From contig LBYF01000001.1 of the NCBI GenBank assembly GCA_000996025.1, positions 3,507 to 67,506 of the forward strand: a stretch of DNA of 64,000 nucleotides, in the 5' to 3' direction. The notes beneath the pieces are model-generated. The model saw only the letters and a list, made by a program, of their open reading frames with translations. It searched no databases and had not been told where the DNA came from. Below are positions 1 through 64,000 of the stretch, in pieces. The DNA is from Parcubacteria group bacterium GW2011_GWA2_40_14 (GTDB taxonomy: Bacteria; Patescibacteriota; Minisyncoccia; Phycocordibacterales; DATDWN01). Both the position numbers and the translations under genes were made by a program. Each line of letters starts with the position of its first letter. Within the stretch, counting starts at the first letter, position 1.

Positions 1-490
1 CTTTTGAGAGTGGTTGGCCTGTATTTTTTGCAAGCATCTTATTTAGAGTCTCACGATTTTTTAGAATGCGTTTTGCGGATATTTCTATATCAGAAGCTTG
101 TCCTTCGGTTCCGCCATGAGGTTGGTGAATCATAACTTCAGCATTTGGCAGGGCAAATCTTTTGCCTTTTGCGCCGGCGGAGAGTATGACTGCTCCCATA
201 GATGCGGCAAGTCCAACACCTACAGTAGAGATATCATTTTTGAGGTGATTCATAGTATCTACTATTGCAAGACCGGCAGTGATTGAACCTCCAGGTGAGT
301 TTACATAGAAAGAAATGTCTTTTTTGGAATCTTCAGACTGGAGGAAAAGCATTTGGGCGATAATAAGGTTTGCCACATGGTCGTCAATAGGACCATCCAG
401 GAAAATAATATTGTCGCGCAAAAGCCGTGAGAAAATATCGTAAGCTCTTTCCCCGAATTGTGATTTTTCTATTACTGTAGGTATAAGCAT
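1..490 (-). CDS. clpP: ATP-dependent Clp protease proteolytic subunit ClpP; 3' end runs off the window
   Basis: The reverse-strand translation starts [24 protein letters not shown] and contains the ClpP Ser-His region ([22 protein letters not shown]). It was not in the ORF track because it has no stop inside the window. Confidence 0.85.
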
Positions 491-572
491 AAATATACGA
501 AATAACGAATTAAAACACGAATGGCTACGAATAATTCGTTGCAATTCGTAGACTCATTTGTTACTTCGTATA
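491..572. repeat. Family-1 palindromic repeat copy (upstream of rsmE)
   Basis: The sequence atacgaaataacgaattaaaacacgaatggctacgaataattcgttgcaattcgtagactcatttgttacttcgtatat is nearly identical to the copy at 8884. Confidence 0.75.
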
Positions 573-619
573 TTATCAGAAAATAAAAAATAGTCAAAAT
601 TGTGTTATATTAGGTAATC

Positions 620-1354
620 ATGAGACTTCATAGATTTTATGTAGACAAACCTATCACCGATGAAACATTTGATGTGAATGACAGAGACTTAATTGCCCAG
701 TGGCGGAGTGTTTTTCGCTACAATGTCGGTAGTCAAGTGGTACTTTTTGATGGTTCGGGGGTAGATTATCTTTGCATGATTACATCACTTCGCAATCTTG
801 GCGCCACTGTTTCTATTATAAAAAAGACCAAGAATGATTTTGTTCCGAGTTGTGAACTGTGGCTGTGTGTTGGAATTATAAAAAAAGATAATTTTGAGCT
901 GGTGGTGGAGAAAGCAACAGAACTTGGGGTGTTACATATCGTTCCAATACTTTGCGACAGAAGCGAGAAAAAAAATATAAATATGGAACGCTTACAAAAA
1001 ATTGCAATTGAGTCTAGCGAGCAGTCCGGCAGGGGAGATGTGCCTGTTATACACGAAATCATTAACCTTTCTATGTTACTAATGTCAAAGAGTCCCTTTG
1101 ACATTATGCCAAAGGAGAAAATAGTATTACAGCTAAATAGCCGATATATCGGTGATTTTCTTGAAAAGCAACCGCTGGAAGCGAGCAGTGGTCGCATGAC
1201 CAAGTTGGCGGTTTTTATTGGTCCGGAAGGTGGATGGAGTGATAACGAACTGAAAGATTTTGCTCTGCACAACATACCCTCTGTCTCTCTTGGCCACCAA
1301 ATCCTCCGCACCGAAACCGCATCCATCGCCGTTTCAAGTTTATTGCTTTTGTAA
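620..1354 (+). CDS. rsmE: 16S rRNA (uracil1498-N3)-methyltransferase RsmE
   Basis: The 244-aa ORF has RsmE family signatures, including the C-terminal SLGxxILRTETA motif. Confidence 0.8.
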   Translation: MRLHRFYVDKPITDETFDVNDRDLIAQWRSVFRYNVGSQVVLFDGSGVDYLCMITSLRNLGATVSIIKKTKNDFVPSCELWLCVGIIKKDNFELVVEKATELGVLHIVPILCDRSEKKNINMERLQKIAIESSEQSGRGDVPVIHEIINLSMLLMSKSPFDIMPKEKIVLQLNSRYIGDFLEKQPLEASSGRMTKLAVFIGPEGGWSDNELKDFALHNIPSVSLGHQILRTETASIAVSSLLLL

Positions 1355-1357
1355 AAA

Positions 1358-1397
1358 TAAATGTGTAAGGGTTCGCCTTACACATTTGGTTTCATTT
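1358..1397 (+). terminator. Rho-independent terminator after rsmE
   Basis: An 11-bp stem (aatgtgtaagg / ccttacacatt) is followed by a T-rich run. Confidence 0.55.
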
Positions 1398-1528
1398 GAG
1401 GAGCCAGTTATTGAATTGTGTTAATAGTAGTTGTGTCACCCAAAAGGCAATTACTGACGGTATCAAACCTATTAGAAATTGTTTTGTAATTCTCATACAA
1501 ATCTCCAGTCTCCTTTCCTATTTGCATT

Positions 1529-2425
1529 TTAACATTTTTCCAGAAATTGGAATACCAACTCGTTAGTCAGAAAAGTCTCCACATACATTCGTACTCGGAA
1601 ACGGTCAGCATCTTTGTGATGGACCAGAATATTTTCCATCTCTTTTTTTACATCCTCCTCTTTTGGCACAATATTTTCTTCTTTTGCTATTGTATTTAAT
1701 ATCACTTGCGATTTGGCTCGTTTGATTGCTGTGTCTTTCCATTCCATACGCAAATCATTTTCAGTTTTCTTTATACGTTTCAAATAGTCCTCAAATGATA
1801 TGCCGGATTTACCAATATCGTCTTTGAACTGGGCCAACATTTTCTCCATCTCGCCTTCCACGATTATTTTTGGCAGGTCAATTGTTGATTCACTCATAAT
1901 TTTTTCCAAAATCCCTATTCGTCTTTTGTCTTTCTCTGTCGTAGCGTCCGCCTTATATGTTTTATTGCTTTCGGTCTCTGTCAGCGAAATACTAGATGCG
2001 ATTTTTTTGTAATCGGTTAGCGAAACCTCCGGCATAAGGGCCGTTTTTATTTTGAATTCCAAAGGATTTCTAGGAGCCATTTTTGTAATAGATATCTCTG
2101 GTCGTCCGATTGCATCCACATGATGTTCTTCTAAAATGTTTGGATACTCTTCGGACAAGGCCATTTCTGCCGCTTCTTCCAAAATTCTCATTTCGCCAAC
2201 TTTTTGTACGAGGATAGCATCCGGAACATTTCCTTTGCGAAAACCAGCTATTTCCACAGATTCTTTCAGTCTATTGAGTGCTTTTTGTCGCATAAGCGAC
2301 ATTTTTTCAACAGTGATTGCGCCTACAATCTCCAGTTCTCTCTCGGGAAGGGAATTAAGCGTTATGTCTTTGTATCCTTTTATCATAATGTTTTCTAGTC
2401 TATATTTTTCGTGGATTTTTTGCAA
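1529..2425 (-). CDS. tig: Trigger factor (short form)
   Basis: The N-terminal ribosome-binding signature GFRKGNVP is present. At 298 aa it is shorter than the canonical trigger factor. Confidence 0.7.
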   Translation of the reverse strand: MQKIHEKYRLENIMIKGYKDITLNSLPERELEIVGAITVEKMSLMRQKALNRLKESVEIAGFRKGNVPDAILVQKVGEMRILEEAAEMALSEEYPNILEEHHVDAIGRPEISITKMAPRNPLEFKIKTALMPEVSLTDYKKIASSISLTETESNKTYKADATTEKDKRRIGILEKIMSESTIDLPKIIVEGEMEKMLAQFKDDIGKSGISFEDYLKRIKKTENDLRMEWKDTAIKRAKSQVILNTIAKEENIVPKEEDVKKEMENILVHHKDADRFRVRMYVETFLTNELVFQFLEKC

Positions 2426-2429
2426 TCTA

Positions 2430-2470
2430 AAAACTTGCTAACACTGGGTGTTAGCAAGTTTTTAGATTTA
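2430..2470. repeat. Family-6 hairpin with conserved ACACTGGGTGT loop; bidirectional terminator between tig and the upstream minus-strand gene
   Basis: The sequence gctaacactgggtgttagc is flanked by A and T runs, and the same loop recurs at 26868-26935. Confidence 0.6.
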
Positions 2471-2505
2471 GAACTGCAAACTTTTTAAATCTTTTGACTT
2501 ATCTC

Positions 2506-2772
2506 TTACTCTGCTTCTGGGCTAAGGTTCGTAGTGTTTGTGCTACTTAAGTCTGCCTCTATTGAGCCCAGGTCATCTGACGAACTCATGCTTTTTATTG
2601 TTGCCGCTTCAGAAATATCTGCTGTCGGCTCACTACCGCCCCCGACTAAATTTTGAGCTGTTTTTGATTCCTCAATTCGCTTGCCCCAGAAATATAGTCC
2701 GCCGAGGATAATCAAAGCGATGATAACGATTGTGCCCACGATAGAGCCGATTGATGATTTGTTTTCTTCCAT
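2506..2772 (-). CDS. Small membrane protein (one TM, Ser/Asp-rich tail)
   Basis: The 88-aa ORF has a hydrophobic segment IVGTIVIIALIILGGLYFW. No family was recognised. Confidence 0.35.
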   Translation of the reverse strand: MEENKSSIGSIVGTIVIIALIILGGLYFWGKRIEESKTAQNLVGGGSEPTADISEAATIKSMSSSDDLGSIEADLSSTNTTNLSPEAE

Positions 2773-2806
2773 GGTGTTTGGTTAATTTTCAATTTTTAAA
2801 CAATTT

Positions 2807-3517
2807 TTAATTTTGTACTTTTGTTTCTGTTTTCACAGTAGTAGAAACTCCTTTCAGACTACCAACTGCTTTTTCTAGAGATTTGCGAGCGCTCCCCAAA
2901 TTTTTCTCAATATCTTTCGCTATTTTAGCCAAAGCGGAGAGAGAGACTTTTGCTTGTGCTCTGGTTGTTGTTGCATTTTCTAGAGCGACTGTCGCCTCTG
3001 CAGTTGTTTTGAGACTGATAAGTAAAACTTTTGCCGCCTCAAGTGATACTTTTGCATCATTAACATATCTTTCAGCAACTAGAATATCTCCTCCGGCATT
3101 TTTTATTTTTTCAATTCTACTCTGAACTCGGACTACAAGCCCTTCTAGTCGTTCAATAGTTGCTTGAAATCTCGCATTCATCTTTTCAAAACGATTTTCC
3201 ACCCTTTCTCTTAATTTCTCTATTCTCTTTTCTTCAATTTTTCCTTTTACCTCCTCTTTTCTCTCTTTTATATCACTTTTTGCCTCTTCTCGCCTATCTT
3301 TTATTTCACCCTTAGCTTCTATTCTTATAGCTTTGACATCCGCTCTTGTTTCTGTTCGAATTTCCTTTTTACCTTCAATTAATGCTTTTAACCTTGGTAA
3401 TAATTTTTGTTTTGTTTCCACCGTTACATTTGTATCCGTATCTGTTTCTGCATACGCAAATCCTGCGCTGGATAAAACAAGCATGGCAATTAATGTTTTT
3501 AGTATTATATGTTTCAT
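2807..3517 (-). CDS. Secreted coiled-coil protein (signal peptide plus K/E-rich heptads)
   Basis: MKHIILKTLIAMLVLSSAGFAYA looks like a signal peptide, and the rest is a charged repetitive coiled-coil-like sequence. Confidence 0.5.
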   Translation of the reverse strand: MKHIILKTLIAMLVLSSAGFAYAETDTDTNVTVETKQKLLPRLKALIEGKKEIRTETRADVKAIRIEAKGEIKDRREEAKSDIKERKEEVKGKIEEKRIEKLRERVENRFEKMNARFQATIERLEGLVVRVQSRIEKIKNAGGDILVAERYVNDAKVSLEAAKVLLISLKTTAEATVALENATTTRAQAKVSLSALAKIAKDIEKNLGSARKSLEKAVGSLKGVSTTVKTETKVQN

Positions 3518-3656
3518 TTGTTTTGTTATTATAATTTATTACCAGAACTTATCTGGCAGTAGCTCCATTATACAGTAAAAAGCCACTGTCTACAATAAGC
3601 AAGGGCTTTCATAACAAAAGAGGACTAAAGCCCTATTTTACTTGATAGTCTAGTTT

Positions 3657-4241
3657 TTACTCAAAATTCTTTAGATAGATATCTTTGTATCTTTGTTTAC
3701 ATTCCTCGATAACCTTGATAGCTTCATCTTTATCAAAAAAACCCTTGGTAATACCTGCACCAGGTTTTTTTAGGTATTTAATGTGTTCCCAGTAATAAGT
3801 GGTTTCTTTTTTGAATTGTTCGCCCAGGTCTTCAACTGACTGGATGTGGTCACTTCTTCGATCATCTGCAAGCACGGCGATTATTTTGTCGTCAACTTCT
3901 CCAGCATCTTCAAACTTCATAACTCCAATGATTCGAGCTTCAACTAAACACCCAGGTACAAGTGGTTCCATAACATTTACAATTTCAACATCAAGAGGAT
4001 CATTATCATAGTCCCAAGTTTGTGGGATTGCTCCGTAAGCAAAAGGGCAAGCAAGAGAGGAGTAACCAACCCGGTCAAGTTTTAACTGTCCTGATTCGGT
4101 TACGGTCTCGTATTTGTTTATAGTACCAGAATTAATCTCAACAATTGCGTTGACTCTATCTGATTGTTCGTCTACAAAAGCCGGTAGGACATGCAACAGA
4201 TTGAGCATGTATTTTGAAGGTTTGTGATTTATGTTTGCCAT
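3657..4241 (-). CDS. ppa: Inorganic pyrophosphatase (family I)
   Basis: The 194-aa ORF carries PPase-like motifs (PLDVEIV, IIAVLADD). Confidence 0.85.
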   Translation of the reverse strand: MANINHKPSKYMLNLLHVLPAFVDEQSDRVNAIVEINSGTINKYETVTESGQLKLDRVGYSSLACPFAYGAIPQTWDYDNDPLDVEIVNVMEPLVPGCLVEARIIGVMKFEDAGEVDDKIIAVLADDRRSDHIQSVEDLGEQFKKETTYYWEHIKYLKKPGAGITKGFFDKDEAIKVIEECKQRYKDIYLKNFE

Positions 4242-4255
4242 ACTGATTGATTATA

Positions 4256-5491
4256 TTATTTTTCTTCCTTAATTTCAACAGGAGTTTCTTCAACCTTCTC
4301 TTCTTTTATTTCACCTCGAGGATTTGTGGACTTTATATCTATTTTCCACCCAGTCAGTTTGGCCGCCAGCCGGACATTTTGTCCACCTTTGCCTATAGCC
4401 AAAGATTGCTGGTCTTCGGAAACAGTGACGCTTGCTTGTTTTTCTGTCTCATTTATTTCTACAGACAATACTTTGGCAGGGGACAGAGCATCTTCTATAA
4501 ATTTCTTAGGGGCTTCCGACCATTCAATAATATCTATTTTTTCTCCACCAAGCTCGGACATGACAGTAGAAACACGAACACCGCGCCCACCGACCATAGA
4601 GCCGACAGGGTCAATATGAGCATCTTTGGACGTCACGGCTATTTTTGTCCGAGAGCCGGCTTCACGGGCAATAGACTTTACAACCACAGTGCCATTGGCA
4701 ATCTCTGGTGTTTCTGTTTCAAAAAGTTTTTCTAAAAATTTTGGATGTGAACGAGAAAGTCGCAAAAACACTCCTTTGCTAGAGTCTTCCACTCGATAGA
4801 GATAGGCCCGGACACGCTCGCCTTGAGCAAATCGCTCTCCCGGAATCTGTTCTTCGTACGGTAATATACCTGGGGCACGACCCATATCTATGAAAATATT
4901 TCCTCGCTCCATTCTTTGTACTGTGCCAGAGACAATTTCACCTTCTTTCTTGCCATACTCACTGACAATATGTATTTTCTCGGCCTCGCGAATTTTCTGC
5001 ATGATAACTTGTTTGGCGGTTTGAGCGGCAATGCGACCATAGTCTCCTTGCGATTCCAGAGGGAAAACCATTTCATCACCCAAGGCAATATCTTTTTTGA
5101 TGCGTCGAGCATCGCTTAACATAATATGATGTTCGGGGTTATAGAGTTCAATTTCGGCATCGGGCGTCCCGGTGCCGATGTTGCCTTCTGCTCCGACGAC
5201 GTCACTTTTGGCCTTTTGGGACTTGCTGCCAAAGGCAGGTTCAACGTCGGCATCGGGACGCTCTGTCATAAAGACAGTATTTTCATCCACCACAATTTTA
5301 ACCTGAAACATTTCAGTTTTTCCGGTATTGAGGTCAAATTTTGCTCGCACAATCTGGCCTTTCTTGCCATATTCTTTTTTGTAGGCAGTTGCCAAAGCAA
5401 GCTCAATGGCTTCTATTATTTTTTCTTTTGGAATCCCGCGCTCTTCTTCAAGTTGGGTTAGCACAGAATTTACTACTTTTAGATCAATCAT
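4256..5491 (-). CDS. nusA: Transcription termination/antitermination factor NusA
   Basis: The N-terminal domain, S1 and KH regions are recognisable (MIDLKVV...QLEEERGIPKE), with a K/E-rich C-terminal tail. Confidence 0.9.
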   Translation of the reverse strand: MIDLKVVNSVLTQLEEERGIPKEKIIEAIELALATAYKKEYGKKGQIVRAKFDLNTGKTEMFQVKIVVDENTVFMTERPDADVEPAFGSKSQKAKSDVVGAEGNIGTGTPDAEIELYNPEHHIMLSDARRIKKDIALGDEMVFPLESQGDYGRIAAQTAKQVIMQKIREAEKIHIVSEYGKKEGEIVSGTVQRMERGNIFIDMGRAPGILPYEEQIPGERFAQGERVRAYLYRVEDSSKGVFLRLSRSHPKFLEKLFETETPEIANGTVVVKSIAREAGSRTKIAVTSKDAHIDPVGSMVGGRGVRVSTVMSELGGEKIDIIEWSEAPKKFIEDALSPAKVLSVEINETEKQASVTVSEDQQSLAIGKGGQNVRLAAKLTGWKIDIKSTNPRGEIKEEKVEETPVEIKEEK

Positions 5492-5500
5492 ACAAATAAG

Positions 5501-5540
5501 TTTATAAAGTTATAAAGTTTGTAAAGTTCATAAAGCTAAT
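5501..5540. repeat. Family-2 repeat (GTAAAGTTATAAAGTT words), partial copy upstream of nusA
   Basis: The sequence gtttataaagttataaagtttgtaaagttcataaagc recurs at 37634, 38802 and 56755. Confidence 0.6.
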
Positions 5541-5624
5541 TTTGATAAAAAGAATGTCCGCTCCCATGAGCGAACTTCAATGCACCTATACTATCATAAG
5601 CTCTATAGTCTTGTCAACAAAACA

Positions 5625-5672
5625 AAAAAAGAAAAACCCACCTAAGTCTTGCAAAGCAAAACTTAGGTGGGT
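5625..5672. terminator. Hairpin terminator between the convergent or divergent ends of nusA and the Clp-type ATPase
   Basis: The stem cccacctaagt...acttaggtggg is preceded by an A-run, which gives a T-run on the minus strand. Confidence 0.55.
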
Positions 5673-5698
5673 CCAATCCCAATGTTCAATCGGAAAGT

Positions 5699-6772
5699 TC
5701 ATAACGACACAGAGGTTCCCATCTCTTTGGAAAAGAGCATTTTGTCTACCGATTTTGCCAGATCAACCTTGATGATGTCGCCCAGGCCAATCTGTCCTGT
5801 GGCAATCAAATTGGAAAGTGGATAGACCAAAAACTTTTCGATCGCTCGCTTCAAATGACGCGCGCCATACTTTAGGTCCGTTCCTTGACGAAGCAGGAAT
5901 TCCTTGGCTTCTCCTGTGCATCTGAAGATGAACTGTTTGCCGGACTGCGACGCCAGGATGCGGTTCTGAACGTCGTTGAGTTCGATGTCCAGGATCTGCC
6001 TGAGGTGTTGTTGATTCAATGTGCGGAACACCACGACCTTATCGAGTCTGTTCATGAACTCCGGCGAAAACTTGCGCTTCGCCACTTCGAGAGCAGTGCG
6101 GTACATCTTCCGGTCGATATCGGCCAGATTGGATTCATCGGTCCGTACACCGGACGTGAATCCGATTCCGCCGGTCAGCATTTCACTCATCTCAACCGCC
6201 CCGAGGTTGGATGTCATGAACACCACGCATCGCGACAAGTCCACCTTGCGGTTGTCGCCTAAGGTGAGCGTGGCTTTATCCAGAATACCCAAGAGAAGCT
6301 GCCACAGCGCGTTATTGGCCTTTTCGATTTCGTCGAAGAGTATGAAACTTAACTTGCAAGTATCGGTCTGGTACTGATCAATTGCCCCCTGCGTCAAAAT
6401 CGGCGGAGTTTCGCGGTGTCCCAGATAGCCCGGAGGCGATCCGATGAGTTTCGCAATCTCATGGCTGTGCTGAAACTCGGCGCAATCGAGCTTGATAAAT
6501 GCCCGGGGGCTACCAAACAGGATTTCCGCGGAAGCTTCGACAACTCTGGTTTTTCCGGAACCGGTCGGTCCCAAAAACAGGAGGTTACCAATGGGACGAT
6601 TGGGCTGTGCCATACCTACCAGATAGACTTGGTACATGTTCACAATTTGACGAACTGCGCGATCCTGACCAATGATTTTGTTCAGCAGACCCTGTTCAAA
6701 GTCCAAGATTTCGTTGCTTTTTCTATCGGGGTTTAACACTACTTCTTCAGACTTTTTCATTACAGGCTTCAT
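5699..6772 (-). CDS. Stand-alone Clp/Hsp100-family AAA+ ATPase, D2 domain only
   Basis: Walker A (GPTGSGKTR), the sensor region and GSPPGYLGH are present, and the sequence aligns with the ClpB/ClpC second nucleotide-binding domain. It is noticeably more GC-rich than its neighbours and has a strong SD (aaaggagagact ATG). Confidence 0.8.
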   Translation of the reverse strand: MKPVMKKSEEVVLNPDRKSNEILDFEQGLLNKIIGQDRAVRQIVNMYQVYLVGMAQPNRPIGNLLFLGPTGSGKTRVVEASAEILFGSPRAFIKLDCAEFQHSHEIAKLIGSPPGYLGHRETPPILTQGAIDQYQTDTCKLSFILFDEIEKANNALWQLLLGILDKATLTLGDNRKVDLSRCVVFMTSNLGAVEMSEMLTGGIGFTSGVRTDESNLADIDRKMYRTALEVAKRKFSPEFMNRLDKVVVFRTLNQQHLRQILDIELNDVQNRILASQSGKQFIFRCTGEAKEFLLRQGTDLKYGARHLKRAIEKFLVYPLSNLIATGQIGLGDIIKVDLAKSVDKMLFSKEMGTSVSL

Positions 6773-6914
6773 AGTCTCTCCTTTGGATTAAAGCAGACAT
6801 TTAGAATTTGAAACACTATCAAAAAACAATCTGATTTACTTATAATATATTTACGAAAAAATATCAAATCAGAGTTTATCTGTTCTTATTCACACAATTT
6901 CGTGCCGGAGGAAG

Positions 6915-7015
6915 AATATTTTGATATACTAGATACGAAGTAACGAATAAGTTAACGAATTGCAACGAATAGAATCCATTCGTAGCCATTCGTGTTTTAA
7001 TTCGTTACTTCGTAT
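6915..7015. repeat. Family-1 palindromic repeat (TACGAA/TTCGTA words); abuts the pilB start codon
   Basis: This copy is the reverse complement of the copies at 491-572 and 8884-8967, and it ends ...cgttacttcgtatATG. Confidence 0.75.
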
Positions 7016-8785
7016 ATGCATATTGAAGAAAAACAATTAAAAGATTTTATTTTGGACTCGGGGCTTGTCTCGCGGGCTGACTTAACTCTGGCTGAAAAAG
7101 AAGGTCTGGAAAAGGGAGTAAGCTTGGGCAAAGTTTTGGTGAGCAAAGGAAAGCTTTCAGAAGATGATTTACGACGGATGCAGGCCTATATTCTGGGTAT
7201 TCCTTTTGTGGACCTCAAGGGCGAGAAATTGCCATTTGAAGTTCTCTCTCTTATTCCGGAGCCGATTGCTCGCAATCACAATATTGTAGCTTTCAAGAAA
7301 ACAGACTCTAGTTTGGAGGTAGCTATGTTAGACACCGAGGATTTGACTGCCATTGATTTTATCAAAAAGAAAGTAGGCCTCCGAATTTTACCTCGCTTGA
7401 CCGATGCCGACTCTGTCAAAAGCGCAATCCTCCAATATCAAAAGTCTCTCAAGGCGGAGTTTGGCGATTTAATTGCCAAGGAGGTTTCGTCACTTGAATT
7501 GAATCCGCTGAAACGAAGTGAAGGCGATGAAAACGAGGTCATAACTACGACAGAAGATTTGAAAAAAATGGCCGATGATGTGCCTGTGGTGCGCATAGTG
7601 GATACATTGCTGAAGCATGCCATTTTGCAAAACGCATCCGACATTCACATAGAGCCGCAGGAGCTGGAACTTCTGGTTCGCTATCGTATTGATGGCTTGC
7701 TTCACGATGCCATGCTCCTGCCGAAAAATGTGGGAGCATCCATTGCCGCTCGTATCAAAGTTTTGGCCATGCTCAAGCTTGATGAAAAGCGTTTGCCACA
7801 GGACGGCAGATTCAAAATTGACATGAATGGCGAGAAAGTTTCTTTTCGTGTTTCCACCTTGCCGACATATTATGGTGAGAAAACAGTTATGCGACTCCTC
7901 CGCGAAAATGTTTCCGGCTTTACACTGGAATCCCTCGGTTTTCATGGTGTGGGACTGGAGCGTATTCACAGAGCCGTCCAATCCACGACCGGCATGATAC
8001 TGGCTACCGGCCCGACTGGTTCTGGAAAAACCACCACTTTGTATACTATTTTGGATATTTTAAATACTGTTGATGTCAATATTTCCACAATTGAAGACCC
8101 AATAGAATATCAGATGAAGCGTATTAACCAAACTCAAGTTCGTCCAGAGATAGGATTAACATTTGCAAACGGATTGCGCACTTTGGTTCGCCAAGACCCG
8201 GATATTATTATGGTCGGTGAAATTCGTGACAATGAAACGGCTAATCTGGCTATAAATGCGTCGCTCACCGGTCATGTCGTTCTCTCAACACTTCATACAA
8301 ACTCTGCCGCCGGAGCCGTCCCTCGCTTGATAGATATGAAAGTGGAACCGTTTCTTATTGTTTCCACTGTTAATGTTATTATTGCCCAGCGTCTTATCCG
8401 AAAACTTGGAGATGGAAAAGAAAAATATTTTTTGACCAAAGCCGAGCTTCTAACTTTGGGCAAGAGAGTTAATTTAGACAAAGTCTTAGCTACTTTGAAG
8501 GAAGAAAAAATTGTAGGTCAAAGCGATGTTTGGGAACAAGTTCCTTTTTGGCGCCTGAAAAAGAATGTTTCATCCGAAGACGGTTTCTCCGGACGCATTG
8601 GCATTCACGAAATATTGAAAGTTTCTTTGCCAATAAAAGATATTATTCTCAAAGACGGCACCTCGGACGCAATCCAAAAACAAGCTGAAAGCGAAGGTAT
8701 GCTGACTATGTTTGAGGACGGCATCTTCAAAGCGGTACAAGGTGTAACCACCATTGAGGAAGTTCTTAGGGTTATCTCGGAATAG
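7016..8785 (+). CDS. pilB: Type IV pilus / type II secretion assembly ATPase PilB/GspE
   Basis: The ORF has an N-terminal GspE-N domain, Walker A GPTGSGKTTT, and Asp and His boxes. Confidence 0.9.
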   Translation: MHIEEKQLKDFILDSGLVSRADLTLAEKEGLEKGVSLGKVLVSKGKLSEDDLRRMQAYILGIPFVDLKGEKLPFEVLSLIPEPIARNHNIVAFKKTDSSLEVAMLDTEDLTAIDFIKKKVGLRILPRLTDADSVKSAILQYQKSLKAEFGDLIAKEVSSLELNPLKRSEGDENEVITTTEDLKKMADDVPVVRIVDTLLKHAILQNASDIHIEPQELELLVRYRIDGLLHDAMLLPKNVGASIAARIKVLAMLKLDEKRLPQDGRFKIDMNGEKVSFRVSTLPTYYGEKTVMRLLRENVSGFTLESLGFHGVGLERIHRAVQSTTGMILATGPTGSGKTTTLYTILDILNTVDVNISTIEDPIEYQMKRINQTQVRPEIGLTFANGLRTLVRQDPDIIMVGEIRDNETANLAINASLTGHVVLSTLHTNSAAGAVPRLIDMKVEPFLIVSTVNVIIAQRLIRKLGDGKEKYFLTKAELLTLGKRVNLDKVLATLKEEKIVGQSDVWEQVPFWRLKKNVSSEDGFSGRIGIHEILKVSLPIKDIILKDGTSDAIQKQAESEGMLTMFEDGIFKAVQGVTTIEEVLRVISE

Positions 8786-8790
8786 ACGAA

Positions 8791-8826
8791 GACTTCCAAA
8801 TCTGGCGCATTTCGTTGTTGGAAAGC
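8791..8826. repeat. Family-5 motif (GACTTCCAAATCTGGCG...GTTGTTGGA) immediately after the pilB stop
   Basis: The same words follow the tuf stop at 31221. Confidence 0.6.
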
Positions 8827-8883
8827 AAAAAATAAATCTTATACACAATTTTTGTGAAAATAAAATAAAATTTTGGTACAATA

Positions 8884-8967
8884 AACATACGAAATAACGA
8901 ATTAAAACACGAATGGCTACGGATTATTCGTTGCAATTCGTAGACCCATTCGTTACTTCGTATATTT
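8884..8967. repeat. Family-1 palindromic repeat; abuts the pilC start codon
   Basis: The copy ends ...cgttacttcgtatatttATG. Confidence 0.75.
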
Positions 8968-10182
8968 ATGTTATTTCATTACAAAGCACTGGATAGTACA
9001 GGGAAAGAGGTTGAGGCAAATCTGGAAGCCAAGGACAGGTTTGCTCTGTATCATGCCGTAAAAAAAGATGGCAATACAGTTATCTTTACAGAGGAAGTCA
9101 AAGCCAAAGGAAGATTTTCCTTGATAAAACTTTTACCATTTTTGGATAATGTTACAGCCCATGACAAAATAATTTTTGCCAGAAATCTTTCCAAAATGAT
9201 TCTGGCCGGTCTGCCCATTACTCGGGCCCTCTCTATTATGGAGAGGCAAGCCCGCGGCGGATTAAAGTCAGTTTTGAAAAATTTGAGTGAATCGGTAGGA
9301 AAAGGCACTACACTTTCCGAATCAATGAAAAATTTTCCAGATGTTTTTTCAACCCTTTTTACTTCAATGGTCCGAGCTGGAGAAGAATCAGGGAATTTGG
9401 CAACTAGCTTGGAGAATGTTGGTATGCAAATGGAGAAAACATACCAGCTTAATCGTAAAATACGCGGAGCAATGCTCTATCCGGCCATTATTCTGCTACT
9501 GATGGTCGCTATAGGTATTCTGATGATGGTTTATATGGTGCCGACATTAACTGCCACATTTATCGGTCTCAATTTAGACCTGCCGGTTTCTACACGCATT
9601 ATCATTTTTGTCAGTAATTTTCTAGCCGGTTATTTTACATTTTTTATTTTGGGAGTTGTGGTGACGACTGTCCTCCTCGTTTTTGCTTTTCGTAGCGACC
9701 AAGGGAAACGACTTTTAGAGGCGTTTCTTCTTCGCCTACCTATTATCGGAGAAATAGTAAAGGAGATTAATTCAGCGCGGACGGCCCGAACATTATCCTC
9801 GCTTCTTTCTTCGGGGGTGGATATTGTCTTGGCAGTCGGAGTGACAAAAGATGTCATACAAAACTCCTATTACAAAAAAGTTTTGGAAGAAGTGCAGATT
9901 AATATTCAAAAAGGAGAGGCCATCTCATCAGTTTTTTCATCTCATATTGATTTATATCCTATTTTTGTCGGGGAAATGGTAAATGTGGGAGAGGAAACGG
10001 GTAAAATAGCCGAAATGCTTAGCAATGTTGCTTTATTTTATGAGGAAGAAGTAGACCAAAAGACAAAAGATATTTCCTCTTTGATTGAACCGTTTTTGAT
10101 GATTTTTATTGGTTTGGCAGTTGGATTTTTCGCCATGGCGGTTATTAGCCCTATCTACTCATTAGGGGACTCCATACAATGA
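8968..10182 (+). CDS. pilC: Type IV pilus inner-membrane platform protein PilC/GspF
   Basis: There are two GspF repeats with TM segments. The stop overlaps the next start (ATGA). Confidence 0.9.
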   Translation: MLFHYKALDSTGKEVEANLEAKDRFALYHAVKKDGNTVIFTEEVKAKGRFSLIKLLPFLDNVTAHDKIIFARNLSKMILAGLPITRALSIMERQARGGLKSVLKNLSESVGKGTTLSESMKNFPDVFSTLFTSMVRAGEESGNLATSLENVGMQMEKTYQLNRKIRGAMLYPAIILLLMVAIGILMMVYMVPTLTATFIGLNLDLPVSTRIIIFVSNFLAGYFTFFILGVVVTTVLLVFAFRSDQGKRLLEAFLLRLPIIGEIVKEINSARTARTLSSLLSSGVDIVLAVGVTKDVIQNSYYKKVLEEVQINIQKGEAISSVFSSHIDLYPIFVGEMVNVGEETGKIAEMLSNVALFYEEEVDQKTKDISSLIEPFLMIFIGLAVGFFAMAVISPIYSLGDSIQ

Positions 10183-10643
10183 AATTAAATTATAAATCTG
10201 GGTTTACAATTTTTGAATTTCTCATAGCCATTTCTATCATGGCTCTTCTTGTGGCCATAGTATTTTCTGGTTTTATAAACTTGAGGAAACATCAGGCCTT
10301 AAAATTGGATACGGAAACTATCGCGGGAATATTACGAGAAGCTAGGAGTGAAACTCTGGCATCCAAAAATGGAACGCGATATGGAGTGCATTTCTCGGCT
10401 ACAAAAGTTACTCTCTTTGCCGGTTCTGTGTACAATCCAAGCGACCCCAATAACAAAGATTTTATGTTGAATGCAAGTGATGCAGTTTTTAACATCACTC
10501 TTGCCGGTGGAGGAAGCGATGTTATCTTTAATCGTTTGACCGGAGAAACATCGCAAAATGGCGTGATTACTCTTTCCTCCCCATCCACAGCACAAATAAA
10601 AACTGTTACAGTATACAAAACAGGAGTAGTTGAAAGTAATTAG
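10179..10643 (+). CDS. Prepilin-type N-terminal cleavage/methylation domain pseudopilin
   Basis: The N-terminus KSGFTIFEFLIAISIMALL is a class III signal (G|FTxxE plus a hydrophobic helix). Confidence 0.7.
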   Translation: MKLNYKSGFTIFEFLIAISIMALLVAIVFSGFINLRKHQALKLDTETIAGILREARSETLASKNGTRYGVHFSATKVTLFAGSVYNPSDPNNKDFMLNASDAVFNITLAGGGSDVIFNRLTGETSQNGVITLSSPSTAQIKTVTVYKTGVVESN

Positions 10644-10669
10644 GGAGTCTATAATACAATTTATATACA

Positions 10670-11158
10670 ATGTGGTCATACAATAAAAAAAACAATCGCG
10701 GTATGGCTCTAATAGAAATAGTCATAGGGGCCTCTATCATATCGGTCGGCATTTTGGCCATTTCTACCGCTTACAATACATATGTACAGCATGCTTTTGC
10801 AAACGAGAAAAATATCCAGGCGGCCTATATTTTGGAGGAGGGATTGGAAGCGGTAACACTCCTGCGTGACAAGGGGTGGAATGCAAATATCAAACTGCTT
10901 TCCACCACAACCACATATTATTTGACCTTGGTCCCGACCTACTGGGCTACCACAACCACACCACAATATATTGATGGAACATTTCTACGAAATATTGCTA
11001 TTACCGATGTAAAGCGCGACCTAAACGACCGTATCGCCACCGCAGGCACATATGACCCAAACACAAAACTAGTCACGGCGACAGTTTCCTATTTCCAAGG
11101 ACACGGCACGACCACGCGCTCCCTTTCAACTTATATAGCTAACATATATAACAACTGA
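10670..11158 (+). CDS. Pseudopilin (prepilin-type N-terminus)
   Basis: The N-terminus reads RGMALIEIVIGASIISVGILAI. Confidence 0.65.
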   Translation: MWSYNKKNNRGMALIEIVIGASIISVGILAISTAYNTYVQHAFANEKNIQAAYILEEGLEAVTLLRDKGWNANIKLLSTTTTYYLTLVPTYWATTTTPQYIDGTFLRNIAITDVKRDLNDRIATAGTYDPNTKLVTATVSYFQGHGTTTRSLSTYIANIYNN

Positions 11159-11160
11159 AC

Positions 11161-11670
11161 ATGAAAGTCCTTACATACAAATCAGGATATTCGCTTGTGG
11201 AAATGCTTATATATGTCTCTATTTTATCGGTCATTTCGTTTTTAATGGTTAGTACGGTGCTCTCTTTTATCGGCTCGTATAGACAGCTTGTGGCCTTGCG
11301 TATCGTGGAGCATTCGGGCATAGATGCTATGGAAAAAATGACTCGTGATATTCGGGCCGGTACGACAATTGATACAGTGAACAGCACATTTGGAACAAAT
11401 CCGGGTGTTTTGACTTTGATTACCACAGCAAACAATGTTTCCACTACCACAAAATTTTATCTTCAAAACGGTATTGTCAAAGTAGACATAAATGGAAGTT
11501 ATTTCGGTCCCATAACTTCCTCCACTGCATCCACAACCAGTATCGTATTTACAAAATTAAACAGCTCTATTTCTAACGCAGTAAAAATTGACATGACTGT
11601 ATCGGCTACAGTTGGCACGACAAGTAGAACGAAAACCTATCACTCCACGGTTATTTTAAAAGGACAATAG
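11161..11670 (+). CDS. Pseudopilin (prepilin-type N-terminus)
   Basis: The N-terminus reads KSGYSLVEMLIYVSILSVISFL. Confidence 0.65.
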   Translation: MKVLTYKSGYSLVEMLIYVSILSVISFLMVSTVLSFIGSYRQLVALRIVEHSGIDAMEKMTRDIRAGTTIDTVNSTFGTNPGVLTLITTANNVSTTTKFYLQNGIVKVDINGSYFGPITSSTASTTSIVFTKLNSSISNAVKIDMTVSATVGTTSRTKTYHSTVILKGQ

Positions 11671-11701
11671 GGAAAAATTTCTAATTTCTAATTTTTAAAT
11701 A

Positions 11702-13000
11702 ATGGAGCAGAAGCAAAAAATGAAATATGATAAGGGAGCGGCTATGTTAATAGCAGTGATTTTATTTTTATTTGTCTCCTCCACAATTGTTCTTGGCATT
11801 ACCGCGCCAATCTTAAAGCAAGCAAGAATTTCTACCGACCTCGTTCGTTCAAAAGAAAGTTATTATTACGCCGAAGGGGCGCTGGAAGATGCTTTTTACA
11901 GAATTAAAAATGGCAAGAGTATTAGTTCTGGAGATACAATAATTACAAACGGCTATACCACTACGATTACTATCACCACGGCATCTGGAGTTAAAACTAT
12001 TCTCGCCGTGTCAAATCGAGATGGCATTATTAGAAAAATGCAATCCCAAGTAGTTGCTGGTGTGGGAGCATCTTTTAATTACGGTGTTCAAGTCGGTCTT
12101 GGAGGTTTTGTTTTGGAAAATAGTTCAACCATAACGGGCAATATTTACTCTGGTGGTCCCATAACTGGTGCTGGAAATACCATAAGTGGCGATGCTGTTT
12201 CCTCCGGTTCCTCTGGACTTATAGATGATGTTCACATCACCAATTCAGCTTACGCTCATACCATACAAGATTCTGATGTAGATGCTAATGCTTATTATGT
12301 AATAAAAACTAACACTACTGTAGGTGGCACTTCTTTTCCAAATAGTCCAGACCAACCTGTTGCCAACCTACCCATTTCCGATGAGCAGATTGCTCTACTA
12401 GAAGCCGACGCGGTAGCCGGGGGAGTCATAAGTTCTCCTTGTCCTTACAAAATTACTTCTACAGTAACTTTGGGTCCAAAGAAAATTACATGTGATTTGG
12501 AGGTCAGTGGTAGCGCAGTTGTCACTCTTGCCGGTTCTGTTTGGGTAACGGGTGATATTGATATAAAAAACAGCGCCTTAATTAAAATATCTTCCAGTTT
12601 TCCGGAAAATACAAGTCCGGCTCTTATAGCTGACAATCCGGCCAACAGGTCTTCAGGCAGTAAGATATCTTTGCAAAACACCGCCACTTTCCAGGGCTCC
12701 GGAGGTTCCGGTAATTCAGACTCTTACATATTTGCCATATCTCAAAACAATAGCGCCGAAACAGGCGGTACAAATGACGCTATTTCTATGAAAAACAGCA
12801 GTGCCGGGGAGGTTGTGTTGTACGCTGGTCATGGACAAATAAGCATAGAGAACAGCGCTACATTAAGGCAAGTTACTGGCTACAAAATTAAAATGAAAAA
12901 CTCGGCCAATCTTATATATGAGGAAGGTCTGGCCGACACGCTTTTCTCTTCAGGACCTTCGGGTGGGTGGAATATTTCCACTTGGCAAGAAGTACAATAA
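11702..13000 (+). CDS. PilX-like large pilus-associated protein (N-terminal TM, Thr/Ser-rich beta-rich body)
   Basis: The N-terminal anchor is AAMLIAVILFLFVSSTIVLG, and the gene sits in the pilin operon. Confidence 0.5.
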   Translation: MEQKQKMKYDKGAAMLIAVILFLFVSSTIVLGITAPILKQARISTDLVRSKESYYYAEGALEDAFYRIKNGKSISSGDTIITNGYTTTITITTASGVKTILAVSNRDGIIRKMQSQVVAGVGASFNYGVQVGLGGFVLENSSTITGNIYSGGPITGAGNTISGDAVSSGSSGLIDDVHITNSAYAHTIQDSDVDANAYYVIKTNTTVGGTSFPNSPDQPVANLPISDEQIALLEADAVAGGVISSPCPYKITSTVTLGPKKITCDLEVSGSAVVTLAGSVWVTGDIDIKNSALIKISSSFPENTSPALIADNPANRSSGSKISLQNTATFQGSGGSGNSDSYIFAISQNNSAETGGTNDAISMKNSSAGEVVLYAGHGQISIENSATLRQVTGYKIKMKNSANLIYEEGLADTLFSSGPSGGWNISTWQEVQ

Positions 13001-13021
13001 TCCCGTGTTACAATAAAACTC

Positions 13022-13780
13022 ATGAGAAAATTCAAAAAACTGATTATTGGAAACTGGAAGATGAACCCGCTTACTCTGGAAGAGGCCAAAGAAATGACCA
13101 CAAGAATAAAACGACTAACAAAATCTCTAAAAAAGACAAAGGTCGTTCTCTGCCCACCCTTCATTTTTCTTTCCGCGCTTCTCTCTAGTAAAAGCAGAGC
13201 AGTCTCCCTCGGCGCGCAGGATGCATTCTACCAATCAGCAGGACCATACACTGGAGAAGTCAGTTCAACTCAACTTTCCGCTTTTGGTGTTGATTATGTA
13301 ATCGTTGGACATTCAGAAAGGCGCTCTCATGGCGAAAGCGACGATATTGTAAACAAAAAAGTTAAAGCGACTGTAGGTGACGGTATGACTGCCGTACTGT
13401 GTGTTGGAGAAAAAGTTCACGACCAGCATGGAGAATATTTCAGTTTGGTAAAACAGCAGATTATTTCCGGGCTGAAAGATATTTCCAAAAAATCACTTGA
13501 TAGGATTGTTATTGCTTACGAGCCGGTCTGGGCTGTTGGCGCGAAAGAGGCCATGCGTCCTGCCGACATTGCTGAAATGGCCATTTTTATAAAGAAAACT
13601 TTGCGAGACGCATACGGTATTTTTGGAGACGATGTCAGAATTTTATATGGCGGAGATGTGACAGTGGGGAATTGTCTGGAAATTACCCTCGATGGTCATG
13701 TTGGAGGACTTCTCATAGGCCGTGAAAGTTTGAAAGTCAAAAATTTTATTGAGATTATAAAGATTATTGACTCAATATGA
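13022..13780 (+). CDS. tpiA: Triosephosphate isomerase
   Basis: The motifs GNWKMN, VGHSERR and AYEPVWAIG are present. The TGA stop overlaps the pgk ATG. Confidence 0.9.
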   Translation: MRKFKKLIIGNWKMNPLTLEEAKEMTTRIKRLTKSLKKTKVVLCPPFIFLSALLSSKSRAVSLGAQDAFYQSAGPYTGEVSSTQLSAFGVDYVIVGHSERRSHGESDDIVNKKVKATVGDGMTAVLCVGEKVHDQHGEYFSLVKQQIISGLKDISKKSLDRIVIAYEPVWAVGAKEAMRPADIAEMAIFIKKTLRDAYGIFGDDVRILYGGDVTVGNCLEITLDGHVGGLLIGRESLKVKNFIEIIKIIDSI

Positions 13781-14943
13781 TTAAATATTTAGATCAGTTA
13801 GAAAAAGATGATCTAAAAGGCAAAAAAGTTTTGCTTCGGCTGGATTTAAATGTGTCTGTTGCAGATGGCAAAGTGGTTGACCAGTTTCGGCTGGAAAAAA
13901 TAATTCCGACAATTGATTTTCTGCGAGAACACGACGCTCAAACTATTATTATTTCTCATGCAGAAAATAAAGAAGGTCAAAATGAAAGTCTTTTAACTGT
14001 ATGGAATTATTTGAAAGGATATTTTCCTGTGGAATTTTGTCCGACATATTTTACGCCGGAGGCAATTGATAAACTTTTGAAAATGCAGGACAAAGACGTA
14101 TTACTTTTTGAAAATGTTAGGAATAACATGGGTGAGAAAGAAAATAATCCAGAATTTGCCAAAAAATTAGCGCAAATGGCAGATATTTACGTAAATGATG
14201 CTTTCGGAGTTTCACATCGTCAGCATGCTTCAATTGTCGGTGTGCCACAATTCCTTCCACATTACGGCGGATTACTTATGCGACAGGAAATAGAGCATCT
14301 CTCACGTATTTTCAACCCACAACATCCGTTTGTTTTTATTTTGGGTGGAGCAAAGTTTGACACTAAACTTCCTCTGATAAAAAAATATCTGGAAAAAGCT
14401 GACCATGTCTTTGTCGGTGGCGCTCTTGCAAACGATATTTTCAAAGCCCGTGGCTATGAAGTCGGCACCTCTCTTGTGTCAAAGGCCGCCTTTGACACTT
14501 CTATTTTAGAAAATCCAAAGCTTGTTTTGCCTATTGATGTGACTGTAGCGAAAGATGATAAGAGTGTTTCATTTAAAAAACCAAATGAGGTAAAAAGTGA
14601 CGAATGTATTGTAGATGCTGGACCAGAAACTATTGAACAATTAAAAAACCTTTGTAATGATGCCCATTCGACAAGCTCAGGGCAGGCAAAAACAGTTGTT
14701 TGGAACGGACCGCTTGGCAATTATGAAAAAGGTTTTGGTGATAAAACGGAAAGTCTGGCAGAAATTATTGTGGAAATGACAAAAAATGACATTGAAACAA
14801 TTATTGGTGGGGGAGACACGCTGGCCTCAATTCATAAACTCGGCTTGAACGATTCTTTCACTTTCATCTCAACCGGTGGTGGGGCAATGCTGGATTTTCT
14901 TGTCAACGAAACCCTCCCCGGTCTTCGTGCTTTAGAAAAATAA
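13777..14943 (+). CDS. pgk: Phosphoglycerate kinase
   Basis: The ORF is 388 aa, with LRLDLNV near the N-terminus and a C-terminal GGGDT / STGGGA hinge. Confidence 0.9.
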   Translation: MIKYLDQLEKDDLKGKKVLLRLDLNVSVADGKVVDQFRLEKIIPTIDFLREHDAQTIIISHAENKEGQNESLLTVWNYLKGYFPVEFCPTYFTPEAIDKLLKMQDKDVLLFENVRNNMGEKENNPEFAKKLAQMADIYVNDAFGVSHRQHASIVGVPQFLPHYGGLLMRQEIEHLSRIFNPQHPFVFILGGAKFDTKLPLIKKYLEKADHVFVGGALANDIFKARGYEVGTSLVSKAAFDTSILENPKLVLPIDVTVAKDDKSVSFKKPNEVKSDECIVDAGPETIEQLKNLCNDAHSTSSGQAKTVVWNGPLGNYEKGFGDKTESLAEIIVEMTKNDIETIIGGGDTLASIHKLGLNDSFTFISTGGGAMLDFLVNETLPGLRALEK

Positions 14944-15042
14944 TTTTGGACTATAGATTGACATATTTTTTGGTTTCGTTACACTTAATAAGTTGAACTG
15001 TTTAACAGTTGAACTTTATAGTAATCATAATACGCATATTTT

Positions 15043-15327
15043 ATGTCTATAGTCACAATCAAAAATAAATATCAAATTGTTATTCCTCAAAGTGTTCGCA
15101 AACAAGTTGGGGTTGTTGTCGGTGACTTTCTGGAAGCTACAGTTGAAAAAGGCAAGATTGTCTTTCAGCCAAAATCCCTAGTTGATCGAGGTATTGCGCA
15201 GAGTTTAAAAGAATTTAAACAAGGACATTCTTTTGGTCCATTTGCCACTGCTAATGAAGTAATAGCGTCGCTTAAAGGTCAATTGAAAAAACGCGCTCTA
15301 GAGAAACATAAAAAAGTTTTGAAATAA
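15043..15327 (+). CDS. AbrB/MazE/SpoVT-type swapped-hairpin DNA-binding protein (orphan antitoxin-like regulator)
   Basis: KNKYQIVIPQSVRKQVGVVVGDFLE is typical of the SpoVT_AbrB domain. No toxin partner is adjacent. Confidence 0.6.
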   Translation: MSIVTIKNKYQIVIPQSVRKQVGVVVGDFLEATVEKGKIVFQPKSLVDRGIAQSLKEFKQGHSFGPFATANEVIASLKGQLKKRALEKHKKVLK

Positions 15328-15354
15328 TGAAAGCAATTTATAAATCCTTATCAT

Positions 15355-15759
15355 CTAAAAACTTTTTATTTTTTCGGCTGTCTGGTTCGCTAAGTTTTTA
15401 TCATAATCATTTGTCCTCCAGTGTGTGTGACCATCCGCTATATGTCGTGGTATGAGATGGAAATGTGTATGAAATACAACTTGGCCAGCAGCCTTTTCTA
15501 TGTTTGTAATGATGTTCATACCTTCAGCATTGACTACTTTTTGAATAATTGGACCAAGTTTTTTGGCTTGGGAAGCGATATAAGCTAGTACATCATCCGG
15601 TGTTTCAAAATAATTTTTATAATGAATTTTTGGGATAAGCACTGTATGCCCGTCATTATTTGGATTGATGCTTAAAAAGGCAAGACATTTATCGTCCTCA
15701 TAAACTTTTTCTGTAGGGATTTCTCCTTTTATTATTTTACAAAAAACGCAATCTTCCAT
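15355..15759 (-). CDS. HIT-family (histidine triad) hydrolase
   Basis: The HTHFHLIP histidine triad and an N-terminal CxxC (CVFCKI) are present. Confidence 0.85.
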   Translation of the reverse strand: MEDCVFCKIIKGEIPTEKVYEDDKCLAFLSINPNNDGHTVLIPKIHYKNYFETPDDVLAYIASQAKKLGPIIQKVVNAEGMNIITNIEKAAGQVVFHTHFHLIPRHIADGHTHWRTNDYDKNLANQTAEKIKSF

Positions 15760-15821
15760 GGGAAAATAATAGCATATCTCAGTTGTTATTCACTATTTCG
15801 GACTGTGGTAGACTGATACCT

Positions 15822-17645
15822 ATGAAAACGTATGCTATTCGTGAAGAGATTCCAAAAGATGTGTACGAGGCTCTAAGAGCGCATGATCCTCTAGTGCGCT
15901 CACTCCTTTACTCTCGCGGTGTCACAGATGGCGCTGCAGCAGATGTTTTTCTCAACCCCAACTATGATACGCATACTCACGATCCATTTTTGCTCCTAAA
16001 TATGGACAAGGTTGTGGAGAGAATTTTGAAAGCAATTGAGAGTAATGAAAAAGTAGCGATTTACAGCGATTATGATTGTGATGGCATACCGGGTGCTGTA
16101 GTTCTACACGATTTTTTAAAAAAAATAGGTTTCACAAATTTTGTAAATTATATACCAATGCGCAATGAAGAGGGTTATGGTCTAAATCACGATGCCATAG
16201 AAAGTTTGATAGCTGATGACGTGAAATTAATCATTACAATAGACTGCGGTATAACTGATTATACACATGCAGAATTTGCCCAGAGTGAAGGGATTGATTT
16301 GATTATCACAGACCACCATATTCCGGGAAAGGAAGTGCCGAAAGCATTTGCGGTGATAAATCCAAAACAAAAAGGATGCAAATATCCAGAGAAAATGATT
16401 TGCGGCTCTGGTGTCATTTTCAAAGTTGTTCAGGCGCTTATGAAAACAATGTCAAGGACTGCCCTTGACATGAATCCAAAGATGTCAAAGGCAGTCCTTG
16501 ACATTCCGCTTGGTTGGGAAAAATGGCTTCTGGATATGGTTGGTCTTGCCACGTTTTCGGACATGGTGCCGCTTGTGGGGGAGAACAGAGTTTTCTCGTA
16601 CTACGGTATGAAAGTTTTGCGTAAAAGTCCGCGAGTTGGGCTTATGAAAATGTTTAAGTCGCTCAAAATAAATCAACAAACGGTGACCGAAGACGATATT
16701 GCTTTTATGATTACACCTCGTATTAACGCCGCATCGCGTATGGGTATTCCACGAGATGCTTTTACATTACTTTCCACAACAGACGAAGTGGAGGCAGGAA
16801 AATATGCTGAACATTTAAATAAAAATAATGATGAGCGCAAAGGTGTAGTAGGAAGTATGGTCAAAGAAATAAAAAAATGGATTGCAAGTAGGGATGAAAT
16901 CCCGCCGAAGCAAAGTATAAATAAAGCTCAGGCGAATGCTACGACTGAGTCAGCTACGACAGCGATGAGGGGAGTGATTGTGCATGGCAATCCGCTTTGG
17001 AAACCGTCACTTCTTGGTTTGGTGGCAAACAGTTTTTCCGATGAACATTCACGTCCAGTATTTTTCTGGGGGCGGGAGGGCAATAAAGAGGGGAGCACGA
17101 TAATAAAAGGTTCGTGTCGTGCTGGTGGAGATACAGACGTTGTTAAGCTTATGGAAAAAGTCAAAGATATCTTAGTTGATTATGGTGGACACACGGGCGC
17201 AGGAGGATTTTCACTTCTTCAGGAAAATATTCATATGCTTGAAGAGAGATTAAACGAAGCTTTTCAGAAGCTAGCTCAGGAAGAAGAAATAATCCTTGAT
17301 ACACTCGTAGATACAAAACTCTCACTTGATGATGTGAACTGGCAGACATATTCGCACATAGAAAAATTCGCCCCATTCGGACTAGCAAATCCAAAACCGT
17401 TGTTTCTTTTTGAAAATATAATTGTTGACGCGGTGAAACAGTTCGGTAAAGATAAAAATCATTTGGAATTGAAATTTAAGAAATCAGACGGAAAAGATGT
17501 CACAGCTATCGCATTTTTCTCCACACAAGAAAAGTTCCCAGTGTCTCTCGACTCTGGAAACGTAATTAACCTCGTGGCAACTCTGGAAAAATCCACATTC
17601 CGCAACTTTCCAGAATTACGTCTGCGAATCGTAGACATTTTTTAG
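15822..17645 (+). CDS. recJ: Single-stranded-DNA-specific exonuclease RecJ
   Basis: DHH motifs (YSDYDCDG, ITDHH) and a DHHA1-like C-terminus are present. I chose the ATG at 15822; the track ORF begins at an upstream TTG (15783). Confidence 0.85.
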   Translation: MKTYAIREEIPKDVYEALRAHDPLVRSLLYSRGVTDGAAADVFLNPNYDTHTHDPFLLLNMDKVVERILKAIESNEKVAIYSDYDCDGIPGAVVLHDFLKKIGFTNFVNYIPMRNEEGYGLNHDAIESLIADDVKLIITIDCGITDYTHAEFAQSEGIDLIITDHHIPGKEVPKAFAVINPKQKGCKYPEKMICGSGVIFKVVQALMKTMSRTALDMNPKMSKAVLDIPLGWEKWLLDMVGLATFSDMVPLVGENRVFSYYGMKVLRKSPRVGLMKMFKSLKINQQTVTEDDIAFMITPRINAASRMGIPRDAFTLLSTTDEVEAGKYAEHLNKNNDERKGVVGSMVKEIKKWIASRDEIPPKQSINKAQANATTESATTAMRGVIVHGNPLWKPSLLGLVANSFSDEHSRPVFFWGREGNKEGSTIIKGSCRAGGDTDVVKLMEKVKDILVDYGGHTGAGGFSLLQENIHMLEERLNEAFQKLAQEEEIILDTLVDTKLSLDDVNWQTYSHIEKFAPFGLANPKPLFLFENIIVDAVKQFGKDKNHLELKFKKSDGKDVTAIAFFSTQEKFPVSLDSGNVINLVATLEKSTFRNFPELRLRIVDIF

Positions 17646-17678
17646 TTAACCCTTGACCACACTAATCTTTCTGATAAT

Positions 17679-17722
17679 ACACATACGTTAACTTCTTGCT
17701 ATAGCAAGAAGTTAACGTATGT
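17679..17722. repeat. Perfect 19-bp-stem palindrome with GCTATAGC centre (family-7-like) after recJ
   Basis: The sequence is cacatacgttaacttcttgctatagcaagaagttaacgtatgtg. Confidence 0.6.
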
Positions 17723-17768
17723 GGGTCTAAGAAGTTATTTATTGTGGATTGCCGTGTATAATGATGAA

Positions 17769-18449
17769 ATGGAAACAGTTATATTTACTGACGGTTCCGC
17801 TCGGGGCAATCCCGGACCGGGAGGTTGGGGAGCTATTGTCTTGACGTCTGACACAGCTATGGAGCTTGGTGGTAGGGAGGGACATACAACAAACAACAGG
17901 ATGGAACTTTTGGCTGTTATTTCTGCGCTGGAAAATGTAGCAACACATGAGGAAATCACCGTTTATACTGATTCAGCCTACATAGTCAACGGTATTACTC
18001 GTTGGGTCAAAGGATGGGCAGAAAATAAATGGAAAACCACTAAGAAAGAAGAAGTTTTAAATAAAGATTTGTGGCAACAGCTTACGCGGGCAACTGAACG
18101 CAGAGTAATTAAGTGGGAATTGGTAAAAGGACATGCGGGAGTAGGGGGAAATGAAAGGTGTGACGCTATCGCCACCGAATTTGCCGACAATAATCCTCTG
18201 GTTCTCTATAATGGTTCGCGTGAACGCTATGGTGTGGATGTTTCTGGTATTCAAACCAAAGAAGCAAAAAAATCAAAATCTAAAAGCAAAACCACAGCCT
18301 ATTCGTATGTAAGCGAAATTAACGGAGAGATTAAAGTCCACAAAACATGGGAAGAATGCAAGGCTCGAGTGCATGGAGTAGCCGCTCGTTTCAAGAAATC
18401 CGTCTCACCCGCAGACGAAGAGGAAATCATTCGTGAGTTCACCGAATAA
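17769..18449 (+). CDS. rnhA: Ribonuclease HI with a C-terminal hybrid-binding (Cauli_VI / RNase H1 N-terminus-like) domain
   Basis: The RNase H core reads TDGSARGNPGPGGWGAIV...YTDSAYIVNG. The C-terminal 50 aa (AYSYVSEINGEIKVHKTWEECKARVHGVAARFKKSVSPADEEEIIREF) match the HBD consensus. Confidence 0.8.
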   Translation: METVIFTDGSARGNPGPGGWGAIVLTSDTAMELGGREGHTTNNRMELLAVISALENVATHEEITVYTDSAYIVNGITRWVKGWAENKWKTTKKEEVLNKDLWQQLTRATERRVIKWELVKGHAGVGGNERCDAIATEFADNNPLVLYNGSRERYGVDVSGIQTKEAKKSKSKSKTTAYSYVSEINGEIKVHKTWEECKARVHGVAARFKKSVSPADEEEIIREFTE

Positions 18450-18523
18450 TTTGCATATGTATTCAAGAAACTCAATTATAATTTTGGCACAGTATATTGT
18501 ACCAAAATAGAAATATTAAACTC

Positions 18524-19999
18524 ATGATTATTTCAAGTATTTTTGGTTTTATTTCAGGTATTGGCGTGGGTTCATTTTTTTATATCAATCTCGGAATTTT
18601 TCTTGCCCTCGGGTTTTTGATAATAATATTTTTTATATATAAAAATTTTGTTCCTGAGGAAAATCGTCGTGTTTTAGTTTTTATTTCCATTTTTCTTCTA
18701 GGAACACTCTGTGGATTAGCTAGAGTAACATTTTCCAATCTTTATACCACATCGCAACTCGGTTCATTTGTAGAACAGAAAATTTCTACGGAGGGTATTA
18801 TCGTCGGTGAGCCGGATGTTAGAGAAAACAATACAAAATTGACCGTGCGTTTGTCGCAAGTTAATTTTTTAAATAGCACTACTTCTGTTTCAGAGAAAAT
18901 ATTGGTAACCACATCTCTGTATCCAGAATTTCATTATGGCGACAAAGTTGCAATAGTTTTAACTTTGAAAGAGCCAAAAAATATAGATTCTGGCGATGGA
19001 CATGTCTTTGATTATAAAGGGTATCTGAAAGTCAGGGGAATTTGGTATACAGCCAGTTTTGTCAAAATAAGCCTTATTTCTAGGGGCCATGGCAGTTTGA
19101 TTAAAACGGGATTATTCAAAATAAAGCACGCATTTACGGCTTCATTAAATAGAGTATTGCCCGAGCCAGAATCCAGTCTCATGGCAGGATTACTTCTCGG
19201 TACAAAACAATCTTTGGGCAAAGATTTACTTCTGGAATTTCAGAAGACGGGTGTGTCACATATAATTGTGCTTTCTGGTTACAATATTGCCATTGTGGCA
19301 ACAAGCATTATGTCTTTTTTGAGTTTCTTGCCGAAAAGTTTTTCTTTCAGTTTTGGAATTGGCAGTATTATTTTGTTTACTATTCTCTCTGGAGGAAGCG
19401 CTTCAGCATGGCGAGCGGCTATTATGGTCATGGCCGCTCTTGTAGCCAAAAGATATAACCGCGATTACAAAGCCAGTCGCGTACTCGGCTTTGCTATCGT
19501 GCTTATGCTTGCTCCCAACCCACTCCTTCTTATTTTTGACCCATCATTTCAACTTTCAGTGTTGGCTACTATCGGAATTATTTTTGTTTCACCTCTTATT
19601 TTCCCATATTTTAAATGGGTAACAAAAAAATGGGAGTTCCGAGAAATTATTTCCACCACCATCGCCACTCAATTAACCGTCCTGCCATTTCTTATTTACA
19701 ATACAGGTCTTTTCTCTCTTGTTTCTCTGCCGGTGAACATTTTAATTCTTGCTACCATACCCACAACAATGTTTCTCGGTTTTATTACCGGTATCGCTGG
19801 TTTAATTTCACTTTATCTATCTTTCATCCCGGCATTTTTTGCTTATATTCTCCTCTGGTATCAGCTCACAGTCGTCCACATTGGAGCTAGCCTACCTTTC
19901 GGCTCAATTCTTCTCGCCACATTTTCTCCACTCGTTTTAATTTTCACCTACTTAATAATTTTCCTATTTTTGTATTTTCTAAAAAAGCAAACTATTTAA
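18524..19999 (+). CDS. comEC: ComEC/Rec2 competence membrane channel protein (N-terminal and transmembrane part only)
   Basis: It is polytopic with a ComEC-like core; no beta-lactamase domain lies in the same ORF. The track ORF begins at a TTG at 18497. Confidence 0.7.
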   Translation: MIISSIFGFISGIGVGSFFYINLGIFLALGFLIIIFFIYKNFVPEENRRVLVFISIFLLGTLCGLARVTFSNLYTTSQLGSFVEQKISTEGIIVGEPDVRENNTKLTVRLSQVNFLNSTTSVSEKILVTTSLYPEFHYGDKVAIVLTLKEPKNIDSGDGHVFDYKGYLKVRGIWYTASFVKISLISRGHGSLIKTGLFKIKHAFTASLNRVLPEPESSLMAGLLLGTKQSLGKDLLLEFQKTGVSHIIVLSGYNIAIVATSIMSFLSFLPKSFSFSFGIGSIILFTILSGGSASAWRAAIMVMAALVAKRYNRDYKASRVLGFAIVLMLAPNPLLLIFDPSFQLSVLATIGIIFVSPLIFPYFKWVTKKWEFREIISTTIATQLTVLPFLIYNTGLFSLVSLPVNILILATIPTTMFLGFITGIAGLISLYLSFIPAFFAYILLWYQLTVVHIGASLPFGSILLATFSPLVLIFTYLIIFLFLYFLKKQTI

Positions 20000-20441
20000 A
20001 GTATTTGCTGAAGTAGTCTTTACAGTACTCAAAACTATATTGAAATCCAGAATGTAATGGTTCTGGTAAGTTATCTATTTTAAACCAACCAAGCTCTTCA
20101 ATTTTATGAGGCTCATTATTTTTTACTTCATCTCAATTTACTTTGATGATAAACGGCATTGCAATCCAGTGAGTTTTTACACCGTTGAACATTCTAAAAA
20201 TATCATGTGCGGGAAGGCGCTCTGAAATCTCTCCTTTGCACCCGTATTCTTCCCGCACTTCTTGGAGAACATTTTCCTCGACTAAAAGATTAAATTCTAG
20301 TTTTCCTCCACCCGGATCCCATTTTCCTTGCTCATCCCTACACTGCAGACCTCTTTTGTGCATGAATAGATTTCCTTCTCCATCGTGGCAATAGAATGGA
20401 GTTGTGATACCAACATAGTCGTATCCAATTTTCATATCCAT
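19992..20441 (-). pseudogene. NUDIX hydrolase interrupted by an in-frame TGA at 20133-20135
   Basis: The upstream part has the Nudix box GGGKLEFNLLVEENVLQEVREEYG. After the TGA the same frame continues for 46 codons with NUDIX-like sequence (DEVKNNEPHKIEELGWFKIDNLPEPLHSGF...) to a TAG at 19992. Confidence 0.55.
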
Positions 20442-20443
20442 AC

Positions 20444-21046
20444 TTATTTTGCTACACTGTTAAAATTCTCCTCAACCTTCTTCCAATTCAGATTTGCAAA
20501 AAAATCTTCAACGTATTGTTTCTTGCCAGATGGTTGGTAGTCGGCGACAAAGGCGTGTTCCCACATATCTAAAGCGAGTATCGGAGTGCATCCAACGAGC
20601 TGGCCGAGCTGATGGTCTTCAATGTAGGCGTTCAGTAGTCTGTGTTCTTTTGTATCTAGGTAGAGCATTGCCCAGCCTACTCCGCGAGTCATGGCGATTG
20701 ACTTGAACCTCGCAAGCCAAGTGTCAAATGAACCCCATAGATAGACAATTGATTTATATAATTCTCCGTCTGGTGAAATGGGAGATGGTCCGTCGGACAG
20801 AGAATCAAAATAAACTTCATGATTTCGCATACCGTCATATTCAAATCCAAACCTTCTCTGTGTTTCGTTGATAATGATAATATATGTATCCGTCTGGCCG
20901 GATTTTGTGAACTCATCGATTTTTTCCAAAGCAAAATTGGTATGTTTGACATATCCCGCATAGAGCTTCAAATGTTCCTCAATTGTCTTGCTCGAAACTC
21001 CTTTTAATTCGGGGATATTAAATTTTTTCTCTTCAAATTGCATCAT
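20444..21046 (-). CDS. sodA: Fe/Mn superoxide dismutase
   Basis: The DMWEHAF motif and the N-terminal helical hairpin H-x-x-H are present. Confidence 0.9.
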   Translation of the reverse strand: MMQFEEKKFNIPELKGVSSKTIEEHLKLYAGYVKHTNFALEKIDEFTKSGQTDTYIIIINETQRRFGFEYDGMRNHEVYFDSLSDGPSPISPDGELYKSIVYLWGSFDTWLARFKSIAMTRGVGWAMLYLDTKEHRLLNAYIEDHQLGQLVGCTPILALDMWEHAFVADYQPSGKKQYVEDFFANLNWKKVEENFNSVAK

Positions 21047-21094
21047 AGTAGTTTTTAAATTTTAAATTAAAAATTTTCCTATATACTATAGCAT

Positions 21095-22006
21095 ATGAGG
21101 CAAATTTTTCTGAATGTTCGGACTTATCTACGATGGTATGCTCTCATTTTTCTAGTATTTTTTAGCGTCATTTTGTGGTTTGCTGTAATCCACGAAGACA
21201 GAAATGGGATTTTGACTTTTGCTGTTCTGGATGTTGGCCAAGGCGATGCCCTTTTTATTGAATCTCCCACGGGTACGCAGGTTTTGGTGGATGGCGGTCC
21301 CGGCAAAACCCTTATGCGAGAAATAACCGCTGTCATGCCATGGTATGACAGACATATAGATATGTTGGTTGTAACCAATCCGGACAAAGACCACTACGAG
21401 GGATTCATACCTCTTACGGGCAAATATTCTATTGATGTAGTGGTTGAACCGGGAACAGTATCGCTAACTTCGGAGTATGCAGTGTTGGAAAAAGAAATTG
21501 CTGTGAAGAAAATAACCAAAATTTTGGCCAGACGAGGACAAATAATAGACCTCGGTGGAGGAGCGTATTTGCAAATCCTTTTTCCTGACCGTGACGTTTC
21601 CGGATTATCCTCAAATAACGGCTCAATTGTTACGCGTTTAGTTTATGGCCATACATCCGTTATCTTACAGGGCGATTCTACTTCAAATATAGAGAATTAT
21701 CTAGTTACACTAGGGGAGGGTAACTTAAAAAGCACCATACTCAAAGCTGGTCACCACGGCTCGCGGACAAGTACATCGGAAGAATATGTTACAGCGGTTT
21801 CACCGCTGTGGACGGTTATTTCTTCTGGGATAAATAATAGTTACGGACATCCGCACAAAGAAACGTTGGACACTTTGAATAAATTAAAAATCCCCACGCT
21901 CGATACTTGTAATAATGGCAGAATCATTTTTGAATCGGATGGCAAAAGTTTTATTCTGAAAAATAAAAATCCTATTCTCGCGATATCTGGATGTGTTAAG
22001 AAATAA
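21095..22006 (+). CDS. Membrane-anchored metallo-beta-lactamase-fold protein resembling the ComEC C-terminal domain
   Basis: There is an N-terminal TM and a LDVGQGDA...H.GSRTS MBL-type motif set, as in the ComEC nuclease domain. Confidence 0.65.
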   Translation: MRQIFLNVRTYLRWYALIFLVFFSVILWFAVIHEDRNGILTFAVLDVGQGDALFIESPTGTQVLVDGGPGKTLMREITAVMPWYDRHIDMLVVTNPDKDHYEGFIPLTGKYSIDVVVEPGTVSLTSEYAVLEKEIAVKKITKILARRGQIIDLGGGAYLQILFPDRDVSGLSSNNGSIVTRLVYGHTSVILQGDSTSNIENYLVTLGEGNLKSTILKAGHHGSRTSTSEEYVTAVSPLWTVISSGINNSYGHPHKETLDTLNKLKIPTLDTCNNGRIIFESDGKSFILKNKNPILAISGCVKK

Positions 22007-22023
22007 AATTTTCATATAATAAA

Positions 22024-22072
22024 ATCATACACGTTCTTTGCGATCGCAAAGAACGTGTATGATTTTATTATG
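22024..22072. terminator. Perfect 22-bp-stem palindrome centred on GCGATCGC between the convergent MBL gene and rpmB
   Basis: The sequence is aaaatcatacacgttctttgcgatcgcaaagaacgtgtatgatttt. Confidence 0.6.
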
Positions 22073-22089
22073 AGTAAAACGTGGGAGTT

Positions 22090-22332
22090 CTAAATAAGGT
22101 CGGCTTTTTTGAGAGTAGCAAAAGCGCCGTTTTTCTGGATGGTTTTGATGCCACGAGCAGAGAGGGTCAGTGTCATTGACTTTTTCAGTTCAGGAATGTA
22201 GATCTTCTTTTTTTGAAGATTTGCGTATTTACGCTTCATTCCCGTGGGGTTGAACTGGGTTGCACGAGTGCGGTTTGAGTATCCACCTTGCAGTTGGGAA
22301 GATTTCCCAGTTATGATACATACTTTAGCCAT
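22090..22332 (-). CDS. rpmB: 50S ribosomal protein L28
   Basis: MAKVCIITGKSSQLQGGYSNRTRATQFNPTGMKRK is typical of L28. The start was moved to the internal ATG. Confidence 0.8.
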   Translation of the reverse strand: MAKVCIITGKSSQLQGGYSNRTRATQFNPTGMKRKYANLQKKKIYIPELKKSMTLTLSARGIKTIQKNGAFATLKKADLI

Positions 22333-22445
22333 AGTGTTTACGACTTCCAAATTTGGCGAACTCCTTGCTAAAATCTGAAAAATTCTCGTCACCGTACATG
22401 AGTACGACTCCTCGCTTTTTTCAGATTTTCACTTCGGATTTCATC
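22333..22445. repeat. Family-5 element forming the rpmB 5' leader (CGCCAAATTTGGAAGTC motif 10 nt upstream of the ATG)
   Basis: It shares a GTCACCGTAC..GTACG hairpin core and CCAAATTTGG terminal words with the copies at 31221 and 43411. Confidence 0.65.
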
Positions 22446-22507
22446 CAAATTATGAAAGTCTTGAATATATAATAATATCCGCGTTATGGTATCATAGAAT
22501 TATAAAT

Positions 22508-23122
22508 ATGCAAATTGATTTTATATTTTCCATTTTGATACTTATTTTTTCTGTCATTGTCCATGAGGTTTCTCACGGGTTTGCGGCATATTTGCAAGGC
22601 GACAATACGGCAAAATTTGCTGGACGATTAACCCTAAATCCCCTCAGTCATTTGGAATGGTTCGGTTCCTTCCTCCTGCCAGTCATGTCCTATTTTCTCG
22701 GAGGGTTTATTATTGGCTGGGCAAAACCGGTGCCGTTTAATCCATACAATTTACGCAACCAAAGATGGGGAGAATCCATTGTAGCTTTTGCTGGACCGGC
22801 TGCAAATATTTGTTTAGCTCTAATCTTCGGATTGCTTATTCGTTTTGGAGTTTTGATTCAGTTTGGTGAAGCTTTTGTCCAAATAGCCGTTATGATTGTT
22901 TTTATAAATCTTATCCTTGCTACATTTAATCTCATTCCCATACCACCACTGGACGGTTCCAAAATCCTTTTTTCTGTTTTGCCAAATAGTTTACTTGAAG
23001 TCCGTTCGTTTCTAGAAAGAAACAGTATATTTATTTTAATTTTCTTTATCTTTTTCCTCTGGCAATTTATTTTGCCTCTCGTATCTCTTGAATTTTCTCT
23101 CATTACTGGATTTGCCTTGTAA
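22508..23122 (+). CDS. Site-2 protease family (M50) zinc metalloprotease
   Basis: HEVSHG (HExxH) lies within a TM helix, and the protein is polytopic. Confidence 0.75.
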   Translation: MQIDFIFSILILIFSVIVHEVSHGFAAYLQGDNTAKFAGRLTLNPLSHLEWFGSFLLPVMSYFLGGFIIGWAKPVPFNPYNLRNQRWGESIVAFAGPAANICLALIFGLLIRFGVLIQFGEAFVQIAVMIVFINLILATFNLIPIPPLDGSKILFSVLPNSLLEVRSFLERNSIFILIFFIFFLWQFILPLVSLEFSLITGFAL

Positions 23123-23180
23123 AATAAAGCTTTTTGGTGGGTTAGAAAAGAAAATAGAAAAATTGCTTGATTTTCAATGT

Positions 23181-23216
23181 CATCTCATACGATATATCGT
23201 ATGAGATGAAGTTTTG
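23181..23216. repeat. Family-7 perfect palindrome (catacgatatatcgtatg)
   Basis: The sequence is tctcatacgatatatcgtatgaga. Confidence 0.55.
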
Positions 23217-23264
23217 CATTTTGTTTGCAATTTTTTTCTATACACCACGAGCTTAAAAGACTTT

Positions 23265-23400
23265 CAGATTTGAGACAAGGTCGCGTATAAAATGCAAAAG
23301 AGAAGCGGAGGCGTACTTAGTGGTACGACGAGCATCACTTTTGCATTTTAGACGATGAGATTGGCCAAATGTGGAAGTCAAAAACCACACGGTTGCAATA
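23265..23400. promoter_or_regulatory. rpsL leader: 12-bp-stem hairpin (aaaatgcaaaag...cttttgcatttt) plus a GATTGGCCAAATGTGGAAGTC family-5 motif
   Basis: The same 14-mer gagattggccaaat occurs in the rplT leader, and related motifs occur in the tuf, rpmB and rpmC leaders. Confidence 0.55.
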
Positions 23401-23429
23401 TTGGTACATATGTATTACCATTGCAACCA

Positions 23430-23843
23430 ATGTCTACGATAAATCAGTTAGTCCGTCACAAGCGAACAAAAGTTAAAGTTAAGCCGCGAGCAGTGGCTCT
23501 TACTCGCGGATTTAACAATCTGACAAACCGTCCGGTTTTTTATCCTGCTCCATTCAAACGAGGGGTTTGCACAAAAGTAACAACAAAGACTCCAAAGAAA
23601 CCAAACTCTGCTATACGAAAGATTGCCCGTGTTCGTCTGACAAACGGCATGGAAGTGACAGCTTATATTCCGGGTATGGGACATACTCTACAAGAGCACT
23701 CTGTGGTTTTGCTTCGAGGCGGAAAGGTGAAAGATGTCGGTGTACGTTATACTATTGTCCGAGGGATGTTAGACGCGACTGGGGTAGAAAAGAGAATGAA
23801 GGGGCGAAGCCGTTACGGTGCCAAGAGACCGAAAGGCAAATAA
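23430..23843 (+). CDS. rpsL: 30S ribosomal protein S12
   Basis: [12 protein letters not shown]...[10 protein letters not shown] is S12-like. The start was moved to the internal ATG. Confidence 0.9.
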
Positions 23844-23936
23844 TCGAGACACGAGTACCGAGATACGAGAAACGAAGAAAATAAATGCATTCATAATCGT
23901 AATTCGGGTCTCGTAACTCTTAACTCTATCAAAAAG
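23844..23936. repeat. Family-3 palindromic repeat (CGTAACTCT words) between rpsL and rpsG
   Basis: The arms are cgagacacgagtaccgagatacgag...cgtaattcgggtctcgtaactcttaactc, and the copy ends 10 nt before the ATG. Confidence 0.7.
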
Positions 23937-24425
23937 ATGAGAAGAAAAGTCATAAACAGAAATATAGTTGGAAAAGATATTGAGTTCAACTCGGAAAAAG
24001 TTGGCAAATTTATTAATTATGTTATGGAAAGGGGTCAGAAAGAAACTGCGCGAAAAATTGTTTACGACGCATTTGAAATAATAAAAGATAAGGCGTTAGC
24101 TACGAAAGAAGCTACGATCGCGGATGCGCTTGAAATTTTTGAAACAGCTTTGAAAAATACGGGACCTTTGACAGAAGTTCGTTCACGAAGAGTTGGTGGG
24201 GCCAACTATCAGATTCCTCGTGAAGTTCGCCCAGAGAGACGAGTTTTCCTTTCCATGAAATGGATTATTGACTCTGCTCGCGATGGCAAGGGCAAGCCAA
24301 TGGCAAAAAAATTGGCAGATGAAATTATTTTAGCAAGTAAAAATGAAGGTAAAGCTGTTAAAAAGAGGGAAGATACGCACAAGATGGCGGAGGCCAATAA
24401 GGCCTTCGCCCATTTTGCATGGTAG
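23937..24425 (+). CDS. rpsG: 30S ribosomal protein S7
   Basis: The 162-aa ORF is typical S7 (GKKETA..VGGANYQIP). Confidence 0.9.
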   Translation: MRRKVINRNIVGKDIEFNSEKVGKFINYVMERGQKETARKIVYDAFEIIKDKALATKEATIADALEIFETALKNTGPLTEVRSRRVGGANYQIPREVRPERRVFLSMKWIIDSARDGKGKPMAKKLADEIILASKNEGKAVKKREDTHKMAEANKAFAHFAW

Positions 24426-24620
24426 TTTTTCTGGTCTTTTTGCCGAATTTCTTTGCTCTCGGTTTTGCCTGCTCCACGCAACGTACTGCTGTACGTTTTG
24501 GTCACAGTCAAAACCTGCGATCTTCGAAATTCAACAAAAATCCTCACAAAAACTTACAACTTTGACCTTTGCGAAAAATCCTCGGACCGAAAATATTCTC
24601 AACATCTGAATTTAACTAGG
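24426..24620. repeat. Degenerate family-5-like element in the rpsG-fusA spacer
   Basis: It contains an acgtac..gtacgt hairpin and a ggtcac word. This is the weakest match in the family. Confidence 0.35.
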
Positions 24621-24715
24621 CAAGACCTAGTCATATATTATAGATTGCTCAAAAAGGTGTTTTAGTATATAGTCTTATCTATTCTTATCCGAGAGGATTT
24701 TTTATTTTATAAACG

Positions 24716-26857
24716 ATGAATAGAGATTACACATTAGATAAAGTCAGAAATTTTGGAATCATAGCCCACATTGATGCGGGTAAAACAACCACATCTGAAC
24801 GCGTTTTATTCTATACAGGGATGACTCACAAAATCGGTGAGGTGCATGAAGGTGAAACGGTTACTGATTGGATGGATCAGGAGCGCGAGCGCGGAATTAC
24901 TATCACGGCTGCGGCCATTACCTGCTTCTGGAATAAAACGGATACAGAGAAAAAACCTGACAGCATGTATCGTTTCAATATTATTGACACTCCTGGTCAC
25001 ATTGATTTTACTGCAGAGGTTAAACGCTCGCTTCGCGTACTTGACGGGGCAGTAGTGGTTTTTGACGGTGTTGCCGGGGTTGAACCACAATCAGAAACTA
25101 ACTGGCGATATGCAGATGACGGAAATGTTCCAAGAATATGTTTTATAAACAAACTTGACCGAACAGGAGCTTCTTTTGAGCGTTCATACGCATCTATTTT
25201 AGACCGATTAAATAAAAATGCCGTACGTATGCAGATTCCGATGGGTTTGGAAGATAAGTTTGAGGGTGTTATTGACCTTTTAAAAATGAAAGCATACTTT
25301 TTTGAAGGAAATATGGGAATAACCATACGAGAGGAAGAAATTCCAGCTGAATTTCTAGAAGAAGCGAAAAAATACAGAGCAGAACTGATAGAGAAAATAG
25401 TGGAGCAGGACGACAAGATGATGGAGGCGTTTCTAGAAGGCAAGGAGCCATCGTTTGAGGATTTGAAAAAAACTTTGCGCAAAGCAACTCTGGCGGTAAA
25501 AATTATTCCTGTTTTTGCCGGTTCTGCACTGAAAAACAAAGGCGTTCAGCTTGTCCTTGACGCAGTGGTGGATTACCTGCCATCTCCTGTTGATATGCTT
25601 CCGGTTTGCGGACTTGACCCAAAAACAGGCGAGGAGATTTTCCGTAAGCCATCAGACGAAGAGCCATTTTCTGCTCTGGCTTTCAAACTCCAAAACGACC
25701 CGTTTGTTGGGCAGCTGACATTTTTCCGTGTCTACTCCGGAACGTTAGAAGCTGGAACATATATATACAACTCAACAACGGGCGAGAAGGAACGCCTTGG
25801 ACGTATTGTTCGCCTCCAGGCAGACAAACGTGAGGAGGTCAAAAAAGTTTTCTCTGGAGAAATCGCTGCGGCAGTGGGATTAAAGAGCGCAAAAACTTCT
25901 CACACTCTCTGCGATGAAGACAAACCGATTATTCTAGACCCAATTAAATTTGTGGACCCTGTCGTCTCTTTGCGTATTGAACCAAAAACAAAAGCTGACC
26001 AAGAAAAAATGGGTATGTCACTCAAAAAACTTGGAGACGAAGACCCCACCTTTGTTATTTCCTCAAACAGCGAAACAGGTGAAAGTATTATTTCCGGAAT
26101 GGGTGAATTGCATTTGGAAATTATGGTGGAACGTTTGAAACGAGAGTTTGGGGTAGAAGTAAATGTCGGCAAACCACAAGTGGCATATAGAGAAACAATT
26201 TTGGGTACTGCAGAAGCGGAACATAAATACATAAAACAAACAGGAGGCAAAGGACAATACGGACACGTCAAACTGACACTGAAGCCTTTGGAGAAAATTG
26301 AAGAAGGAAAAAAGATTCCAAAGAACACACATAGATACGAGGATTTTGAATTTATTGACTCAATAAAGGGAGGGGTTATTCCGCAAGAATTTATTCCGGC
26401 TGTAGAAAAAGGCGTACATGAGGCCATGGACCGGGGAATTGTGGCCGGATACAAAATGGTCAATGTATCCTGCGAGCTTACCTACGGTTCTTATCACGAC
26501 GTGGACTCATCGGAAATTGCATACAAAATTGCCGCTTCGCAGGCATTTCAAGATGCGGCAAAGAGAGCTCGTCCTGTTATCCTTGAGCCGATTATGAAAG
26601 TGGAAGCAATCATGCCGGAACAGTTCATGGGAGACATCACTGGTTCGCTTTCTGGAAAACGAGGTCAGATAGAAGGTATGGATGAACGTGGAATGCTCCG
26701 AGTTATACACGCCAAAGTGCCTCTGTCTGAAATGTTTGGCTATACCACAGACATCCGTTCAATGACCCAAGGTCGCGGTTCAGTCCAAATGGAATTTGAC
26801 CACTATGAGGTGGTGCCACCGAACGTGGCTACAACAATTATAGAATCAAGAAAATAA
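24716..26857 (+). CDS. fusA: Elongation factor G
   Basis: The 713-aa ORF has the G1 motif AHIDAGKTT and all five EF-G domains. Confidence 0.95.
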
Positions 26858-26867
26858 CATAAATTTT

Positions 26868-26935
26868 AAAAACTCTACAGACACTGGGTGTCTGTAGAGT
26901 TTTTTGCTAACACTGGGTGTTAGCAAGTTTTTAAT
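26868..26935 (+). terminator. Tandem pair of family-6 hairpins (both with an ACACTGGGTGT loop) after fusA
   Basis: Each of ctctacagacactgggtgtctgtagag and gctaacactgggtgttagc is followed by a T-run. Confidence 0.65.
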
Positions 26936-26969
26936 TGCGAGTAGTTTCTAAAGGCGATACAATATAAGT

Positions 26970-29528
26970 ATGAAAACTACTCCGGAGTATCCTACTCTCG
27001 CTATTTCATCTGAACTTGATGAAGTTTTAAATTCGAAAACACCTGCGCATTTTGATATTTTGCGTAAGCAAACTGAAACACCTCTGATTAGAGGAGGTGA
27101 AAAAGCTTTTTTGCAAGCAGCCAGAGAAAATCAGCCGACAGATTTACCTATTCCTTCCGATGAGGGAATTGTTCATTTTGAAAATGTAACAGTTTCTTCC
27201 TCTCCAGATAAAAATCGCCCTGAAAAAGTAAAAAATACGGAAGAAAAGAAAGAGGAAAAATTTCTTTTGCCTTCGCAAATATTGTTATCTCTGGATGAGA
27301 TGATAAAGAGTGGTCGCCTATTAAAATTCTTGAGATTTAGTGTGGCCGATGCAACTTCAAGTGACGACGTTGAATATTTTTTATTCATTGCCTGTGAAAA
27401 GGGTGATATTACAGTAGAAGAAAAACGAGAGATGCTCGCTTTTTTGAAATCGGAGACAACAGTTTCCTCCATCAGTGAAAAAGTGAAAAATCCTCCGAAT
27501 GCTGAAGGGGATTTAAAAATAGAAGAAGTGGTTGGAGAGACTTTACCGGAGCAGATAGAGGACACTCTTAGAGAGGCGCGTTCAGAATACGCAACACAAC
27601 TTATTGCTTGGAAAAATGAAATTCGGCAGAAAAAAGGAAAATTTGCAAAAGTTCTAGCAGACCTGGGTGGAGAACGGTCTCTGCCAGACCAAGAAAAGCC
27701 CCAAGAATTGAAAGATGCAGAAGAAGCTTATCTGGTAGCTAAAAAGAAAAAGAGACAAGTAATGTTTAGTCAGAGTGAAACTATGGTTGGAATGGAAGGC
27801 GACTACCAGTTCAATATGGAAATGATAAAAGAAGCCGAGAATGAATACATTTCTCTGCAAAGAAAAATTACAGAGTCACTGCCTCCTTTGGAAAAAGGCA
27901 TTGTCACAAAGGCCTTTGAAAAATGGGCCAAACTTCCTATGCCTGCACGGGTTGCTCTTAGTACGGCATTGCTTACAGGTACTTCTGTTGCTATTGGTTC
28001 TTTGGCACTCGGCGGCGCAGCGGCATATGGCGGATATCGTCTGGCACGCGGACTTGCTGGCGCCAGTGTCTCACAAGGAGTTGGTAAATTGGTAGACGGT
28101 ATATTTAGAAAAGGAAATGAAAGAATGAAGAGTAATATACTAGAGCAATATGGTACCAATATATCAGAAGAAAATTTTGAAAAGAAAGAGAAAGAAATGA
28201 TGCGAGCATTTGAGAAAGAAGAAAACGCTATAAAACGTCAGCGTTTATACAAAGCGACCGCGATGATAACTTCCGGTGGATTTGCAGCAGGAGTGCTTGG
28301 TAAAATTTCTTCTTTACAGAGCGCTGTGAATGCGCCAACTGTCGGAGGAGGAGTTCGTCTGTCGGAAAATATTCCAAAATCTGGGGTAATTGTATCGGAA
28401 CCTACGCCTCCTCCTGTGCCTGGACCCATGCTTGGACCAAAGGTGGTGGCAGAATTGCCGACAACGAAAGTGGAGCTTTCTCCGCGTGGATTTATTCAAG
28501 ATTTTGAAAATCTAAAAGCCAAGCTTGTAGAACAATATGGCGGGACGGATAAAGTGCCTGGGCAATACGAGCATTTTGTCAAAACTCCGGCTGTGAAACT
28601 GGCACAAGAGTTTGGTTTTTACGATGCAGAAAAAAATATGAGTGGAATAGGACTGAAAGGTGAGAGTTTGATACTGGACACAAAAGGCAACCTGGTCTAT
28701 CACCAGCTGGATGGTTCTGACCACATCATGATGGATACAAATACAGGAAGCGTGGAAGAAAAATTCAGTGGGAAAATGTTTACAAAGGATATTTCCGAAG
28801 AAGCAACTGCAGATAACGTTTCAGTTGAAACCAAGCCACAATCTGAAGTTTCTGTTGAACCGGAAGTAGTAGAAAATGCTCCACAGGCAACCGAGGCAGA
28901 AAATGTTCCTGAGATAAGTGAACCTGTTTCAGAGTCTGAAATGCCTGCTGAACCTCACGGAGCTGTTGAAAGCACTCCTATGGAAGCGGAAGCTAGTGTC
29001 TCCGAACCTCAGATTTTAAGGCATTTTCCAAGAAGCTTTGAAGAAACATCCATTAGTACACCTTCTGGAGTAACTCTCCACTATGACATTTCAACTGGCA
29101 AGAGCATTCCTGAATCGCTTCTTCTCAATGAGGTAGAATTTGCCCGTCGCTATAACTCTGGCGGAGCTGAAATATGGAAACTGGATGATAAATTTCAGAA
29201 TGGGAATGAATACAAAAATGTGCGCGCACTTTTAGCCCAATCAACCGAAGACCCAAGATATGTAAAACAGTTGGGCCGAATTGTGATGTCTGTGCCGTTT
29301 GAAGATGGCAAAATCCATATTGTTCAGGGTGTAGGCGGAGGCAATCCGAATGAAGCGACAGTTCTTTTGAATGGCAAAGAAGTTGCTAGAGGCACTCTGA
29401 CCCAAACCGGCCCGAAAATAGAATTAATCAAGGGACTCAAAGGAGGATTGCTTTTCCCTGACACGGCTTACGAGCGAGCATTCAAAAAAGTTTTACCTGT
29501 TATTAAGACATTAAAAATGAGAGAATAA
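26970..29528 (+). CDS. Large hypothetical membrane protein (852 aa; acidic, two Gly/Ala-rich TM helices)
   Basis: The long ORF has no internal stops and TM segments at ARVALSTALLTGTSVAIGSLALGGAAAYGGY and ATAMITSGGFAAGVLG. No family was recognised. It lies between fusA and tuf. Confidence 0.6.
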   Translation: MKTTPEYPTLAISSELDEVLNSKTPAHFDILRKQTETPLIRGGEKAFLQAARENQPTDLPIPSDEGIVHFENVTVSSSPDKNRPEKVKNTEEKKEEKFLLPSQILLSLDEMIKSGRLLKFLRFSVADATSSDDVEYFLFIACEKGDITVEEKREMLAFLKSETTVSSISEKVKNPPNAEGDLKIEEVVGETLPEQIEDTLREARSEYATQLIAWKNEIRQKKGKFAKVLADLGGERSLPDQEKPQELKDAEEAYLVAKKKKRQVMFSQSETMVGMEGDYQFNMEMIKEAENEYISLQRKITESLPPLEKGIVTKAFEKWAKLPMPARVALSTALLTGTSVAIGSLALGGAAAYGGYRLARGLAGASVSQGVGKLVDGIFRKGNERMKSNILEQYGTNISEENFEKKEKEMMRAFEKEENAIKRQRLYKATAMITSGGFAAGVLGKISSLQSAVNAPTVGGGVRLSENIPKSGVIVSEPTPPPVPGPMLGPKVVAELPTTKVELSPRGFIQDFENLKAKLVEQYGGTDKVPGQYEHFVKTPAVKLAQEFGFYDAEKNMSGIGLKGESLILDTKGNLVYHQLDGSDHIMMDTNTGSVEEKFSGKMFTKDISEEATADNVSVETKPQSEVSVEPEVVENAPQATEAENVPEISEPVSESEMPAEPHGAVESTPMEAEASVSEPQILRHFPRSFEETSISTPSGVTLHYDISTGKSIPESLLLNEVEFARRYNSGGAEIWKLDDKFQNGNEYKNVRALLAQSTEDPRYVKQLGRIVMSVPFEDGKIHIVQGVGGGNPNEATVLLNGKEVARGTLTQTGPKIELIKGLKGGLLFPDTAYERAFKKVLPVIKTLKMRE

Positions 29529-29537
29529 ACATATTGT

Positions 29538-29837
29538 ATGAGCAACATTTTATCAAAGGATATAATAAAAGAATGGGGACTTGGTACTTTACCAGAAGCA
29601 AAACAATTGGAGATTGTAGAGCGTATGGGACGTCTCTTGTACCAGGCTTTACTTGTACGAGCTCTGGATATTCTCTCTGAAAAAGAGCAGGTGGAGTTTG
29701 ATTTGCTTTTGGACGAAGATACTACAACACCTCAAGATGTTTTAAAATTTCTGGAGTCAAAAATTCCAACATTTGACATTCTCCTTGCCGAAGAAAAACA
29801 AAAATTGAAAGAAGATTTACTTGTGCCCGTGGCGTAA
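29538..29837 (+). CDS. Hypothetical 99-aa protein, coupled to the preceding ORF by a 9-nt spacer
   Basis: This is an ORF-only call. The sequence is acidic and helical. Confidence 0.4.
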   Translation: MSNILSKDIIKEWGLGTLPEAKQLEIVERMGRLLYQALLVRALDILSEKEQVEFDLLLDEDTTTPQDVLKFLESKIPTFDILLAEEKQKLKEDLLVPVA

Positions 29838-29838
29838 T

Positions 29839-29867
29839 TTGACATTGGAAGTCATTTTGTATAGTAT
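29839..29867 (+). promoter_or_regulatory. Sigma70-type promoter for tuf (TTGACA - 17 nt - TAGTAT)
   Basis: The -35 and -10 hexamers and the spacing are a perfect consensus. Confidence 0.6.
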
Positions 29868-29940
29868 ATTAAACATCGCGTTTTCGTGATTTTTTAATTT
29901 TATAAACAATTTATTAAATAACCACACGCTTTCAGATTTG

Positions 29941-29993
29941 GATGCCGAGCACCAGAAAATTCATTGGTGCTTCGGCGCCAAATGTGGAAGCTC
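29941..29993 (+). promoter_or_regulatory. tuf 5' leader: hairpin (gccgagcacc...ggtgcttcggc) followed by the family-5 motif GCGCCAAATGTGGAAGCTC
   Basis: The motif is complementary to the tuf trailer motif at 31221-31240. Confidence 0.5.
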
Positions 29994-30016
29994 TGTGACT
30001 AACATACAAAAATACA

Positions 30017-31222
30017 ATGGCAGAATCAGCAAAATTTGATAGAAGCAAGCCCCACATCAATGTGGGTACTATTGGTCACGTTGACCACGGCAAGACTACA
30101 TTAACAGCAGCTATTTTGGCTGTGCTTGGAAGAGCTGGCGCGGGATATTCATCCAGACTAAAAGGAGTTGACCAAATCGACTCCGCACCTGAAGAAAAAG
30201 CTCGTGGAATCACCATCGCTTTATCCCACAACGAGTATGAGACACCTGCCCGTCACTATGCTCACGTGGATGCTCCTGGTCACGCCGACTATATTAAAAA
30301 CATGATTACTGGCGCCGCACAGATGGACGGCGCAGTCCTTGTGGTTGCCGCAACAGACGGTGTCATGCCTCAAACACGAGAGCATGTTCTCCTTGCAAAA
30401 CAAGTTGGTGTGCCAAAGATAATCGTATTTCTAAACAAATGCGATATGGTTCCAGACAAAGAGCTTATTGATTTGGTGGAGGAAGAAGTTCGAGAACTTC
30501 TAACAAAACAAGGTTTTGATGGCGCGGGAGCTCCTGTAATCCGAGGTTCAGGATTGAAAGCTCTTGAGTCAAAAGACAATACAGACGAATGGGCAATGAA
30601 AGTTCTGGACTTGGCTAGTGCATTGGACACATATTTCCCAATTCCACAGCGAGATTTGGACAAGCCATTCCTCATGCCAGTTGAAGACATTTTCTCTATT
30701 GAAGGACGAGGTACTGTAGTAACAGGCCGTATTGAAAGAGGCGTTGTTAAAGTTGGCGAGGAAATAGAATGTATTGGATTGAAAGACACACAGAAATATA
30801 CAGTTACTGGTATTGAAATGTTCAACAAGTCTCTTGACCAAGGTCAGGCAGGAGACAACGCTGGAATCTTGCTCCGTGGTGCCAAGAAAGAAGAAATTCA
30901 CCGAGGTCAGGTGCTGTCAAAGCCAAAGTCTGTTACTCCTCACACAGAATTTACAGCAGAGGTTTATATCTTGAAGAAAGAAGAAGGTGGACGACACACA
31001 CCTTTCTTTACTGGTTACAAACCGCAGTTTTACATCCGAACAACAGATGTTACAGGTGACGTTACTCTAAACGAAGGTGTTGAGATGGTCATGCCTGGAG
31101 ATACAGTCACTTTCAAAGTAAAGCTCGTTGCTCCGGTTGCGCTTGAAGACAATACGCGATTTGCTATACGCGAGGGAGGAAAGACTGTTGGCGCTGGGGT
31201 CGTTACCAAGATCATAGCGTAA
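30017..31222 (+). CDS. tuf: Elongation factor Tu
   Basis: The G1 motif [10 protein letters not shown] and the rest of the 401-aa ORF are canonical EF-Tu. Confidence 0.95.
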
Positions 31223-31340
31223 CTTCCAAATTCGGCGTACTGCGTTGTTGGACTTCAAAATTTGATTGTCACCGTACGACGAGTACGGCTCCAATCAAAT
31301 TCCTCGTCCGCCTAGCATCGCATCTAAATTTGAAAGTTAG
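31221..31340. repeat. Family-5 element after tuf (AACTTCCAAATTCGGCG ... GTCACCGTACGACGAGTACGGCTCC ... AAATTTGAAAGTT)
   Basis: It has CCAAAT-type terminal inverted repeats and a central hairpin, and there are about nine related copies. Confidence 0.7.
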
Positions 31341-31374
31341 AGATTACTTACTATTTAGTTTTCAAAAGTTATAA

Positions 31375-31405
31375 TAAAAAACTGCTCATGTGAGCAGTTT
31401 TTTGT
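31375..31405 (+). terminator. Rho-independent terminator downstream of tuf
   Basis: The sequence aaaaactgctcatgtgagcagttttttg has a 9-bp stem and a T-run. Confidence 0.65.
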
Positions 31406-31740
31406 ATTGACTTTTATTTTTCATCTTCTATTTTAAATCCGTCTGCAGGTTGACCTTCTTTTAATGCTCGTACCGCAGCTTCCAAAGCAAGCACACTCAT
31501 TTTATATTGGTCTTCCTTGGCTTTGTTAATTATAGATAGAATTTATTCTCCTAAAGCTTTTTTCTTTTCAATTTCTCCCACTTGTTCTGGTGGCATCTCC
31601 ATACTGGATGTTTCTTCACTCATGATTTTTTGTTATTTAATATGTCATCATTATAGCATGGGAAGTGATTTTGAGTTAATAACTTCACTACGATACCCCA
31701 TCATTTAGAGGCGGGGGTTTGTTTTGCCAAAAATTCATCT

Positions 31741-31805
31741 CTTACGATATCTCGTAATAAATACACCTATCATACGCTATAGCGTATGATAGGTGTATAG
31801 TGAAC
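31741..31805. repeat. Family-7 perfect palindromes (cttacgatatctcgtaa; atacacctatcatacgctatagcgtatgataggtgtat)
   Basis: The second palindrome is nearly identical to the copy at 40262. Confidence 0.6.
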
Positions 31806-31925
31806 TATTCATTTTAGGGTTACTATGTAGTTTTGTTTTTGTCAAAAATTTGCCAAAATTTAATTTAAAACTGATATAATTTAGTAAATGATTAATTTCA
31901 AAAAACTACTGAAAGAGAAAAGGGC

Positions 31926-32291
31926 TTGATATATAAAACTGTCGGAAAAGTTTATCGTCCTATTTTGAAAGAATATGTTACTTTTAATTCTAAAGGTTTT
32001 TATCACTTACGATACGATACTCACGAGAAAGCGAGAAGGGTGAAAGAACAAATATACAAATTTAATTTGCTTCCACTTATTATTCCCGCAATTAAAAACG
32101 CAAAAAATGTGTTTGATTATAAAAAAGAGCAGTATTCCAAACTCCTTGGCAAATATTACGAAATATGGGAACTTCGAGAAACTGTTGGAGGGAAAAACCC
32201 AACTTCGCTATCTGTGATTTTGAGAAGGATCGGGAACGGAAATATTACATTTCTTAGTGTGTATGACAGAAAACCAAAAATGAAAAAATAG
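31926..32291 (+). CDS. Hypothetical protein; the C-terminal half weakly resembles RelE/ParE-fold toxins
   Basis: YEIWELRETVGG...SVILRRIGNGNITFLSVYDRK echoes the RelE pattern (ELR..YRIIY..V.IL.IGHRK). The match is weak. Confidence 0.3.
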   Translation: MIYKTVGKVYRPILKEYVTFNSKGFYHLRYDTHEKARRVKEQIYKFNLLPLIIPAIKNAKNVFDYKKEQYSKLLGKYYEIWELRETVGGKNPTSLSVILRRIGNGNITFLSVYDRKPKMKK

Positions 32292-32435
32292 AAACAAAAA
32301 AGCCATCATGGGGATGGTATTTTTGTGACGTCCACTTTCGGCGTAGAGTAACCTCAAGCCGAATAAAGCTTGCGCTTGATGGACGCTAGAGGCAGTATAT
32401 ATGGAAAGGCATTAAAAGTCAATGAATGAATAAAT

Positions 32436-32464
32436 TTGACCCCATAACTATTCTCTGCTAGTAT
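32436..32464 (+). promoter_or_regulatory. Sigma70-type promoter for the S10 operon (TTGACC - 17 nt - TAGTAT)
   Basis: The hexamer spacing is exact, and the promoter lies 12 nt upstream of rpsJ. Confidence 0.55.
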
Positions 32465-32475
32465 CTTTCTTACAT

Positions 32476-32898
32476 ATGGTAACGAAAGAAGCTCCTACAA
32501 AGAAAGTGGCGGGAAAGACGGCGGTCAAAAAGACTGCGGCTAAAGTTGTTGCCAAACCTAAAGTTGCAAAGGCGCCCGCAAAGCAAGAAACAGTTTCCAA
32601 ACTGCGTATTCGGGTACAGGCCTACGAATACAAGATTCTTGATTTGTCAGTCAAGCAAATCATAGATACGGCTATTCGTTATGATGCTGTAGTGCAAGGA
32701 CCTATTCCTCTTCCGACAAATATAAAAAAATACACTGTCAATCGTTCGGCATTTATTTTTAAAAACGCCCGCGAGCAGTTTGAAATGCGAATTCACAAAC
32801 GACTGATTGATATTTTGAACCCTACTCCAAAGATAATGGAGGCACTGACGAATCTCTCACTTCCGAGTGGTGTAAATATTGATGTAAAAATTATTTAA
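32476..32898 (+). CDS. rpsJ: 30S ribosomal protein S10 with a 40-aa Lys/Ala-rich N-terminal extension
   Basis: The S10 core begins KLRIRVQAYEYKILD. The N-terminus KKVAGKTAVKKTAAKVVAKPKVAKAPAK is histone H1-like. Confidence 0.9.
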   Translation: MVTKEAPTKKVAGKTAVKKTAAKVVAKPKVAKAPAKQETVSKLRIRVQAYEYKILDLSVKQIIDTAIRYDAVVQGPIPLPTNIKKYTVNRSAFIFKNAREQFEMRIHKRLIDILNPTPKIMEALTNLSLPSGVNIDVKII

Positions 32899-33019
32899 CC
32901 GTATGGTTGAATAAAAAGCTGATATCTGCTAATGTATCTCAATCCCATTAGAACTAACGGATTTATAAAATCCTATTTCTAACGGGATAAATCGCCGTTA
33001 CGGCATTTTTATTTTTCTT

Positions 33020-33655
33020 ATGACTAAATTTATATTAGGCACAAAAATAAATATGACCCAAATCTTTGACGAGGCGGGGATTGTTCATCCAGTAACTGCC
33101 ATCAAGGCGGGACCGATGATTGTCACACAGGTTAAGTCTGAAAAAACAGATGGTTATTCTGCCATCCAAGTCGGTTTTGGCGCACGCAAAGCAAAAAATA
33201 TAAATAAACCTTTGAGAGGTCATATTAAAGATAATAATTTTATGTATCTTCGCGAATTTCGTACAGATGATACACAGGGTAACCCTGTGTATACTGTCGG
33301 CGATGCGATTGACATTTCCACTTTTTCTGAAGGTGATAAAGTTACTGTTTCCAGTATTTCAAAAGGCAAAGGTTTTCAAGGTGTTGTAAAGCGACACGGT
33401 TTTAAAGGGGGTCCTCGTTCACACGGACAAAAGCATTCCGAACGCGAGCCGGGCTCTATAGGTGGCGGTGGTCGTGACGGCGGACGTGTGGCAAAAGGAA
33501 AAAGAATGGCAGGTCGTATGGGCGGAGACAGAATCACTTCAAAAGGTTTGACGATAGTTTCTGTCAAACCAGAAACAGGCGAGCTTTTTATTCGTGGAGC
33601 GGTGCCGGGAAGAAGGGGAACATTAATAGAGATAAGAGATACGAGTAAAGAGTAA
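33020..33655 (+). CDS. rplC: 50S ribosomal protein L3
   Basis: MTKFILGTKINMTQIFDEAG begins a typical L3. The last 7 codons are encoded by the family-3 repeat arm. Confidence 0.9.
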   Translation: MTKFILGTKINMTQIFDEAGIVHPVTAIKAGPMIVTQVKSEKTDGYSAIQVGFGARKAKNINKPLRGHIKDNNFMYLREFRTDDTQGNPVYTVGDAIDISTFSEGDKVTVSSISKGKGFQGVVKRHGFKGGPRSHGQKHSEREPGSIGGGGRDGGRVAKGKRMAGRMGGDRITSKGLTIVSVKPETGELFIRGAVPGRRGTLIEIRDTSKE

Positions 33656-33710
33656 CGGATTTGAATTATTCGTAACTCGTATCTCGATACTCGTAACTCT
33701 ATTCAAAATT
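33640..33710. repeat. Family-3 palindromic repeat overlapping the rplC 3' end
   Basis: The arms are agagataagagatacgagtaaagagtaacg / cgtaactcgtatctcgatactcgtaactct, and the copy ends at the rplD ATG. Confidence 0.75.
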
Positions 33711-34427
33711 ATGGAAGGAACAATTTACAACCAAAAAGGAAAGGAATCAGGAAAAATCTCCCTGCCGGAAGCAGTTTTTGGTTTGAAGTGGAATGCCGAC
33801 CTTGTGCATCAGGTTGTTGTTTCTATGGAATCAAGCGCCCGTACACCTGTGGCTCATGCAAAAAACCGTGGGGATGTAAGAGGCGGAGGTAAAAAGCCAT
33901 GGAAGCAAAAAGGCACTGGTCGTGCTCGCCATGGTTCAATCCGTTCTCCCCTCTGGAGACATGGAGGTGTTACGCACGGCCCAACAAATCTGAAAAATTT
34001 TGATAGAAAAATAAACAAGAAAATGAAAGCCAAAGCGCTTTACACAATCCTTTCCAAAAAATTTAAAGATAATCAGGTAGTTTTTGTTGATAAGATTGAA
34101 TTTTCTTCTATAAAAACAAAATTTGCGAAAGAAGTGATGGATTCACTGTTTGATAAAGCTTCAAAAAAGAAAAACAATGCAATTCTTCTTACAATTCCAA
34201 AGAAAGATAAAAACGTGGAAAAAAGTTTCAGTAATTTTGGCAATCTAAAAGTGGATGAAATTCGAAACATTAGTCCGATTGATTTGATGAAATATAAATA
34301 TGTTGCTATCGTTGATCCAGAAAAAGGTCTACCACAAATTTCTAATAAAATCGAGGTAAGAGTAAAGAGTAAAGAGTTACGAAAAATCCAAAATTCAGAT
34401 TCTAAACTCGATACTCATAACTCGTAA
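33711..34427 (+). CDS. rplD: 50S ribosomal protein L4 with a repeat-encoded C-terminal tail
   Basis: The L4 core is followed by 25 aa (VRVKSKELRKIQNSDSKLDTHNS) encoded by a family-3 repeat. Confidence 0.9.
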   Translation: MEGTIYNQKGKESGKISLPEAVFGLKWNADLVHQVVVSMESSARTPVAHAKNRGDVRGGGKKPWKQKGTGRARHGSIRSPLWRHGGVTHGPTNLKNFDRKINKKMKAKALYTILSKKFKDNQVVFVDKIEFSSIKTKFAKEVMDSLFDKASKKKNNAILLTIPKKDKNVEKSFSNFGNLKVDEIRNISPIDLMKYKYVAIVDPEKGLPQISNKIEVRVKSKELRKIQNSDSKLDTHNS

Positions 34428-34438
34428 CTCTACCCAAT
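34355..34438. repeat. Family-3 palindromic repeat overlapping the rplD 3' end
   Basis: The copy reads gagtaaagagtaaagagttacg...cgatactcataactcgtaactct. Confidence 0.7.
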
Positions 34439-34717
34439 ATGAATGATCTGACACATATTTTAATAAGACCGCACATTACCGAGAAAGCAACAATATCGGC
34501 GGAGTCTTCAGTCTATGTTTTTGAAATAGATGCTCGTACCACAAAAGCTATAGTGAAAAAAGCATTTGTAGAAAAATACAAAATCACTCCGCTAAAAATC
34601 AGAACGGTTACTATTCCAGCCAAGCAAGTTTTTGTCCGAGGCAAGAGAGGGACAAAGGCCAGTTACAAAAAGGCCTACATTTATTTAAAGAAAGGAACTA
34701 AGGTAGAAAATTTATAG
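34439..34717 (+). CDS. rplW: 50S ribosomal protein L23
   Basis: The 92-aa ORF reads ...ITEKAT....VFEID. Confidence 0.85.
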   Translation: MNDLTHILIRPHITEKATISAESSVYVFEIDARTTKAIVKKAFVEKYKITPLKIRTVTIPAKQVFVRGKRGTKASYKKAYIYLKKGTKVENL

Positions 34718-34772
34718 GAATAATAAAGCCGCGCTAAAAGGACGGTTGCGCGACATGATTTCGCTAAATCAC

Positions 34773-35615
34773 ATGAAAAGATATAAACCAACAACAAAAT
34801 CCCGCCGACAAATGACAACTATTTCATTTGGGGATTTTGTGACAACAAACGAGCCGGAGAAATCGTTAACGCACGGTTTCCGAAGACAAATGGGACGAAA
34901 CCATCACGGCAAAGTAACAACTCGTCACAAAGGAGGTGGTCACAAAAGACTCTTCCGAGAGATTGATTTTAAATACGACAAAATAAATGTTCCGTACACT
35001 ATAAAAACAGTAGAGTATGACCCAAACCGCTCTGGCTTTATTGGCTTGGCACAGTATAAAGATGGTGAGAAAAGATACGTTCTTCTTCCTCGTGGAGTAA
35101 AAGTGGGCGATATCCTAGTGACTTCGGAGACAGCAGAAGTAAAAGTTGGAAACAGGCTACCTCTCCGTAACATCACTATCGGCACATTTGTTTACAATGT
35201 AGAAGTCAAGCCAAAAGGTGGCGCAAAAATGGCTCGTTCTGCAGGAAACTTTGTGGAGGTCATTGCAAAGGACGCCGGTTATGTGGACATCAAACTTCCT
35301 TCTACTGAAATCCGCAAAGTGTTGGACACAGCATGGGCATCAATTGGAGATGTTTCAAATCAGGAAAACCGACTGGTCAATCTCGGCAAAGCCGGCCGTT
35401 CACGATGGCTTGGCATACGCCCAACTGTTCGTGGTACGGCCATGAACCCAGTTGACCACCCACACGGAGGAGGTGAAGGTCGCCAAGGTCGCGGCCGCAG
35501 ACGAGCAATCTCCATCTACGGTAAGGGAACAGGAAAGGGTCAGAAGTCCCGAACTCCAAAGAAGTACTCCAATAAATTCATCGTCTCACGAAGAAAAGTT
35601 GGAAAAAGAAAGTAA
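34773..35615 (+). CDS. rplB: 50S ribosomal protein L2
   Basis: MKRYKPTTKSRRQMT...GGGHKR...HPHGGGEG are L2 signatures. The start was moved to the internal ATG. Confidence 0.9.
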   Translation: MKRYKPTTKSRRQMTTISFGDFVTTNEPEKSLTHGFRRQMGRNHHGKVTTRHKGGGHKRLFREIDFKYDKINVPYTIKTVEYDPNRSGFIGLAQYKDGEKRYVLLPRGVKVGDILVTSETAEVKVGNRLPLRNITIGTFVYNVEVKPKGGAKMARSAGNFVEVIAKDAGYVDIKLPSTEIRKVLDTAWASIGDVSNQENRLVNLGKAGRSRWLGIRPTVRGTAMNPVDHPHGGGEGRQGRGRRRAISIYGKGTGKGQKSRTPKKYSNKFIVSRRKVGKRK

Positions 35616-35644
35616 AAATGATATAGTTGGTTGAGGAGGGACAC

Positions 35645-35893
35645 ATGAGTCTAGAAGAGAGAGAGAGCTTAGAGACAATCGCCAGTCAATTAGGAAAAGA
35701 ATTGGTCGGAGTTATTCCGGGCGTTTGGGGCACCAGTCTTACTGCAAGGCCTGTAAAAGAGCCAGAGTTAAAGCTTAAAGTGATTTGTACCGAGGAAGCT
35801 AAACAAAAAGTTCTTCAAAAATACGGCGACGATAGTTACCGAGGTCATAAACTTTATTTTCAAATTTCAGAACAAGGTCCTCGATTTGCGTAA
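35645..35893 (+). CDS. Hypothetical 82-aa protein inserted between rplB and rpsS, with a strong SD (GAGGAGGG) and its own terminator
   Basis: This is an ORF call. It has an SD 6 nt upstream of the ATG and is followed by a GC hairpin plus T-run. No family was recognised. Confidence 0.5.
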   Translation: MSLEERESLETIASQLGKELVGVIPGVWGTSLTARPVKEPELKLKVICTEEAKQKVLQKYGDDSYRGHKLYFQISEQGPRFA

Positions 35894-35905
35894 CCATAAT
35901 TTTCT

Positions 35906-35936
35906 CCAGGGCGGTCCAGGCGACCGCCCTTTTTCA
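35906..35936 (+). terminator. Rho-independent terminator (gggcggtc caggc gaccgccc plus a T-run)
   Basis: The GC-rich stem is unusual in this AT-rich context. Confidence 0.7.
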
Positions 35937-35965
35937 TTTGACAATATATAGTATATTATATAGTA
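35937..35965 (+). promoter_or_regulatory. Internal sigma70-type promoter ahead of rpsS (TTGACA - 17 nt - TAGTAT)
   Basis: The hexamers and spacing are a perfect consensus, directly after the terminator. Confidence 0.55.
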
Positions 35966-36055
35966 TGTAGCCCAAGTAAAGAGCCCATTACCTCTTATAC
36001 GATTTGTTTGCGGTAGTCGACAGAATACCACTAACAAAGTGGTTTTTAATTTGTT

Positions 36056-36100
36056 TTTTTATTCGTATCCATTCGTGTTTTAATTCGTTATTTCGTATTT
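36056..36100. repeat. Family-1 repeat half-copy abutting the rpsS ATG
   Basis: The sequence is attcgtatccattcgtgttttaattcgttatttcgtatttATG. Confidence 0.65.
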
Positions 36101-36454
36101 ATGACAAGGTCATCAAAAAAAGGTCCATATGTAGATGAACGAGTTCTCAAGAAAATTGAGGGCAAAAAGCCACTTGAAACAGGGGTTATTAAAACGTGGT
36201 CAAGAGCTTGTGTCATATCACCAGAAATGGTCGGTTTTAATTTTGGTGTTCACAATGGCAGAACTCATCTGGAAGTTCTTGTCTCCGAAGACATGGTCGG
36301 ACACCGTCTGGGTGAATTTTCTCCAACTAAAAAGTTTATAAAACACGGAGGAAAGATGCAGAAAGAGCAAGAGCAGAAAGCAAAGGAAGGCGAGATTGCC
36401 GCCGCACAGTCTGCAAAGGCAGTGACCGCTGAACCAGCAGGAGCAAAAAAATAA
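36101..36454 (+). CDS. rpsS: 30S ribosomal protein S19 with a 24-aa K/Q/A-rich C-terminal extension
   Basis: [13 protein letters not shown]...GHRLGEF is the S19 core. Confidence 0.9.
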
Positions 36455-36465
36455 CCGCGATACAA

Positions 36466-36545
36466 ATATGCGAATACATACGAATAAAACGAATAGAATA
36501 CAAGAAATGGAATTAATTTTCGTATCATTCGCATAAATTCGTATA
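36466..36545. repeat. Degenerate family-1 repeat upstream of rplV
   Basis: The tacgaata / attcgcata words are arranged palindromically. Confidence 0.5.
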
Positions 36546-36563
36546 TTGGTATCGATAAACTAT

Positions 36564-36962
36564 ATGAAAACTGCTCACGCCACACTTTCAAATTTCCGAC
36601 AAGCACCACGCAAAATGCGTATGGTGGCAAATACTGTACGTGGTAAAAGAGTTGTTGATGCCTTGATTAATTTGGAATTTACTGCAAAAAAAGCCTCACT
36701 TCCTATAAAAACTCTTATACAATCTGCCGTGGCAAATGCAAAAGCTATGGACTTGCCTACAGAAAATCTAATAATAAAAACTATCAAAGTAGATTCAGGC
36801 AAAATTTTATACAGGCGAATGCCAGCCGCTCAAGGAAGCGCGCACCCTATACGTAAGAGAACCAGTTCAATCTTTGTTGAACTGGGCGAGAATCGAGAAC
36901 CGAGTACCGAGAAACGAAAAATCAAGAATCCAAAATCGAAACTCGTATCTCGTATCTCTTAA
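36564..36962 (+). CDS. rplV: 50S ribosomal protein L22 with a repeat-encoded C-terminal tail
   Basis: The L22 core is followed by ENREPSTEKRKIKNPKSKLVSRIS, which is encoded by the family-3 repeat. Confidence 0.85.
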   Translation: MKTAHATLSNFRQAPRKMRMVANTVRGKRVVDALINLEFTAKKASLPIKTLIQSAVANAKAMDLPTENLIIKTIKVDSGKILYRRMPAAQGSAHPIRKRTSSIFVELGENREPSTEKRKIKNPKSKLVSRIS

Positions 36963-36973
36963 CTCTACCTACC
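36885..36973. repeat. Family-3 palindromic repeat overlapping the rplV 3' end
   Basis: The copy reads gagaatcgagaaccgagtaccgagaaacg...cgaaactcgtatctcgtatctcttaactct. Confidence 0.7.
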
Positions 36974-37633
36974 ATGACACATACCGTTCATCCATATTCA
37001 CATCGCCTAGGAATCATCCGAGATTGGAAATCTCGCTGGTTTGGCGTAAAAAATAAATACAAGGAATTTTTGAAAAGTGATGTGCTTTTACGGGAGTATT
37101 TGGAGAAAAAACTTCGTGATAACTATGTCAGCAATATAGAAATGGAGCGAGGTGAGAAAGTGTTGCGTATTATTATTGAGACATCTCGTCCAGGTATGAT
37201 TATTGGTCGCTCAGGTGATGGCGCCGTTAAATTAAAAAAGGATATTTCTGCATTTTTGAATAAACATAAACTTTCTCCTCTCGGCGAAGTGAAAGTGGAT
37301 ATAAAAGAAATTAAATCTCCCGAGTCAAACGCCACAATCGTTGCCCAAATGGTTGCCGATGGATTGGAAAAGCGTTTGCCTTTCCGCCGTGTGGTGAAAC
37401 AGATGGTGGAAAAAGTTATGGCAAATCGTGATGTCCTTGGTGTAAAGATAGAATTGTCTGGACGACTCGGTGGCGCTTCAATGGCACGTCAGGAAAAAAT
37501 AAAGAAAGGTCGTATTCCGCTTCAGACTTTCCGCGCCGATGTGGATTTTTGTAAATATAAAACAAGAGTCCCTTATGGGGGTGTTGGTATTAAGGTTTGG
37601 ATATATAAGGGAGAAGTGTTCGCAAAAAAGTAA
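36974..37633 (+). CDS. rpsC: 30S ribosomal protein S3
   Basis: The 219-aa ORF has a KH domain and the S3 C-terminus. Confidence 0.9.
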   Translation: MTHTVHPYSHRLGIIRDWKSRWFGVKNKYKEFLKSDVLLREYLEKKLRDNYVSNIEMERGEKVLRIIIETSRPGMIIGRSGDGAVKLKKDISAFLNKHKLSPLGEVKVDIKEIKSPESNATIVAQMVADGLEKRLPFRRVVKQMVEKVMANRDVLGVKIELSGRLGGASMARQEKIKKGRIPLQTFRADVDFCKYKTRVPYGGVGIKVWIYKGEVFAKK

Positions 37634-37721
37634 AAAGTTTGTAAAGTTATAAAGTTCATAAAGTAAAATCCATAATCCACTTTACAAACTTTAAAAACTT
37701 TCAACTTTATAAACTAAATTT
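37634..37721. repeat. Family-2 palindromic repeat between rpsC and rplP
   Basis: The copy reads aaagtttgtaaagttataaagttcataaagt ... ctttacaaactttaaaaactttcaactttataaact. Confidence 0.75.
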
Positions 37722-38138
37722 ATGTTGTTACCAAAAAAAGTAAAATACAGAAAGTGGCAAACATTTCGAAAGAACGCTAATAAAGTTGGTGTGGCTTCAC
37801 GTGGTACCACTATTTCTTTCGGCTCTCATGCCTTGAAAGCCCTGTCAGGAGCGCGTATTATGTCAAACCAGATTGAAGCTGGCAGAAAAGCCCTATCTCG
37901 CGCAGTTGGTAAGACCGGCAAGATTTGGATCCGCATTTTTCCAGATATGCCCCTGACCAAAAAGCCAGCTGAAGTGAAGCTTGGTAAAGGAAAGGGTGAT
38001 TTGTTTGGCTACTGCGCGCCGGTTAAGCCAGGAAGAATTATTTTTGAAGTTGATGGTGTTACGGATGCAGTTGCCAGAGAAGCTTTGCGAAAAGCTGGAA
38101 CGAAATTACCCCTCAAAACAAAGATAATCTCTCACTAG
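37722..38138 (+). CDS. rplP: 50S ribosomal protein L16
   Basis: [11 protein letters not shown]...GKGKGD is typical of L16. Confidence 0.9.
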
Positions 38139-38320
38139 AACTTCCAAATTATGACCAATGTGATTTTTCACAATTCAACTTCAGATTTTCCTCCTTACAG
38201 GAGCAGTACACCTTTTCGATCTTTTGAGTACAAAAACTCTGAAAAGGTCTTGCGAAGTCATACCCATGACTTCTCACTCGACCTTGGCCAAATTTGAAAG
38301 TTCTAGCCAAATGTGAAATT
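38139..38320. repeat. Family-5 element after rplP with 14-bp terminal inverted repeats (AGAACTTCCAAATT / AATTTGAAAGTTCT); it also supplies the rpmC leader motif GCCAAATGTGAAAT
   Basis: It has a terminal-inverted-repeat structure and shares its internal start AAATTATGACC with the copy at 43411. Confidence 0.7.
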
Positions 38321-38333
38321 TAGTGTATATTAA

Positions 38334-38537
38334 ATGAAATTTATGAAAGAGTTTACAAACAAAAGTAAAAAGGAACTACAGACAATACTTTCAGAAAAAA
38401 GACTAGCTTTGCGCACATTTCGCTTTTCCATAGCGGGTAGCAATATGCGCAATGTGAAAGAAGGTAGCGCACTGAAGAAAGATATTGCTATGGTGTTGAC
38501 TCTTTTGAATGTGAAAGCAAAAGTGAATAACGAATAA
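38334..38537 (+). CDS. rpmC: 50S ribosomal protein L29
   Basis: The helical ORF is 67 aa, begins KSKKELQTIL, and is in the expected operon position. Confidence 0.75.
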   Translation: MKFMKEFTNKSKKELQTILSEKRLALRTFRFSIAGSNMRNVKEGSALKKDIAMVLTLLNVKAKVNNE

Positions 38538-38543
38538 AGAATA

Positions 38544-38801
38544 ATGAATAATGAAAAAATAAAAAATAATACAGTAAAAACTCTCTCGGGAGTAGTAGTG
38601 TCAAATAAGATGACAGACACTGTTGTGGTGGAAGTTGTTCGTTTTGTAAAACATCCAAAGTACGGCAAGTACGTCTCTAAAAGCAAAAAGTTTAAAGCCC
38701 ACGATGTCGGCAATACAAAGCAAATTGGGGATAAGGTTACCATAGAGGAGTGCAGACCAATTTCAAAAGATAAACACTTTAGAATAGTCGAAAGTTCGTA
38801 A
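38544..38801 (+). CDS. rpsQ: 30S ribosomal protein S17
   Basis: [18 protein letters not shown]...HD is the S17 OB fold. Confidence 0.85.
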
Positions 38802-38878
38802 AGTTATAAAGTTCATAAAGCAGACTCAAAACCCACTTTACAAACTTTAAAAACTTTATAACTTTATAAACTAAAATT
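38802..38878. repeat. Family-2 palindromic repeat between rpsQ and rplN
   Basis: The copy reads gaaagttcgtaaagttataaagttcataaagc...ctttacaaactttaaaaactttataactttataaact. Confidence 0.75.
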
Positions 38879-39250
38879 ATGATCCAACCGCAATCAATTG
38901 TCAAAATAGCAGATAACACCGGAGCAAAAATCGGACGCGTGTTCAAAGTGCTCGGAAGTTCCAAAAAGAGATACGCCAGCATAGGCGAGTTGGTGGTTCT
39001 CTCTGTCCAGAAAGCTGAACCTAGAAAAACAACAAAGAAAAAAGATATTTTGTATGCAGTGGTTGTCCGTCAACGAGCGCCTTTTCGAAGAAAGGACGGC
39101 TCATATATTCGTTTTGACGAAAATGCAGTAGTTATAGTGGTCAAAGATAAAAAAGAGCCGGTAGCAGGACGTATTTTCGGTCCTATCCCGCGGGAACTTG
39201 GTGAGATGGGGTATCAAAAGATTATTAGTTTAGCCCCAGAAGTAGTCTAA
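38879..39250 (+). CDS. rplN: 50S ribosomal protein L14
   Basis: MIQPQSIVKIADNTGAK is typical of L14. Confidence 0.9.
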   Translation: MIQPQSIVKIADNTGAKIGRVFKVLGSSKKRYASIGELVVLSVQKAEPRKTTKKKDILYAVVVRQRAPFRRKDGSYIRFDENAVVIVVKDKKEPVAGRIFGPIPRELGEMGYQKIISLAPEVV

Positions 39251-39335
39251 AATTGAGTCAAGAGTAGCGAGATAAGAGTCACGAAGAATGCAAAATCGTA
39301 ACTCGAGTCTCGGAACTCGTAACTCTATCAATATC
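39251..39335. repeat. Family-3 palindromic repeat between rplN and rplX
   Basis: The copy reads gagtagcgagataagagtcacg...cgtaactcgagtctcggaactcgtaactct. It creates a spurious upstream ORF extension of rplX. Confidence 0.7.
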
Positions 39336-39602
39336 ATGAATGTAAAAAAAGATGACAAAGTAATAGTGCTCACCGGTAAAGACAAAGGTAAAACAGGAAC
39401 CGTTGTCAAATCATTTCCAAAAGAAAACAGAGTCATTGTTTCTGGTGTAAATATTTTGAAAGTTCATCAGAAGCCTCGAAAGAGTGGAGAGAAAGGACAG
39501 ATACTAGACAAGACCATGCCGATAGATGTATCCAACGTAAAAAGGGTCGAGGCACGAGGTACGAGAAAAGAGACCCGAAAAATCAAAGGCTCAAAATCGT
39601 AA
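39336..39602 (+). CDS. rplX: 50S ribosomal protein L24 with a repeat-encoded C-terminal tail
   Basis: MNVKKDDKVIVLTGKDKGK is the KOW domain. The track ORF starts 16 codons upstream, inside the repeat. Confidence 0.85.
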   Translation: MNVKKDDKVIVLTGKDKGKTGTVVKSFPKENRVIVSGVNILKVHQKPRKSGEKGQILDKTMPIDVSNVKRVEARGTRKETRKIKGSKS

Positions 39603-39637
39603 CTCTATACTCGTAACTCTTAACTCTATTAAAAACT
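39560..39637. repeat. Family-3 palindromic repeat overlapping the rplX 3' end
   Basis: The copy reads gtacgagaaaagagacccg...cgtaactctatactcgtaactcttaactct. Confidence 0.7.
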
Positions 39638-40234
39638 ATGGAATCAATCAAAGAAAAAACAAAAGAAGCTTTTGATATTATGAAATCGGAGTTTCATTAT
39701 AAAAACATCATGCAAGCCCCAAAAATAGAAAAGGTGGTGATTTCTTGTGGTGTTGGTTCGCAGAAAGACAAAAAGAAACTAGACCTTATAGAAGACCGCC
39801 TCTTAAAAATCACAGGACAGAAACCTGTTCGCAAGGGCGCAAAAATATCAATCGCCGCTTTCAAAGTGCGAGAAGGGGATACTGTCGGTATGCAAATCAC
39901 TTTGCGTGGACAGAGAATGTATGATTTTCTGGACCGATTGGTCAATATTGCACTTCCTCGCACGAAAGATTTTCGAGGAATCTCAGCAAATGCAGTTGAT
40001 GAAATGGGTAACTACACTTTAGGTATAAAAGAAAACACTATTTTCCCAGAGTCGTCCGATGAAGATTTGAAAGATGTTTTCGGTCTTGCCGTTACTATTG
40101 TTACAAATGTTAAAAACAAAGATGAGACAAAAGCTTTTTTGACTCACCTCGGTTTTCCCTTCAAAAAACAATCAGCCGATAAGGCGAAAGCTACGACAGT
40201 CCATGTATCAAAAAGCCGAGCCCCAAAGAAGTAA
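39638..40234 (+). CDS. rplE: 50S ribosomal protein L5
   Basis: The 198-aa ORF has L5 motifs and a basic C-terminal tail. Confidence 0.9.
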   Translation: MESIKEKTKEAFDIMKSEFHYKNIMQAPKIEKVVISCGVGSQKDKKKLDLIEDRLLKITGQKPVRKGAKISIAAFKVREGDTVGMQITLRGQRMYDFLDRLVNIALPRTKDFRGISANAVDEMGNYTLGIKENTIFPESSDEDLKDVFGLAVTIVTNVKNKDETKAFLTHLGFPFKKQSADKAKATTVHVSKSRAPKK

Positions 40235-40261
40235 AATTATTTTCATCTACAATAAATGGAA

Positions 40262-40310
40262 TTTTTTACTCATACACCTATCACACGCTATAGCGTGTGA
40301 TAGGTGTATG
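40262..40310. repeat. Family-7 perfect palindrome (20-bp stem, GCTATAGC centre)
   Basis: The sequence is actcatacacctatcacacgctatagcgtgtgataggtgtatgagt. Confidence 0.7.
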
Positions 40311-40424
40311 AGTTGAACAAGTTTTAATAGGTTTATATATTATTATGTGCTAATATTAATAATAGAAGTTGAGACAGTTTAGTCTCAATATATTTTGTCA
40401 GAAATCACGACTAAAGGAGAAAGT

Positions 40425-40664
40425 ATGAAGTCAAAGAGTTATCTTGGATTTTTGATGTTGTTGGCGTTGATGTTATTTTTGGTTTTGCTTCCGTCCGCAT
40501 TTTCAAGTGTCTATCAAAACACCGGAAACGGGTTGATTCCAGAGTGGACATTTGGAACAAAAACACAAGACCGTGTTGAGACAAACCAAAAGAAGGAGTG
40601 TTTTGAGACGGATGCAAAACAGCCATTCAAGTTTGATGTCTGTTATGTGCCAAACAGACCTTAG
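40425..40664 (+). CDS. Small secreted/membrane protein (signal-anchor) with an SD (AAGGAG)
   Basis: MKSKSYLGFLMLLALMLFLVLLPSAF is a hydrophobic N-terminus. The ORF is inserted between rplE and rpsN. Confidence 0.45.
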   Translation: MKSKSYLGFLMLLALMLFLVLLPSAFSSVYQNTGNGLIPEWTFGTKTQDRVETNQKKECFETDAKQPFKFDVCYVPNRP

Positions 40665-40937
40665 AGAAAGAAAGACGTTCCAGCTTCGACCTTGCCGAAC
40701 TTTTCTCTGCTGTAAAGTCCACGAACTATAAGGAGTTAAAACTTGTATTTGTGGCCACAAGTAGGAGTGGAGATGTAAGTAAAGTTGAATGCACATTCAA
40801 GTTTCAATGAACTGGGCGGGTGGATTTTCAAGGCGGTGAGGAGAGACCTGCCGCCTTTTTGTTTTGTTTGACAATTTGTGTGTATATATGGTAGTTTGTT
40901 TTTAGAATCAGTTCGTCAAAAACAGGGGGGATTATCG

Positions 40938-41912
40938 ATGTCAAAGACTCAACAGCTTGGCAAAAACATGAGTCCAAGCAAAACAAAACTGGGAAAGTTT
41001 TTACGAAAATGTCGTATTAAACTTGGATTAAGGCAAGTTGAAGTAGGCAGACTTTCAATGGTTAAACAATCAGACTACAGTCATTTTGAAACTGGTAGAT
41101 CCAAATATCTCAATCCCAAACAAATCAAAGGTTTAGCCAAAACTCTGAAGTGTCAAGAGGTGGAATTGGAAATTCTTGTTCCACCAAAACCAAAACCAAA
41201 ACAGGAACCTACAACTGAACTCGGCTTACTTATCCGCAACCGAAGGGAAGAGCTTGGGCTGACGATTGAGACTTTTGCCAAAAAGCTCAAAATATCCCTG
41301 GCACAAGCAAAATGTTTGGAAACCCGAATAGCCGAGCGAATGAAGTACAAGTTGTTTGAACCTCTTTTAAGAGTTCTGGAATTAAAACCGTCAGATTTAG
41401 GTAGATTTGTGGGCTGGACTAAAAACGAAAGCCTCACCAGTTTAGGTCAAGTCATCCGTTCACGCCGTAAAGAGCTTGGATTTTCGTTAGCAAGTCTTGG
41501 CCAGAAATTAGGTATCACTCGCGAGCGAGTACGTCAGATTGAGAATAATCGGTCTTCCTTTAGTAATAAAGGGAATAAACTTAAGAAGATAGCTAAAATT
41601 CTCAATCTGAATTTTTCTGAATTGCAAGCATTACAGCCGGCGCGGAGATTCAAAAGAGGCAAGATAGGTACCGACACATTTGGTGGGTTTCTGACTGCTC
41701 GGAGGGTAGAACTTCACCTGACACAATACGAACTTGCTGAACGTGTGGGAATTTCACCAAACACAATCTGTGCCACAGAATTAGGAAAATTTGTGCCTAA
41801 TTCCGATATGTTGGGAAAGATGGCGACGGCTCTTGACTGCGTTATTCCATCTCAACTCATTCTGATTCCTCGTAAGCGCGGTCGTCCTCGGAAGGATTTG
41901 ATTAACTCGTGA
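40938..41912 (+). CDS. Four-repeat XRE-type helix-turn-helix DNA-binding protein with a C-terminal AT-hook (RGRPRK)
   Basis: There are four HTH_XRE-like units (LRQVEVGRLS..., LTIETFAKKL..., FSLASLGQKLGITRERVRQIE..., LTQYELAERVGISPNTIC...), an SD (aggggg), and the ORF sits inside the spc operon. Confidence 0.7.
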   Translation: MSKTQQLGKNMSPSKTKLGKFLRKCRIKLGLRQVEVGRLSMVKQSDYSHFETGRSKYLNPKQIKGLAKTLKCQEVELEILVPPKPKPKQEPTTELGLLIRNRREELGLTIETFAKKLKISLAQAKCLETRIAERMKYKLFEPLLRVLELKPSDLGRFVGWTKNESLTSLGQVIRSRRKELGFSLASLGQKLGITRERVRQIENNRSSFSNKGNKLKKIAKILNLNFSELQALQPARRFKRGKIGTDTFGGFLTARRVELHLTQYELAERVGISPNTICATELGKFVPNSDMLGKMATALDCVIPSQLILIPRKRGRPRKDLINS

Positions 41913-41924
41913 CTGAACTGAATA

Positions 41925-41965
41925 GCCCGTGACCCTCTTTTGGGGTCATGGGCTCATTTATTTTC
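41925..41965 (+). terminator. Rho-independent terminator after the HTH gene (gcccgtgaccc / gggtcatgggc plus a T-run)
   Basis: The GC-rich stem is followed by a T-run. Confidence 0.65.
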
Positions 41966-42030
41966 ATTTGACTTTGTAGATTCTCTTTGCTACTATCTTT
42001 TGAGCTTGCAAAAGCTATTTTTTGTTAGAT

Positions 42031-42216
42031 ATGGCGAAAACATCCGTAAAAGCTAGAGCGGCAAAAGTGCCGAAATTTAAAACACGAGCTACAAATCGTT
42101 GTTTTAAATGCGGACGCGGACATGGATTTATGAGAGACTTCGGTCTATGCAGAATCTGTTTTAGGGAATTAGCAAACGAAGGCAAAATCCCCGGTGTTAA
42201 AAAGTCTAGCTGGTAA
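42031..42216 (+). CDS. rpsZ: 30S ribosomal protein S14, zinc-binding Z-type
   Basis: The 61-aa ORF has CFKCGR...CRICFR (two CxxC pairs). Confidence 0.85.
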
Positions 42217-42345
42217 CCAGAAAAATGTAAACTGTAAAAATCAAAATGGAAAATGACAGATTAAAATTAAAAATGATGAATTCAGAAATTTTGCATTTTA
42301 CATTGTCATTTTGATTTTTGATATTTACATTTTTAATTATATTTT
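42217..42345. repeat. Family-4 AT-rich ~120-bp palindromic repeat (core AGATTAAAATTAAAAATGATGAATTCAGAAATTTTGCATTTT)
   Basis: Three copies share an identical 42-nt core, and each ends at the next start codon. Confidence 0.8.
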
Positions 42346-42732
42346 ATGGACCCAATTGCAGACATGATTGTCCGAATAAAGAATGCATCAGATTCAAAGA
42401 AAAAATCTGTGGTTTTTCCACATTCAAAATTGAAACTGACTATTGCGGACGTTTTGATGAAAGAGGGATTTATAAAATCTTTCAGTAAGAAAGGCAAAAA
42501 ATTGATTAAGTTTATTGAAGTGGAGCTTATTCATACGGATGGCGTCCCAAGAATTCACGGAGTAGAGCGTGTATCAAAATCTTCCAAGAGGATTTATCAA
42601 AAATCTAAAGATATTCGAAAAGTTAAATCTGGAATGGGAGCTCTTGTACTTTCCACACCAAAAGGCATTATGACGGACAAGCAAGCAAGGATAGAAAATG
42701 TCGGTGGAGAAGCTCTCTTCAAAGTGTGGTAA
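42346..42732 (+). CDS. rpsH: 30S ribosomal protein S8
   Basis: MDPIADMIVRIKNA is typical of S8. Confidence 0.9.
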   Translation: MDPIADMIVRIKNASDSKKKSVVFPHSKLKLTIADVLMKEGFIKSFSKKGKKLIKFIEVELIHTDGVPRIHGVERVSKSSKRIYQKSKDIRKVKSGMGALVLSTPKGIMTDKQARIENVGGEALFKVW

Positions 42733-42864
42733 CACTTTGAAGAATGTAAAGTGTAAATATCAAAATGAAAAATTATAGATTAAAATTAAAAATGATGAAT
42801 TCAGAAATTTTGCATTTTACATTGTCATTTTACACTTCGATTTTTTAATTTTACATTTACTACC
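42733..42864. repeat. Family-4 repeat copy
   Basis: It has the same core as the copy at 42217. Confidence 0.8.
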
Positions 42865-43410
42865 ATGTCAAGAATCGGAAAAAAAGTAATAGCAATTCCT
42901 GAAAAGACCGAAGTATCCATAACTTACGGAATTTTCACCGTAAAAGGCCCGTTAGGAACTCTTACAAAAAAATTCAAGCCAGAAATTGAAATCACAATCG
43001 GGGCAAATGAAAAAAGTAGCGAAGTTAGACTTGTGCCAAAGCGTATAACTCTAGAGAACAAAGCTTTGTGGGGGACATACGCTTCTCATATTATGAATAT
43101 GATTTCTGGTGTAACTACCCCATACATTAAGAAATTGATTATTGAAGGTATTGGATACAAATCAGAAGTTAAGGGTGATAAACTTGTTCTTGCTCTCGGC
43201 TTTTCTCATCCTGTTATTGTTCCTATACCGGCGACACTTAAAGTTACTGCCGAGAAAAATATAATCACAGTAACTGGTATAGACAAAGAGGAGGTCGGTG
43301 GATTTGTGGCCAATATTCGCTCTCTCAAAGTACCAGAGCCATATAAAGGAAAAGGAATTAGGTATGAGGGGGAAGTAATCAAACGCAAGCAAGGCAAGAA
43401 AACTGCCTAA
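42865..43410 (+). CDS. rplF: 50S ribosomal protein L6
   Basis: MSRIGKKVIAIPEK is typical of L6. Confidence 0.9.
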   Translation: MSRIGKKVIAIPEKTEVSITYGIFTVKGPLGTLTKKFKPEIEITIGANEKSSEVRLVPKRITLENKALWGTYASHIMNMISGVTTPYIKKLIIEGIGYKSEVKGDKLVLALGFSHPVIVPIPATLKVTAEKNIITVTGIDKEEVGGFVANIRSLKVPEPYKGKGIRYEGEVIKRKQGKKTA

Positions 43411-43535
43411 ACTTTCAAATTATGACCCATCTCATCGTCTAAAATTTGAAAAAGAATCGTCACCTACGCACTCAGGTAGGCTCCAATTCTTTTTCAAATT
43501 TTATACGCGACCTAGGTCAAATTTGAAAGTTTAGG
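43411..43535. repeat. Family-5 element with a perfect 13-bp terminal inverted repeat (AAACTTTCAAATT / AATTTGAAAGTTT) and a central hairpin GTCACCTAC...GTAGGCTCC
   Basis: It has terminal inverted repeats, and its internal hairpin is shared with the copy at 56405. Confidence 0.75.
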
Positions 43536-43539
43536 TATC

Positions 43540-43899
43540 ATGGAAATTATGAAATCATCAAATGTAAAAAAAGAAAAGAGAATACGGAGACATGCCAGGA
43601 TTCGGGCAAAGATTTCTGGCACGGCGGATTTACCACGCTTATCGGTTTTCAAATCAAATAAACATATCTCCGTTCAACTTATTGATGACCAAAATGGACA
43701 AACGCTCGCTTCAGCTCACTCACGCGATGTTAAAGGTAAAACCATGATGGAAAAAGCAGGCGAGGTCGGACAGCTCATTGCCGAAAAAGCAAAAGCAAAA
43801 AAAATCACTGAAGTTGCCTTTGACCGCGGAGGATTTATTTATACAGGAAACATTAAAACACTGGCGGACGGAGCTAGGAAAGGAGGGTTACATTTTTAA
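43540..43899 (+). CDS. rplR: 50S ribosomal protein L18
   Basis: RRHARIRAKISGT...LSVFKSNKHI is typical of L18. Confidence 0.85.
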   Translation: MEIMKSSNVKKEKRIRRHARIRAKISGTADLPRLSVFKSNKHISVQLIDDQNGQTLASAHSRDVKGKTMMEKAGEVGQLIAEKAKAKKITEVAFDRGGFIYTGNIKTLADGARKGGLHF

Positions 43900-43908
43900 T
43901 TTATTATC

Positions 43909-44487
43909 ATGGAACCAGAAATACAAAAAGAAATAATAAACGAAGAAGTCATAGAAACACCTGTTGTAAAGGGTATTATTTCTGTACCTGCTATCCGTGA
44001 ATTCAGAAAGAATTCTCGCAAGCCATCTCCTCGTCGGGAAGGACGTGTCAAAGCGGAGTTTGACCAGAAAATTGTCAGCATCAGACGTGTTACTCGTGTT
44101 GTTACCGGTGGTCGTCGCTTTGCTTTCTCTGTCGGTATAGTTATCGGTGATAGAAAGGGCAGAGTGGGTGTTGGACAAGGAAAGGCCGGAGATACACCTC
44201 TTGCTATAGACAAAGCGGTACGCGATGCAAGAAAAAATATGATTAGAGTGGCTATGACAAAGAACTCCTCCATTTCTCACGAGGTGGATGCCAAGTTCGG
44301 GAGCTCTCGCGTTCTTATCATGCGAGCTCCGGGCAAGGGAATTCTAGCGGGTTCTTCTGTCCGAACAGTTCTGGAATTTGCCGGTGTAAAAGAAGTAAGC
44401 GCAAAGTTGTTTTCTAGGAGCAAAAATAAAGTAAACAATGCCAAAGCGGCCATTAAAGCTTTAGCACAGCTAAAGCCTAAAATGTAA
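43909..44487 (+). CDS. rpsE: 30S ribosomal protein S5
   Basis: The S5 dsRBD and C-terminal domain are present (RRVTRVVTGGRRF). Confidence 0.9.
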   Translation: MEPEIQKEIINEEVIETPVVKGIISVPAIREFRKNSRKPSPRREGRVKAEFDQKIVSIRRVTRVVTGGRRFAFSVGIVIGDRKGRVGVGQGKAGDTPLAIDKAVRDARKNMIRVAMTKNSSISHEVDAKFGSSRVLIMRAPGKGILAGSSVRTVLEFAGVKEVSAKLFSRSKNKVNNAKAAIKALAQLKPKM

Positions 44488-44602
44488 AATTTAAAAATCA
44501 AAATGGAAAATGACAGATTAAAATTAAAAATGATGAATTCAGAAATTTTGCATTTTGTATTGTCATTTTAATTTTTGATATTTACATTTTTAATTTATTA
44601 TC
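44488..44602. repeat. Family-4 repeat copy (in the position where rpmD/L30 would normally sit)
   Basis: It has the same core as the copy at 42217. Confidence 0.8.
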
Positions 44603-45043
44603 ATGCAATCCCATAACTTAAAAAGAAATCACCCGAACAAAAAGTCCCGACAAAAAGGTCGTGGCGGTACTCGTGGCAAGACAGCTGGTCGTGGTACAAA
44701 AGGCCAAAATGCCAGAGCTGGACACAAAAAACGTCCGGAAATTCGCGATTTTATAAAACGAATACCAAAGCTTCGCGGTCGTGGTAAAAATATAAACACA
44801 AGCATCCAAAACAAACCTTCTGTTGTTAATGTTGGAGATTTGAATAAAATGTTTAAGGCGGGAGATATCGTATCACCTCAAACACTTCTAAAAAATGGTA
44901 TGGTTAAGATGTTCGCTGGTGTTCTGCCGAGAGTAAAAATTCTTGCTACTGGAGCTTTGGATAAAATCCTTATAATAAAAGATTGCCAAGTTTCAGCATC
45001 TGCAAAGGTCGCTATAGAAAAAGCAGGTGGGCAGATAGTTTAA
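44603..45043 (+). CDS. rplO: 50S ribosomal protein L15
   Basis: GRGGTRGKTAGRGTKGQ is the L15 glycine/arginine signature. Confidence 0.85.
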   Translation: MQSHNLKRNHPNKKSRQKGRGGTRGKTAGRGTKGQNARAGHKKRPEIRDFIKRIPKLRGRGKNINTSIQNKPSVVNVGDLNKMFKAGDIVSPQTLLKNGMVKMFAGVLPRVKILATGALDKILIIKDCQVSASAKVAIEKAGGQIV

Positions 45044-45070
45044 AGCAAAGCATAACTTACACAACTAATC

Positions 45071-46330
45071 ATGAATAAATTAAAACTAGTTTTACAAGAC
45101 AAAATACTGCGAAAGCGCATACTTTTTACTCTTTCTGCATTGGTTATTTTCCGCATACTGGCCTCTATCCCCGTTCCTGGTGTGGATGGCAGTCGCTTGG
45201 CCCAATTTTTTGCAAGTAATGAATTTTTTGGCTTGCTTAATATTTTCTCTGGAGGCGGACTTTCTCAATTATCCATCGTTATGCTTGGTGTTGGTCCATA
45301 TATCACTGGCTCTATCATCATGCAGCTTTCAACCATCATGTTTCCCAAGCTGAAGGAGATGTATCAAGAAGAAGGCCAAGCTGGTCGCAGAAAATTTGCA
45401 CAGTATGGTCGTATCTTGACTATTCCCCTGGCTCTTATCCAAGGTTTCAGTTTTATTAAAATCCTTCAGAGTCAACAAGTTCTCGGGGAATTGTCCTATT
45501 TTACTCTGGGAGTTGACCTTATTATTATTACGGCTGGTTCAATTCTCCTGATGTGGATTGGAGAACTTATTTCTGAATATGGCGTAGGCAATGGGCTTTC
45601 GCTTATTATATTTGCCGGCATTGTGGCTAGTTTGCCTGCAACCGTCAGTCAGCTCATCTTTGCTTTTGACCCTGCACAGCTTCCACTTTATATTGTGGCT
45701 TTCGTTGCTTCTATTTTGGTTATTATCGGTGTGGTTATTATCACCGAAGCGGAGCGGCCAATACCTGTGACCTATGCCAAGCAAGTTCGCGGTAATAGGG
45801 TCTATGGCGGTACCTCTACCTATCTGCCTTTGCGCATAAATCAAGCTGGGGTTATTCCTATTATATTTGCTTTGTCCATTTTACTTTTTCCTCAAATGAT
45901 TTTGCGCTTTTTGCAGAATTCAAGCTATACATTTCTAAGTAGCATTTCAAGGACTCTCCTAGATGTTTTGGCTAATCAATGGTTCTATGCCATAGCATAT
46001 TTCTTTTTGGTTTTTGTTTTTACTTATTTCTACACGGCTGTTACATTTGACCCTGACCAAATCTCTACAAATCTCCAGAAAAATGGGGCTTTCATTCCTG
46101 GTGTTCGTCCAGGACACTCAACTTCCGAGCACATCTCTCGGATACTCACTCGTTTGACCTTGGTTGGGGCTATTTTCCTCGGTTTTATCGCCGTTCTTCC
46201 CCTCATCATGAGTGGGGTTACGGGCATTACTGCAATTTCCATCGGAGGGACAGCCCTTTTGATTGTTGTGTCGGTGGTTATTGACCTGATTAAAAAAATC
46301 GACGCGCAAGTTTCTATTAGAGAATATTAG
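45071..46330 (+). CDS. secY: Preprotein translocase subunit SecY
   Basis: The 419-aa ORF has 10 TM segments and LNIFSGGGLSQLSI. Confidence 0.9.
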   Translation: MNKLKLVLQDKILRKRILFTLSALVIFRILASIPVPGVDGSRLAQFFASNEFFGLLNIFSGGGLSQLSIVMLGVGPYITGSIIMQLSTIMFPKLKEMYQEEGQAGRRKFAQYGRILTIPLALIQGFSFIKILQSQQVLGELSYFTLGVDLIIITAGSILLMWIGELISEYGVGNGLSLIIFAGIVASLPATVSQLIFAFDPAQLPLYIVAFVASILVIIGVVIITEAERPIPVTYAKQVRGNRVYGGTSTYLPLRINQAGVIPIIFALSILLFPQMILRFLQNSSYTFLSSISRTLLDVLANQWFYAIAYFFLVFVFTYFYTAVTFDPDQISTNLQKNGAFIPGVRPGHSTSEHISRILTRLTLVGAIFLGFIAVLPLIMSGVTGITAISIGGTALLIVVSVVIDLIKKIDAQVSIREY

Positions 46331-46407
46331 TAAAAACCTCGATAAAAGACTTCCATACTGTTGTTTGTTTTTAACTTTTGTAAGAAAATTGCATATGCTA
46401 TAATCTT

Positions 46408-47022
46408 ATGTATATGGACAGAGGAGAAGAATACAAAAAAAGGCTAAAAGACTTTCTAGATTCTGATACTACAGAAGCAAAAATTGCAATGGTGGCTCTT
46501 TGTGTATTTGCTGTAGCCTCCCTCCCCATTCTCGTGGTTGGGGTTGCGGCTATGGGTAATGTGGTGCAGACGTTTCAGATGTTTAAGAGGTCTAAAAAGT
46601 ATTCTAGAATGCAAATTCAAAGCGCGGTTGAAAGTACTAAGCGTCAAAAGCTTATAGAATATGTTACTGACAAAGACGGAAAAACAATAGTAAAAATTAC
46701 AAAGAAAGGTGAAACTAAGTTAAGAACTTTTGACATTGAGCTTATGTGTATTAATACGCCAAAGAAATGGGATGGTAAATGGAGATTGGTCATGTTTGAT
46801 ATTCCTATGCGATTTACAAAAGGCAGAGAAGCTCTGAGATATCATTTGAAAAATTTAGGTTTTCTCCAATTTCAGAAATCCGCATGGATACACCCTTTTC
46901 CTTGTGAAGATGAAATCTTGTTTATTGCCGATTTTTTTGGAATAGGGAAGCACGTGGAAATTTTAACTGTAGAAAATCTCTTAAACGACGAAAAATTAAA
47001 GAAACATTTCCGACTTGATTAG
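46408..47022 (+). CDS. Membrane-anchored PaaX C-terminal-domain-like (Cas2/VapD-fold) protein
   Basis: There is an N-terminal TM. KKWDGKWRLVMFDIPMRFTKGREALRYHLKNLGFLQFQKSAWIHP matches the PaaX_C W-G-W motif region. Confidence 0.5.
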   Translation: MYMDRGEEYKKRLKDFLDSDTTEAKIAMVALCVFAVASLPILVVGVAAMGNVVQTFQMFKRSKKYSRMQIQSAVESTKRQKLIEYVTDKDGKTIVKITKKGETKLRTFDIELMCINTPKKWDGKWRLVMFDIPMRFTKGREALRYHLKNLGFLQFQKSAWIHPFPCEDEILFIADFFGIGKHVEILTVENLLNDEKLKKHFRLD

Positions 47023-47098
47023 TTTTTTTCTTACATAAGATTACAGCATATGCAGAAAAGTTATTAATTATACAAATCATATAAATTGAAACAATGTT

Positions 47099-47845
47099 TT
47101 GCAAGTTGTGGTTTCCGACATTCTTATACAAGACATAAATGACCAGAAAGAGTTTTTCTGCTATACTTATTTAAGTATGTTTATATGGAATCTATTAGTT
47201 AAAAATTTTCCTGAATACTGTGAATCAGTAGCTGGCTTTTGGACGGTTGAACCACTGAACGCACTAACTAACTTCGCGTTTTTTATCGGAGCATATTATT
47301 TATTGAAATATATCCGTGTTAATAATTTAAAAAACCGCTTAAGCATTTTCTTGACAGGATTAATGGTAGTTATGGGATTAGGCAGTCTATTGTGGCATTC
47401 GTATAGATCAGAAATAACGATGTTGCTTGATACCTTGCCGATTTACATTTTCTTTATTTTAGCCCTTTATCTTTTTGTACAGGTTCTTACAAAAAATAAA
47501 AAACTTACCATTGTTATTTTGGCTTTATTAGGATTAATATATTATTTAATTTTTACTTATATTCCTGGTCTAAATATTTTTAGTGGTTCACTAAAGTATA
47601 TTTTTATTCTTATAGTTTTAGTAGCATTAAGTTTTTTTATAAGAAAGAAGTATGGATATGATTATAACTTTTTAACACCACTAGGCATCTTTTTAGTGGC
47701 GATAATGTTAAGGACGATTGATATTTTTATGTGTCCATTTTTCCCATTCGGAACTCATTTTATATGGCATATTTTGATTGCAATAGCTATGTATTTCGGT
47801 TCAACTCTAATTTTGCGTTTAAATGCTAAAATGAATCAAGTCTGA
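47099..47845 (+). CDS. Polytopic membrane protein (7-TM, possibly ceramidase-like hydrolase)
   Basis: This is a hydrophobic ORF with conserved His residues (WHSYRSE, THFIWHIL). The family assignment is uncertain. Confidence 0.35.
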   Translation: MQVVVSDILIQDINDQKEFFCYTYLSMFIWNLLVKNFPEYCESVAGFWTVEPLNALTNFAFFIGAYYLLKYIRVNNLKNRLSIFLTGLMVVMGLGSLLWHSYRSEITMLLDTLPIYIFFILALYLFVQVLTKNKKLTIVILALLGLIYYLIFTYIPGLNIFSGSLKYIFILIVLVALSFFIRKKYGYDYNFLTPLGIFLVAIMLRTIDIFMCPFFPFGTHFIWHILIAIAMYFGSTLILRLNAKMNQV

Positions 47846-47863
47846 TTAACAATTTCAATTCTC

Positions 47864-48184
47864 GTGTTTTTGGTGTATAATAAAGAAATGAAATTAAGTA
47901 TTGAGGAAATAAAAGAAAAAATAACTCCGATTTTGGAGAAGTACGGCGTGACTTACGCCGGTGTTTTCGGTAGTGTGGCGCGCGGTGATGCTCGTCCGGA
48001 CAGTGACGTGGATATTCTCGTTAAAATCCGTAATCCCATTAGCATATTCGTCTTTTTTAAGATGAATGATGAATTGGAAGAAATATTGGGACGAAAGGTG
48101 GATTTAGTGACGGAAAACTCTCTTATTCGTTATTTCAAGCCATATGTGATGCTTGATTTAAAGCCACTCTATGAAGTCAGATAA
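47864..48184 (+). CDS. Nucleotidyltransferase antitoxin MntA (minimal NTase)
   Basis: GVFGSVARGDARPDSDVDILV is the pol-beta-type NTase signature. Confidence 0.8.
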   Translation: MFLVYNKEMKLSIEEIKEKITPILEKYGVTYAGVFGSVARGDARPDSDVDILVKIRNPISIFVFFKMNDELEEILGRKVDLVTENSLIRYFKPYVMLDLKPLYEVR

Positions 48185-48488
48185 AGTATACTGCGAATAT
48201 ATTATCAGTTGTATAGATAAAGTTGGCCGTTTTACTTCTGGAATGAAACGAGAGGATTTTCTTGCAAGTGAGTTAGTGCAAAGTGCAGTAATCTTGCAAC
48301 TCCTTCTTATTGGTGAATTGTCAAAAAATTTATCGTCTGAATTTAAGAAAAGTACTGATTTGCCTTGGACACAAATTTCCGGTTTCCGAAATAGAGCAAT
48401 CCATAATTATTATGAACTTGAGCTGGAATTCGTTTGGTTTGCAGTTCAAAATGATTTGTTTCCTATTAAAGAAGCTGTCTCCAAATAA
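48171..48488 (+). CDS. HepT (DUF86) HEPN-family toxin
   Basis: RNRAIHNY matches the R-x4-H-x-Y HEPN motif. The gene overlaps the NTase gene by 14 nt. Confidence 0.8.
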   Translation: MKSDKVYCEYIISCIDKVGRFTSGMKREDFLASELVQSAVILQLLLIGELSKNLSSEFKKSTDLPWTQISGFRNRAIHNYYELELEFVWFAVQNDLFPIKEAVSK

Positions 48489-48493
48489 AAATC

Positions 48494-49084
48494 ATGTCTC
48501 CTCAAACTTTTATTTTTATCGGCAGGTCCGGGTGTGGTAAAGGAACACAGGCCGAGCTTTTACAAAAACGGGTCAAAGAAAAAGACCAATCGAGTGAGAT
48601 TTTTTATCTTGAAACTGGAGCATATTTCAGAGAGTTTTTAAGGGGAGAAAAATATTCAAATAAATTAGCAAATGAAATATATAAAAAAGGCGAGCGCCAG
48701 CCGGACTTTCTGGCTGTGCATATTTGGTCGCATATTCTTATCGGAGATTTCAAAGGCACAGAGCACGCATTTTTTGACGGTATTTGCCGCTCTCTTCCGG
48801 AAGCCACCACTTTTACCACTGCTTTGGAGTTTTATGGACGCAAAGCCATTGTAATTTATCTGAATGTTTCGCGGGAATGGTCGGAGGAGCGCCTTCTTCT
48901 CCGCGGGCGAGCAGATGACAAGAGTAAGGAAGAAATAAAAAAACGACTTGACTGGTTTGATAAAGATTCGTATCCTGCAGTAGAGTATTTTAATATGCAC
49001 AAACAATATACTCTTTTGGATATAAACGGCGAGCAGAGTATAGAAAAGGTACATGCCGATATTGTAGGGAAGCTGGGATGGTAG
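48494..49084 (+). CDS. adk: Adenylate kinase (short-LID type)
   Basis: The P-loop is GRSGCGKGTQ, the LID is short (RGRADD), and the gene is in the expected operon position. Confidence 0.7.
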   Translation: MSPQTFIFIGRSGCGKGTQAELLQKRVKEKDQSSEIFYLETGAYFREFLRGEKYSNKLANEIYKKGERQPDFLAVHIWSHILIGDFKGTEHAFFDGICRSLPEATTFTTALEFYGRKAIVIYLNVSREWSEERLLLRGRADDKSKEEIKKRLDWFDKDSYPAVEYFNMHKQYTLLDINGEQSIEKVHADIVGKLGW

Positions 49085-49129
49085 CAAAACCCTTGACTTC
49101 TGTATATACTCCGCATATACTGTGTATAT

Positions 49130-49399
49130 ATGACACAAGTAGTTATAAATTTCAAAACGGATGCTAAGCTAAAGAGCGCAGCCAAAGATGTTCTCGATGA
49201 GATGGGTCTGAATTTTTCCATTGCTTTTAACGCCTACATGAAAAAGTTGATTACTGAGAGGAGAATAGAGTTTACCACGCCAGAGATACCCAACGCTCGA
49301 CTCCGGAAAGCAATAAAAGAGGCGGATAAAGAGTATAAGAGCGGTAAGTTAAAGTTTTATACTGATATGCGCGAGATGCGCAAGTCATTAGGTGTATAA
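49130..49399 (+). CDS. RelB/DinJ-family antitoxin
   Basis: The small RHH-like protein immediately precedes a YafQ-like toxin. Confidence 0.6.
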   Translation: MTQVVINFKTDAKLKSAAKDVLDEMGLNFSIAFNAYMKKLITERRIEFTTPEIPNARLRKAIKEADKEYKSGKLKFYTDMREMRKSLGV

Positions 49400-49402
49400 A
49401 CT

Positions 49403-49663
49403 ATGCACATCGCTTTTTCTTCGAGTCTTAATAAAAAGATTAAGAAAATTCCAACAAAAATAGTTGATAAATTTTTTGAGCGATTGGAGATTTTTAAAAA
49501 GGATATATTTAGTCCAATTTTAAACAATCATAAATTGCACGCTGAATACGAAGGGTGTAGCAGTATAAATGTCACAGGTAATTTTCGAGCGATATTTAAG
49601 CATGTCGATGATAATCATGTCGTTTTTTCTGATTTAGATACTCACCCCGAACTCTACGGCTAA
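49403..49663 (+). CDS. YafQ/RelE-family mRNA interferase toxin
   Basis: The C-terminus HKLHAEYEGCSSINVTGNFRAIFKHVDDNHVVFSDLDTHPELYG parallels the YafQ C-terminus. Confidence 0.65.
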   Translation: MHIAFSSSLNKKIKKIPTKIVDKFFERLEIFKKDIFSPILNNHKLHAEYEGCSSINVTGNFRAIFKHVDDNHVVFSDLDTHPELYG

Positions 49664-49679
49664 TTTTTATTTTTGAATT

Positions 49680-50447
49680 ATGATTACAATAAAAAAACCA
49701 GAAGAAATAGAAATTTTGAAAGAAGGCGGGAGACGGCTTGGTATTGTTTTGCGCAAAGTAAGCGAGATTGTCAAACCAGGCATTTCTACACAGGAACTTG
49801 AGGACTTGGCACGCAAACTGATAGAAGATGGTGGTGATACCGCATCATTTCTAAATTACAAACCGCGTGGAGCAAAACGGCCGTTTCCTGCGGCCATATG
49901 TGTGTCCATAAACAACGAAATCGTTCACGGTATTCCCAACGAAAGGCCACGCATAATTCAAGAGGGCGACATTGTTTCTCTTGATTTAGGTATTACACAC
50001 AAAGGTATAATAACAGACAGTGCCGTGTCTGTGGGTGTTGGTAAAATGGCGCCTATTGACCAGAAGCTGATAGACCATTGCAGGGAAGCTTTAGCACTCG
50101 GTATCAAGGCCGCTCGCGGCGGTAATCACATAGGCGATATTGGCTATGCAATAGAGTCGTTTGCCCGCCCTCTGGGCTACGGGCTATCAGAGGGGCTTGC
50201 AGGACATGGGGTTGGTTACAAGGTTCACGAAGACCCATTTGTGCCAAACGAAGGGGAAATCGGTAGAGGCGAGCTTCTGCGTCCAGGTATGGTCCTAGCC
50301 CTTGAGCCGATGCTGACTCTCGGCACAGACAAAATAGTTCTAGACAAAGATGGCTATACATACAAAACCGCCGATGGTACAAACGCCGCCCACTGGGAAC
50401 ATTCTATTGTCATCACGGAAGGAGAGCCGATAATTTTGACAAAATAA
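49680..50447 (+). CDS. map: Methionine aminopeptidase type I
   Basis: The pita-bread metal ligands are in typical context (D..D, H, E, E). Confidence 0.9.
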   Translation: MITIKKPEEIEILKEGGRRLGIVLRKVSEIVKPGISTQELEDLARKLIEDGGDTASFLNYKPRGAKRPFPAAICVSINNEIVHGIPNERPRIIQEGDIVSLDLGITHKGIITDSAVSVGVGKMAPIDQKLIDHCREALALGIKAARGGNHIGDIGYAIESFARPLGYGLSEGLAGHGVGYKVHEDPFVPNEGEIGRGELLRPGMVLALEPMLTLGTDKIVLDKDGYTYKTADGTNAAHWEHSIVITEGEPIILTK

Positions 50448-50503
50448 ATATTTAAACATACAAATAGTTGCTTTTCAGAGAAATATGATTTACTATACGT
50501 TAC

Positions 50504-50692
50504 ATGAACACTATGACTAAAAAAGTAAAAAAACAAAAAAATCTTTTACAGCATATTTTTAACGAAATCCGCTTATTGCGAAGCGAGGTAACTTTATTTA
50601 TGCCTGACGAAAATTTAAATGGGTATGCCCATCCATCAAGAATAAAAAAATCTTTCGAAAGAGCTTTACGTCAATACCCAAGAACAATCTAA
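50504..50692 (+). CDS. Putative antitoxin partner of the downstream RelE/ParE toxin
   Basis: The small basic ORF overlaps the toxin start (TAATG). Confidence 0.35.
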   Translation: MNTMTKKVKKQKNLLQHIFNEIRLLRSEVTLFMPDENLNGYAHPSRIKKSFERALRQYPRTI

Positions 50693-50949
50693 TGTATGTC
50701 ATTAAAACTTCTGATTTTGAAAGAGCATATAAAAGGTTACCTTTTGGCATACAAAAACTTTGTCTTATTCAAGAAGAAAGATTTGCTTTAAGTTCTCGCG
50801 ATCCAAGGTTACATATAAAAAAACTGAAAGATTTTGATGATGCCTTTTCTTTCAGGATTACTAGAAAATATCGGGCATTGTTTTATTTTCAAAATGCAGA
50901 GACTGTGATATGTTTTGATATTGACCATCGTAAAGATGTTTACAAATAG
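50692..50949 (+). CDS. RelE/ParE-family toxin
   Basis: LHIKKLK...FSFRITRKYRALFYF...VICFDIDHRKDVYK matches the RelE/ParE fold pattern. Confidence 0.7.
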   Translation: MYVIKTSDFERAYKRLPFGIQKLCLIQEERFALSSRDPRLHIKKLKDFDDAFSFRITRKYRALFYFQNAETVICFDIDHRKDVYK

Positions 50950-50985
50950 TTGCTTTTTATTACCGTATCGATATACTGATGCTCT

Positions 50986-52056
50986 ATGAAAGTTGATACT
51001 TTGAAGCTGTCCAGAACTAAAGTTGCTGGTCTTACAAAAAAATTTGATTTAAATAACCCCGTATCGCGCAAGCTATATTTTGTGGCTAAGGTGGGTAAAG
51101 AGATAAAGGCTCTGCAAAAATATTTAAAATCGGGCAAGCGTTTTGTGGCATTTCTCATTGGTATAAAAAATTCCGGTAAAGGAACGTATGCAAAATTGTT
51201 TCTGGAAGCAGTAGGTCCTCTCGCCGTCCATATATCTATCGGGGATATTGTGCGCGATGTTCATACGAGCATCGAAACCCCAACTGGCAAGAAAAAATTA
51301 ATCAATTTTTTGAAGAAAAACTATCGCGGATTTCATAGTCCAGAAGAAACTATTAAAGCAATACTCGGACGCAGTCAATCAACTCTCATTACTTCTGAAC
51401 TTATTTTGGCCCTTATCAAATTTGAAATAAGCAAACATCCGAACCAGTCATTATTTATTGACGGTTTCCCTCGCGCTTTTGACCAGATTCCGTACTCACT
51501 CTTTTTGAAAGAGATTATTGGTTATCAAGGAGTGCCAGACGTTTTTGTTTTCTTTAATGTTCCAACCAGTGTGATTGACGAGCGCATTAAGACTCGGGTT
51601 ATTTGTCCTGTTTGCAAAACATCGAGGGGTTTGAAACTTTTGCCAACAACAAAAGTCGGATATGATGCAAAAAATAAAAAGTTTTATCTAGAATGTGACA
51701 ATCTTTCCTGTCCTGGCTCACGAATGATAGCGAAAGAGGGCGACGAGCTTGGTATAGAACCTATCCGTGAACGAATCGAAACTGATTCAAAAATTTCCAA
51801 AGAATTACAAAAAATTCACGGTGTGCCAAAAGTATTTCTGCGCAACGCCATTCCAGTTGTACACGCCAAAAAAATCGTAGATGATTACGAAATTACCCCT
51901 GAATATCAGTACAAACTAGATAAATCAGGTAAGGCGGTTATTGTAGAAGTACCATGGACAGTTAAAGACGACCAGGGAGTAAAATCTTACAGTCTCCTGC
52001 CCTCTGCGGTTGTCATTTCACTTATAAAGCAATTAGCCAATATTCTTACTAAATAA
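50986..52056 (+). CDS. Second adenylate/nucleoside-monophosphate kinase paralog with a zinc-ribbon LID and N- and C-terminal extensions
   Basis: The P-loop is GIKNSGKGT, followed by IDGFPRAFDQ and a LID with CPVC...CDNLSCPG (four Cys). Only the middle ~250 aa of the 356-aa ORF is the kinase core. Confidence 0.65.
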   Translation: MKVDTLKLSRTKVAGLTKKFDLNNPVSRKLYFVAKVGKEIKALQKYLKSGKRFVAFLIGIKNSGKGTYAKLFLEAVGPLAVHISIGDIVRDVHTSIETPTGKKKLINFLKKNYRGFHSPEETIKAILGRSQSTLITSELILALIKFEISKHPNQSLFIDGFPRAFDQIPYSLFLKEIIGYQGVPDVFVFFNVPTSVIDERIKTRVICPVCKTSRGLKLLPTTKVGYDAKNKKFYLECDNLSCPGSRMIAKEGDELGIEPIRERIETDSKISKELQKIHGVPKVFLRNAIPVVHAKKIVDDYEITPEYQYKLDKSGKAVIVEVPWTVKDDQGVKSYSLLPSAVVISLIKQLANILTK

Positions 52057-52589
52057 GCTTTCTCATGACAAAGTCATTAATTATCACTTAGTTCAGGAAG
52101 ACATTCTCTACGACGTTAATTTAGACGGTATATTAGAATAGAAGCTGCTTCGCGCTTTTATTTCACTCACCCTACGTCAGGCTTAAAAGTCAATAGCCCA
52201 ACTTCATCGTGTATTCCTCCAGCTGTGATACAATATAAACAGGGTTACGTATATTTTCTACCTAACCATTTTTTAGGGAGTCCAATATTTTTGTGCCACG
52301 ATGAGTAAAATTTATTATTTTGTTCTGACGAGTACAATTGCGGACACCCACCTACGAGTTTTGTAGGAGAATATTCGTAATCCGATTAAGCTATCCAGTA
52401 TTTTTGCAAAAAGAGCTGGATGTTTTAATTTATCTTATTTTCGGATTTTTTGTAATCCTGAATACACATCATCAAAATTACAAAATCGTTAATAAGTACT
52501 TATTTATAGCCATATATACTTTGTTAATTCATTGAATATATTAACTTAATCAATTTGGATTATAAACAAATTCGTGTTAAAATAGATGT

Positions 52590-52868
52590 ATGAATACACC
52601 CTTAAGTCAGTTTATAAAACAGAGGCCTCATTTGATTTGGTATACCAAAAACTATGACGGTTTGGACGCCGAATCCATCGTTGAAGCTACACTAAACTAT
52701 GGTAATTGGGACGATGTGCAGGAACTTATAAAAATTCTAGGAATGAAAAAAACCGCCCAGATTTTCCGAGAAAAATCCAAACCGGATAAATTTGGCAGAC
52801 AGAATTACGATTCTCGGGTAAAAAATTATTTTCAACTATACTTTGGTAAATATGTCAAACATGCATAA
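52590..52868 (+). CDS. Hypothetical protein, possible cognate partner of the downstream AbiEii-like toxin
   Basis: The ORF overlaps the next gene by 26 nt. No family was recognised. Confidence 0.3.
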   Translation: MNTPLSQFIKQRPHLIWYTKNYDGLDAESIVEATLNYGNWDDVQELIKILGMKKTAQIFREKSKPDKFGRQNYDSRVKNYFQLYFGKYVKHA

Positions 52869-53472
52869 AGAAATTTTTACACAAGAACAGATTAAACTTC
52901 TACCTTTGATTAGGAAATTTTCCAAGGATTTCGGTCTTGTTGGTGGGACAGCCATTGCATTGCATTTAGGTCATAGGCGCTCAATAGACTTTGACATGTT
53001 TTCCAATAAACCGTTCAATAATGTGGCTGTGCGTAGGAAAATAAAAAATACGCACAGTATTCAAAAGGTCTTCAAAGACGAAACAGGACAATACACTTTT
53101 TTTGTTAATGAGGTGCAAATGACTTTTTATCATTTTCCCTATGAGATTGATTATTCGGAAAAATTTGAAGATTATGTCAAAATACCAAATCTGCTCATTC
53201 TCGCTGCGATGAAAGCTTTTGCTCTTGGTGGAAGAAATAAATGGAAGGACTATGTTGATTTATATTTTATTCTCAATAACCGTTTTTCTGTAGATGAAAT
53301 CTCCAAAAAAGCCAAAGAACTTTTCCAGGGAGAATTTAATGAAAAAATTTTTCGAAATCAGCTAGCTTATTTTGACGATATAAATTACAAGGAAACGGTG
53401 GACTTTCTGCCGGATTTTGAAGTGAGCGATGAAACGGTAAAAAAAGCTCTGATTGATTTTAGTATTTCCTGA
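52843..53472 (+). CDS. AbiEii/AbiGii-family nucleotidyltransferase toxin (DUF1814)
   Basis: GLVGGTAIALHLGHRRSIDFDMF is the characteristic DUF1814 motif. Confidence 0.7.
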   Translation: MVNMSNMHKEIFTQEQIKLLPLIRKFSKDFGLVGGTAIALHLGHRRSIDFDMFSNKPFNNVAVRRKIKNTHSIQKVFKDETGQYTFFVNEVQMTFYHFPYEIDYSEKFEDYVKIPNLLILAAMKAFALGGRNKWKDYVDLYFILNNRFSVDEISKKAKELFQGEFNEKIFRNQLAYFDDINYKETVDFLPDFEVSDETVKKALIDFSIS

Positions 53473-53654
53473 CATTGAAAGGGATATGTATAAAAACGAT
53501 TTATTTAAGTTCACAGATTTTACTTTCGAGCCCAAACACATTCAATTTTCCCAAGAAATTTTAAGAGAATCTCGAGTGCCGAACGAGGTATGGGTCATTG
53601 CTTCCCGGAAGTTCGAGTAAAATTGGACGAACTTAAAGCTATTAAAGTCACAGT

Positions 53655-54056
53655 ATGATGTTTCAAACAAAACTTTTTAAACAAGCATTCCTTCTGCTTT
53701 TTGTTGTTGGTATTTTAAATTTGGTTGGAACAGAACTATATTTGTATTGGACACTCTGGTGGTATGACATTATTCTACATTTTCTCTCTGCTGGGGTGGT
53801 TTCTCTAGCTACCATTGTATTCTTTCGCATCTTTCTTGGAAAACGGTTGTCAGGTCAGACATTAATTAAATATGCGGTTTTTTGCGCCCTAGTAGTTGGT
53901 ATTATCTGGGAAATATATGAACTTTATTTTGAGATGACATATCTTTCTGACGGCATGATTTATGTAACAGACACAGTATCAGACCTTATTATGGACATTG
54001 CAGGTGGACTTCTCGGTTCAATATATGCAATTAGATTAGTAAAAAATAATGAGTAA
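53655..54056 (+). CDS. Small 4-TM membrane protein
   Basis: The hydrophobic ORF overlaps the downstream beta-CASP gene by 8 nt. Confidence 0.4.
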   Translation: MMFQTKLFKQAFLLLFVVGILNLVGTELYLYWTLWWYDIILHFLSAGVVSLATIVFFRIFLGKRLSGQTLIKYAVFCALVVGIIWEIYELYFEMTYLSDGMIYVTDTVSDLIMDIAGGLLGSIYAIRLVKNNE

Positions 54057-55422
54057 ATTACAAATAACTTTTTATGGCGGAGTAGGCACTGTTACAGGGG
54101 CAAATTTCTTGCTTGAAAGTAATAACACCAAGATTCTTATTGATTGTGGACTATTACAAGGCACACCCGATGGAGTGGAGGAAAATAGGAAACCATTTCC
54201 ATATGATACAAAATCAATAGATTATCTTTTTATCACCCATGCTCACATGGACCATATAGGCAGAGTGTGCAAGCTAGTCAGAGATGGTTTTAGAGGGACA
54301 ATTTATTCAACACCTGAAACAAGAGAGATTGCTAGTGTCATGATTCTTGATGCATTAAAAATAATGGACCAAAATTATCGCAATCCACAAAACGGAGTTA
54401 GCGAAAGGCCATTATATGAACTAGCTGACTATAACCAAGCGTTTTCTATATGGAAAACCATAGAATATGATACCCAAACTGAAATTAATGAAGAATTTTC
54501 AGTTTATCTGAAAGATGGTGGGCATATTCTGGGCTCTGCCATGTATGAATTTAGTTATAATGGTAAAAAAGTTGTTTTTACGGGCGATTCTGGGAATTCT
54601 CCCTCACCGCTTTTGAAAAATACAGAAAATGTGACTGATGCAGATTATCTAATCATTGACAGTGTTTATGGCGACAGAAATCATGAGCCAAAAGAGGAAA
54701 GAGACCAAAGATTTAAGCAAATTATTTTAGATACGATAGAAAAAAGAGGGGCACTAGTTATTCCAGCATTTTCTGTAGAGCGAACGCAAGTTATTTTGTA
54801 TGAATTAAATAATCTAGTTGAAGAAAAAAAGATCCCATCTGTGCCAGTTTTTCTAGATTCACCTTTGGGTTCAAAAGTGACGAACATTTACGCTAGAAGT
54901 TCAAAAGATTTTAATACTGGAGTGCAGAGAGAAATAAAAGAAGGAGATGATATTTTTAATTTTCCAAAACTGACTATCACTGCGGGTTCAGGGGATTCCA
55001 AACAGATTGTCAGTATTCCAAATCCCAAAATAATCGTGGCGGGTTCAGGAATGTCTTCTGGTGGCAGGGTATTGTGGCACGAGATGCAATACTTGCCAGA
55101 CCCAAAGAACACAGTACTTCTCATGGGCTACCAAGCACTTGGCACATTGGGTAGAAGAATACAGGACAAACCAAAGGAAGTGGAAATACATGGTCAAATC
55201 GTACCCATTCGTGCTCGTATAGAAATGATTTCCGGCTACTCATCGCACAAAGACTCTGATAGCTTGGTGGCTATGGTTGAGCAAACAAAAGCTACGTTGA
55301 AAAAAGTTTTTGTAGTCATGGGCGAACCAAAGTCATCCACATATCTGGCCCAGCGTCTGCGCGATGAGCTTCTCGTGGAAGCTATTTACCCAGAAAAAGG
55401 CAAACCTTATCTATTGGAGTAA
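54049..55422 (+). CDS. Beta-CASP / MBL-fold RNA-metabolising metallo-hydrolase (RNase J/CPSF-like)
   Basis: ITHAHMDHIG (HxHxDH), DSVYGD, and a beta-CASP middle region with an RNA-specificity C-terminus are present. Confidence 0.8.
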   Translation: MSKLQITFYGGVGTVTGANFLLESNNTKILIDCGLLQGTPDGVEENRKPFPYDTKSIDYLFITHAHMDHIGRVCKLVRDGFRGTIYSTPETREIASVMILDALKIMDQNYRNPQNGVSERPLYELADYNQAFSIWKTIEYDTQTEINEEFSVYLKDGGHILGSAMYEFSYNGKKVVFTGDSGNSPSPLLKNTENVTDADYLIIDSVYGDRNHEPKEERDQRFKQIILDTIEKRGALVIPAFSVERTQVILYELNNLVEEKKIPSVPVFLDSPLGSKVTNIYARSSKDFNTGVQREIKEGDDIFNFPKLTITAGSGDSKQIVSIPNPKIIVAGSGMSSGGRVLWHEMQYLPDPKNTVLLMGYQALGTLGRRIQDKPKEVEIHGQIVPIRARIEMISGYSSHKDSDSLVAMVEQTKATLKKVFVVMGEPKSSTYLAQRLRDELLVEAIYPEKGKPYLLE

Positions 55423-55467
55423 ATTGCTAATTGATTTTTAATGACGAAGTGATATACTGGAGGCACT

Positions 55468-55656
55468 ATGAGCAAAGCTGAAAAGGAAATTGTAAAAGTG
55501 GTCAAAAAGACAATTCTCGAATCTATTCATGGGGTTTTTGCCGACCCTGATCAAGGACTGGAACTCAAAGAATCTATAAAAAGACGCCTGAAAAAAGCAT
55601 CGTTATCTCCCAAAGGATTTATTACCCTTCCATCCGCCAGAAGAAAATTTGCTTAA
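55468..55656 (+). CDS. Putative antitoxin for the downstream RelE/ParE toxin
   Basis: The 62-aa ORF has an SD (GGAGG) and sits 5 nt before the toxin gene. Confidence 0.45.
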   Translation: MSKAEKEIVKVVKKTILESIHGVFADPDQGLELKESIKRRLKKASLSPKGFITLPSARRKFA

Positions 55657-55661
55657 TTTAT

Positions 55662-55925
55662 ATGTTGCGCTGGAAAGTAATTTTTTCGCTTGACGCACAA
55701 GATGATTTGGATAATTTGTCTCGCTCAGTGCGGGATAGGGTTTTTGATAAGCTGGGATGGTTTGAAAATAATTTTGACTCAATAACACCTCTCCTTTTAA
55801 CTGGGAAGTTTAACGGTTTCTACAAGTTGCGAGTGGGTGATTGGCGGGTAATGTATCAGATTGATTGGAATAAAAATTATATTATTATTCATGTTATTGA
55901 CCACAGATCAAACATCTACAAGTAA
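55662..55925 (+). CDS. RelE/ParE-family toxin
   Basis: YKLRVGDWRVMYQIDWNKNYIIIHVIDHRSNIYK is the canonical RelE/ParE C-terminus. Confidence 0.75.
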   Translation: MLRWKVIFSLDAQDDLDNLSRSVRDRVFDKLGWFENNFDSITPLLLTGKFNGFYKLRVGDWRVMYQIDWNKNYIIIHVIDHRSNIYK

Positions 55926-56059
55926 CTGTTATGAGGAAACGCTTTAAAAATAAGAGAGAGAGTCATGTGCTTTATGTAAACCCCATAAGCGAGGTTGGGC
56001 AATGCGCTGGAGTTCAAAAGAAGCCGAACTACTTAGAGTTTTTGAAAGAGAGAAGGCTC

Positions 56060-56404
56060 TTACTTTGCGAATTCCAGAATTTTTTTAAATGTATTAGGAT
56101 TTTCAATAACAAGAGTAGCTAGAATTTTGCGGTCTAGGAGGATGCCTTTCTTTTTTAAACCACCCATAAGTTTGCTATATGATGTCCCAAGTTCTTTTGA
56201 GGCGTATGAAATTTTGACATTCCAGAGTTTGCGAGCGTCGCCCTTTTTGTCTCGTCTGTGCGCAAAAGCGTAAGCTCCAGCGTGAAAGATGGCTTCTTGG
56301 GCTTCCCGCTCCTTTGTAGAACGGCCATGTCGATAGCCTTTTGTCTTACGAAGAATGTTTTTACGATTCTTTAATGCATTGACCCCTTTTTTTACTCGTG
56401 TCAT
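56060..56404 (-). CDS. rplT: 50S ribosomal protein L20
   Basis: MTRVKKGVNALKNRKNILRKTKGYRHGRS is typical of L20. Confidence 0.9.
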   Translation of the reverse strand: MTRVKKGVNALKNRKNILRKTKGYRHGRSTKEREAQEAIFHAGAYAFAHRRDKKGDARKLWNVKISYASKELGTSYSKLMGGLKKKGILLDRKILATLVIENPNTFKKILEFAK

Positions 56405-56530
56405 AAATGTTACGATTTACATATTTGGCCAATCTCTGCGTTAAAACTGCAAAAATGCTCGTCACCTACCAACGAGGTAGGCTCCTCAATTTTTGCAATT
56501 TTGCCTTGATATTGTCTCAAATCTGTAAAT
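56405..56530. repeat. Family-5 element forming the rplT 5' leader (minus strand); GAGATTGGCCAAATATG lies 20 nt upstream of the ATG
   Basis: It shares the 14-mer gagattggccaaat with the rpsL leader and the hairpin CGTCACCTAC..GTAGGCTCC with the copy at 43411. Confidence 0.7.
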
Positions 56531-56563
56531 CTCGTTTTCATAATTATTTTTAATTTTTAACTT

Positions 56564-56752
56564 TTAATTTGTAATAAATCTTGCCTTATCTTTGTTACTC
56601 ATCGGGAAATTGACCATGCCTTTTTTGGCAAGTTGAGAACGGCGACTTTCTTTTGCATTGAAATGGTTTTGACCAGTTTTTCTTGCCGAAATTTTTCCAT
56701 TCTTGCTGACTTTTAGTCGTTTTGTAAAACTTTTATTTGTTTTTGTGCTCAT
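56564..56752 (-). CDS. rpmI: 50S ribosomal protein L35
   Basis: The small basic ORF (MSTKTNKSFTKRLKVSKNGK) sits between infC and rplT. Confidence 0.85.
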   Translation of the reverse strand: MSTKTNKSFTKRLKVSKNGKISARKTGQNHFNAKESRRSQLAKKGMVNFPMSNKDKARFITN

Positions 56753-56754
56753 AT

Positions 56755-56844
56755 GTTTAGTTTGTAAAGTTATAAAGTTTGTAAAGTTTCTAAAGTGGAA
56801 TGCATTTGATGTTACTTTATGAACTTTATAACTTTATGAACTTT
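56755..56844. repeat. Family-2 palindromic repeat between infC and rpmI
   Basis: The copy reads tttgtaaagttataaagtttgtaaagtttctaaagt...ctttatgaactttataactttatgaactttc. Confidence 0.75.
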
Positions 56845-57354
56845 CTAACTTCTCTCGATTACTATCGAGAGACCTTTCAAACTTTTCTTGGCGGGATCTG
56901 CCACTTTATATTCTTCGGTAATCAGTTTCAAAACCCTTTCTATGCGTTCCTTTAGAAACTTGATATCCATATATTTGGTTCTACCTGGCAAAAAAAGGTC
57001 TATTTTGATGCGATTTCCTTCCTTGAGCCAGCCACTGGCCTTTTTGGCTTTGAGCTCTAAGTCGTGTTCCCCAGTGCCTACTTTTATTTGAATATTCTTT
57101 ACCTCTACCGTATGTTGCTTGGTTTTTGCTGTTTTAAGCTTTTTGTTTTCAGCGTATTGAAATTTACCATAATCCATGATTTTTGCAACCGGTGGGTTGG
57201 CGTTTGGTGATATTAGAATAAGGTCAAGCCCCGCCTCACGGGCTTTTTCCAAAGCTTCTTTGAAAGAGATAACTCCCAGATTCGTGCCATCATCTAAAAG
57301 CACACGTAACTCTGGAGCTTGGATTTGATTGTTTATTTTTACGAATGTAGACAA
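56845..57354 (-). CDS. infC: Translation initiation factor IF-3
   Basis: IRAPELRVLLDDG..GVISFKEAL and the C-terminal domain are present. The true start codon may be non-canonical. Confidence 0.9.
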   Translation of the reverse strand: MSTFVKINNQIQAPELRVLLDDGTNLGVISFKEALEKAREAGLDLILISPNANPPVAKIMDYGKFQYAENKKLKTAKTKQHTVEVKNIQIKVGTGEHDLELKAKKASGWLKEGNRIKIDLFLPGRTKYMDIKFLKERIERVLKLITEEYKVADPAKKSLKGLSIVIERS

Positions 57355-57514
57355 TATTTTAGAACTGAATGTTCGCGATTTAACTTATAATAAAATATAG
57401 CAATAAGATATCATATTTTTTTTGGGAATGCAAAATTCATACAAGCAGTTGACTTTGGAGAGATATTACTTTAGTTTTATCTATGGATTAGCACATCGAC
57501 ATAAGGAGGCATTC

Positions 57515-58252
57515 ATGGATGCAAAAGAAAAAATTATCCTCGCACTGGATGTTAATTCCAGAGAGGAAGCACTAGAGTTGGTTCGGATATTCAGGAATTT
57601 CGTTTCAATGTTCAAAGTAGGATTGCGGCTTTTTGTGGCTTGCGGGCCAAACCTTGTCAAAGAAATCATCGGGCAAGGGAATAAGGTTTTTCTTGACTTG
57701 AAATTTAATGATACGCCAAAGACAGTAGGAGAGGCGACCAAAGAAGCTTCCATGCTGGGCGTGGAAATGTTCACTGTTCACGCCTCTGCTGGTATTTCTG
57801 CCATGAAGGAGGCAGTTGCCAATAAGGGGAATTCAAAACTGCTGATTACCACGGTTCTGACCTCGCTTTCGGATAACCATCTGAATCCTCGTAATACTAC
57901 GCGTTATATTTTAGGAGAAATAACACAACAGAAGGTCAGGCACTTCTCCGAAGACGCTGTTTATGTTGGGGCAGATGGCATTACCTGTTCACCTCAAGAC
58001 CTCAAAATGCTTGAGTTTCACATGGGACATGAATCCTTTCGGCGGTTACTAAAAGTAACTCCTGGAATTTGCGAAACAAATGATCTGCCAAGTGGTCAAA
58101 AACGCACAATGACAGCAAGAGAAGCTATCTTGGATGGAGCAGATTATCTCGTTCTTAGCCGAGTTATTACAGAAACAAAAGTAGGTAGTCCGATGAACGC
58201 GCTACTTCGCATCACTGCGGAAATTTCTTCCGTCGAAAGGAGAACGAATTGA
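57515..58252 (+). CDS. pyrF: Orotidine 5'-phosphate decarboxylase
   Basis: ILALDV...DLKFNDTPKT is the catalytic Asp-Lys-Asp context. An SD (AAGGAGG) is present and GC is higher than in flanking DNA. Confidence 0.8.
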   Translation: MDAKEKIILALDVNSREEALELVRIFRNFVSMFKVGLRLFVACGPNLVKEIIGQGNKVFLDLKFNDTPKTVGEATKEASMLGVEMFTVHASAGISAMKEAVANKGNSKLLITTVLTSLSDNHLNPRNTTRYILGEITQQKVRHFSEDAVYVGADGITCSPQDLKMLEFHMGHESFRRLLKVTPGICETNDLPSGQKRTMTAREAILDGADYLVLSRVITETKVGSPMNALLRITAEISSVERRTN

Positions 58253-58980
58253 ATATTTTGGAAATGAATCGAGCGAAGCTTATGACCTTGCCTATCTGGA
58301 AAGTGCGGGAGCCGTTCAGTGCCGACGAAATTTTCCACATCGTAGATGTTTTCGGGGCTTCCTGGTCGTATGACTATGAAGCGGCAAAAAGAGGTAAGGT
58401 AGGCTTGCATGCTAAGCTGAAATCCGGCCGACACGCCAATCGAGCCTTTAATTCGCGGGTCTTGTTTCAAGCTCCGAATATCAGACGTATCATGGCTTGC
58501 CAGATTGCCATGCGTTTGTATGGAGTTCTTCCGCAAACCCCTGACTATGTAGCCGGCATTCCCAACGGCGCAACAGACTTGGGTAAAGACCTTGCCTGGA
58601 TATTGAGCGCCAAAGAAGCCGAGATGAAAAAGTGTAATGGGAAGATTCATCTTGTAACGAACATTGGCTTGAGCTCAATTCTTTTTGTGGACGATTTCTT
58701 TTCCGTAGGTACAGGCTTGCGAGAAGCAGTCTTGCAGACTCACCAATCTCAACCGGAGGCAAATATAGTAAACTGCGCTCCATCCATTCTGAATCTGGGA
58801 GAGAAAAACCTTATTGTAGTTGAAGATGTCGGGATTTTTCCAATATTTTCAGTCGCCGATGGAAAAGTTCAAAGTTGGGAAAAATCTAAGTGTGTGCTCT
58901 GCAATGAGTTTGGTTCCAAACCAATAAAGTTCAAAGAGACCGATGAAAACTGGACTCTTCTGACCACATCTCAAAAATAA
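58249..58980 (+). CDS. Phosphoribosyltransferase-family protein (orotate PRTase-like)
   Basis: ILFVDDFFSVGTGL resembles a PRPP-binding motif. It is coupled to pyrF by a TTGA overlap and has an SD (AGGAGA). Confidence 0.55.
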   Translation: MNILEMNRAKLMTLPIWKVREPFSADEIFHIVDVFGASWSYDYEAAKRGKVGLHAKLKSGRHANRAFNSRVLFQAPNIRRIMACQIAMRLYGVLPQTPDYVAGIPNGATDLGKDLAWILSAKEAEMKKCNGKIHLVTNIGLSSILFVDDFFSVGTGLREAVLQTHQSQPEANIVNCAPSILNLGEKNLIVVEDVGIFPIFSVADGKVQSWEKSKCVLCNEFGSKPIKFKETDENWTLLTTSQK

Positions 58981-59094
58981 AGAAAGGAGAAACGGGGCGG
59001 ACTGCATGTTCGCCTCTGTTTATGTTTATGGCATATATACAAAAAGTATGTTATTGTGGAGAGTAAACTATTTAATATTTTTAAAATCAAAAAC

Positions 59095-59691
59095 ATGAAA
59101 ACAGAAAATTCTGTACTGATGAAACAGGCACGAGAAGCACTCTCGGGCAAATGGGGTTTAGCGATTTGGGCATTTTTTCTCTACTTTTTAATTACTTTGA
59201 TCATTCAAAATATTCCAAAAGTTGGGTCATTTATCCCGTTGTTCATCAGTGGACCAATGGCTCTTGGCTTTGCTATTTTTTCTTTGTCTATATCAAGAAA
59301 TCAAAACCCAAAACTTGAACAAATATTTGAGGGTTTTAAAAGATTCGGTACATCACTTGTAGCGTTTATACTGATGAGTTTGTTTACATTATTATGGACG
59401 CTCCTTCTCATAGTTCCGGGCATTATAGCCAGTTTATCGTATTCAATGACATTTTATATTATCGCTGATGACAGTTCTATGGGAGCAATAGAAACCATAA
59501 AAAGAAGCAAAAAAATGATGTACGGTTTCAAATGGAAGTATTTAGAACTACAACTTCGATTTTTAGGTTGGGCTCTCTTGTCTATCCTGACGCTCGGCAT
59601 TGGTCTCCTTTGGCTTGTTCCGTATATGAGTATCAGTAATGCTAAATTCTACGAGGATATAAAAATAGTTAACCTGACACCTGTATTTTAA
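59095..59691 (+). CDS. DUF975-like polytopic membrane protein
   Basis: This is a hydrophobic ORF with a conserved GxW / LLW pattern. Confidence 0.45.
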   Translation: MKTENSVLMKQAREALSGKWGLAIWAFFLYFLITLIIQNIPKVGSFIPLFISGPMALGFAIFSLSISRNQNPKLEQIFEGFKRFGTSLVAFILMSLFTLLWTLLLIVPGIIASLSYSMTFYIIADDSSMGAIETIKRSKKMMYGFKWKYLELQLRFLGWALLSILTLGIGLLWLVPYMSISNAKFYEDIKIVNLTPVF

Positions 59692-59732
59692 TACAGGTGT
59701 TGCAATTGATTGTTGAACTAGATTAATTATAC

Positions 59733-59760
59733 AAAAAGCCTTAAAAATAGGGCTTTTTGT
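59733..59760 (+). terminator. Rho-independent terminator (aaaagcc ttaaaaatag ggctttt)
   Basis: A stem plus T-run is present, and a near-identical copy occurs at 61353-61380. Confidence 0.55.
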
Positions 59761-59908
59761 TAGTTTGTGGACATGGACCCAAATACTTGGAACCAGTTGC
59801 ATGATTATGTACTGGAATGGCACCCGGCTGTAGAGGAAAATTCTCGTCGAGTGGAAGAAAAGTAATCAATAATTGAAATATTAAAAATAATTTGAGACAA
59901 TACAGTCA

Positions 59909-60295
59909 ATGAAAAAAGATTTTGATGATTGGAACAAAAAGAAAAAGAAAATTCATAAAAATGATAATGCTCCATTTTGTCACGAAAGGGAGCTCTGGTG
60001 GGGTGCTCTCGGTGTGAACATAGGTTCTGAACAAGATGGTTCTGGTAAAGAAGATTCTCGTCCAATACTTGTACTGAAAGGTTTGAGTGTCCAAACATGC
60101 GTCGTTATACCTCTTACTACTTCTACAAGTATTCATACACTGCGACCATCAGTCGGAATTGTGGAAGATGAAGAAGCACATGCTTTGATGTCACAAATTA
60201 GAGTCATTGATACAAAACGACTAATCCGCAAAATAGGTTATCTTGATAAAAAGATATTTCAACAGATACGAAAAATCGCCAAAGACATGCTTTAG
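59909..60295 (+). CDS. MazF/PemK-family toxin (no adjacent antitoxin gene recognised)
   Basis: WWGALGVNIGSEQDGSGKEDSRPILVL...VVIPLTTS parallels the MazF/Kid fold motifs. Confidence 0.65.
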   Translation: MKKDFDDWNKKKKKIHKNDNAPFCHERELWWGALGVNIGSEQDGSGKEDSRPILVLKGLSVQTCVVIPLTTSTSIHTLRPSVGIVEDEEAHALMSQIRVIDTKRLIRKIGYLDKKIFQQIRKIAKDML

Positions 60296-60383
60296 CGATT
60301 TTTCTCCCTCTTATTTTTTCTGCCGTTTGCCTCTTACGAGGCGAGGCCGAAGCCACTTGTACTGTAAGTATAGCAAGTCTCTA

Positions 60384-61340
60384 ATGAATGTCAAATTAAA
60401 TATAATAAAACGAATGAAAGAAAATCTACAACTTAATGAAGAAATTGTAAAAATTATTCAAAAATTAAAACTAGAACCAGTTCGAATGTCTTTTGCAGTT
60501 ATAAATTTACATACTCCAGAGCCAGAAATTGCTGGATATCACATGGATGAGTTTATATATCCCGCAAGTATATATAAAGTTTTTGTGGGAGCAGAAATTT
60601 TGCGGAAAGTTTATGAAAAAATATTGAACCTATCGGATATAGTAGAAATCAAATCTCCAAATGATGTTGATAGGGATATTTGCCTTTTTCCTAAAACTAC
60701 TAGCAAAGACCACAGACCACCCTTGAAAGCTGGCGATAAAATGACCATTGATTATCTCCTTGATCTTGTATTCAGTCGAAGTGACAATACTGCTTCTAAT
60801 ACGCTCATAGATATTGCAGGTAGAGAAGATATCAATAGCCATATTATTTTACCAAATGGATGGAAAGGAAGTGAAGTTACTAGAAAATTTCTTGACCGAT
60901 TAAAAGAAGAAAAAGAATATAGAGTTTCGCGTATTACCGTATCAAATGCTCGGTATCTGGCAGAATTTTTTTATAAAATAGAAAAAGGAGAATTAGTTAG
61001 TAAATGGGTCTCAGAGAAATTAAAAGCTTACATGCAAAATTGGAATCGTGAAGGAAGAAGTGGATTAAACCTTCCTGAGTTTGTTAATTACTATAGAAAA
61101 GGCGGATGGCTTGAAATAAATGGATACAAATATAACTTTTTAAGCGCGATAAAAAACGTCACCAAGAAAGGATATGCGGTCAACAAATGGAGTAATGACG
61201 CTGGAGTAGTCACTGGTCAAAATTCACATTATGCTCTGGCACTTTTATCACTTACTAAGTCAGCGTGGCCATGGACAGAGTTTCCTTTGAAATCATTTGC
61301 AAAAGAGATACACATCTTGATGGAAAAATTAGATAGATAA
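60384..61340 (+). CDS. Class A beta-lactamase-related serine hydrolase
   Basis: S-x-x-K (ASIYK), SDN (SRSDN) and a KGG triad-like motif are present. The start was moved to the internal ATG. Confidence 0.6.
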   Translation: MNVKLNIIKRMKENLQLNEEIVKIIQKLKLEPVRMSFAVINLHTPEPEIAGYHMDEFIYPASIYKVFVGAEILRKVYEKILNLSDIVEIKSPNDVDRDICLFPKTTSKDHRPPLKAGDKMTIDYLLDLVFSRSDNTASNTLIDIAGREDINSHIILPNGWKGSEVTRKFLDRLKEEKEYRVSRITVSNARYLAEFFYKIEKGELVSKWVSEKLKAYMQNWNREGRSGLNLPEFVNYYRKGGWLEINGYKYNFLSAIKNVTKKGYAVNKWSNDAGVVTGQNSHYALALLSLTKSAWPWTEFPLKSFAKEIHILMEKLDR

Positions 61341-61352
61341 ATTTTATACAAC

Positions 61353-61380
61353 AAAATAGCCTTATTTTAGGGCTTTTTGT
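61353..61380 (+). terminator. Rho-independent terminator paralogous to the one at 59733
   Basis: The sequence is aaatagccttattttagggctttttgtt. Confidence 0.5.
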
Positions 61381-61919
61381 TGTTGTGGCGCTTCACGAGT
61401 ACATTCAGCATCCTACAAAAATATAGTCGCTTCGCTTGTTATTTTGTGGAAGTGGCGATATCGAAATCGCATGCATACAGAGAATTGAAACGAATCTACA
61501 GCGCGTAGTTTATTTAATGTTTAAATCATATTGCTTGGAACAAACAAAATGCGATACAATCGAGTCTTCTTTATTTCAAAATATTTCCGAGACAAAAAAT
61601 ATTTCTAACCTCAAGTTATGTCAATCAACTCCTCGTACGAGATATGTGAGGAGCGACCGTCTCTTAGGGCTGTTGTTTAGACAGTGGCGTAAGAGAAAGC
61701 GAAGTCGTTTGCTCCATAAAATGGAGAGACGATTGCTTTAGATAAGTTTTTTACACTTAATCTTTCCAAACTGTTTTAGGAGAGCTTGGCGCTCCGCGTT
61801 GCCTGAATCAATGTCATCTATATGTCAAAACCTGTCACTCCCGAAAAATAGTAGTCAATAGCTAGTATTTAGTAGCCAGGTGAAGACAACTACTTTTCGG
61901 GAATTTTTGGTTTATCTTG

Positions 61920-62363
61920 TCAACGATCTTTAAAATCTCTTCCTATCTCTCTTTCCGTATCTCGTTTTTTCAATGTCTCGCGTTTATCAAACTTTTTCTT
62001 ACCTTTTGCAGTGGCAATATCAATCTTCACTTTCGGTCCTTTATTATATACCGAAAGAGGGACAATTGTCAACCTGTTTTTTTGGTCTATGGATACGAGC
62101 TCGGATATCTCTTTTTTTGTAAGCAATAGTTTGCGATTGCGGTAGGGGTCATAATCTTTCGGCGTATTTGCCGGCTGATATGGTGGAACGAACATCCCAA
62201 CTACGTATGCTTCACCACCTCGTATGGTAATATGAGCACCCTCCAATGAGCCCTGACCAGCTTTTAGGGATTTTACTTCAAAACCAAAAAGCTCTATGCC
62301 AGCAACATAGGTATCCAATATCTCGTAATTAAACCTAGCTTTTTTATTGGTTATGAGTGACAT
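61920..62363 (-). CDS. smpB: SsrA-binding protein SmpB
   Basis: ARFNYEILDTYVAGIEL.G.EVKSL is the SmpB signature. Confidence 0.9.
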   Translation of the reverse strand: MSLITNKKARFNYEILDTYVAGIELFGFEVKSLKAGQGSLEGAHITIRGGEAYVVGMFVPPYQPANTPKDYDPYRNRKLLLTKKEISELVSIDQKNRLTIVPLSVYNKGPKVKIDIATAKGKKKFDKRETLKKRDTEREIGRDFKDR

Positions 62364-62433
62364 GCCATAATCCTAACACAAAAACTTTTACTTCACTTTT
62401 ACTTTACTTAAATTCGTGTATACTACGGCTAAT

Positions 62434-64000
62434 ATGAATAGTCCCAATCAAAAGTCATCAGAAAAGACCAAGATAATTATAAAGAAAACAAACAAAGGTG
62501 ACAAAGGGCCAGAAGGTAACTCTATTGTCAGCTACATTGTTTCTGTGCTGATCATGTTTATTGTTTTATCCGCATTGTACTCTTTTGTTTCTGGCAAAAC
62601 TGAGAAGAAAGCGGAAAACATTCCTATTTCAGAGTTGGCGGCGGATATTAAATCTGGCGTCGTAAAAAATATTATCGTCAAAGGAGATGTGCTTCTCGTT
62701 GAGTATACATCCGGCGACGAAAAAACATCCAAGAAAGAAACAGACGTTGCTTTATCGCAAACCCTGGTGAATTATAGTGTGACCAAAGAGCAACTTGCTC
62801 TTATAAGCATAAATATAAAAGAGGAAAGCAGTCTTAGTTACTGGCTCATGAATCTGGCGCCGATTATTTTTCCAATTTTATTTATTTTTGTTTTTATTTG
62901 GTTTATCTCCAGGCAAGTTAAAGGTGCTGGCATACAAGCGTTGACTTTTGGCCAGTCCAAAGCGCGGATGATTGACCCAAACGACAAGAACAGCCGAGTA
63001 ACTTTCAAAGACGTGGCTGGTTGCAAGGAAGCAAAAGAAGAACTGGCAGAAATAGTGGACTTTCTGCGTAATCCAAAAAAGTTTTTAGACATTGGGGCTC
63101 GTATTCCAAAAGGTATTCTACTTATGGGGCCACCGGGTAGTGGAAAAACTCTACTGGCAAGAGCTGTTAGCGGTGAAGCTGGTGTGGCCTTTTTTTCCAT
63201 CTCTGGCTCGGAGTTCGTGGAAATGTTTGTTGGTGTGGGAGCGTCACGAGTCAGAGATTTGTTTCTCTTGGCCAAGAAAAATGCCCCAGCTATTATTTTT
63301 GTAGATGAGATAGATGCTGTTGGGCGAATACGTGGCGCTGGTCTCGGTGGGGGAAACGACGAGCGCGAACAAACATTGAATCAGATTCTAGTTGAGATGG
63401 ATGGTTTTGAGCCGAATGAAAAAGTTATTGTTATGGCTGCAACGAATCGTCCAGACGTTCTGGACCCTGCCCTCCTTCGTCCCGGCAGGTTTGATAGGCG
63501 AGTAACTCTGGACTTACCAGACCGCAAAGACCGTGAAGATATTTTGATTGTTCATAGCAAAGAAAAACCATTTGCAGAAGATGTAAATCTGAAAGTTATA
63601 GCCGAACGTACTCCGGGATTTTCTGGCGCGGATTTGTATTCACTTATGAACGAAGGAGCAATACTTGCCGCTCGTGAAAATCGCACCACGGTTGCTCAAT
63701 ACGACCTTATACGTTCTATTGAAAAAGTTATGCTCGGTCCTGAACGCAAAAGTCACATTCTTTCCAAAAAAGAAAAAGAAATCACTGCCTATCACGAAGC
63801 GGGACACGCAGTTTTGGCATCTCTTTTGCCATATGCCGACCCGGTACACAAGATTTCAATTATTGCTCGTGGTCATGCCGCTGGGTATGTTTTGAAACTT
63901 CCACTAGAAGACAGCAGAATGCAATCAAAAAAAGAATTTCTGGATGATATTGCAGTTTCCCTAGGAGGATATGTTACAGAGAAATTGCTTTTTGATGACT
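62434..64000 (+). CDS. ftsH: ATP-dependent zinc metalloprotease FtsH; 3' end runs off the window
   Basis: Two TM segments, an AAA domain ([16 protein letters not shown]), SRH, and the start of the HEAGHA zinc site are present. It is absent from the ORF track because there is no stop inside the window. Confidence 0.9.

Follow-up and report, generated by a model that had tools for sequence, protein, structure and literature searches.

Shine-Dalgarno (SD) motifs are usually strongest on the highly expressed genes in other bacteria. In Flavobacterium johnsoniae, translation reportedly starts behind A-rich, 'Kozak-like' upstream bases with the anti-SD occluded, and a few genes such as rpsU are said to keep an SD. 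We know of no report of ribosomal-protein genes without an SD in the leaderless-dominated bacteria, such as Deinococcus deserti and Mycobacterium tuberculosis (the 'group C' of GeneMarkS-2). In those bacteria the -10 box stands a short, constant distance ahead of the start codon, many first genes have no 5′ UTR and leaderless transcripts are typical of toxin-antitoxin genes (PMC4007540, PMC3898074, PMC8485053, PMC6028130). GeneMarkS-2 treats group C with dual promoter-plus-RBS start models, in which internal and leadered genes are modelled with an RBS. Within the same superphylum as the organism described here, a subgroup of Parcubacteria was reported to have lost the anti-SD motif (Tsurumaki et al. 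2022, PMC9297842), which implies SD-independent translation. Only 48% of Parcubacteria 16S genes were reported to carry it, and the unusual SD usage of the clade is thus already known; that study dealt with rRNA rather than mRNA start regions, and did not report a split between core and accessory genes, leaderless promoters or SDs conserved at particular genes.

The 64,000-nucleotide stretch analysed here (the window) is part of a Candidatus Zambryskibacteria genome (Parcubacteria/Paceibacteria, CPR) from Rifle groundwater. The -20 to -1 regions of its 84 genes were scored against the canonical anti-SD ACCUCCUUU, from which the tail of the host's own 16S rRNA may differ; the 16S 3′ end was not found in the window (Rfam), in 80 related loci or in the flanks beyond both window ends. 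The scores are bimodal, with seven genes at or below -8.8 kcal/mol, one at -6.4 and the rest at or above -4.6. The seven are exactly those to which a first-pass annotation had ascribed an SD, and all are real and properly spaced, lying 4-8 nt from the start with dG of -8.8 to -12.0 kcal/mol:

6778..6783, minus strand: SD AAGGAG of an orphan Clp/ClpB-D2-type AAA+ ATPase, dG -8.9, 5 nt before the ATG at 6772
5699-6772, minus strand: the Clp-type ATPase gene itself (Pfam AAA_2 and ClpB_D2-small; NCBIfam ClpB/ClpA-like)
35633..35640, plus strand: SD GAGGAGGG of the 82-aa ORF hyp82 (gene 35645-35893), dG -12.0
40414..40419, plus strand: SD AAGGAG of a 79-aa secreted ORF (gene 40425-40664) in the rplE-rpsN hot spot, dG -8.8
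40925..40930, plus strand: G6 SD-like run (GGGGGG) of the four-HTH regulator HTH4 (gene 40938-41912), dG -10.0
55459..55463, plus strand: GGAGG before an antitoxin gene (55468-55656), dG -9.3
57503..57509, plus strand: SD AAGGAGG of pyrF (gene 57515-58252, NCBIfam pyrF), dG -11.1
58237..58242, plus strand: SD AAGGAG of a PRTase-like gene (TTG start 58249, end 58980), dG -9.0

Strong sites (-8 kcal/mol or lower) therefore number seven, against 1.2-2.3 expected by chance, whether the background is intergenic 20-mers, all 20-mers or internal ATGs (Poisson p 0.0003-0.009); weak and moderate SDs are unenriched in the window (8 genes at or below -6, 4.7-8.6 expected). A strong SD is carried by none of 42 core genes and by seven of 42 non-core genes (Fisher p=0.012). 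The labels were assigned by us and the p-value hinges on them, since it becomes 0.25 once pyrF and the PRTase-like gene are counted as core. The first-pass annotation had also spoken of many accessory genes with an SD, which overstates a minority of 17%: most toxin-antitoxin genes and hypotheticals have none. It was right about the genes it had named as lacking one, all of which score -2.8 kcal/mol or weaker (tuf 0.7, fusA 0.6, rplC -1.7, secY 2.9, tpiA 0.6, pilB 0.6 and recJ -2.8). The ribosomal-protein genes follow the same pattern, and hyp82, the secreted ORF and HTH4 are inserted among them:

32476..46330, plus strand: S10-spc ribosomal-protein cluster, 25 core genes, none with an SD

hyp82, the last gene after rplB (between rplB and rpsS), is followed by a terminator-like hairpin and has no Pfam match; a word-based search recovered only hyp82 itself, and its relatives needed a full HMMER search. 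The secreted ORF has no homologue in the 80 related loci. HTH4 carries four Pfam HTH_3/HTH_31 domains, and since its G6 run lies downstream of a promoter-like site (TTGACA...TGgTAGTTT), the gene is leadered. The GGAGG of the antitoxin gene follows a full promoter (TTGATT-16-TG-TATACT, 55431-55458) and precedes the ATG, so that the motif would be largely untranscribed if this promoter fires. The TTG start of the PRTase-like gene overlaps the pyrF stop; its SD lies inside the 3′ coding end of pyrF, where coding constraint may contribute to conservation. NCBIfam confirms the RelE assignment in the window and matches neither the small ORFs nor the PRTase-like gene, and PHROGs gave generic matches only (phage transcriptional-regulator families for HTH4, an ATP-dependent protease family for the ATPase) and none for the small ORFs. 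Several database entries for these genes place the start differently.

We have also checked 80 related species, with starts fixed as the first ATG, blind to the SD. An SD precedes 12 of 1018 core orthologues versus 55 of 460 other ORFs (p=1.5e-18), and the core rate of 1.2% lies below the background of 3.6%. GGAG/GAGG words peak at -13 to -8 (spacing mode 4-7 nt), and GGAGG and AGGAG rank top among the de novo 5-mers of non-core ORFs. When an alternative anti-SD was sought by the same k-mer enrichment, core genes showed no purine motif. SD-independent initiation at native core genes, as proposed from the window, is thus seen clade-wide, and the clade reverses the usual bacterial pattern: its core genes are SD-less and a small accessory minority has strong SDs. 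Within the 80 loci no family of at least two members has a common SD, so that SD conservation rests on two gene sets, pyrF-PRTase and the hyp82 family. An apparent family-level SD at one locus was rejected, since the start was mis-called and the family otherwise looks leaderless.

We consider it reasonably probable (roughly 60%) that two modes of translation initiation coexist in this clade, an SD-free one for the core and a canonical SD one for a non-core minority. The first would serve about 90% of genes, including all core genes, without need of an SD. In it, the first genes of transcription units would lack a leader, their -10 box ending at a distance of 6-9 nt from the ATG. Such -10-like hexamers are found at this distance in 18 window genes against about 3.6 expected (p=5e-8), and in the relatives they peak at a gap of 6-7 nt. 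The leaderless state is read from promoter-like hexamers in AT-rich DNA; since a two-hexamer promoter scan of the window showed no enrichment over shuffles (62 vs 56), single hits alone were used, for example:

13009..13014, plus strand: leaderless-type -10 box TACAAT of tpiA, 7 nt before the ATG at 13022
17757-17762: leaderless-type -10 box of rnhA
26958-26963: leaderless-type -10 box of hyp852
47876-47881: leaderless-type -10 box of MNT

Genes inside operons would restart at a start codon beside the preceding stop, the spacer being 1-13 nt in relatives, and in the host genome many spacers hold a hairpin whose base may hold the stop close to the start. Where a core gene has a leader, as at tuf and rpsS, its ATG follows A-rich, G-poor sequence that has T at -1. 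In keeping with this, 295 uncoupled core genes without a -10 box have an A-rich, G-depleted -12 to -2 region (A up to 59-68% at -6; G 3-12%). Both tuf and rpsS have leaders longer than 100 nt without an SD. An A/C-rich stretch precedes the tuf ATG, and the structure of the tuf leader is not a repeat: one fold spans the whole spacer and another ends about 19 nt before the ATG.

29838..30016, plus strand: structured, SD-less 5′ leader of tuf, with a TTGACA...TATAGT promoter-like site about 150 nt upstream

The second mode, with a correctly spaced GGAGG-type SD, would serve about 8% of window genes and about 12% of the clade's non-core ORFs. Its set holds no core gene and is mixed, with the foreign ATPase, patchy hot-spot genes (hyp82, the secreted ORF and HTH4) and the long-resident pyrF-PRTase pair. 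It would be restricted to genes with a leader or away from an upstream stop, outside the highly expressed core, and many of these genes would have been acquired by transfer.

This arrangement resembles the leaderless-dominated bacteria in the -10 box at a fixed short gap, leaderless starts being here read from DNA alone. It differs from group C in that the internal and leadered core genes also lack an SD, in the window and across the clade. As in initiation of the Bacteroidetes type, the upstream bases are A-rich and G-poor, and SDs are rare genome-wide and kept at a few specific genes, a likeness that concerns start regions alone; in contrast to that type, a strong leaderless component is added and the SD set is accessory or foreign rather than a ribosomal autoregulatory gene.

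The strict form of the first-pass proposal, that the host ribosome no longer pairs with SDs (the anti-SD being lost or occluded) and that the motifs are unselected leftovers of recent transfer, is unlikely in our view, although it has the most in its favour among the alternatives. CCTCCT is often undetectable at the 16S 3′ end of Parcubacteria (PMC9297842), and SDs could not act by pairing if the host 16S tail has no CCUCC. SD-like words fall below background at core genes. In the relatives the SD rate climbs with the excess of GC3 over that of the host core genes (7% to 45%). Most SD-bearing ORFs are singletons of one species and have no Pfam domain, and SDs are enriched among species-specific singletons (13.7% against 5.6%). 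The Clp-type ATPase is, judged by composition and identity, demonstrably a recent foreign gene: its GC is 50% and its GC3 61% (34% for the genome), its protein is 81-86% identical to Acidobacteria-type sequences, its DNA is 76% identical to a gene on a 56%-GC contig, and it is limited to strains of the host species. By the usual signs of a genomic island (atypical GC3, distant-phylum identity, presence only in a species' own strains) it therefore qualifies. However, its SD is unlike that of the sampled Acidobacteria-type homologue and is embedded in AT-rich, host-like sequence, and four of the seven SD genes (hyp82, HTH4, the antitoxin and pyrF) are near host composition. GC3 is likewise ordinary in two thirds of the SD-bearing ORFs of the relatives. 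hyp82, the secreted ORF and HTH4 are missing in relatives, and no donor was found for them.

The leftover explanation is opposed by conservation. The pyrF-PRTase pair adjoins smpB/ftsH in a distant member of the Paceibacterota, syntenic although its SmpB is only 51% identical, and there both genes have strong SDs (-12.5 and -8.9 kcal/mol) amid leaderless-type neighbours. Two further genomes repeat the strong SD at the PRTase gene. An SD is carried by the pyrF homologues at L092, L096 and L094, and the AAGGAG core is kept by the PRTase homologues at L092, L095 and L096, the SDs of the pair having been kept while the flanking sequence diverged. Two relatives of hyp82, P0242 and P0244 (loci L098 and L099; 59% and 47% identity), one in the same genomic position and the other elsewhere, also have strong SDs. 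Since these SDs are conserved over deep divergence (47-59% protein identity), we infer that the ribosome still reads them and that they are not fossils; in both gene sets the SD probably still works. The claim that SD genes are recent imports thus stands for the ATPase and fails for pyrF-PRTase.

A pure position effect, by which an SD is required by every gene that has a leader or is separated from an upstream stop by over about 20 nt and core genes are merely leaderless or coupled, is less probable still. It would explain why SD-bearing ORFs of the relatives are concentrated in same-strand gaps longer than 60 nt (19%) and rare when coupled (4.6%), why SD and -10 box nearly exclude each other (1/55 vs 70/405, p=0.001) and why HTH4, pyrF and the ATPase have leaders. 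Core genes in equal contexts are nevertheless SD-poor, which largely refutes it: behind same-strand gaps longer than 60 nt an SD is found at 6 of 304 core genes against 36 of 189 other ORFs (p=5e-11), and at 2 of 89 divergent core genes, and the long leaders of tuf and rpsS have none.

It is very improbable that palindromic repeats recruit the ribosome at native genes in place of an SD, as had been suggested from elements such as these:

37630..37723, plus strand: hairpin repeat bridging the rpsC stop and the rplP ATG (z -5 to -13 for such elements)
6933-7015, 38793-38872, 42211-42354, 43404-43537 and 44480-44596: similar hairpin elements

Many hairpins in the window terminate 0-10 nt before core-gene ATGs, and they are lacking in the accessory region at 46-56 kb. 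Repeat termini do abut the ATG of pilB and of many ribosomal-protein genes; at other genes named in that suggestion they do not. At tpiA and recJ the ATG follows a -10 box at a distance of 7 nt, the 27-nt spacer of secY is unstructured, fusA and rplC show a hairpin of terminator type with a T-run, and tuf has its own leader. The four repeat families are unlike in sequence, with no motif common to their ATG-proximal ends. Elements like that at rpsC-rplP are missing in most relatives, where the median spacer at repeat junctions is 1-13 nt and expanded only in L001 and a few others, so that the clade has SD-less core genes at which no repeat stands. The locus L002 (87% rplB identity) speaks against the idea, since 16 of 17 normally tight junctions have 4-21 nt spacers (one has 195 nt) and it has neither repeats nor SDs. 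Finally, chance motifs combined with an SD-biased choice of start codons can hardly account for the data, even though alternative upstream TTG, GTG or ATG starts exist at hyp82, the secreted ORF, HTH4, pyrF and the PRTase gene, because strong sites exceed every expectation, all starts but that of the PRTase gene are the first ATG or supported by homology (pyrF), and the SD-blind starts of the relatives still give a sharp positional peak.

Beyond the coexistence of two initiation modes, we would only tentatively suggest that SD initiation has been expelled from the entire core genome and persists as a functional channel for accessory, regulated and incoming genes, with fixed ribosomal-cluster junctions (rplB-rpsS, rplE-rpsN and fusA-tuf) as landing pads for SD cassettes. 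Such cassettes might exploit strong transcription there and have no need of leaderless or coupled start signals of the host. Were the anti-SD in limited supply or under regulation, the genes of the SD set would be controlled jointly at the level of translation.

For annotation, gene finders and start calls for CPR genomes should not depend on SD models. The presence of an SD could serve as a cheap marker of non-core, partly foreign genes in Paceibacteria, although its conservation at pyrF-PRTase shows that it does not mark transfer alone. Taken together, the above results give a testable picture for streamlined ribosomes, with leaderless, coupled or A-rich starts for the core and SDs for a minority, and the clade would be a natural counter-example to the rule that SDs are strongest on highly expressed genes.

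The −20 to −1 regions of 84 genes in the window have been scored by their duplex energy against the canonical anti-SD ACCUCCUUU, which may differ from the host's 16S tail, with each start set at the first ATG or at a homology-backed position (rpsL, rplB, rplV, rplX, rpsN, rpmB, recJ, rnhA and pyrF). The scores are bimodal, with seven genes at −8.8 to −12.0 kcal/mol, pilin154 at −6.4 and the rest at −4.6 or above. Depending on the control set (intergenic 20-mers, the full set of 20-mers, or internal ATGs), chance would give only 1.2–2.3 such strong sites, and weaker matches are not above chance (8 of the 84 genes at ≤ −6, versus 4.7–8.6 expected). The strong scorers are exactly the seven genes named as SD-bearing in the first-pass annotation, i.e. 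the Clp-type ATPase, hyp82 (an 82-aa ORF between rplB and rpsS), the secreted ORF, the four-HTH regulator, the antitoxin at 55468, pyrF and the PRTase-like gene, and the seven genes named there as SD-less all lack an SD. Its core/accessory split holds for the core genes (0/42), but the claim that many accessory genes carry an SD is too strong, since 35 of the 42 non-core genes have none, most of the toxin-antitoxin genes being among these. Under our own core/non-core labels the difference (0/42 versus 7/42) gives a Fisher p of 0.012, and p becomes 0.25 when pyrF and the PRTase-like gene are moved to the core. The observation is real and holds clade-wide, and was partly overstated.

The window has a GC content of 39% and contains:
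the str-S10-spc ribosomal-protein cluster, without rpmD
clpP, rsmE, tig, ppa and nusA
a type IV pilus cluster, tpiA-pgk, recJ, rnhA and comEC
infC-rpmI-rplT, pyrF, smpB, ftsH and numerous toxin-antitoxin pairs
tmRNA (Rfam)

By exact look-up, window proteins recur unchanged in assemblies from Rifle groundwater, GCA_001823815.1 and GCA_001825235.1 among them, under the names Candidatus Zambryskibacteria bacterium RIFCSPHIGHO2_02_38_10.5 and Parcubacteria bacterium GW2011_GWF2_39_8b. Among GTDB species genomes, the nearest representatives are Zambryskiibacteriota/Minisyncoccia MAGs (86–87% uL2 identity), followed in the uL2 ranking by Nomura-, Kaiser- and other Paceibacteria. uS10 (32476–32898) is extended at its N terminus by about 40 Lys/Ala-rich residues, and uS19 (36101–36454) has an Ala/Lys-rich C-terminal tail that fits the uS19 extension described as specific to Parcubacteria (PMC9297842).

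A uL2 scan of the GTDB species genomes gave 80 loci from related species, each covering the S10-spc region ±10 kb, in which core orthologue starts were taken from alignment to the window proteins, and other ORFs (≥90 aa, no window homologue) were started at the first ATG, blind to any SD. A strong SD was found at 1.2% of 1,261 core orthologues, below the background of 3.6%, versus 11–12% of other ORFs, where GGAG/GAGG peaks sharply at −13 to −8; the corresponding counts are 12/1018 and 55/460 (p = 1.5 × 10−18), with 33 of 72 species contributing. SD-like 5-mers are depleted throughout −20 to +25 of the core genes and nowhere enriched, so mis-called starts cannot hide core-gene SDs. De novo word enrichment returned GGAGG, AGGAG, AAGGA and extended −10 words in the non-core set and A/T-rich words only in the core genes, meaning that the latter have no alternative purine-rich site. 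With core genes SD-less in the window and nearly so in the 80 loci, the SD-independent host proposed from the sequence is supported. About three quarters of the SD-bearing ORFs in the relatives have no Pfam match; the matches cover 22 families with one ORF apiece, and these remaining ORFs are accessory enzymes and one PemK toxin. Non-core ORFs without an SD include L10, L7/L12, MreB and GroEL.

The CCTCCT motif has been detected in 48% of Parcubacteria 16S genes, overlapping with the uL1-less group (PMC9297842). That study was the sole relevant Parcubacteria paper found outside subscription journals, and in this literature we found nothing on how mRNAs of the clade signal their starts, on an SD split between core and accessory genes, or on hot spots of insertion in the ribosomal cluster. 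On a Candidatus Buchananbacteria contig (5001–10714), strong SDs precede four of six genes inspected, indicating that SD usage differs sharply among Parcubacteria subgroups.

Position alone has been largely ruled out as the cause of the split. SD-bearing ORFs of the relatives do cluster behind same-strand upstream gaps of >60 nt, where 19% carry an SD, but core genes are SD-less in the matching context as well (6/304 versus 36/189 other ORFs, p = 5 × 10−11). An SD and a −10 box are nearly exclusive, the box being present at 1/55 SD-bearing ORFs versus 70/405 others (p = 0.001).

As for the start signals of SD-less genes, leaderless-rich bacteria are established, as are the start-model classes of GeneMarkS-2 (PMC6028130). 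In the window, −10-like hexamers (A2, T6 and at least 5/6 matches to TATAAT) lie 6–9 nt from the ATG in 18 genes, versus about 3.6 expected (p = 5 × 10−8), including tpiA, rnhA, hyp852, M50, comEC-MBL, HIT, ppa, ftsH and several toxin-antitoxin genes. The relatives likewise show a peak at 6–7 nt, and M50 orthologues from seven species keep the −10 box layout of the window. Such a pile-up is a signature of leaderless mRNAs, and judged by sequence these transcripts would be leaderless. Coupling is indicated within the ribosomal-protein clusters of the relatives, where median spacers are 1–13 nt. The uncoupled core genes without a −10 box (n = 295) have 40–59% A over −11 to −2, peaking at −6, with 5–12% G and 53% T at −1. 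SD-poor Bacteroidetes have A-rich starts and a few genes with an SD. Promoter-like sites lie >100 nt upstream of tuf and rpsS, whose leaders are long and structured and lack an SD. Terminator-like hairpins with T-runs directly precede the start codons of rplC (32942–33019) and fusA (about 24680–24715), and may be attenuators within ribosomal-protein transcription units.

Many core-gene spacers are filled, from at most about 10 nt after the upstream stop to at most about 10 nt before the ATG, by hairpin elements of at least four families, whose arms consist of degenerate 7–9 nt tandem sub-repeats (GAGTAnC, AAAGTTnTA, ACGAAnnnn and TTTACATTTT) and whose fold z-scores are −4 to −13. None was found in the accessory region at 46–56 kb. 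The elements lie at:
489–574, 5499–5545, 6933–7015, 8881–8966, 23842–23940, 33618–33701
34349–34432, 36061–36107, 36884–36967, 37626–37724, 38783–38881, 39244–39327
39545–39628, 42222–42338, 42741–42857, 44479–44595, 56749–56863

The suggestion that these repeats substitute for SDs was not borne out. In L002, a close relative (87% uL2 identity), A/T-rich spacers of 4–21 nt occupy 16 of 17 junctions (195 nt at the other), with neither repeats nor an SD at any of them; the repeats are thus not needed for SD-less initiation. Among the relatives, window-like repeats occur only in the closest, L001, and expanded spacers in a few other species. One reasonable reading is that coupled junctions may accept palindromic insertions since the fold would bring stop and start near each other. 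Repeat DNA also overlaps rplD and rplV at their 3′ ends (34349–34432, 36884–36967), whose annotated C-terminal tails (e.g. ...KSKELRKIQNSDSKLDTHNS and ...ENREPSTEKRKIKNPKSKLVSRIS) are translated repeat DNA. Downstream of tuf (31761–31798) and rplE (40272–40309) lie two 38-nt palindromes (ATACACCTATCA[T/C]ACGCTATAGCGT[A/G]TGATAGGTGTAT) that are nearly perfect and almost identical to each other, and a 30-nt hairpin with T-run (TTGCTAACACTGGGTGTTAGCAAGTTTTTA) is repeated exactly upstream of tig (2435–2464) and downstream of fusA (26904–26933). Both look like shared terminators or protein-binding sites.

Certain str-S10-spc junctions are hot spots of insertion and synteny breaks across the 80 Paceibacteria species, with gaps of >150 nt as follows:
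rplB/rpsS, 35616–36100 in the window: 52/58
rplE/rpsN, 40235–42030: 33/43
fusA/tuf, 26858–30016: 32/34
rpsJ/rplC: 24/55
rpsG/fusA: 12/27

The remaining junctions have median spacers of 1–13 nt. Hot-spot contents vary by species (small ORFans, MazF, rplJ-rplL, a TnpB-like gene), and the first ORF 3′ of rplB often has a strong SD. Five or more toxin-antitoxin pairs (MNT/HepT, RelB/YafQ-like, two 62-aa antitoxin/RelE and AbiEii with a 92-aa partner) break up the spc cluster tail (secY...adk...map, 46408–55925), several of them starting with a −10 box at the spacing of leaderless genes, and a second, 356-aa adenylate-kinase-like gene also lies there.

That SDs mark recently imported genes is true of some, above all:
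5699–6772, − strand, a truncated ClpB-D2-type AAA+ ATPase without partner domain, between pilB and nusA

Its GC content of 50% (GC3 61%) compares with 39% (34%) for the genome; it shares 81–86% identity with ~391-aa proteins of a very large family, whose named members are from Acidobacteria, and at the DNA level aligns at 76% identity to a gene from a contig of 56% GC. The gene crossed phyla into this CPR genome very recently. In the relatives, the SD rate goes up with the excess of GC3 over the host core genes, from 7% to 45%, and is 13.7% for singletons versus 5.6% otherwise (p = 0.011). None of the 80 loci contains a homologue of hyp82, the secreted ORF or the HTH regulator. The antitoxin at 55468 is preceded by a complete TTGATT-16-TG-TATACT promoter, with GGAGG between this promoter and the ATG; the GGAGG is doubtful as an SD, as it may lie outside the transcript from that promoter.

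For other SD genes the import reading fails, and two gene sets, pyrF-PRTase and the hyp82 family, argue against SDs as mere fossils. The closest non-self homologues of pyrF are just 46–51% identical, Paceibacterota among them. In L092, a Paceibacterota locus, pyrF-PRTase adjoins smpB and ftsH as in the window (SmpB 51% identical) with strong SDs at pyrF (−12.5) and PRTase (−8.9); ftsH, smpB, an SDR gene and others there have none, and several of these, smpB and the SDR gene among them, show −10 boxes at the spacing of leaderless genes. SDs precede both pyrF and PRTase in L096; in L095, pyrF follows obg by 4 nt, coupled and without an SD, and the PRTase SD scores −13.1. Across the loci the AAGGAG core is shared and its flanks differ. 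A full HMMER search found eight relatives of hyp82, one (59% identity) located in another organism immediately 5′ of rpsS and preceded by ataGGAGGAGGatt, and one (47%) in an unrelated context with AGGAGGtcgct upstream. From these retained SDs, we infer that the SD-bearing set mixes imports with old residents, and that SD pairing would still be working in this clade.

Follow-up and report, generated by a model that had tools for sequence, protein, structure and literature searches.

Word-array repeats in the stop-to-start junctions of ribosomal-protein operons in Parcubacteria

For about one gene in five in the window, by which we mean the whole 64,000-nucleotide stretch analysed here, and for about half of its ribosomal-protein genes, the entire upstream region is a conserved repeat. 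These repeats are arrays of short words and belong to at least four families, with 18 elements in the window, of which 14 precede ribosomal-protein genes; the families are conserved, occur in a subset of Parcubacteria and are apparently undescribed. Our preferred, still tentative, explanation is that they are dispersed repeats comparable to REP/REPIN elements or MIRUs, which occupy stop-to-start junctions and are co-transcribed, so forming the leader of the downstream gene.

The host is a Parcubacteria/Zambryskibacteria-type bacterium of the Candidate Phyla Radiation (CPR), from a group of ultra-small groundwater bacteria. A preliminary description of this DNA had listed five copies of a palindromic repeat, family 1, and all five are present in the window (here and below, entries are unstranded unless a strand is given):

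494 to 571: F1a, family-1 doublet composed of an inverted A-type arm and a B-type arm
6933 to 7015: F1b, family-1 doublet, flipped relative to F1a and F1c
8887 to 8963: F1c, family-1 doublet
36061 to 36098, plus strand: F1d, single right arm of 38 nt with four ATTCGT words
36465 to 36547: F1e, diverged family-1 doublet in the rpsS-rplV junction

The loci and the reverse orientation of F1b had been given correctly, but the start of F1b, placed at 6915, was 18 nt too early, and a length of about 80 bp fits the four palindromes but not F1d, a half copy consisting of the right arm only. The repeat was also said to end at the ATG of pilB, pilC and rpsS (identities confirmed by Pfam), as indeed it does: the last word TTCGTAT of F1b ends at 7015, immediately before the pilB ATG at 7016 (gap 0 nt), that of F1c lies 4 nt 5' of the pilC ATG (8968) and that of F1d 2 nt 5' of the rpsS ATG (36101). 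F1c, 94% identical to F1a, stands directly downstream of a promoter-like GTGAAA-17-TACAAT site (8854-8882), and the rpsS leader, which holds F1d, is preceded by a terminator at 35908-35930, a promoter-like site at 35938-35966 and a small hairpin that has a T-run. F1a, flanked on both sides by promoter-like boxes, ends 48 nt before the ATG (620) of rsmE, identified by Pfam. F1e, a member of a diverged subfamily with outer repeats GCGATAC/GTATCG, lies between the rpsS stop codon (36454) and the true rplV ATG (36564), with a gap of 16 nt to the latter, and the same subfamily is found at the rpsS-rplV junction of two other genomes, as a full copy in L254 and as a left half in L011.

The other families are built from the words CGAG / CTCG..AACTCTA (family 2, period 9 nt), AAAGTT / AACTTT (family 3, period 9 nt) and AAAATG / CATTTT (family 4, period about 7 nt), and are represented in the window by the following elements:

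23844 to 23927: F2a, family-2 doublet filling the rpsL-rpsG junction
33625 to 33701: F2b, family 2, rplC-rplD junction, left arm containing the rplC stop codon
34350 to 34432: F2c, family 2, rplD-rplW junction, encoding the last 25 rplD codons
36884 to 36967: F2d, family 2, rplV-rpsC junction, rplV reading frame running through
39251 to 39327: F2e, family 2, rplN-rplX junction, true rplX ATG at 39336
39545 to 39628: F2f, family 2, rplX-rplE junction
5499 to 5535, minus strand: F3a, single family-3 arm with AACTTT words on the minus strand, 7 nt 5' of the nusA ATG (5491, minus strand)
37634 to 37715: F3b, family-3 doublet, rpsC-rplP junction, ATG gap 6 nt
38793 to 38872: F3c, family 3, rpsQ-rplN junction, ATG gap 6 nt
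56759 to 56842: F3d, family 3, infC-rpmI junction on the minus strand, 6 nt 5' of the rpmI ATG (56752)
42222 to 42338: F4a, 117-nt family-4 doublet, rpsN-rpsH junction, ATG gap 7 nt
42741 to 42857: F4b, family 4, rpsH-rplF junction
44479 to 44595: F4c, family 4, rpsE-rplO junction
43888 to 43908, plus strand: solo 21-nt ATG-proximal family-4 end TTACATTTTTAATTTATTATC before the rpsE ATG (43909), with the rplR stop codon inside it

In the window, three family-1 copies stop 0-4 nt short of the ATG; the corresponding distance is 6-9 nt in family 2, 6-7 nt in family 3 and 7 nt in family 4, and read-through of the element by the upstream ORF is seen in four family-2 copies only. The arrays are far from random: TTCGT-N5-TTCGT occurs 6 times in the window for 0.16 expected, and there are 17 exact word-chain regions as against 2-6 in shuffled sequences.

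The unit of these elements is an arm of about 38 nt in which a 5-7-nt word is repeated to give four copies; the family-1 arm is ATTCGT-AGCM-ATTCGT-N6-ATTCGT-TAYT-TCGTAT, with successive words 10, 12 and 10 bp apart, or about one helical turn. The arm is a direct array of words without internal palindrome; the palindrome of about 80 nt consists of two inverted arms, and single and tandem arms also exist. Among the family-1 matches listed in the metagenome collection scans, to which all our metagenome counts for this family refer, 82 are half arms and 42 are arms of full palindromes, so that most copies are single, and the first word, which the search pattern left unconstrained, is exactly ATTCGT in 91 of the 127 unique arms listed, the 5' boundary being sharp. 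A positional bias relative to start codons, named in the preliminary description as the test of a role in translation, is apparent in this sample: of the 133 arms listed, which come from over 100 independent metagenome contigs, 59 have their end at -2 to +10 nt relative to a start codon and only 15 at 20-62 nt, the rest being mostly distal palindrome arms, contig ends or short ORFs. Half arms have a preferred orientation, with a bias of about 3.5:1 toward abutting an ATG, since in 39 of the 59 listed the end falls at -2 to +6 nt relative to an ATG and in 11 at most 2 nt from an opposite-strand stop codon; the inner end lies within 6 nt of an outward-reading ATG in only 2 of the 59 (distances, where found, 4-48 nt). 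Arms recur across genomes before the genes for S7, EF-G, L33, RecR, ScpB, KsgA and an ABC ATPase, and in the fusA leaders of other genomes the family-1 arm lies downstream of a conserved promoter and thus within the transcribed leader. This recurrence before the same genes, together with the preponderance of ribosomal-protein genes behind the elements of the window, looks like function more than random insertion. The family-1 pattern was not found in 2.9 million viral contigs, so no vector for its spread is evident.

Comparison with relatives shows that the elements are far better conserved than neutral spacers and that they are homogenised within each genome, where copies are more alike than positional orthologues are. 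Identity among family-4 paralogues is 85-96% inside the window and 80-83% inside L011 but 68-77% between the two genomes (the positional orthologues of F4b and F4c being the L011 copies 14550-14682 and 16226-16341, respectively), whereas that of syntenic spacers without an element is 43-53%, close to the shuffled baseline (55%), and that of third codon positions in flanking genes 42-55%. The distribution is patchy: across the syntenic 20 kb the window has 6 word-chain regions, L011 has 7 and L254 has 13, and there are 1-3 each in L010, L251, L252 and L253, which have the same operon with junctions of 5-20 nt and without elements. Different families can also be found at a single junction, as at L22-S3 (family 2 in the window, half of a family-3 element in L254 and half of a family-4 element in L011) and at S12-S7 (family 2 in the window, a family-1 arm in five other genomes), and the rpsQ-rplN junction of L011 has a family-3 left half in the place of F3c.

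The reading that we tentatively prefer, dispersed repeats settled in stop-to-start junctions, is suggested by the position of the elements, concentrated in ribosomal-protein operons and with outer ends flush with stop and start codons, and by REP/REPIN-like behaviour, that is, many copies per genome, within-genome similarity, patchy presence and interchangeable families. The elements would be co-transcribed with the genes around them and would therefore constitute the entire leader of the cistron that follows. They may be tolerated there because this lineage initiates without Shine-Dalgarno sequences on any A/U-rich leader and because the stem of a doublet would bring the upstream stop codon close to the downstream ATG, so that translational coupling could survive the insertion; ATG-proximal ends would then be preferentially kept because the downstream gene now uses them as its working initiation region. 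The words themselves would be held constant by a putative sequence-specific trans factor, either a transposase- or recombinase-like enzyme or a host protein. By Pfam, no transposase or RAYT-like gene was found among the ORFs of the window, which is weak evidence as the window is only part of the genome. Against this reading count the absence of target-site duplications of 3 nt or more at three window doublets, the non-hairpin arm, the concentration before ribosomal-protein genes and recurrence before orthologous genes, the orientation bias of half arms and the absence of the family-1 pattern from the viral contigs.

Like the REP/BIME and REPIN elements of Proteobacteria, which are maintained by RAYTs, the word arrays are short dispersed extragenic repeats in many copies, a genome having several families of them; they are found singly or as inverted doublets forming long imperfect hairpins, lie between co-transcribed genes, and are homogenised per genome, vertically persistent and patchy. 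A REP unit, however, is a small hairpin with a conserved GTAG and not four direct words, and the word arrays differ further in their codon-flush ends and in their concentration in CPR ribosomal-protein operons; no RAYT was seen among the ORFs of the window, which covers part of the genome. With MIRUs, repeats of 40-100 nt which have been proposed to preserve translational coupling, they share a location exactly between the cistrons of operons, with ends that overlap or abut stop and start codons; MIRUs, in contrast, are tandem direct units in one orientation with small bridging ORFs, whereas the word arrays are inverted doublets or single arms in either orientation and only family 2 is regularly read through. 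Correia, ERIC and RUP MITEs are likewise palindromic non-autonomous repeats (about 80-150 nt) that are co-transcribed and can alter the expression of their neighbours, but they possess terminal inverted repeats, target duplications (e.g. TA) and parent insertion sequences, none of which were found here; F1a, F1b and F1c are not flanked by matching direct repeats of at least 3 nt, and in the fetched loci no transposase gene was noticed between a pair of arms. TIGR arrays, also known from CPR genomes, have short periodic repeats, some of them palindromic, but string together 36-nt guide units with dual, variable spacers in long tandem arrays beside a Nop-domain Tas gene (PMC12045711); compared by description, the word arrays are isolated units of about 40-117 nt among housekeeping genes, and no Nop-domain Tas gene was found in the window by Pfam.

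Other readings give the elements a role as RNA or as DNA. As RNA, the doublets form long imperfect hairpins (-15 to -35 kcal/mol; z-scores from -3.5 down to -9.2), span stop to start in polycistronic operons and, in family 1, keep a 6x6 internal loop across genomes, which would suit the suggestion made earlier that they are processing hairpins separating cistrons or structured standby sites. As putative processing or stabilising hairpins they could undergo RNase III-type cleavage that separates cistrons or generates short-leader mRNAs, as do the related hairpins found between phage T7 early cistrons just 5' of the next start, or could protect the upstream mRNA as a REP-like 3' hairpin. T7 sites, however, are RNAs conserved in structure, while the family-1 copies found elsewhere are mostly single arms, unable to form the hairpin, and compensatory changes are seen in none of the 30 pairs of family 4 and in 2 of the 18 of family 2. 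Folding is thus not backed by compensatory change, as it is in structured cis-regulatory RNAs, no Rfam family matches the elements, and primary sequence rather than base pairing is what is kept. The antisense strand moreover gives the more stable fold for 12 of the 16 window elements and for 8 of the 12 metagenome doublets, and mismatches favour it (38 G-U pairs, as against 18 for the sense strand). The hairpin of the sense strand was not found to be strengthened, several upstream ORFs run right through the stem, and we regard a processing role as improbable. Conservation of both arms in primary sequence is what would be expected of operator-like arrays in double-stranded DNA, recognised by a host regulator, nucleoid protein or transcription roadblock with one contact per word, two protomers putatively sitting on a palindrome. 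Half sites in both orientations, the near-helical spacing of family-1 words and the position of F1a upstream of a promoter-like box, outside the leader, agree with this, as does the presence, inserted in the window's ribosomal-protein cluster, of a gene for a protein that has four XRE-type HTH domains in tandem. As a binder of the arms this protein was rejected, its family being far too rare (23 clusters among 5.8 billion proteins; no homologue on 1.7 Mb of fetched loci outside this species) whereas family-1 arms are abundant in both collection scans. The periods of 9 nt in families 2 and 3 and of about 7 nt in family 4 are also out of helical phase, codon-flush positions inside operons are unusual for operators, and we regard the operator reading as improbable.

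The main idea of the preliminary description, a dedicated module for Shine-Dalgarno-independent translation initiation, started from the lack of a Shine-Dalgarno sequence before pilB, pilC and rpsS, which is correct but a genome-wide trait: a GGAG-like motif at -4 to -22 precedes about 4 of 80 genes, and such motifs are scarce in the lineage with or without elements. An arm, about 40 nt long and poor in G, would act 5' of the AUG as a putative landing pad for the 30S subunit or for a multi-domain RNA-binding protein, for example an S1-like protein with each OB domain on one word, and the left arm of a doublet would keep the pad covered until translation of the upstream cistron, thereby coupling the two. 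The arms may resemble G-poor direct-repeat translation enhancers directly 5' of a start codon, such as TMV omega and T7 gene-10 epsilon, which are nonetheless single viral leaders and not genome-wide repeat families. A link to translation start is further favoured by the bias toward ATGs, with tight, family-specific distances, by the arm within transcribed leaders (fusA in other genomes, rpsS in the window), by the enrichment before translation genes and recurrence before orthologues, by the solo family-4 end kept before rpsE, and by the weaker sense hairpin, fitting an accessible leader. It is weakened by L010, L251, L252 and L253, equally devoid of Shine-Dalgarno motifs, which in sequence terms are the relatives lacking the element at conserved boundaries that had been said to speak against it, and by the half arms that adjoin stop codons. 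Arms of complementary words (ACGAAT, AAAGT) also stand directly 5' of ATGs in L011 and L254, with at least four unrelated word sets either several recognisers would be required or none at all, and F1a has a promoter-like box between it and its distant ATG; an initiation module is rather unlikely. Likewise rather unlikely is the broader proposal that Parcubacteria replace the Shine-Dalgarno interaction with a small vocabulary of portable, sequence-specific four-word leader modules, in which a dedicated trans factor on the ribosome or mRNA may read the words, ribosome recruitment and cistron coupling may be provided in the most highly expressed operons, and the palindrome may be a switch exposing the module only once the upstream gene is translated.

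Whether selfish or functional, these repeats break assemblies, lengthen predicted proteins (L3, L4, L22 and L24 acquire family-2-encoded tails) and mislead start-codon calling, as for rplX and rplV in the window, and their conserved words offer a direct handle for finding the factor that recognises them. If they are selfish, mobile or self-homogenising DNA is able to settle even in the operons under strongest constraint in a streamlined genome, and initiation without Shine-Dalgarno sequences would make this tolerable. If they are functional, they would represent a novel kind of intercistronic control element from the Candidate Phyla Radiation, which makes up a large and poorly understood share of bacterial diversity.

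Five sites in the window share, on direct reading, ACGAA words followed by TTCGT words, and a repeat finder and a palindrome scan grouped them as one family (family 1). Its unit is an arm, a direct array of about four words (about 38 nt), and two inverted arms form a doublet. The genes behind the copies, whose identities were assigned by Pfam, are given with them below.

494-571: copy F1a, 48 nt before the rsmE ATG
6933-7015: copy F1b, a flipped version of the element, TTCGTAT ending 0 nt before the pilB ATG
8887-8963: copy F1c, 94% identical to F1a, TTCGTAT ending 4 nt before the pilC ATG
36061-36098: copy F1d, a single 38-nt right arm, TTCGTAT ending 2 nt before the rpsS ATG
36465-36547: copy F1e, a diverged subfamily, 16 nt before the rplV ATG

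The spaced pair TTCGT-N5-TTCGT occurs six times in the window against 0.16 expected, far beyond chance, and the fold z-scores of the elements range from -3.5 to -9.2. The preliminary description, which reported copies of about 80 bp ending at the start codons of pilB, pilC and rpsS, is thus borne out for the repeat and its position, and for its length in all copies except the single arm F1d. The lack of a Shine-Dalgarno sequence at these three genes is real but not special to them, the rest of the genome being likewise; a GGAG-like motif stands at -4 to -22 in only about 4 of 80 window genes.

Using a pattern of three family-1 words that left the first word free, we found at least 133 unique arms in metagenome contigs. 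Among the matches listed, 127 unique arms have flanks long enough to score; the first word is exactly ATTCGT in 91 of these, and sequence information falls to zero immediately 5' of it. Single arms predominate (82 half arms vs 42 arms in palindromes, with few in tandem, among the matches listed). The distance from TTCGTAT to the ATG opening an ORF peaks at -2, 0, 2 and 3 nt and lies between -2 and +10 nt in 59 of the 133 arms, again among the matches listed, which confirms the bias towards start codons. The half arms with usable flanks (n = 59, among the matches listed) abut an ATG in 39 cases and a stop codon of the other strand in 11; at the inner end, an outward-reading ATG lies within 6 nt in just two of the 59, and distances measured to neighbouring genes reach about 50 nt. 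Flushness with the gene boundary is therefore specific to the outer end. Genes recurring behind arms in different genomes, among the matches listed, encode ABC ATPases (6), EF-G-type GTPases (5), S7 (4), L33 (4), RecR (4), ScpB (3), KsgA (2) and EF-Ts (2).

A looser ATTCGT pattern was also run on species-representative genomes (loci L012-L131). Among the matches listed, ATTCGT(G) arrays, often palindromic, occur in several CPR classes, Bacteroidota, Planctomycetota and other phyla, and 17 of the 124 have a start codon within 20 nt of the array end. Arrays of ATTCGTG/CACGAAT were seen at several loci per genome in Chitinophagales, Ferruginibacter, Planctomycetota, KSB1, Nitrospirota and others, some of them directly 5' of housekeeping genes (def, ispF, dut, lon and rplI among them).

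Repeat and palindrome scans of the window recovered at least three further families that share the build of family 1, and families 1-4 total 18 window elements.

Family 2: CGAG/CTCG words, 9-nt period, six copies
Family 3: AAAGTT/AACTTT words, 9-nt period, three doublets and one half copy
Family 4: AAAATG/CATTTT words, 117-nt doublets, three copies and a 21-nt solo end

The genes behind the elements are rsmE, nusA, pilB, pilC, rpsG, rplD, rplW, rpsS, rplV, rpsC, rplP, rplN, rplX, rplE, rpsH, rplF, rplO and rpmI, so that in the window elements precede 14 of about 25 ribosomal-protein genes vs 4 of about 55 other genes. The gap from element to ATG is set for each family (6-9 nt in family 2, 6-7 nt in family 3 and 7 nt in family 4), and the opposite end of the operon copies reaches the stop codon of the preceding gene or falls within it. 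Four family-2 copies are translated by the upstream ORF as charged tails of 9-25 residues (IEIRDTSKE, IEVRVKSKELRK..., ...IENRVPRNEK... and VEARGTRKETRK...), in one common frame relative to the 9-nt words.

33625-33655: tail on L3
34350-34427: tail on L4
36884-36962: tail on L22
39545-39602: tail on L24

The mechanical ORF starts of rplX (39288) and rplV (36546) fall within repeats; conserved N-termini of homologues indicate that the true ATGs are those at 39336 and 36564, 3' of the elements. Shorter word repeats stand before other genes of the window (11660-11701, 20990-21094, 38496-38580 and 10636-10715; words TTTCTAA twice, AATTTAAA, GAATA four times and ACAAT), and TTTCTAA arrays also occur in the related contig L011; the vocabulary therefore exceeds four families. 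No element matched Rfam at gathering scores or E<=1, save for spurious miRNA-hairpin matches, and TIGR-Tas arrays were rejected as the identity of the elements because their anatomy differs. Full-text searches within the searchable library found no description of the elements, and a search with the word sequences themselves returned nothing but primer noise.

The S3 protein of the window shares 100% identity with its counterpart in 'Parcubacteria group bacterium GW2011_GWF2_39_8b', another window protein carries the database label Zambryskibacteria, and the layout of the window is repeated in same-species contigs (L001-L008). Relatives with S3 85-90% identical fall into two groups, with and without word arrays: such arrays are numerous in L011 and L254, whereas in L010, L251, L252 and L253 the operon is the same, its junctions measure 5-20 nt and no word arrays occur. 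Such element-free relatives at conserved boundaries go, in sequence terms, against the link to translation start drawn in the preliminary description. Since Shine-Dalgarno motifs are absent from all compared relatives, with or without elements, we discarded the idea of a Shine-Dalgarno substitute required by the lineage. Neither the window nor any of the fetched loci contains a 16S rRNA gene whose 3' end could be compared with the words. Different families can occupy one junction from genome to genome.

L22-S3 junction: family 2 in the window, right half of family 3 in L254, right half of family 4 in L011
S3-L16 junction: family 3 in the window, full family-4 copy in L011, ACGAAT half in L254
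S19-L22 junction: F1e subfamily in the window and L254, left half in L011
S8-L6 and S5-L15 junctions: family 4 shared by the window and L011

When the window is compared with L011, the complete spacers at S8-L6 and S5-L15 show 81-82% identity, vs 42-55% at the third positions of codons in the adjoining genes and 43-53% in element-free syntenic spacers, about the shuffled baseline of 55%. The S12-S7 arms of five genomes are 87-97% identical vs 38-61% at S7 third positions, a comparison biased by the search pattern. Family-4 cores resemble paralogues of the same genome (85-96% identity in the window, 80-83% in L011) more than positional orthologues (68-77% across genomes), a pattern that we read from the alignments as concerted evolution or recent within-genome spread. 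The family consensus is thus constrained, and copies are also homogenised within each genome.

The fusA leader (window 24655-24715, and L133, L140, L166 and L218) has a conserved extended -10 promoter, followed by a small 5-bp hairpin and a T-run that look like an attenuator. In other genomes a family-1 arm lies between the T-run and the ATG, where the window has only 12 nt; in several of them the conserved promoter 5' of the arm reads TTGCAA-N14-TGTGTATATT. Ahead of the rpsS arm in the window come a terminator, then a promoter-like site and then a small T-run hairpin of a similar kind, and in both cases the upstream site places the arm within a transcribed leader. A sigma-70 promoter for leaderless mRNA within the arm was rejected, as family-1 and family-2 ends misfit a TAnnnT box 6-7 nt from the ATG; the box fits some family-3 and family-4 copies, inconsistently, in a promoter scan that is noisy in AT-rich DNA.

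Several other features were recorded. Perfect palindromes of 38 nt (ATACACCTATCAYACGCTATAGCGTRTGATAGGTGTAT) occur as a pair with 95% identity, one between tuf and rpsJ (31761-31798) and the other right behind rplE (40272-40309); many public contigs of the species terminate near the latter, and L001 is an inverted duplication with its junction there, probably an assembly artefact. A 39-nt motif (ACTTCCAAATYYGGCG.A.T.CGTTGTTGGA; 8792-8830, 22343-22381 and 31222-31260) of weak predicted structure immediately follows the stop codons of pilB and tuf and occurs one further time close to the rpmB start. Fixed 'cargo' gaps interrupt the ribosomal-protein cluster at L5-S14/S8 and L2-S19 (L009, L011, L251-L254); the window stretch between rplE and rpsN (40395-41912) contains an unknown ORF plus a four-HTH XRE protein, and relatives have, in these gaps, a DksA-type zinc finger, a response regulator, toxin genes or a DGR-like reverse transcriptase with bAvd; a tubulin/FtsZ-family gene occupies the S10-L3 gap of L009. 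A PaaX_M (Cas2-like) domain protein (204 aa, 46408-47022, downstream of secY) has homologues on five other fetched loci (L011, L074, L109, L176 and L220), too few to judge it as a co-occurring factor, which was set aside; element-free L009 and L010 have an unrelated gene at its position. Toxin-antitoxin-type genes are dense at 47864-60295 (MNT/HepT, RelB/HigB-like, AbiEii, ParE, PemK), with a MazE-like gene at 15043-15327. A tmRNA gene (Rfam, 76.9 bits; not called by ARAGORN in the window) adjoins smpB, the two lying at 61444-61842 (-) and 61920-62363 (-).

That the elements supply a translation-initiation context at the ATG, as the preliminary description suggested, is a live rival but an unlikely one: the positional data fit, but relatives manage without elements, arms of complementary words also adjoin ATGs (e.g. 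L16-L29 in L011), and the four word sets are mutually unrelated. Operator arrays on DNA are less likely than this and rather improbable; both orientations are in use and it is primary sequence that is conserved, yet helical phasing is limited to family 1 and the four-HTH candidate (40878-41912) is far too rare, its 23 clusters in the whole protein collection excluding it as general reader of four words, with no homologue on the other arm-bearing loci fetched. Processing hairpins, also put forward at the outset as RNase sites, have a slimmer prospect than a translational role. Doublets fold well, but invariance in family 2 is confined to the words, with unpaired spacers, compensatory change affects none of 30 predicted pairs in family 4, and in 12 of 16 window elements (G-U pairs 38 vs 18) and 8 of 12 metagenome doublets the better fold is that of the antisense strand, so that selection for a sense-strand hairpin is unsupported.

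A mobile or self-maintained repeat fits the family dynamics best. Pfam found no transposase among the ORFs of the window, which is only part of the genome, and no target duplication flanks the window doublets F1a, F1b and F1c. Phage carriage of family 1 was dismissed, its pattern having no matches in viral contigs; a family-3-like pattern matched AT-rich tandem repeats of viral contigs, including giant-virus bins, which we judged unrelated. Our leading, though tentative, reading is that the elements are repeats of a REP/REPIN- or MIRU-like type in a new, word-array form. Such dispersed repeats would inhabit stop-to-start junctions, be transcribed along with the operon and, being co-transcribed, would thereby form the initiation region of roughly one window gene in five.

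Follow-up and report, generated by a model that had tools for sequence, protein, structure and literature searches.

The three hairpins with a common tip that lie at gene ends in the 64-kb window (the whole stretch of DNA analysed) of this Parcubacteria (Zambryskibacteria-like) genome are likely to be REP-type palindromes of a REP/RAYT system, and in the window they apparently also serve as terminators; the element is of a known kind, found here in a new host, a very small bacterium from groundwater. The preliminary description of these hairpins had suggested a role beyond termination, which is borne out: they are part of a palindrome family that is scattered over the genome and linked with a Y1/HUH RAYT-like gene of the same organism.

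Hairpin structure in the window

The 11-mer ACACTGGGTGT occurs at exactly three sites in the window, all on the plus strand (2441-2451, 26881-26891, and 26910-26920); with one mismatch allowed, 0.35 occurrences are expected in the window, and three or more were obtained in 0 of 100 shuffles. The looser pattern ACACNNNGTGT recovered the same three sites only. A perfect inverted repeat is centred on each of the three sites and has a T-run on its 3' side, as originally described (Table 1). The 11-mer had been taken for the loop of three hairpins with different stems; it is indeed the same in all three, but it consists of a 4-bp stem (ACAC/GTGT) and a 3-nt loop, so that the real loop is the TGG triplet. 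The stems are likewise different in part only: copies 1 and 3 share one and the same 30-nt sequence (TTGCTAACACTGGGTGTTAGCAAGTTTTTA), and the lower stem is divergent in copy 2 alone, which shares the tip and the ACT...AGT foot with the canonical REP and differs from it in the middle stem. Copy 1 is bordered on each side by an A5/T5 tract, with T5 on both strands. RNA folding of the tandem pair after fusA gave -35.2 kcal/mol (z -7.8 vs. shuffles), and that of the minus-strand transcript of copy 1 gave -33.5 kcal/mol (z -8.5 vs. shuffles). Decayed REP copies within the window ORFs were sought by fuzzy DNA and peptide matching, and none were found.

Table 1. Palindromes and neighboring features in the window.
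Feature	Position	Strand	Description
REP copy 1, palindrome	2424-2468 (45 nt)		21-bp arms, perfect; loop TGG on plus strand
Canonical REP core within copy 1	2433-2459		ACTTGCTAACACTGGGTGTTAGCAAGT
REP-like variant, copy 2	26868-26904	+	17-bp arms; AAAAACTCTACAG-ACAC-TGG-GTGT-CTGTAGAGTTTTT; then T6
Copy 2, sequence			CTCTACAGACACTGGGTGTCTGTAGAG
REP copy 3	26903-26932	+	Canonical TTTGCTAACACTGGGTGTTAGCAAGT; perfect 10-bp arms 26904-26926; T5 run 26928-26932
fusA (EF-G)	24716-26857	+	713 aa; tandem hairpins at its end
ORF 2506-2772	2506-2772	-	88 aa; no Pfam match
tig (trigger factor)	1529-2386	-	285 aa in public records; downstream of copy 1 on minus strand
Promoter-like TTGCGA-17-TACAAT	26935-26963	+	Site of next gene (852-aa ORF, 26970-29528)

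A RAYT-like gene flanked by the same palindrome

The species palindrome, ACTTGCTA-ACAC-TGG-GTGT-TAGCAAGT, recurs on both sides of a 233-aa ORF (L195:3273-3974; L195 is the same as L189). These flanking palindromes (ACTTGCTAACAC-TGG/CCA-GTGTTAGCAAGT) are identical to copy 1 and mutually inverted, with TGG at 3235-3261 and CCA at 3976-4006. The ORF is KKR31544.1 of Parcubacteria GW2011_GWF2_39_8b (Zambryskibacteria-like) and adjoins MurJ (KKR31543.1); the window EF-G is 100% identical to the EF-G of GW2011_GWF2_39_8b. KKR31544.1 scored 26.9 bits against Pfam Y1_Tnp (PF01797; cut-off 23), and the HUH motif (N-H-F-H) and Y147 were invariant in 34 homologues. For a homologue with 81% identity, an AlphaFold model (pLDDT 92) was searched with Foldseek; the best match was 4ER8 (E 3.5e-5), the E. 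coli REP-associated tyrosine transposase in complex with a REP, with the TnpA proteins of IS608 and ISDra2 as runners-up. The score of KKR31544.1 against the NCBIfam RAYT equivalog NF047646 was 23.4 bits, below the cut-off of 80, and a PDB sequence search yielded nothing with the protein alone and E ~0.1 to ISDra2 with a profile; KKR31544.1 is thus distant from characterised RAYTs. The gene order MurJ-RAYT-LepA is common to three species whose RAYTs are 79-81% identical, which fits vertical inheritance of the RAYT-like gene.

Orthologues with identities of 81, 79, and 70% are flanked by ACTTGCTC-ACAC-TAC-GTGT-GAGCAAGT, ACTTGCAG-ACAC-GAC-GTGT-CTGCAAGT, and ACTTTTCC-ACAC-TAG-GTGT-GGAAAAGT, respectively; the inverted arrangement of the flanks holds for the orthologues on L203, L204, L206, and L208, and homologues of 59% and 50% identity have other palindromes with a 3-nt loop. 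Among the four RAYT lineages compared, the four tip pairs ACAC/GTGT are constant, 8 of 9 lower-stem pairs have changed on both sides, and the loop triplet is TGG, TAC/GTA, GAC, or TAG, depending on the lineage. Sequence comparison thus shows that the palindrome changes together with the transposase across lineages; the invariant tip pairs, combined with the both-sided changes in the lower stem, make a tip-specific protein partner for the hairpin a reasonable and plausible proposition. The earlier view of an invariant 11-nt loop is not supported: the 3-nt loop itself differs between lineages, the stem as well as the tip is common to most copies within the species, and an old copy in recG has kept its stem and lost its tip.

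Copies elsewhere in the species

A metagenome scan with the 19-mer GCTAACACTGGGTGTTAGC as query yielded 22 stretches, nine of which are distinct further loci, on contigs of 38-41% GC with proteins found in the same species; window-homologous stretches were apparently left out, and contig Ga0209542_10002027 carries the 19-mer yet falls outside the 22. Matches in contigs of 49% and 68-73% GC were set aside as probably coincidental palindromes, since a hairpin with an 8-bp stem leaves only 11 free positions. Searches with tip and stem added two more copies, a variant in ruvC and the decayed copy in recG, and the known copies in the species number about 14 (three in the window and at least 11 elsewhere). 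A 10/11 match at L170:4203, in a different hairpin register, was not counted as a member.

Eight copies lie in frame within pyrG, infB, rsmA, topA, uvrA, ruvC, recG, and a methyltransferase gene, and intragenic copies make up more than half of those known; these in-frame copies occur in both orientations and encode the peptides LLTPSVSK or LLTLGVSK. The insertions in pyrG and ruvC are missing from close relatives. No strain lacking a REP copy, as a sign of recent mobility, was found. Outside the window, the other copies seen are all singletons, except the pair around the RAYT-like gene; in the window, no REPIN-type inverted doublet was found, the fusA pair being in direct orientation with different stems. 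The 19-mer was absent from viral contigs, on which the core plus T-run pattern gave at least 120 matches of the chance type.

Terminator role and alternative explanations

Copy 2 begins 11 nt past the fusA stop codon and is likely, by its predicted structure, the first terminator of fusA, with copy 3 as the likely second, back-up terminator. Relatives with 93-94% identical EF-G carry one unrelated terminator after fusA, ahead of the same promoter, and thus one hairpin less; this promoter, kept directly 3' of their single terminator, marks the boundary of the changed region. Copy 1, between ORF 2506-2772 and tig, is 38 nt away from the stop codon of this ORF and is shaped like a bidirectional intrinsic terminator; both genes being on the minus strand, any transcript there would carry ACACCCAGUGU, and copy 1 would terminate the ORF 2506-2772 transcript with a CCA rather than a UGG loop. 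The window copies apparently double as intrinsic terminators; since the REP sequence also occurs without T-runs and within ORFs, the terminator role is a local use and not a defining property.

For copy 2 alone, a different origin has to be weighed that is compatible with REP membership of the other copies: it could be the ancestral fusA terminator, its tip overwritten through template switching or gene conversion with copy 3 as the source. Copy 2 is located where the left flank of the ancestral terminator lay, its lower stem shows no relation to that of the canonical REP, and its 11-nt tip, including the asymmetric TGG, equals that of copy 3 in the same orientation, 29 nt apart. Yet copy 2 has the REP foot ACT...AGT as well, its upper stem CAGACAC/GTGTCTG agrees with that in the REP of the sister lineage on L204, and the ruvC copy carries the same tip on a second stem variant, far from any other copy; overwriting is considered an unlikely though not negligible origin of copy 2.

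It is very improbable that all three hairpins are ordinary Rho-independent terminators, with a tip common by local duplication or chance and no transposase-linked family. All three window copies do have the full terminator form, at gene ends, and unrelated bacteria have the same 11-nt tip in single terminators: when 185,579 species genomes were scanned with the pattern A4-N6-9-core-N6-9-T5, 39 matches were obtained, one per genome and in scattered taxa, about 12 of them true terminators in unrelated bacteria, with the window's own species not among the matches. The 11-nt tip is thus not a widespread recurrent motif. Against ordinary terminators, the identical palindrome of 23-27 nt is present at at least nine other loci of the species, mostly without a T-run and in six cases inside ORFs, and it brackets the Y1 transposase gene.

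The preliminary description had suggested a loop-specific function such as protein or RNA binding; at the RNA level, the tip would be bound by a protein or pair with another RNA in transcripts of highly expressed genes. All three terminator-like window hairpins have the same tip and its base pairs are kept across lineages, but copies are found in either orientation with respect to transcription, which renders this function implausible: copy 1 would be transcribed as the complement, with a CCA loop, the two RAYT flanks are inverted relative to one another, and the in-frame copies run both ways. The loop triplet also varies among sister lineages, and the sole match of an Rfam search was tmRNA, with no family covering the hairpins. 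A link to highly expressed genes, which the preliminary description had proposed to check, is not supported either; most of the other copies are inside ORFs or flank the transposase gene. There is very little chance, in sum, that the tip acts in RNA.

Another DNA-level signal that favors terminators (for DNA uptake, restriction-modification, or recombination, for instance) deserves almost no credence: ComEC is encoded at 18497-19999 and the tip includes CACNNNGTG, a palindromic site type, but the ~14 copies known in the species are few next to the hundreds to thousands per genome of a DNA uptake sequence, the window shows no enrichment of the 7-mer TGGGTGT (7 found vs. 4.5 expected), no other genome in the 185,579-genome scan had multiple copies, and the association with the Y1 transposase explains the data, so that an uptake or recombination signal is unneeded.

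Proposed mechanism and comparison with known systems

The REP unit is a perfect hairpin of ~27 nt: ACTT pairs with AAGT at the foot, the middle stem varies, the tip (ACAC/GTGT) is invariant, and the loop has 3 nt (TGG in this species). The RAYT-like protein is predicted to bind the unit as a hairpin of single-stranded DNA, with the tip as the part that it probably reads, and to cut and join it, by which copies would spread; the window copies, placed at gene ends with A- and T-runs, would become intrinsic terminators once transcribed, namely the tandem pair after fusA, which appears to replace the ordinary terminator carried by relatives, and the bidirectional one between ORF 2506 and tig. As a caveat, E. 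coli TnpA-REP contacts the hairpin foot and GTAG (PMC3479197), and tip reading is thus without support from the E. coli precedent.

The likeness to REP/RAYT systems (E. coli TnpA-REP with Y and Z REPs, Pseudomonas REPINs) extends to a short dispersed palindrome, a Y1/HUH gene bracketed by inverted copies, co-divergence of palindrome and transposase, a gene position between the same neighbors in related species, and copies at gene 3' ends; occasional in-frame copies within genes, notably DNA repair genes, are known for REPs elsewhere (PMC3733652, PMC6006769) and are seen here too. In contrast to canonical REPs, the foot is (A)ACTT in all copies, without the 5' GT[AG]G guide; atypical REPs that lack GT[AG]G have been described for TnpA-Y1 subclass 2.6 and class 3 (PMC6006769). 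Further differences are the perfect hairpins with a 3-nt loop, where known REPs are imperfect, the conservation of the tip instead of the foot, a protein of 233 aa that scores under the NCBIfam RAYT cut-off, the CPR/Patescibacteria host, the high share of intragenic copies, and a complement of ~14 copies in which no REPIN doublets were seen. Such a copy number is low for a REP family.

The IS200/IS605 elements IS608 and ISDra2 share the Y1/HUH fold and the hairpins at both gene ends, and by analogy with them recognition of single-stranded DNA hairpins would be the expected mode; unlike these elements, the RAYT-like gene has no tnpB partner and occupies one conserved chromosomal place in three species instead of many variable ones, and the hairpins at its flanks also occur scattered without it. 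Rickettsia palindromic elements resemble the present family as in-frame palindromes in housekeeping genes that add a short peptide in tolerated loops, but they measure 100-150 bp whereas the units here have 23-27 nt and add ~6-8 residues, and the window copies are intergenic. With Rho-independent terminators, including bidirectional ones, the window copies have in common a stable stem-loop and U-run just after a stop codon, with copy 1 made symmetric by its upstream A-run; the REP differs from them as a dispersed repeat that also occurs without T-runs (absent at most exact-palindrome loci outside the window) and within ORFs.

A more far-reaching and tentative possibility is that a CPR-specific, domesticated branch of Y1 transposases reads the tip of a perfect hairpin (ACAC/GTGT plus triloop) in place of a 5' GTAG guide, and that its REPs persist for the most part as insertions of 6-8 codons that keep the reading frame of housekeeping and DNA-repair genes, amid almost no intergenic space, with some recruited as terminators of core operons such as fusA.

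Significance

To our knowledge, work on REP/RAYT systems has dealt almost exclusively with Proteobacteria, and a literature search turned up no paper that connects them with the Candidate Phyla Radiation. A reduced Parcubacteria genome with a small, clean REP family and its own RAYT-like gene offers a simple model; it raises the questions of what such a transposase recognises, given a conserved tip rather than a conserved foot, how palindromes persist where non-coding DNA is scarce and in-frame copies within genes outnumber the others known, and how mobile palindromes become terminators. For annotation, identical terminators should not be taken for regulatory motifs, and REP insertion accounts for the recurrent 8-residue inserts LLTPSVSK and LLTLGVSK in unrelated CPR proteins.

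Hairpins in the Window

Exactly three copies of the 11-mer ACACTGGGTGT are present in the window (at 2441, 26881, and 26910, all on the plus strand), and a looser pattern, ACACNNNGTGT, finds these sites and no others; the expectation with one mismatch allowed is 0.35 matches, and none of the shuffles gives three. The preliminary description took this 11-mer for an invariant loop on stems that all differ. Its ACAC and GTGT ends pair, however, leaving TGG as the actual loop, and only copy 2 has a differing stem; copy 1 matches copy 3 base for base over 30 nt. The T-runs, also described previously, follow all three hairpins. Copy 1 is flanked by two minus-strand genes: ORF 2506-2772, whose stop lies 38 nt before it, and tig (1529-2386), which lies downstream; its transcript would therefore carry the complement, with a CCA loop. 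At these gene ends the hairpins are terminator-like in form, with RNA folds of -35.2 kcal/mol for the pair after fusA (z -7.8 against shuffles) and -33.5 kcal/mol for copy 1 read on the minus strand (z -8.5). Some 2.5 kb before the window begins (L170:4190-4225) lies a terminator, AAAAAACACCCACTGGGTGTTTTTT, that agrees with the 11-nt tip at 10 positions; its centre is one base off (stem ACACCC/GGGTGT, loop ACT).

Hairpins of the window and palindromes inside genes (L-numbers denote DNA stretches outside the window)
Feature	Position	Structure	Remark
Copy 1	2424-2468	21-bp arms, 3-nt loop	perfect inverted repeat, then T-run
Copy 2	26868-26904	17-bp arms, 3-nt loop	perfect inverted repeat, then T-run
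Copy 3	26904-26926	10-bp arms, 3-nt loop	perfect inverted repeat, then T-run
pyrG copy	L186:7051-7073		in frame
infB copy	L183:8360-8382		in frame
rsmA copy	L188:6082-6104		in frame
topA copy	L198:8140-8162		in frame
uvrA copy	L201:120-142		in frame
Methyltransferase copy	L182:5114-5136		in frame
ruvC copy	L195:7350-7378		in frame
recG copy	L174:5462-5484		in frame
Sister species' ruvC palindrome	L203:4792-4826	35 nt, perfect	CATTAACTACGGAGGC-GTT-GCCTCCGTAGTTAATG

The fusA Site

EF-G of the window shares 100% identity with its counterpart in Parcubacteria group bacterium GW2011_GWF2_39_8b (a CPR bacterium from groundwater, near Candidatus Zambryskibacteria), and the tandem pair after fusA is kept in 10 of 10 near-identical strains. 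Two relatives with 93-94% identical EF-G (L178, L179) have one terminator there, unrelated in stem and loop, and after it the TTTTTAATTGC...TACAAT promoter that the window has too; the motif is also missing from a third (L180, 92%), where a single long inverted repeat of unrelated sequence occupies the site. The window thus exceeds its relatives by one hairpin, both of its hairpins are unlike theirs, and the flanks of the ancestral terminator site adjoin copy 2 (left) and copy 3 (right). Between fusA and tuf (26970-29837) lie an 852-aa ORF without Pfam match and a 99-aa DUF5663 ORF; this gene order is kept in relatives, the large ORF ranging from 852 to 1234 aa.

A RAYT-Like Gene and Its Palindromes

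Outside the window (L195, the same as L189), a 233-aa ORF lies between two inverted copies of the palindrome. It matches Pfam Y1_Tnp above cut-off and, weakly, the NCBIfam model of REP-associated tyrosine transposases (RAYT; 23 bits, cut-off 80); the HUH motif (N-H-F-H) and one tyrosine are invariant in 34 homologs. The structural evidence comes from the AlphaFold model (pLDDT 92) of an 81%-identical homolog; its best PDB match is 4ER8, in which the REP-associated tyrosine transposase of E. coli is in complex with a REP hairpin, followed by the TnpA proteins of IS608 and ISDra2. By exact look-up the ORF is KKR31544.1 of GW2011_GWF2_39_8b, the organism of the window, and adjoins MurJ (KKR31543.1). 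Palindrome and organism are the same, so the window hairpins share their sequence with the palindromes around a RAYT-like gene of their own genome, an arrangement known as a REPtron (PMC6006769).

Palindrome and transposase have diverged together. Among RAYT orthologs retrieved independently of the motif, that of 81% identity is flanked by ACTTGCTC-ACAC-TAC-GTGT-GAGCAAGT and AATTTACGC-ACAC-GTA-GTGT-GCGTAAATT, that of 79% by ACTTGCAG-ACAC-GAC-GTGT-CTGCAAGT, and that of 70% by ACTTTTCC-ACAC-TAG-GTGT-GGAAAAGT; the gene order MurJ-RAYT-LepA is retained around the first two. Homologs of 59, 50, and 32% identity go with TGTAGACAT-GGA-ATGTCTACA (five copies in 15 kb), TGTGGATAT-CAG-ATATCCACA, and CCCAAAGGAG-WC-CTCCTTTGGG. 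Across ten distinct palindrome sequences, all four tip pairs are invariant and eight of the nine lower pairs have changed on both sides. Conservation of loop over stem, as proposed earlier, thus holds at family level for the ACAC/GTGT pairs but not for the loop triplet, which varies from lineage to lineage. Within the species it holds for two copies that share the tip only (copy 2 and the ruvC copy, AACTTGCGC-ACAC-TGG-GTGT-GCGCAAGTT), but not for the 11 sharing stem and tip or for the decayed recG copy, which kept the stem and lost the tip. In the related species of L180, a distant RAYT homolog (32% identity), with sod on one side and a lactamase_B gene on the other, is flanked by CCCAAAGGAGWCTCCTTTGGG (copies at 2909-2930, 3228-3251, and 3632-3655), one copy being in frame within the RAYT gene directly after the HUH motif.

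Distribution of Copies

A scan of 185,579 species, each represented by a single genome (pattern A4-N6-9-core-N6-9-T5), yielded 39 taxonomically scattered matches, one per genome, about a dozen of them real terminators, and no multi-copy family of the tip hairpin in any genome; this is chance level, since few positions are free to vary in a hairpin tip of this kind. Metagenomes searched with the 19-mer GCTAACACTGGGTGTTAGC yielded 22 stretches, mostly contigs of 38-41% GC in which (A)ACTTGCTAACAC-TGG-GTGTTAGCAAGT(T) has other surroundings, in many cases without a T-run. In three contigs of 68-73% GC (L184:3126-3144, L192:1190-1208, L197:3270-3288), loci of one high-GC organism, the 19-mer tips a 53-nt perfect palindrome, GTTATGAGGGGAACCCTGCTAACACTGGGTGTTAGCAGGGTTCCCCTCATAAC; this may be coincidence (only 11 positions are free) or a related family.

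The copies are dispersed in the genome, and eight of the approximately 14 known in the species lie in frame within ORFs, encoding LLTPSVSK (CCA strand), LLTLGVSK (TGG strand), or variants. The pyrG insert is absent from PyrG orthologs of 81-86% identity and from solved CTP synthases, and the ruvC insert from the sister species' RuvC (87% identity), which carries a 13-residue insert of its own; a different palindrome encodes it, and the window species' RuvC lacks it. REPs (repetitive extragenic palindromes) inside genes, notably repair genes, are already known in other bacteria (PMC3733652; PMC6006769).

Interpretation

The loop function at the RNA level proposed earlier is unlikely, because copies occur in both orientations relative to transcription. 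The window hairpins are probably part of a REP/RAYT system, with copies used locally as terminators. The RAYT-like protein would bind the hairpin in single-stranded DNA and spread copies; since the tip is conserved, sequence comparison suggests that it reads the tip. The E. coli enzyme contacts the hairpin foot and a GTAG guide (PMC3479197); in contrast to E. coli TnpA-REP elements, those described here have no counterpart of this guide. Judging from their form, the window copies would end transcription of fusA and ORF 2506, which for fusA fits with the terminator at the same site in relatives. REP/RAYT systems are known, but hairpin anatomy and host are atypical here; for a CPR host the literature search found no precedent, that is, no paper tying RAYT or REP elements to CPR bacteria.

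Other Repeats and RNA

The window also has long perfect palindromes centred on TATA or GATC (17680-17723, 22016-22071, 23180-23209, 31761-31798, 40268-40313), which may form a second palindrome family; those at 31761 and 40268 have ATACACCTATCA in common, and L195 (7510-7562) and L204 (9250-9281) contain similar ones with TATA at the centre. Two intergenic repeat families, one of ACGAAT-type and the other of AAAGTTATAAAGTTTGTAAAG-type units, form the sets 495-560, 6930-7010, 8887-8950, 36069-36100 and 5499-5530, 37634-37690, 38799-38860, 56759-56835; members of both families precede genes, for which they may serve as common promoters or regulatory elements. ARAGORN detected neither tmRNA nor tRNA in the window; Rfam identified a tmRNA at 61444-61842 (minus strand, 76.9 bits), adjoining smpB (61920-62363, minus strand).
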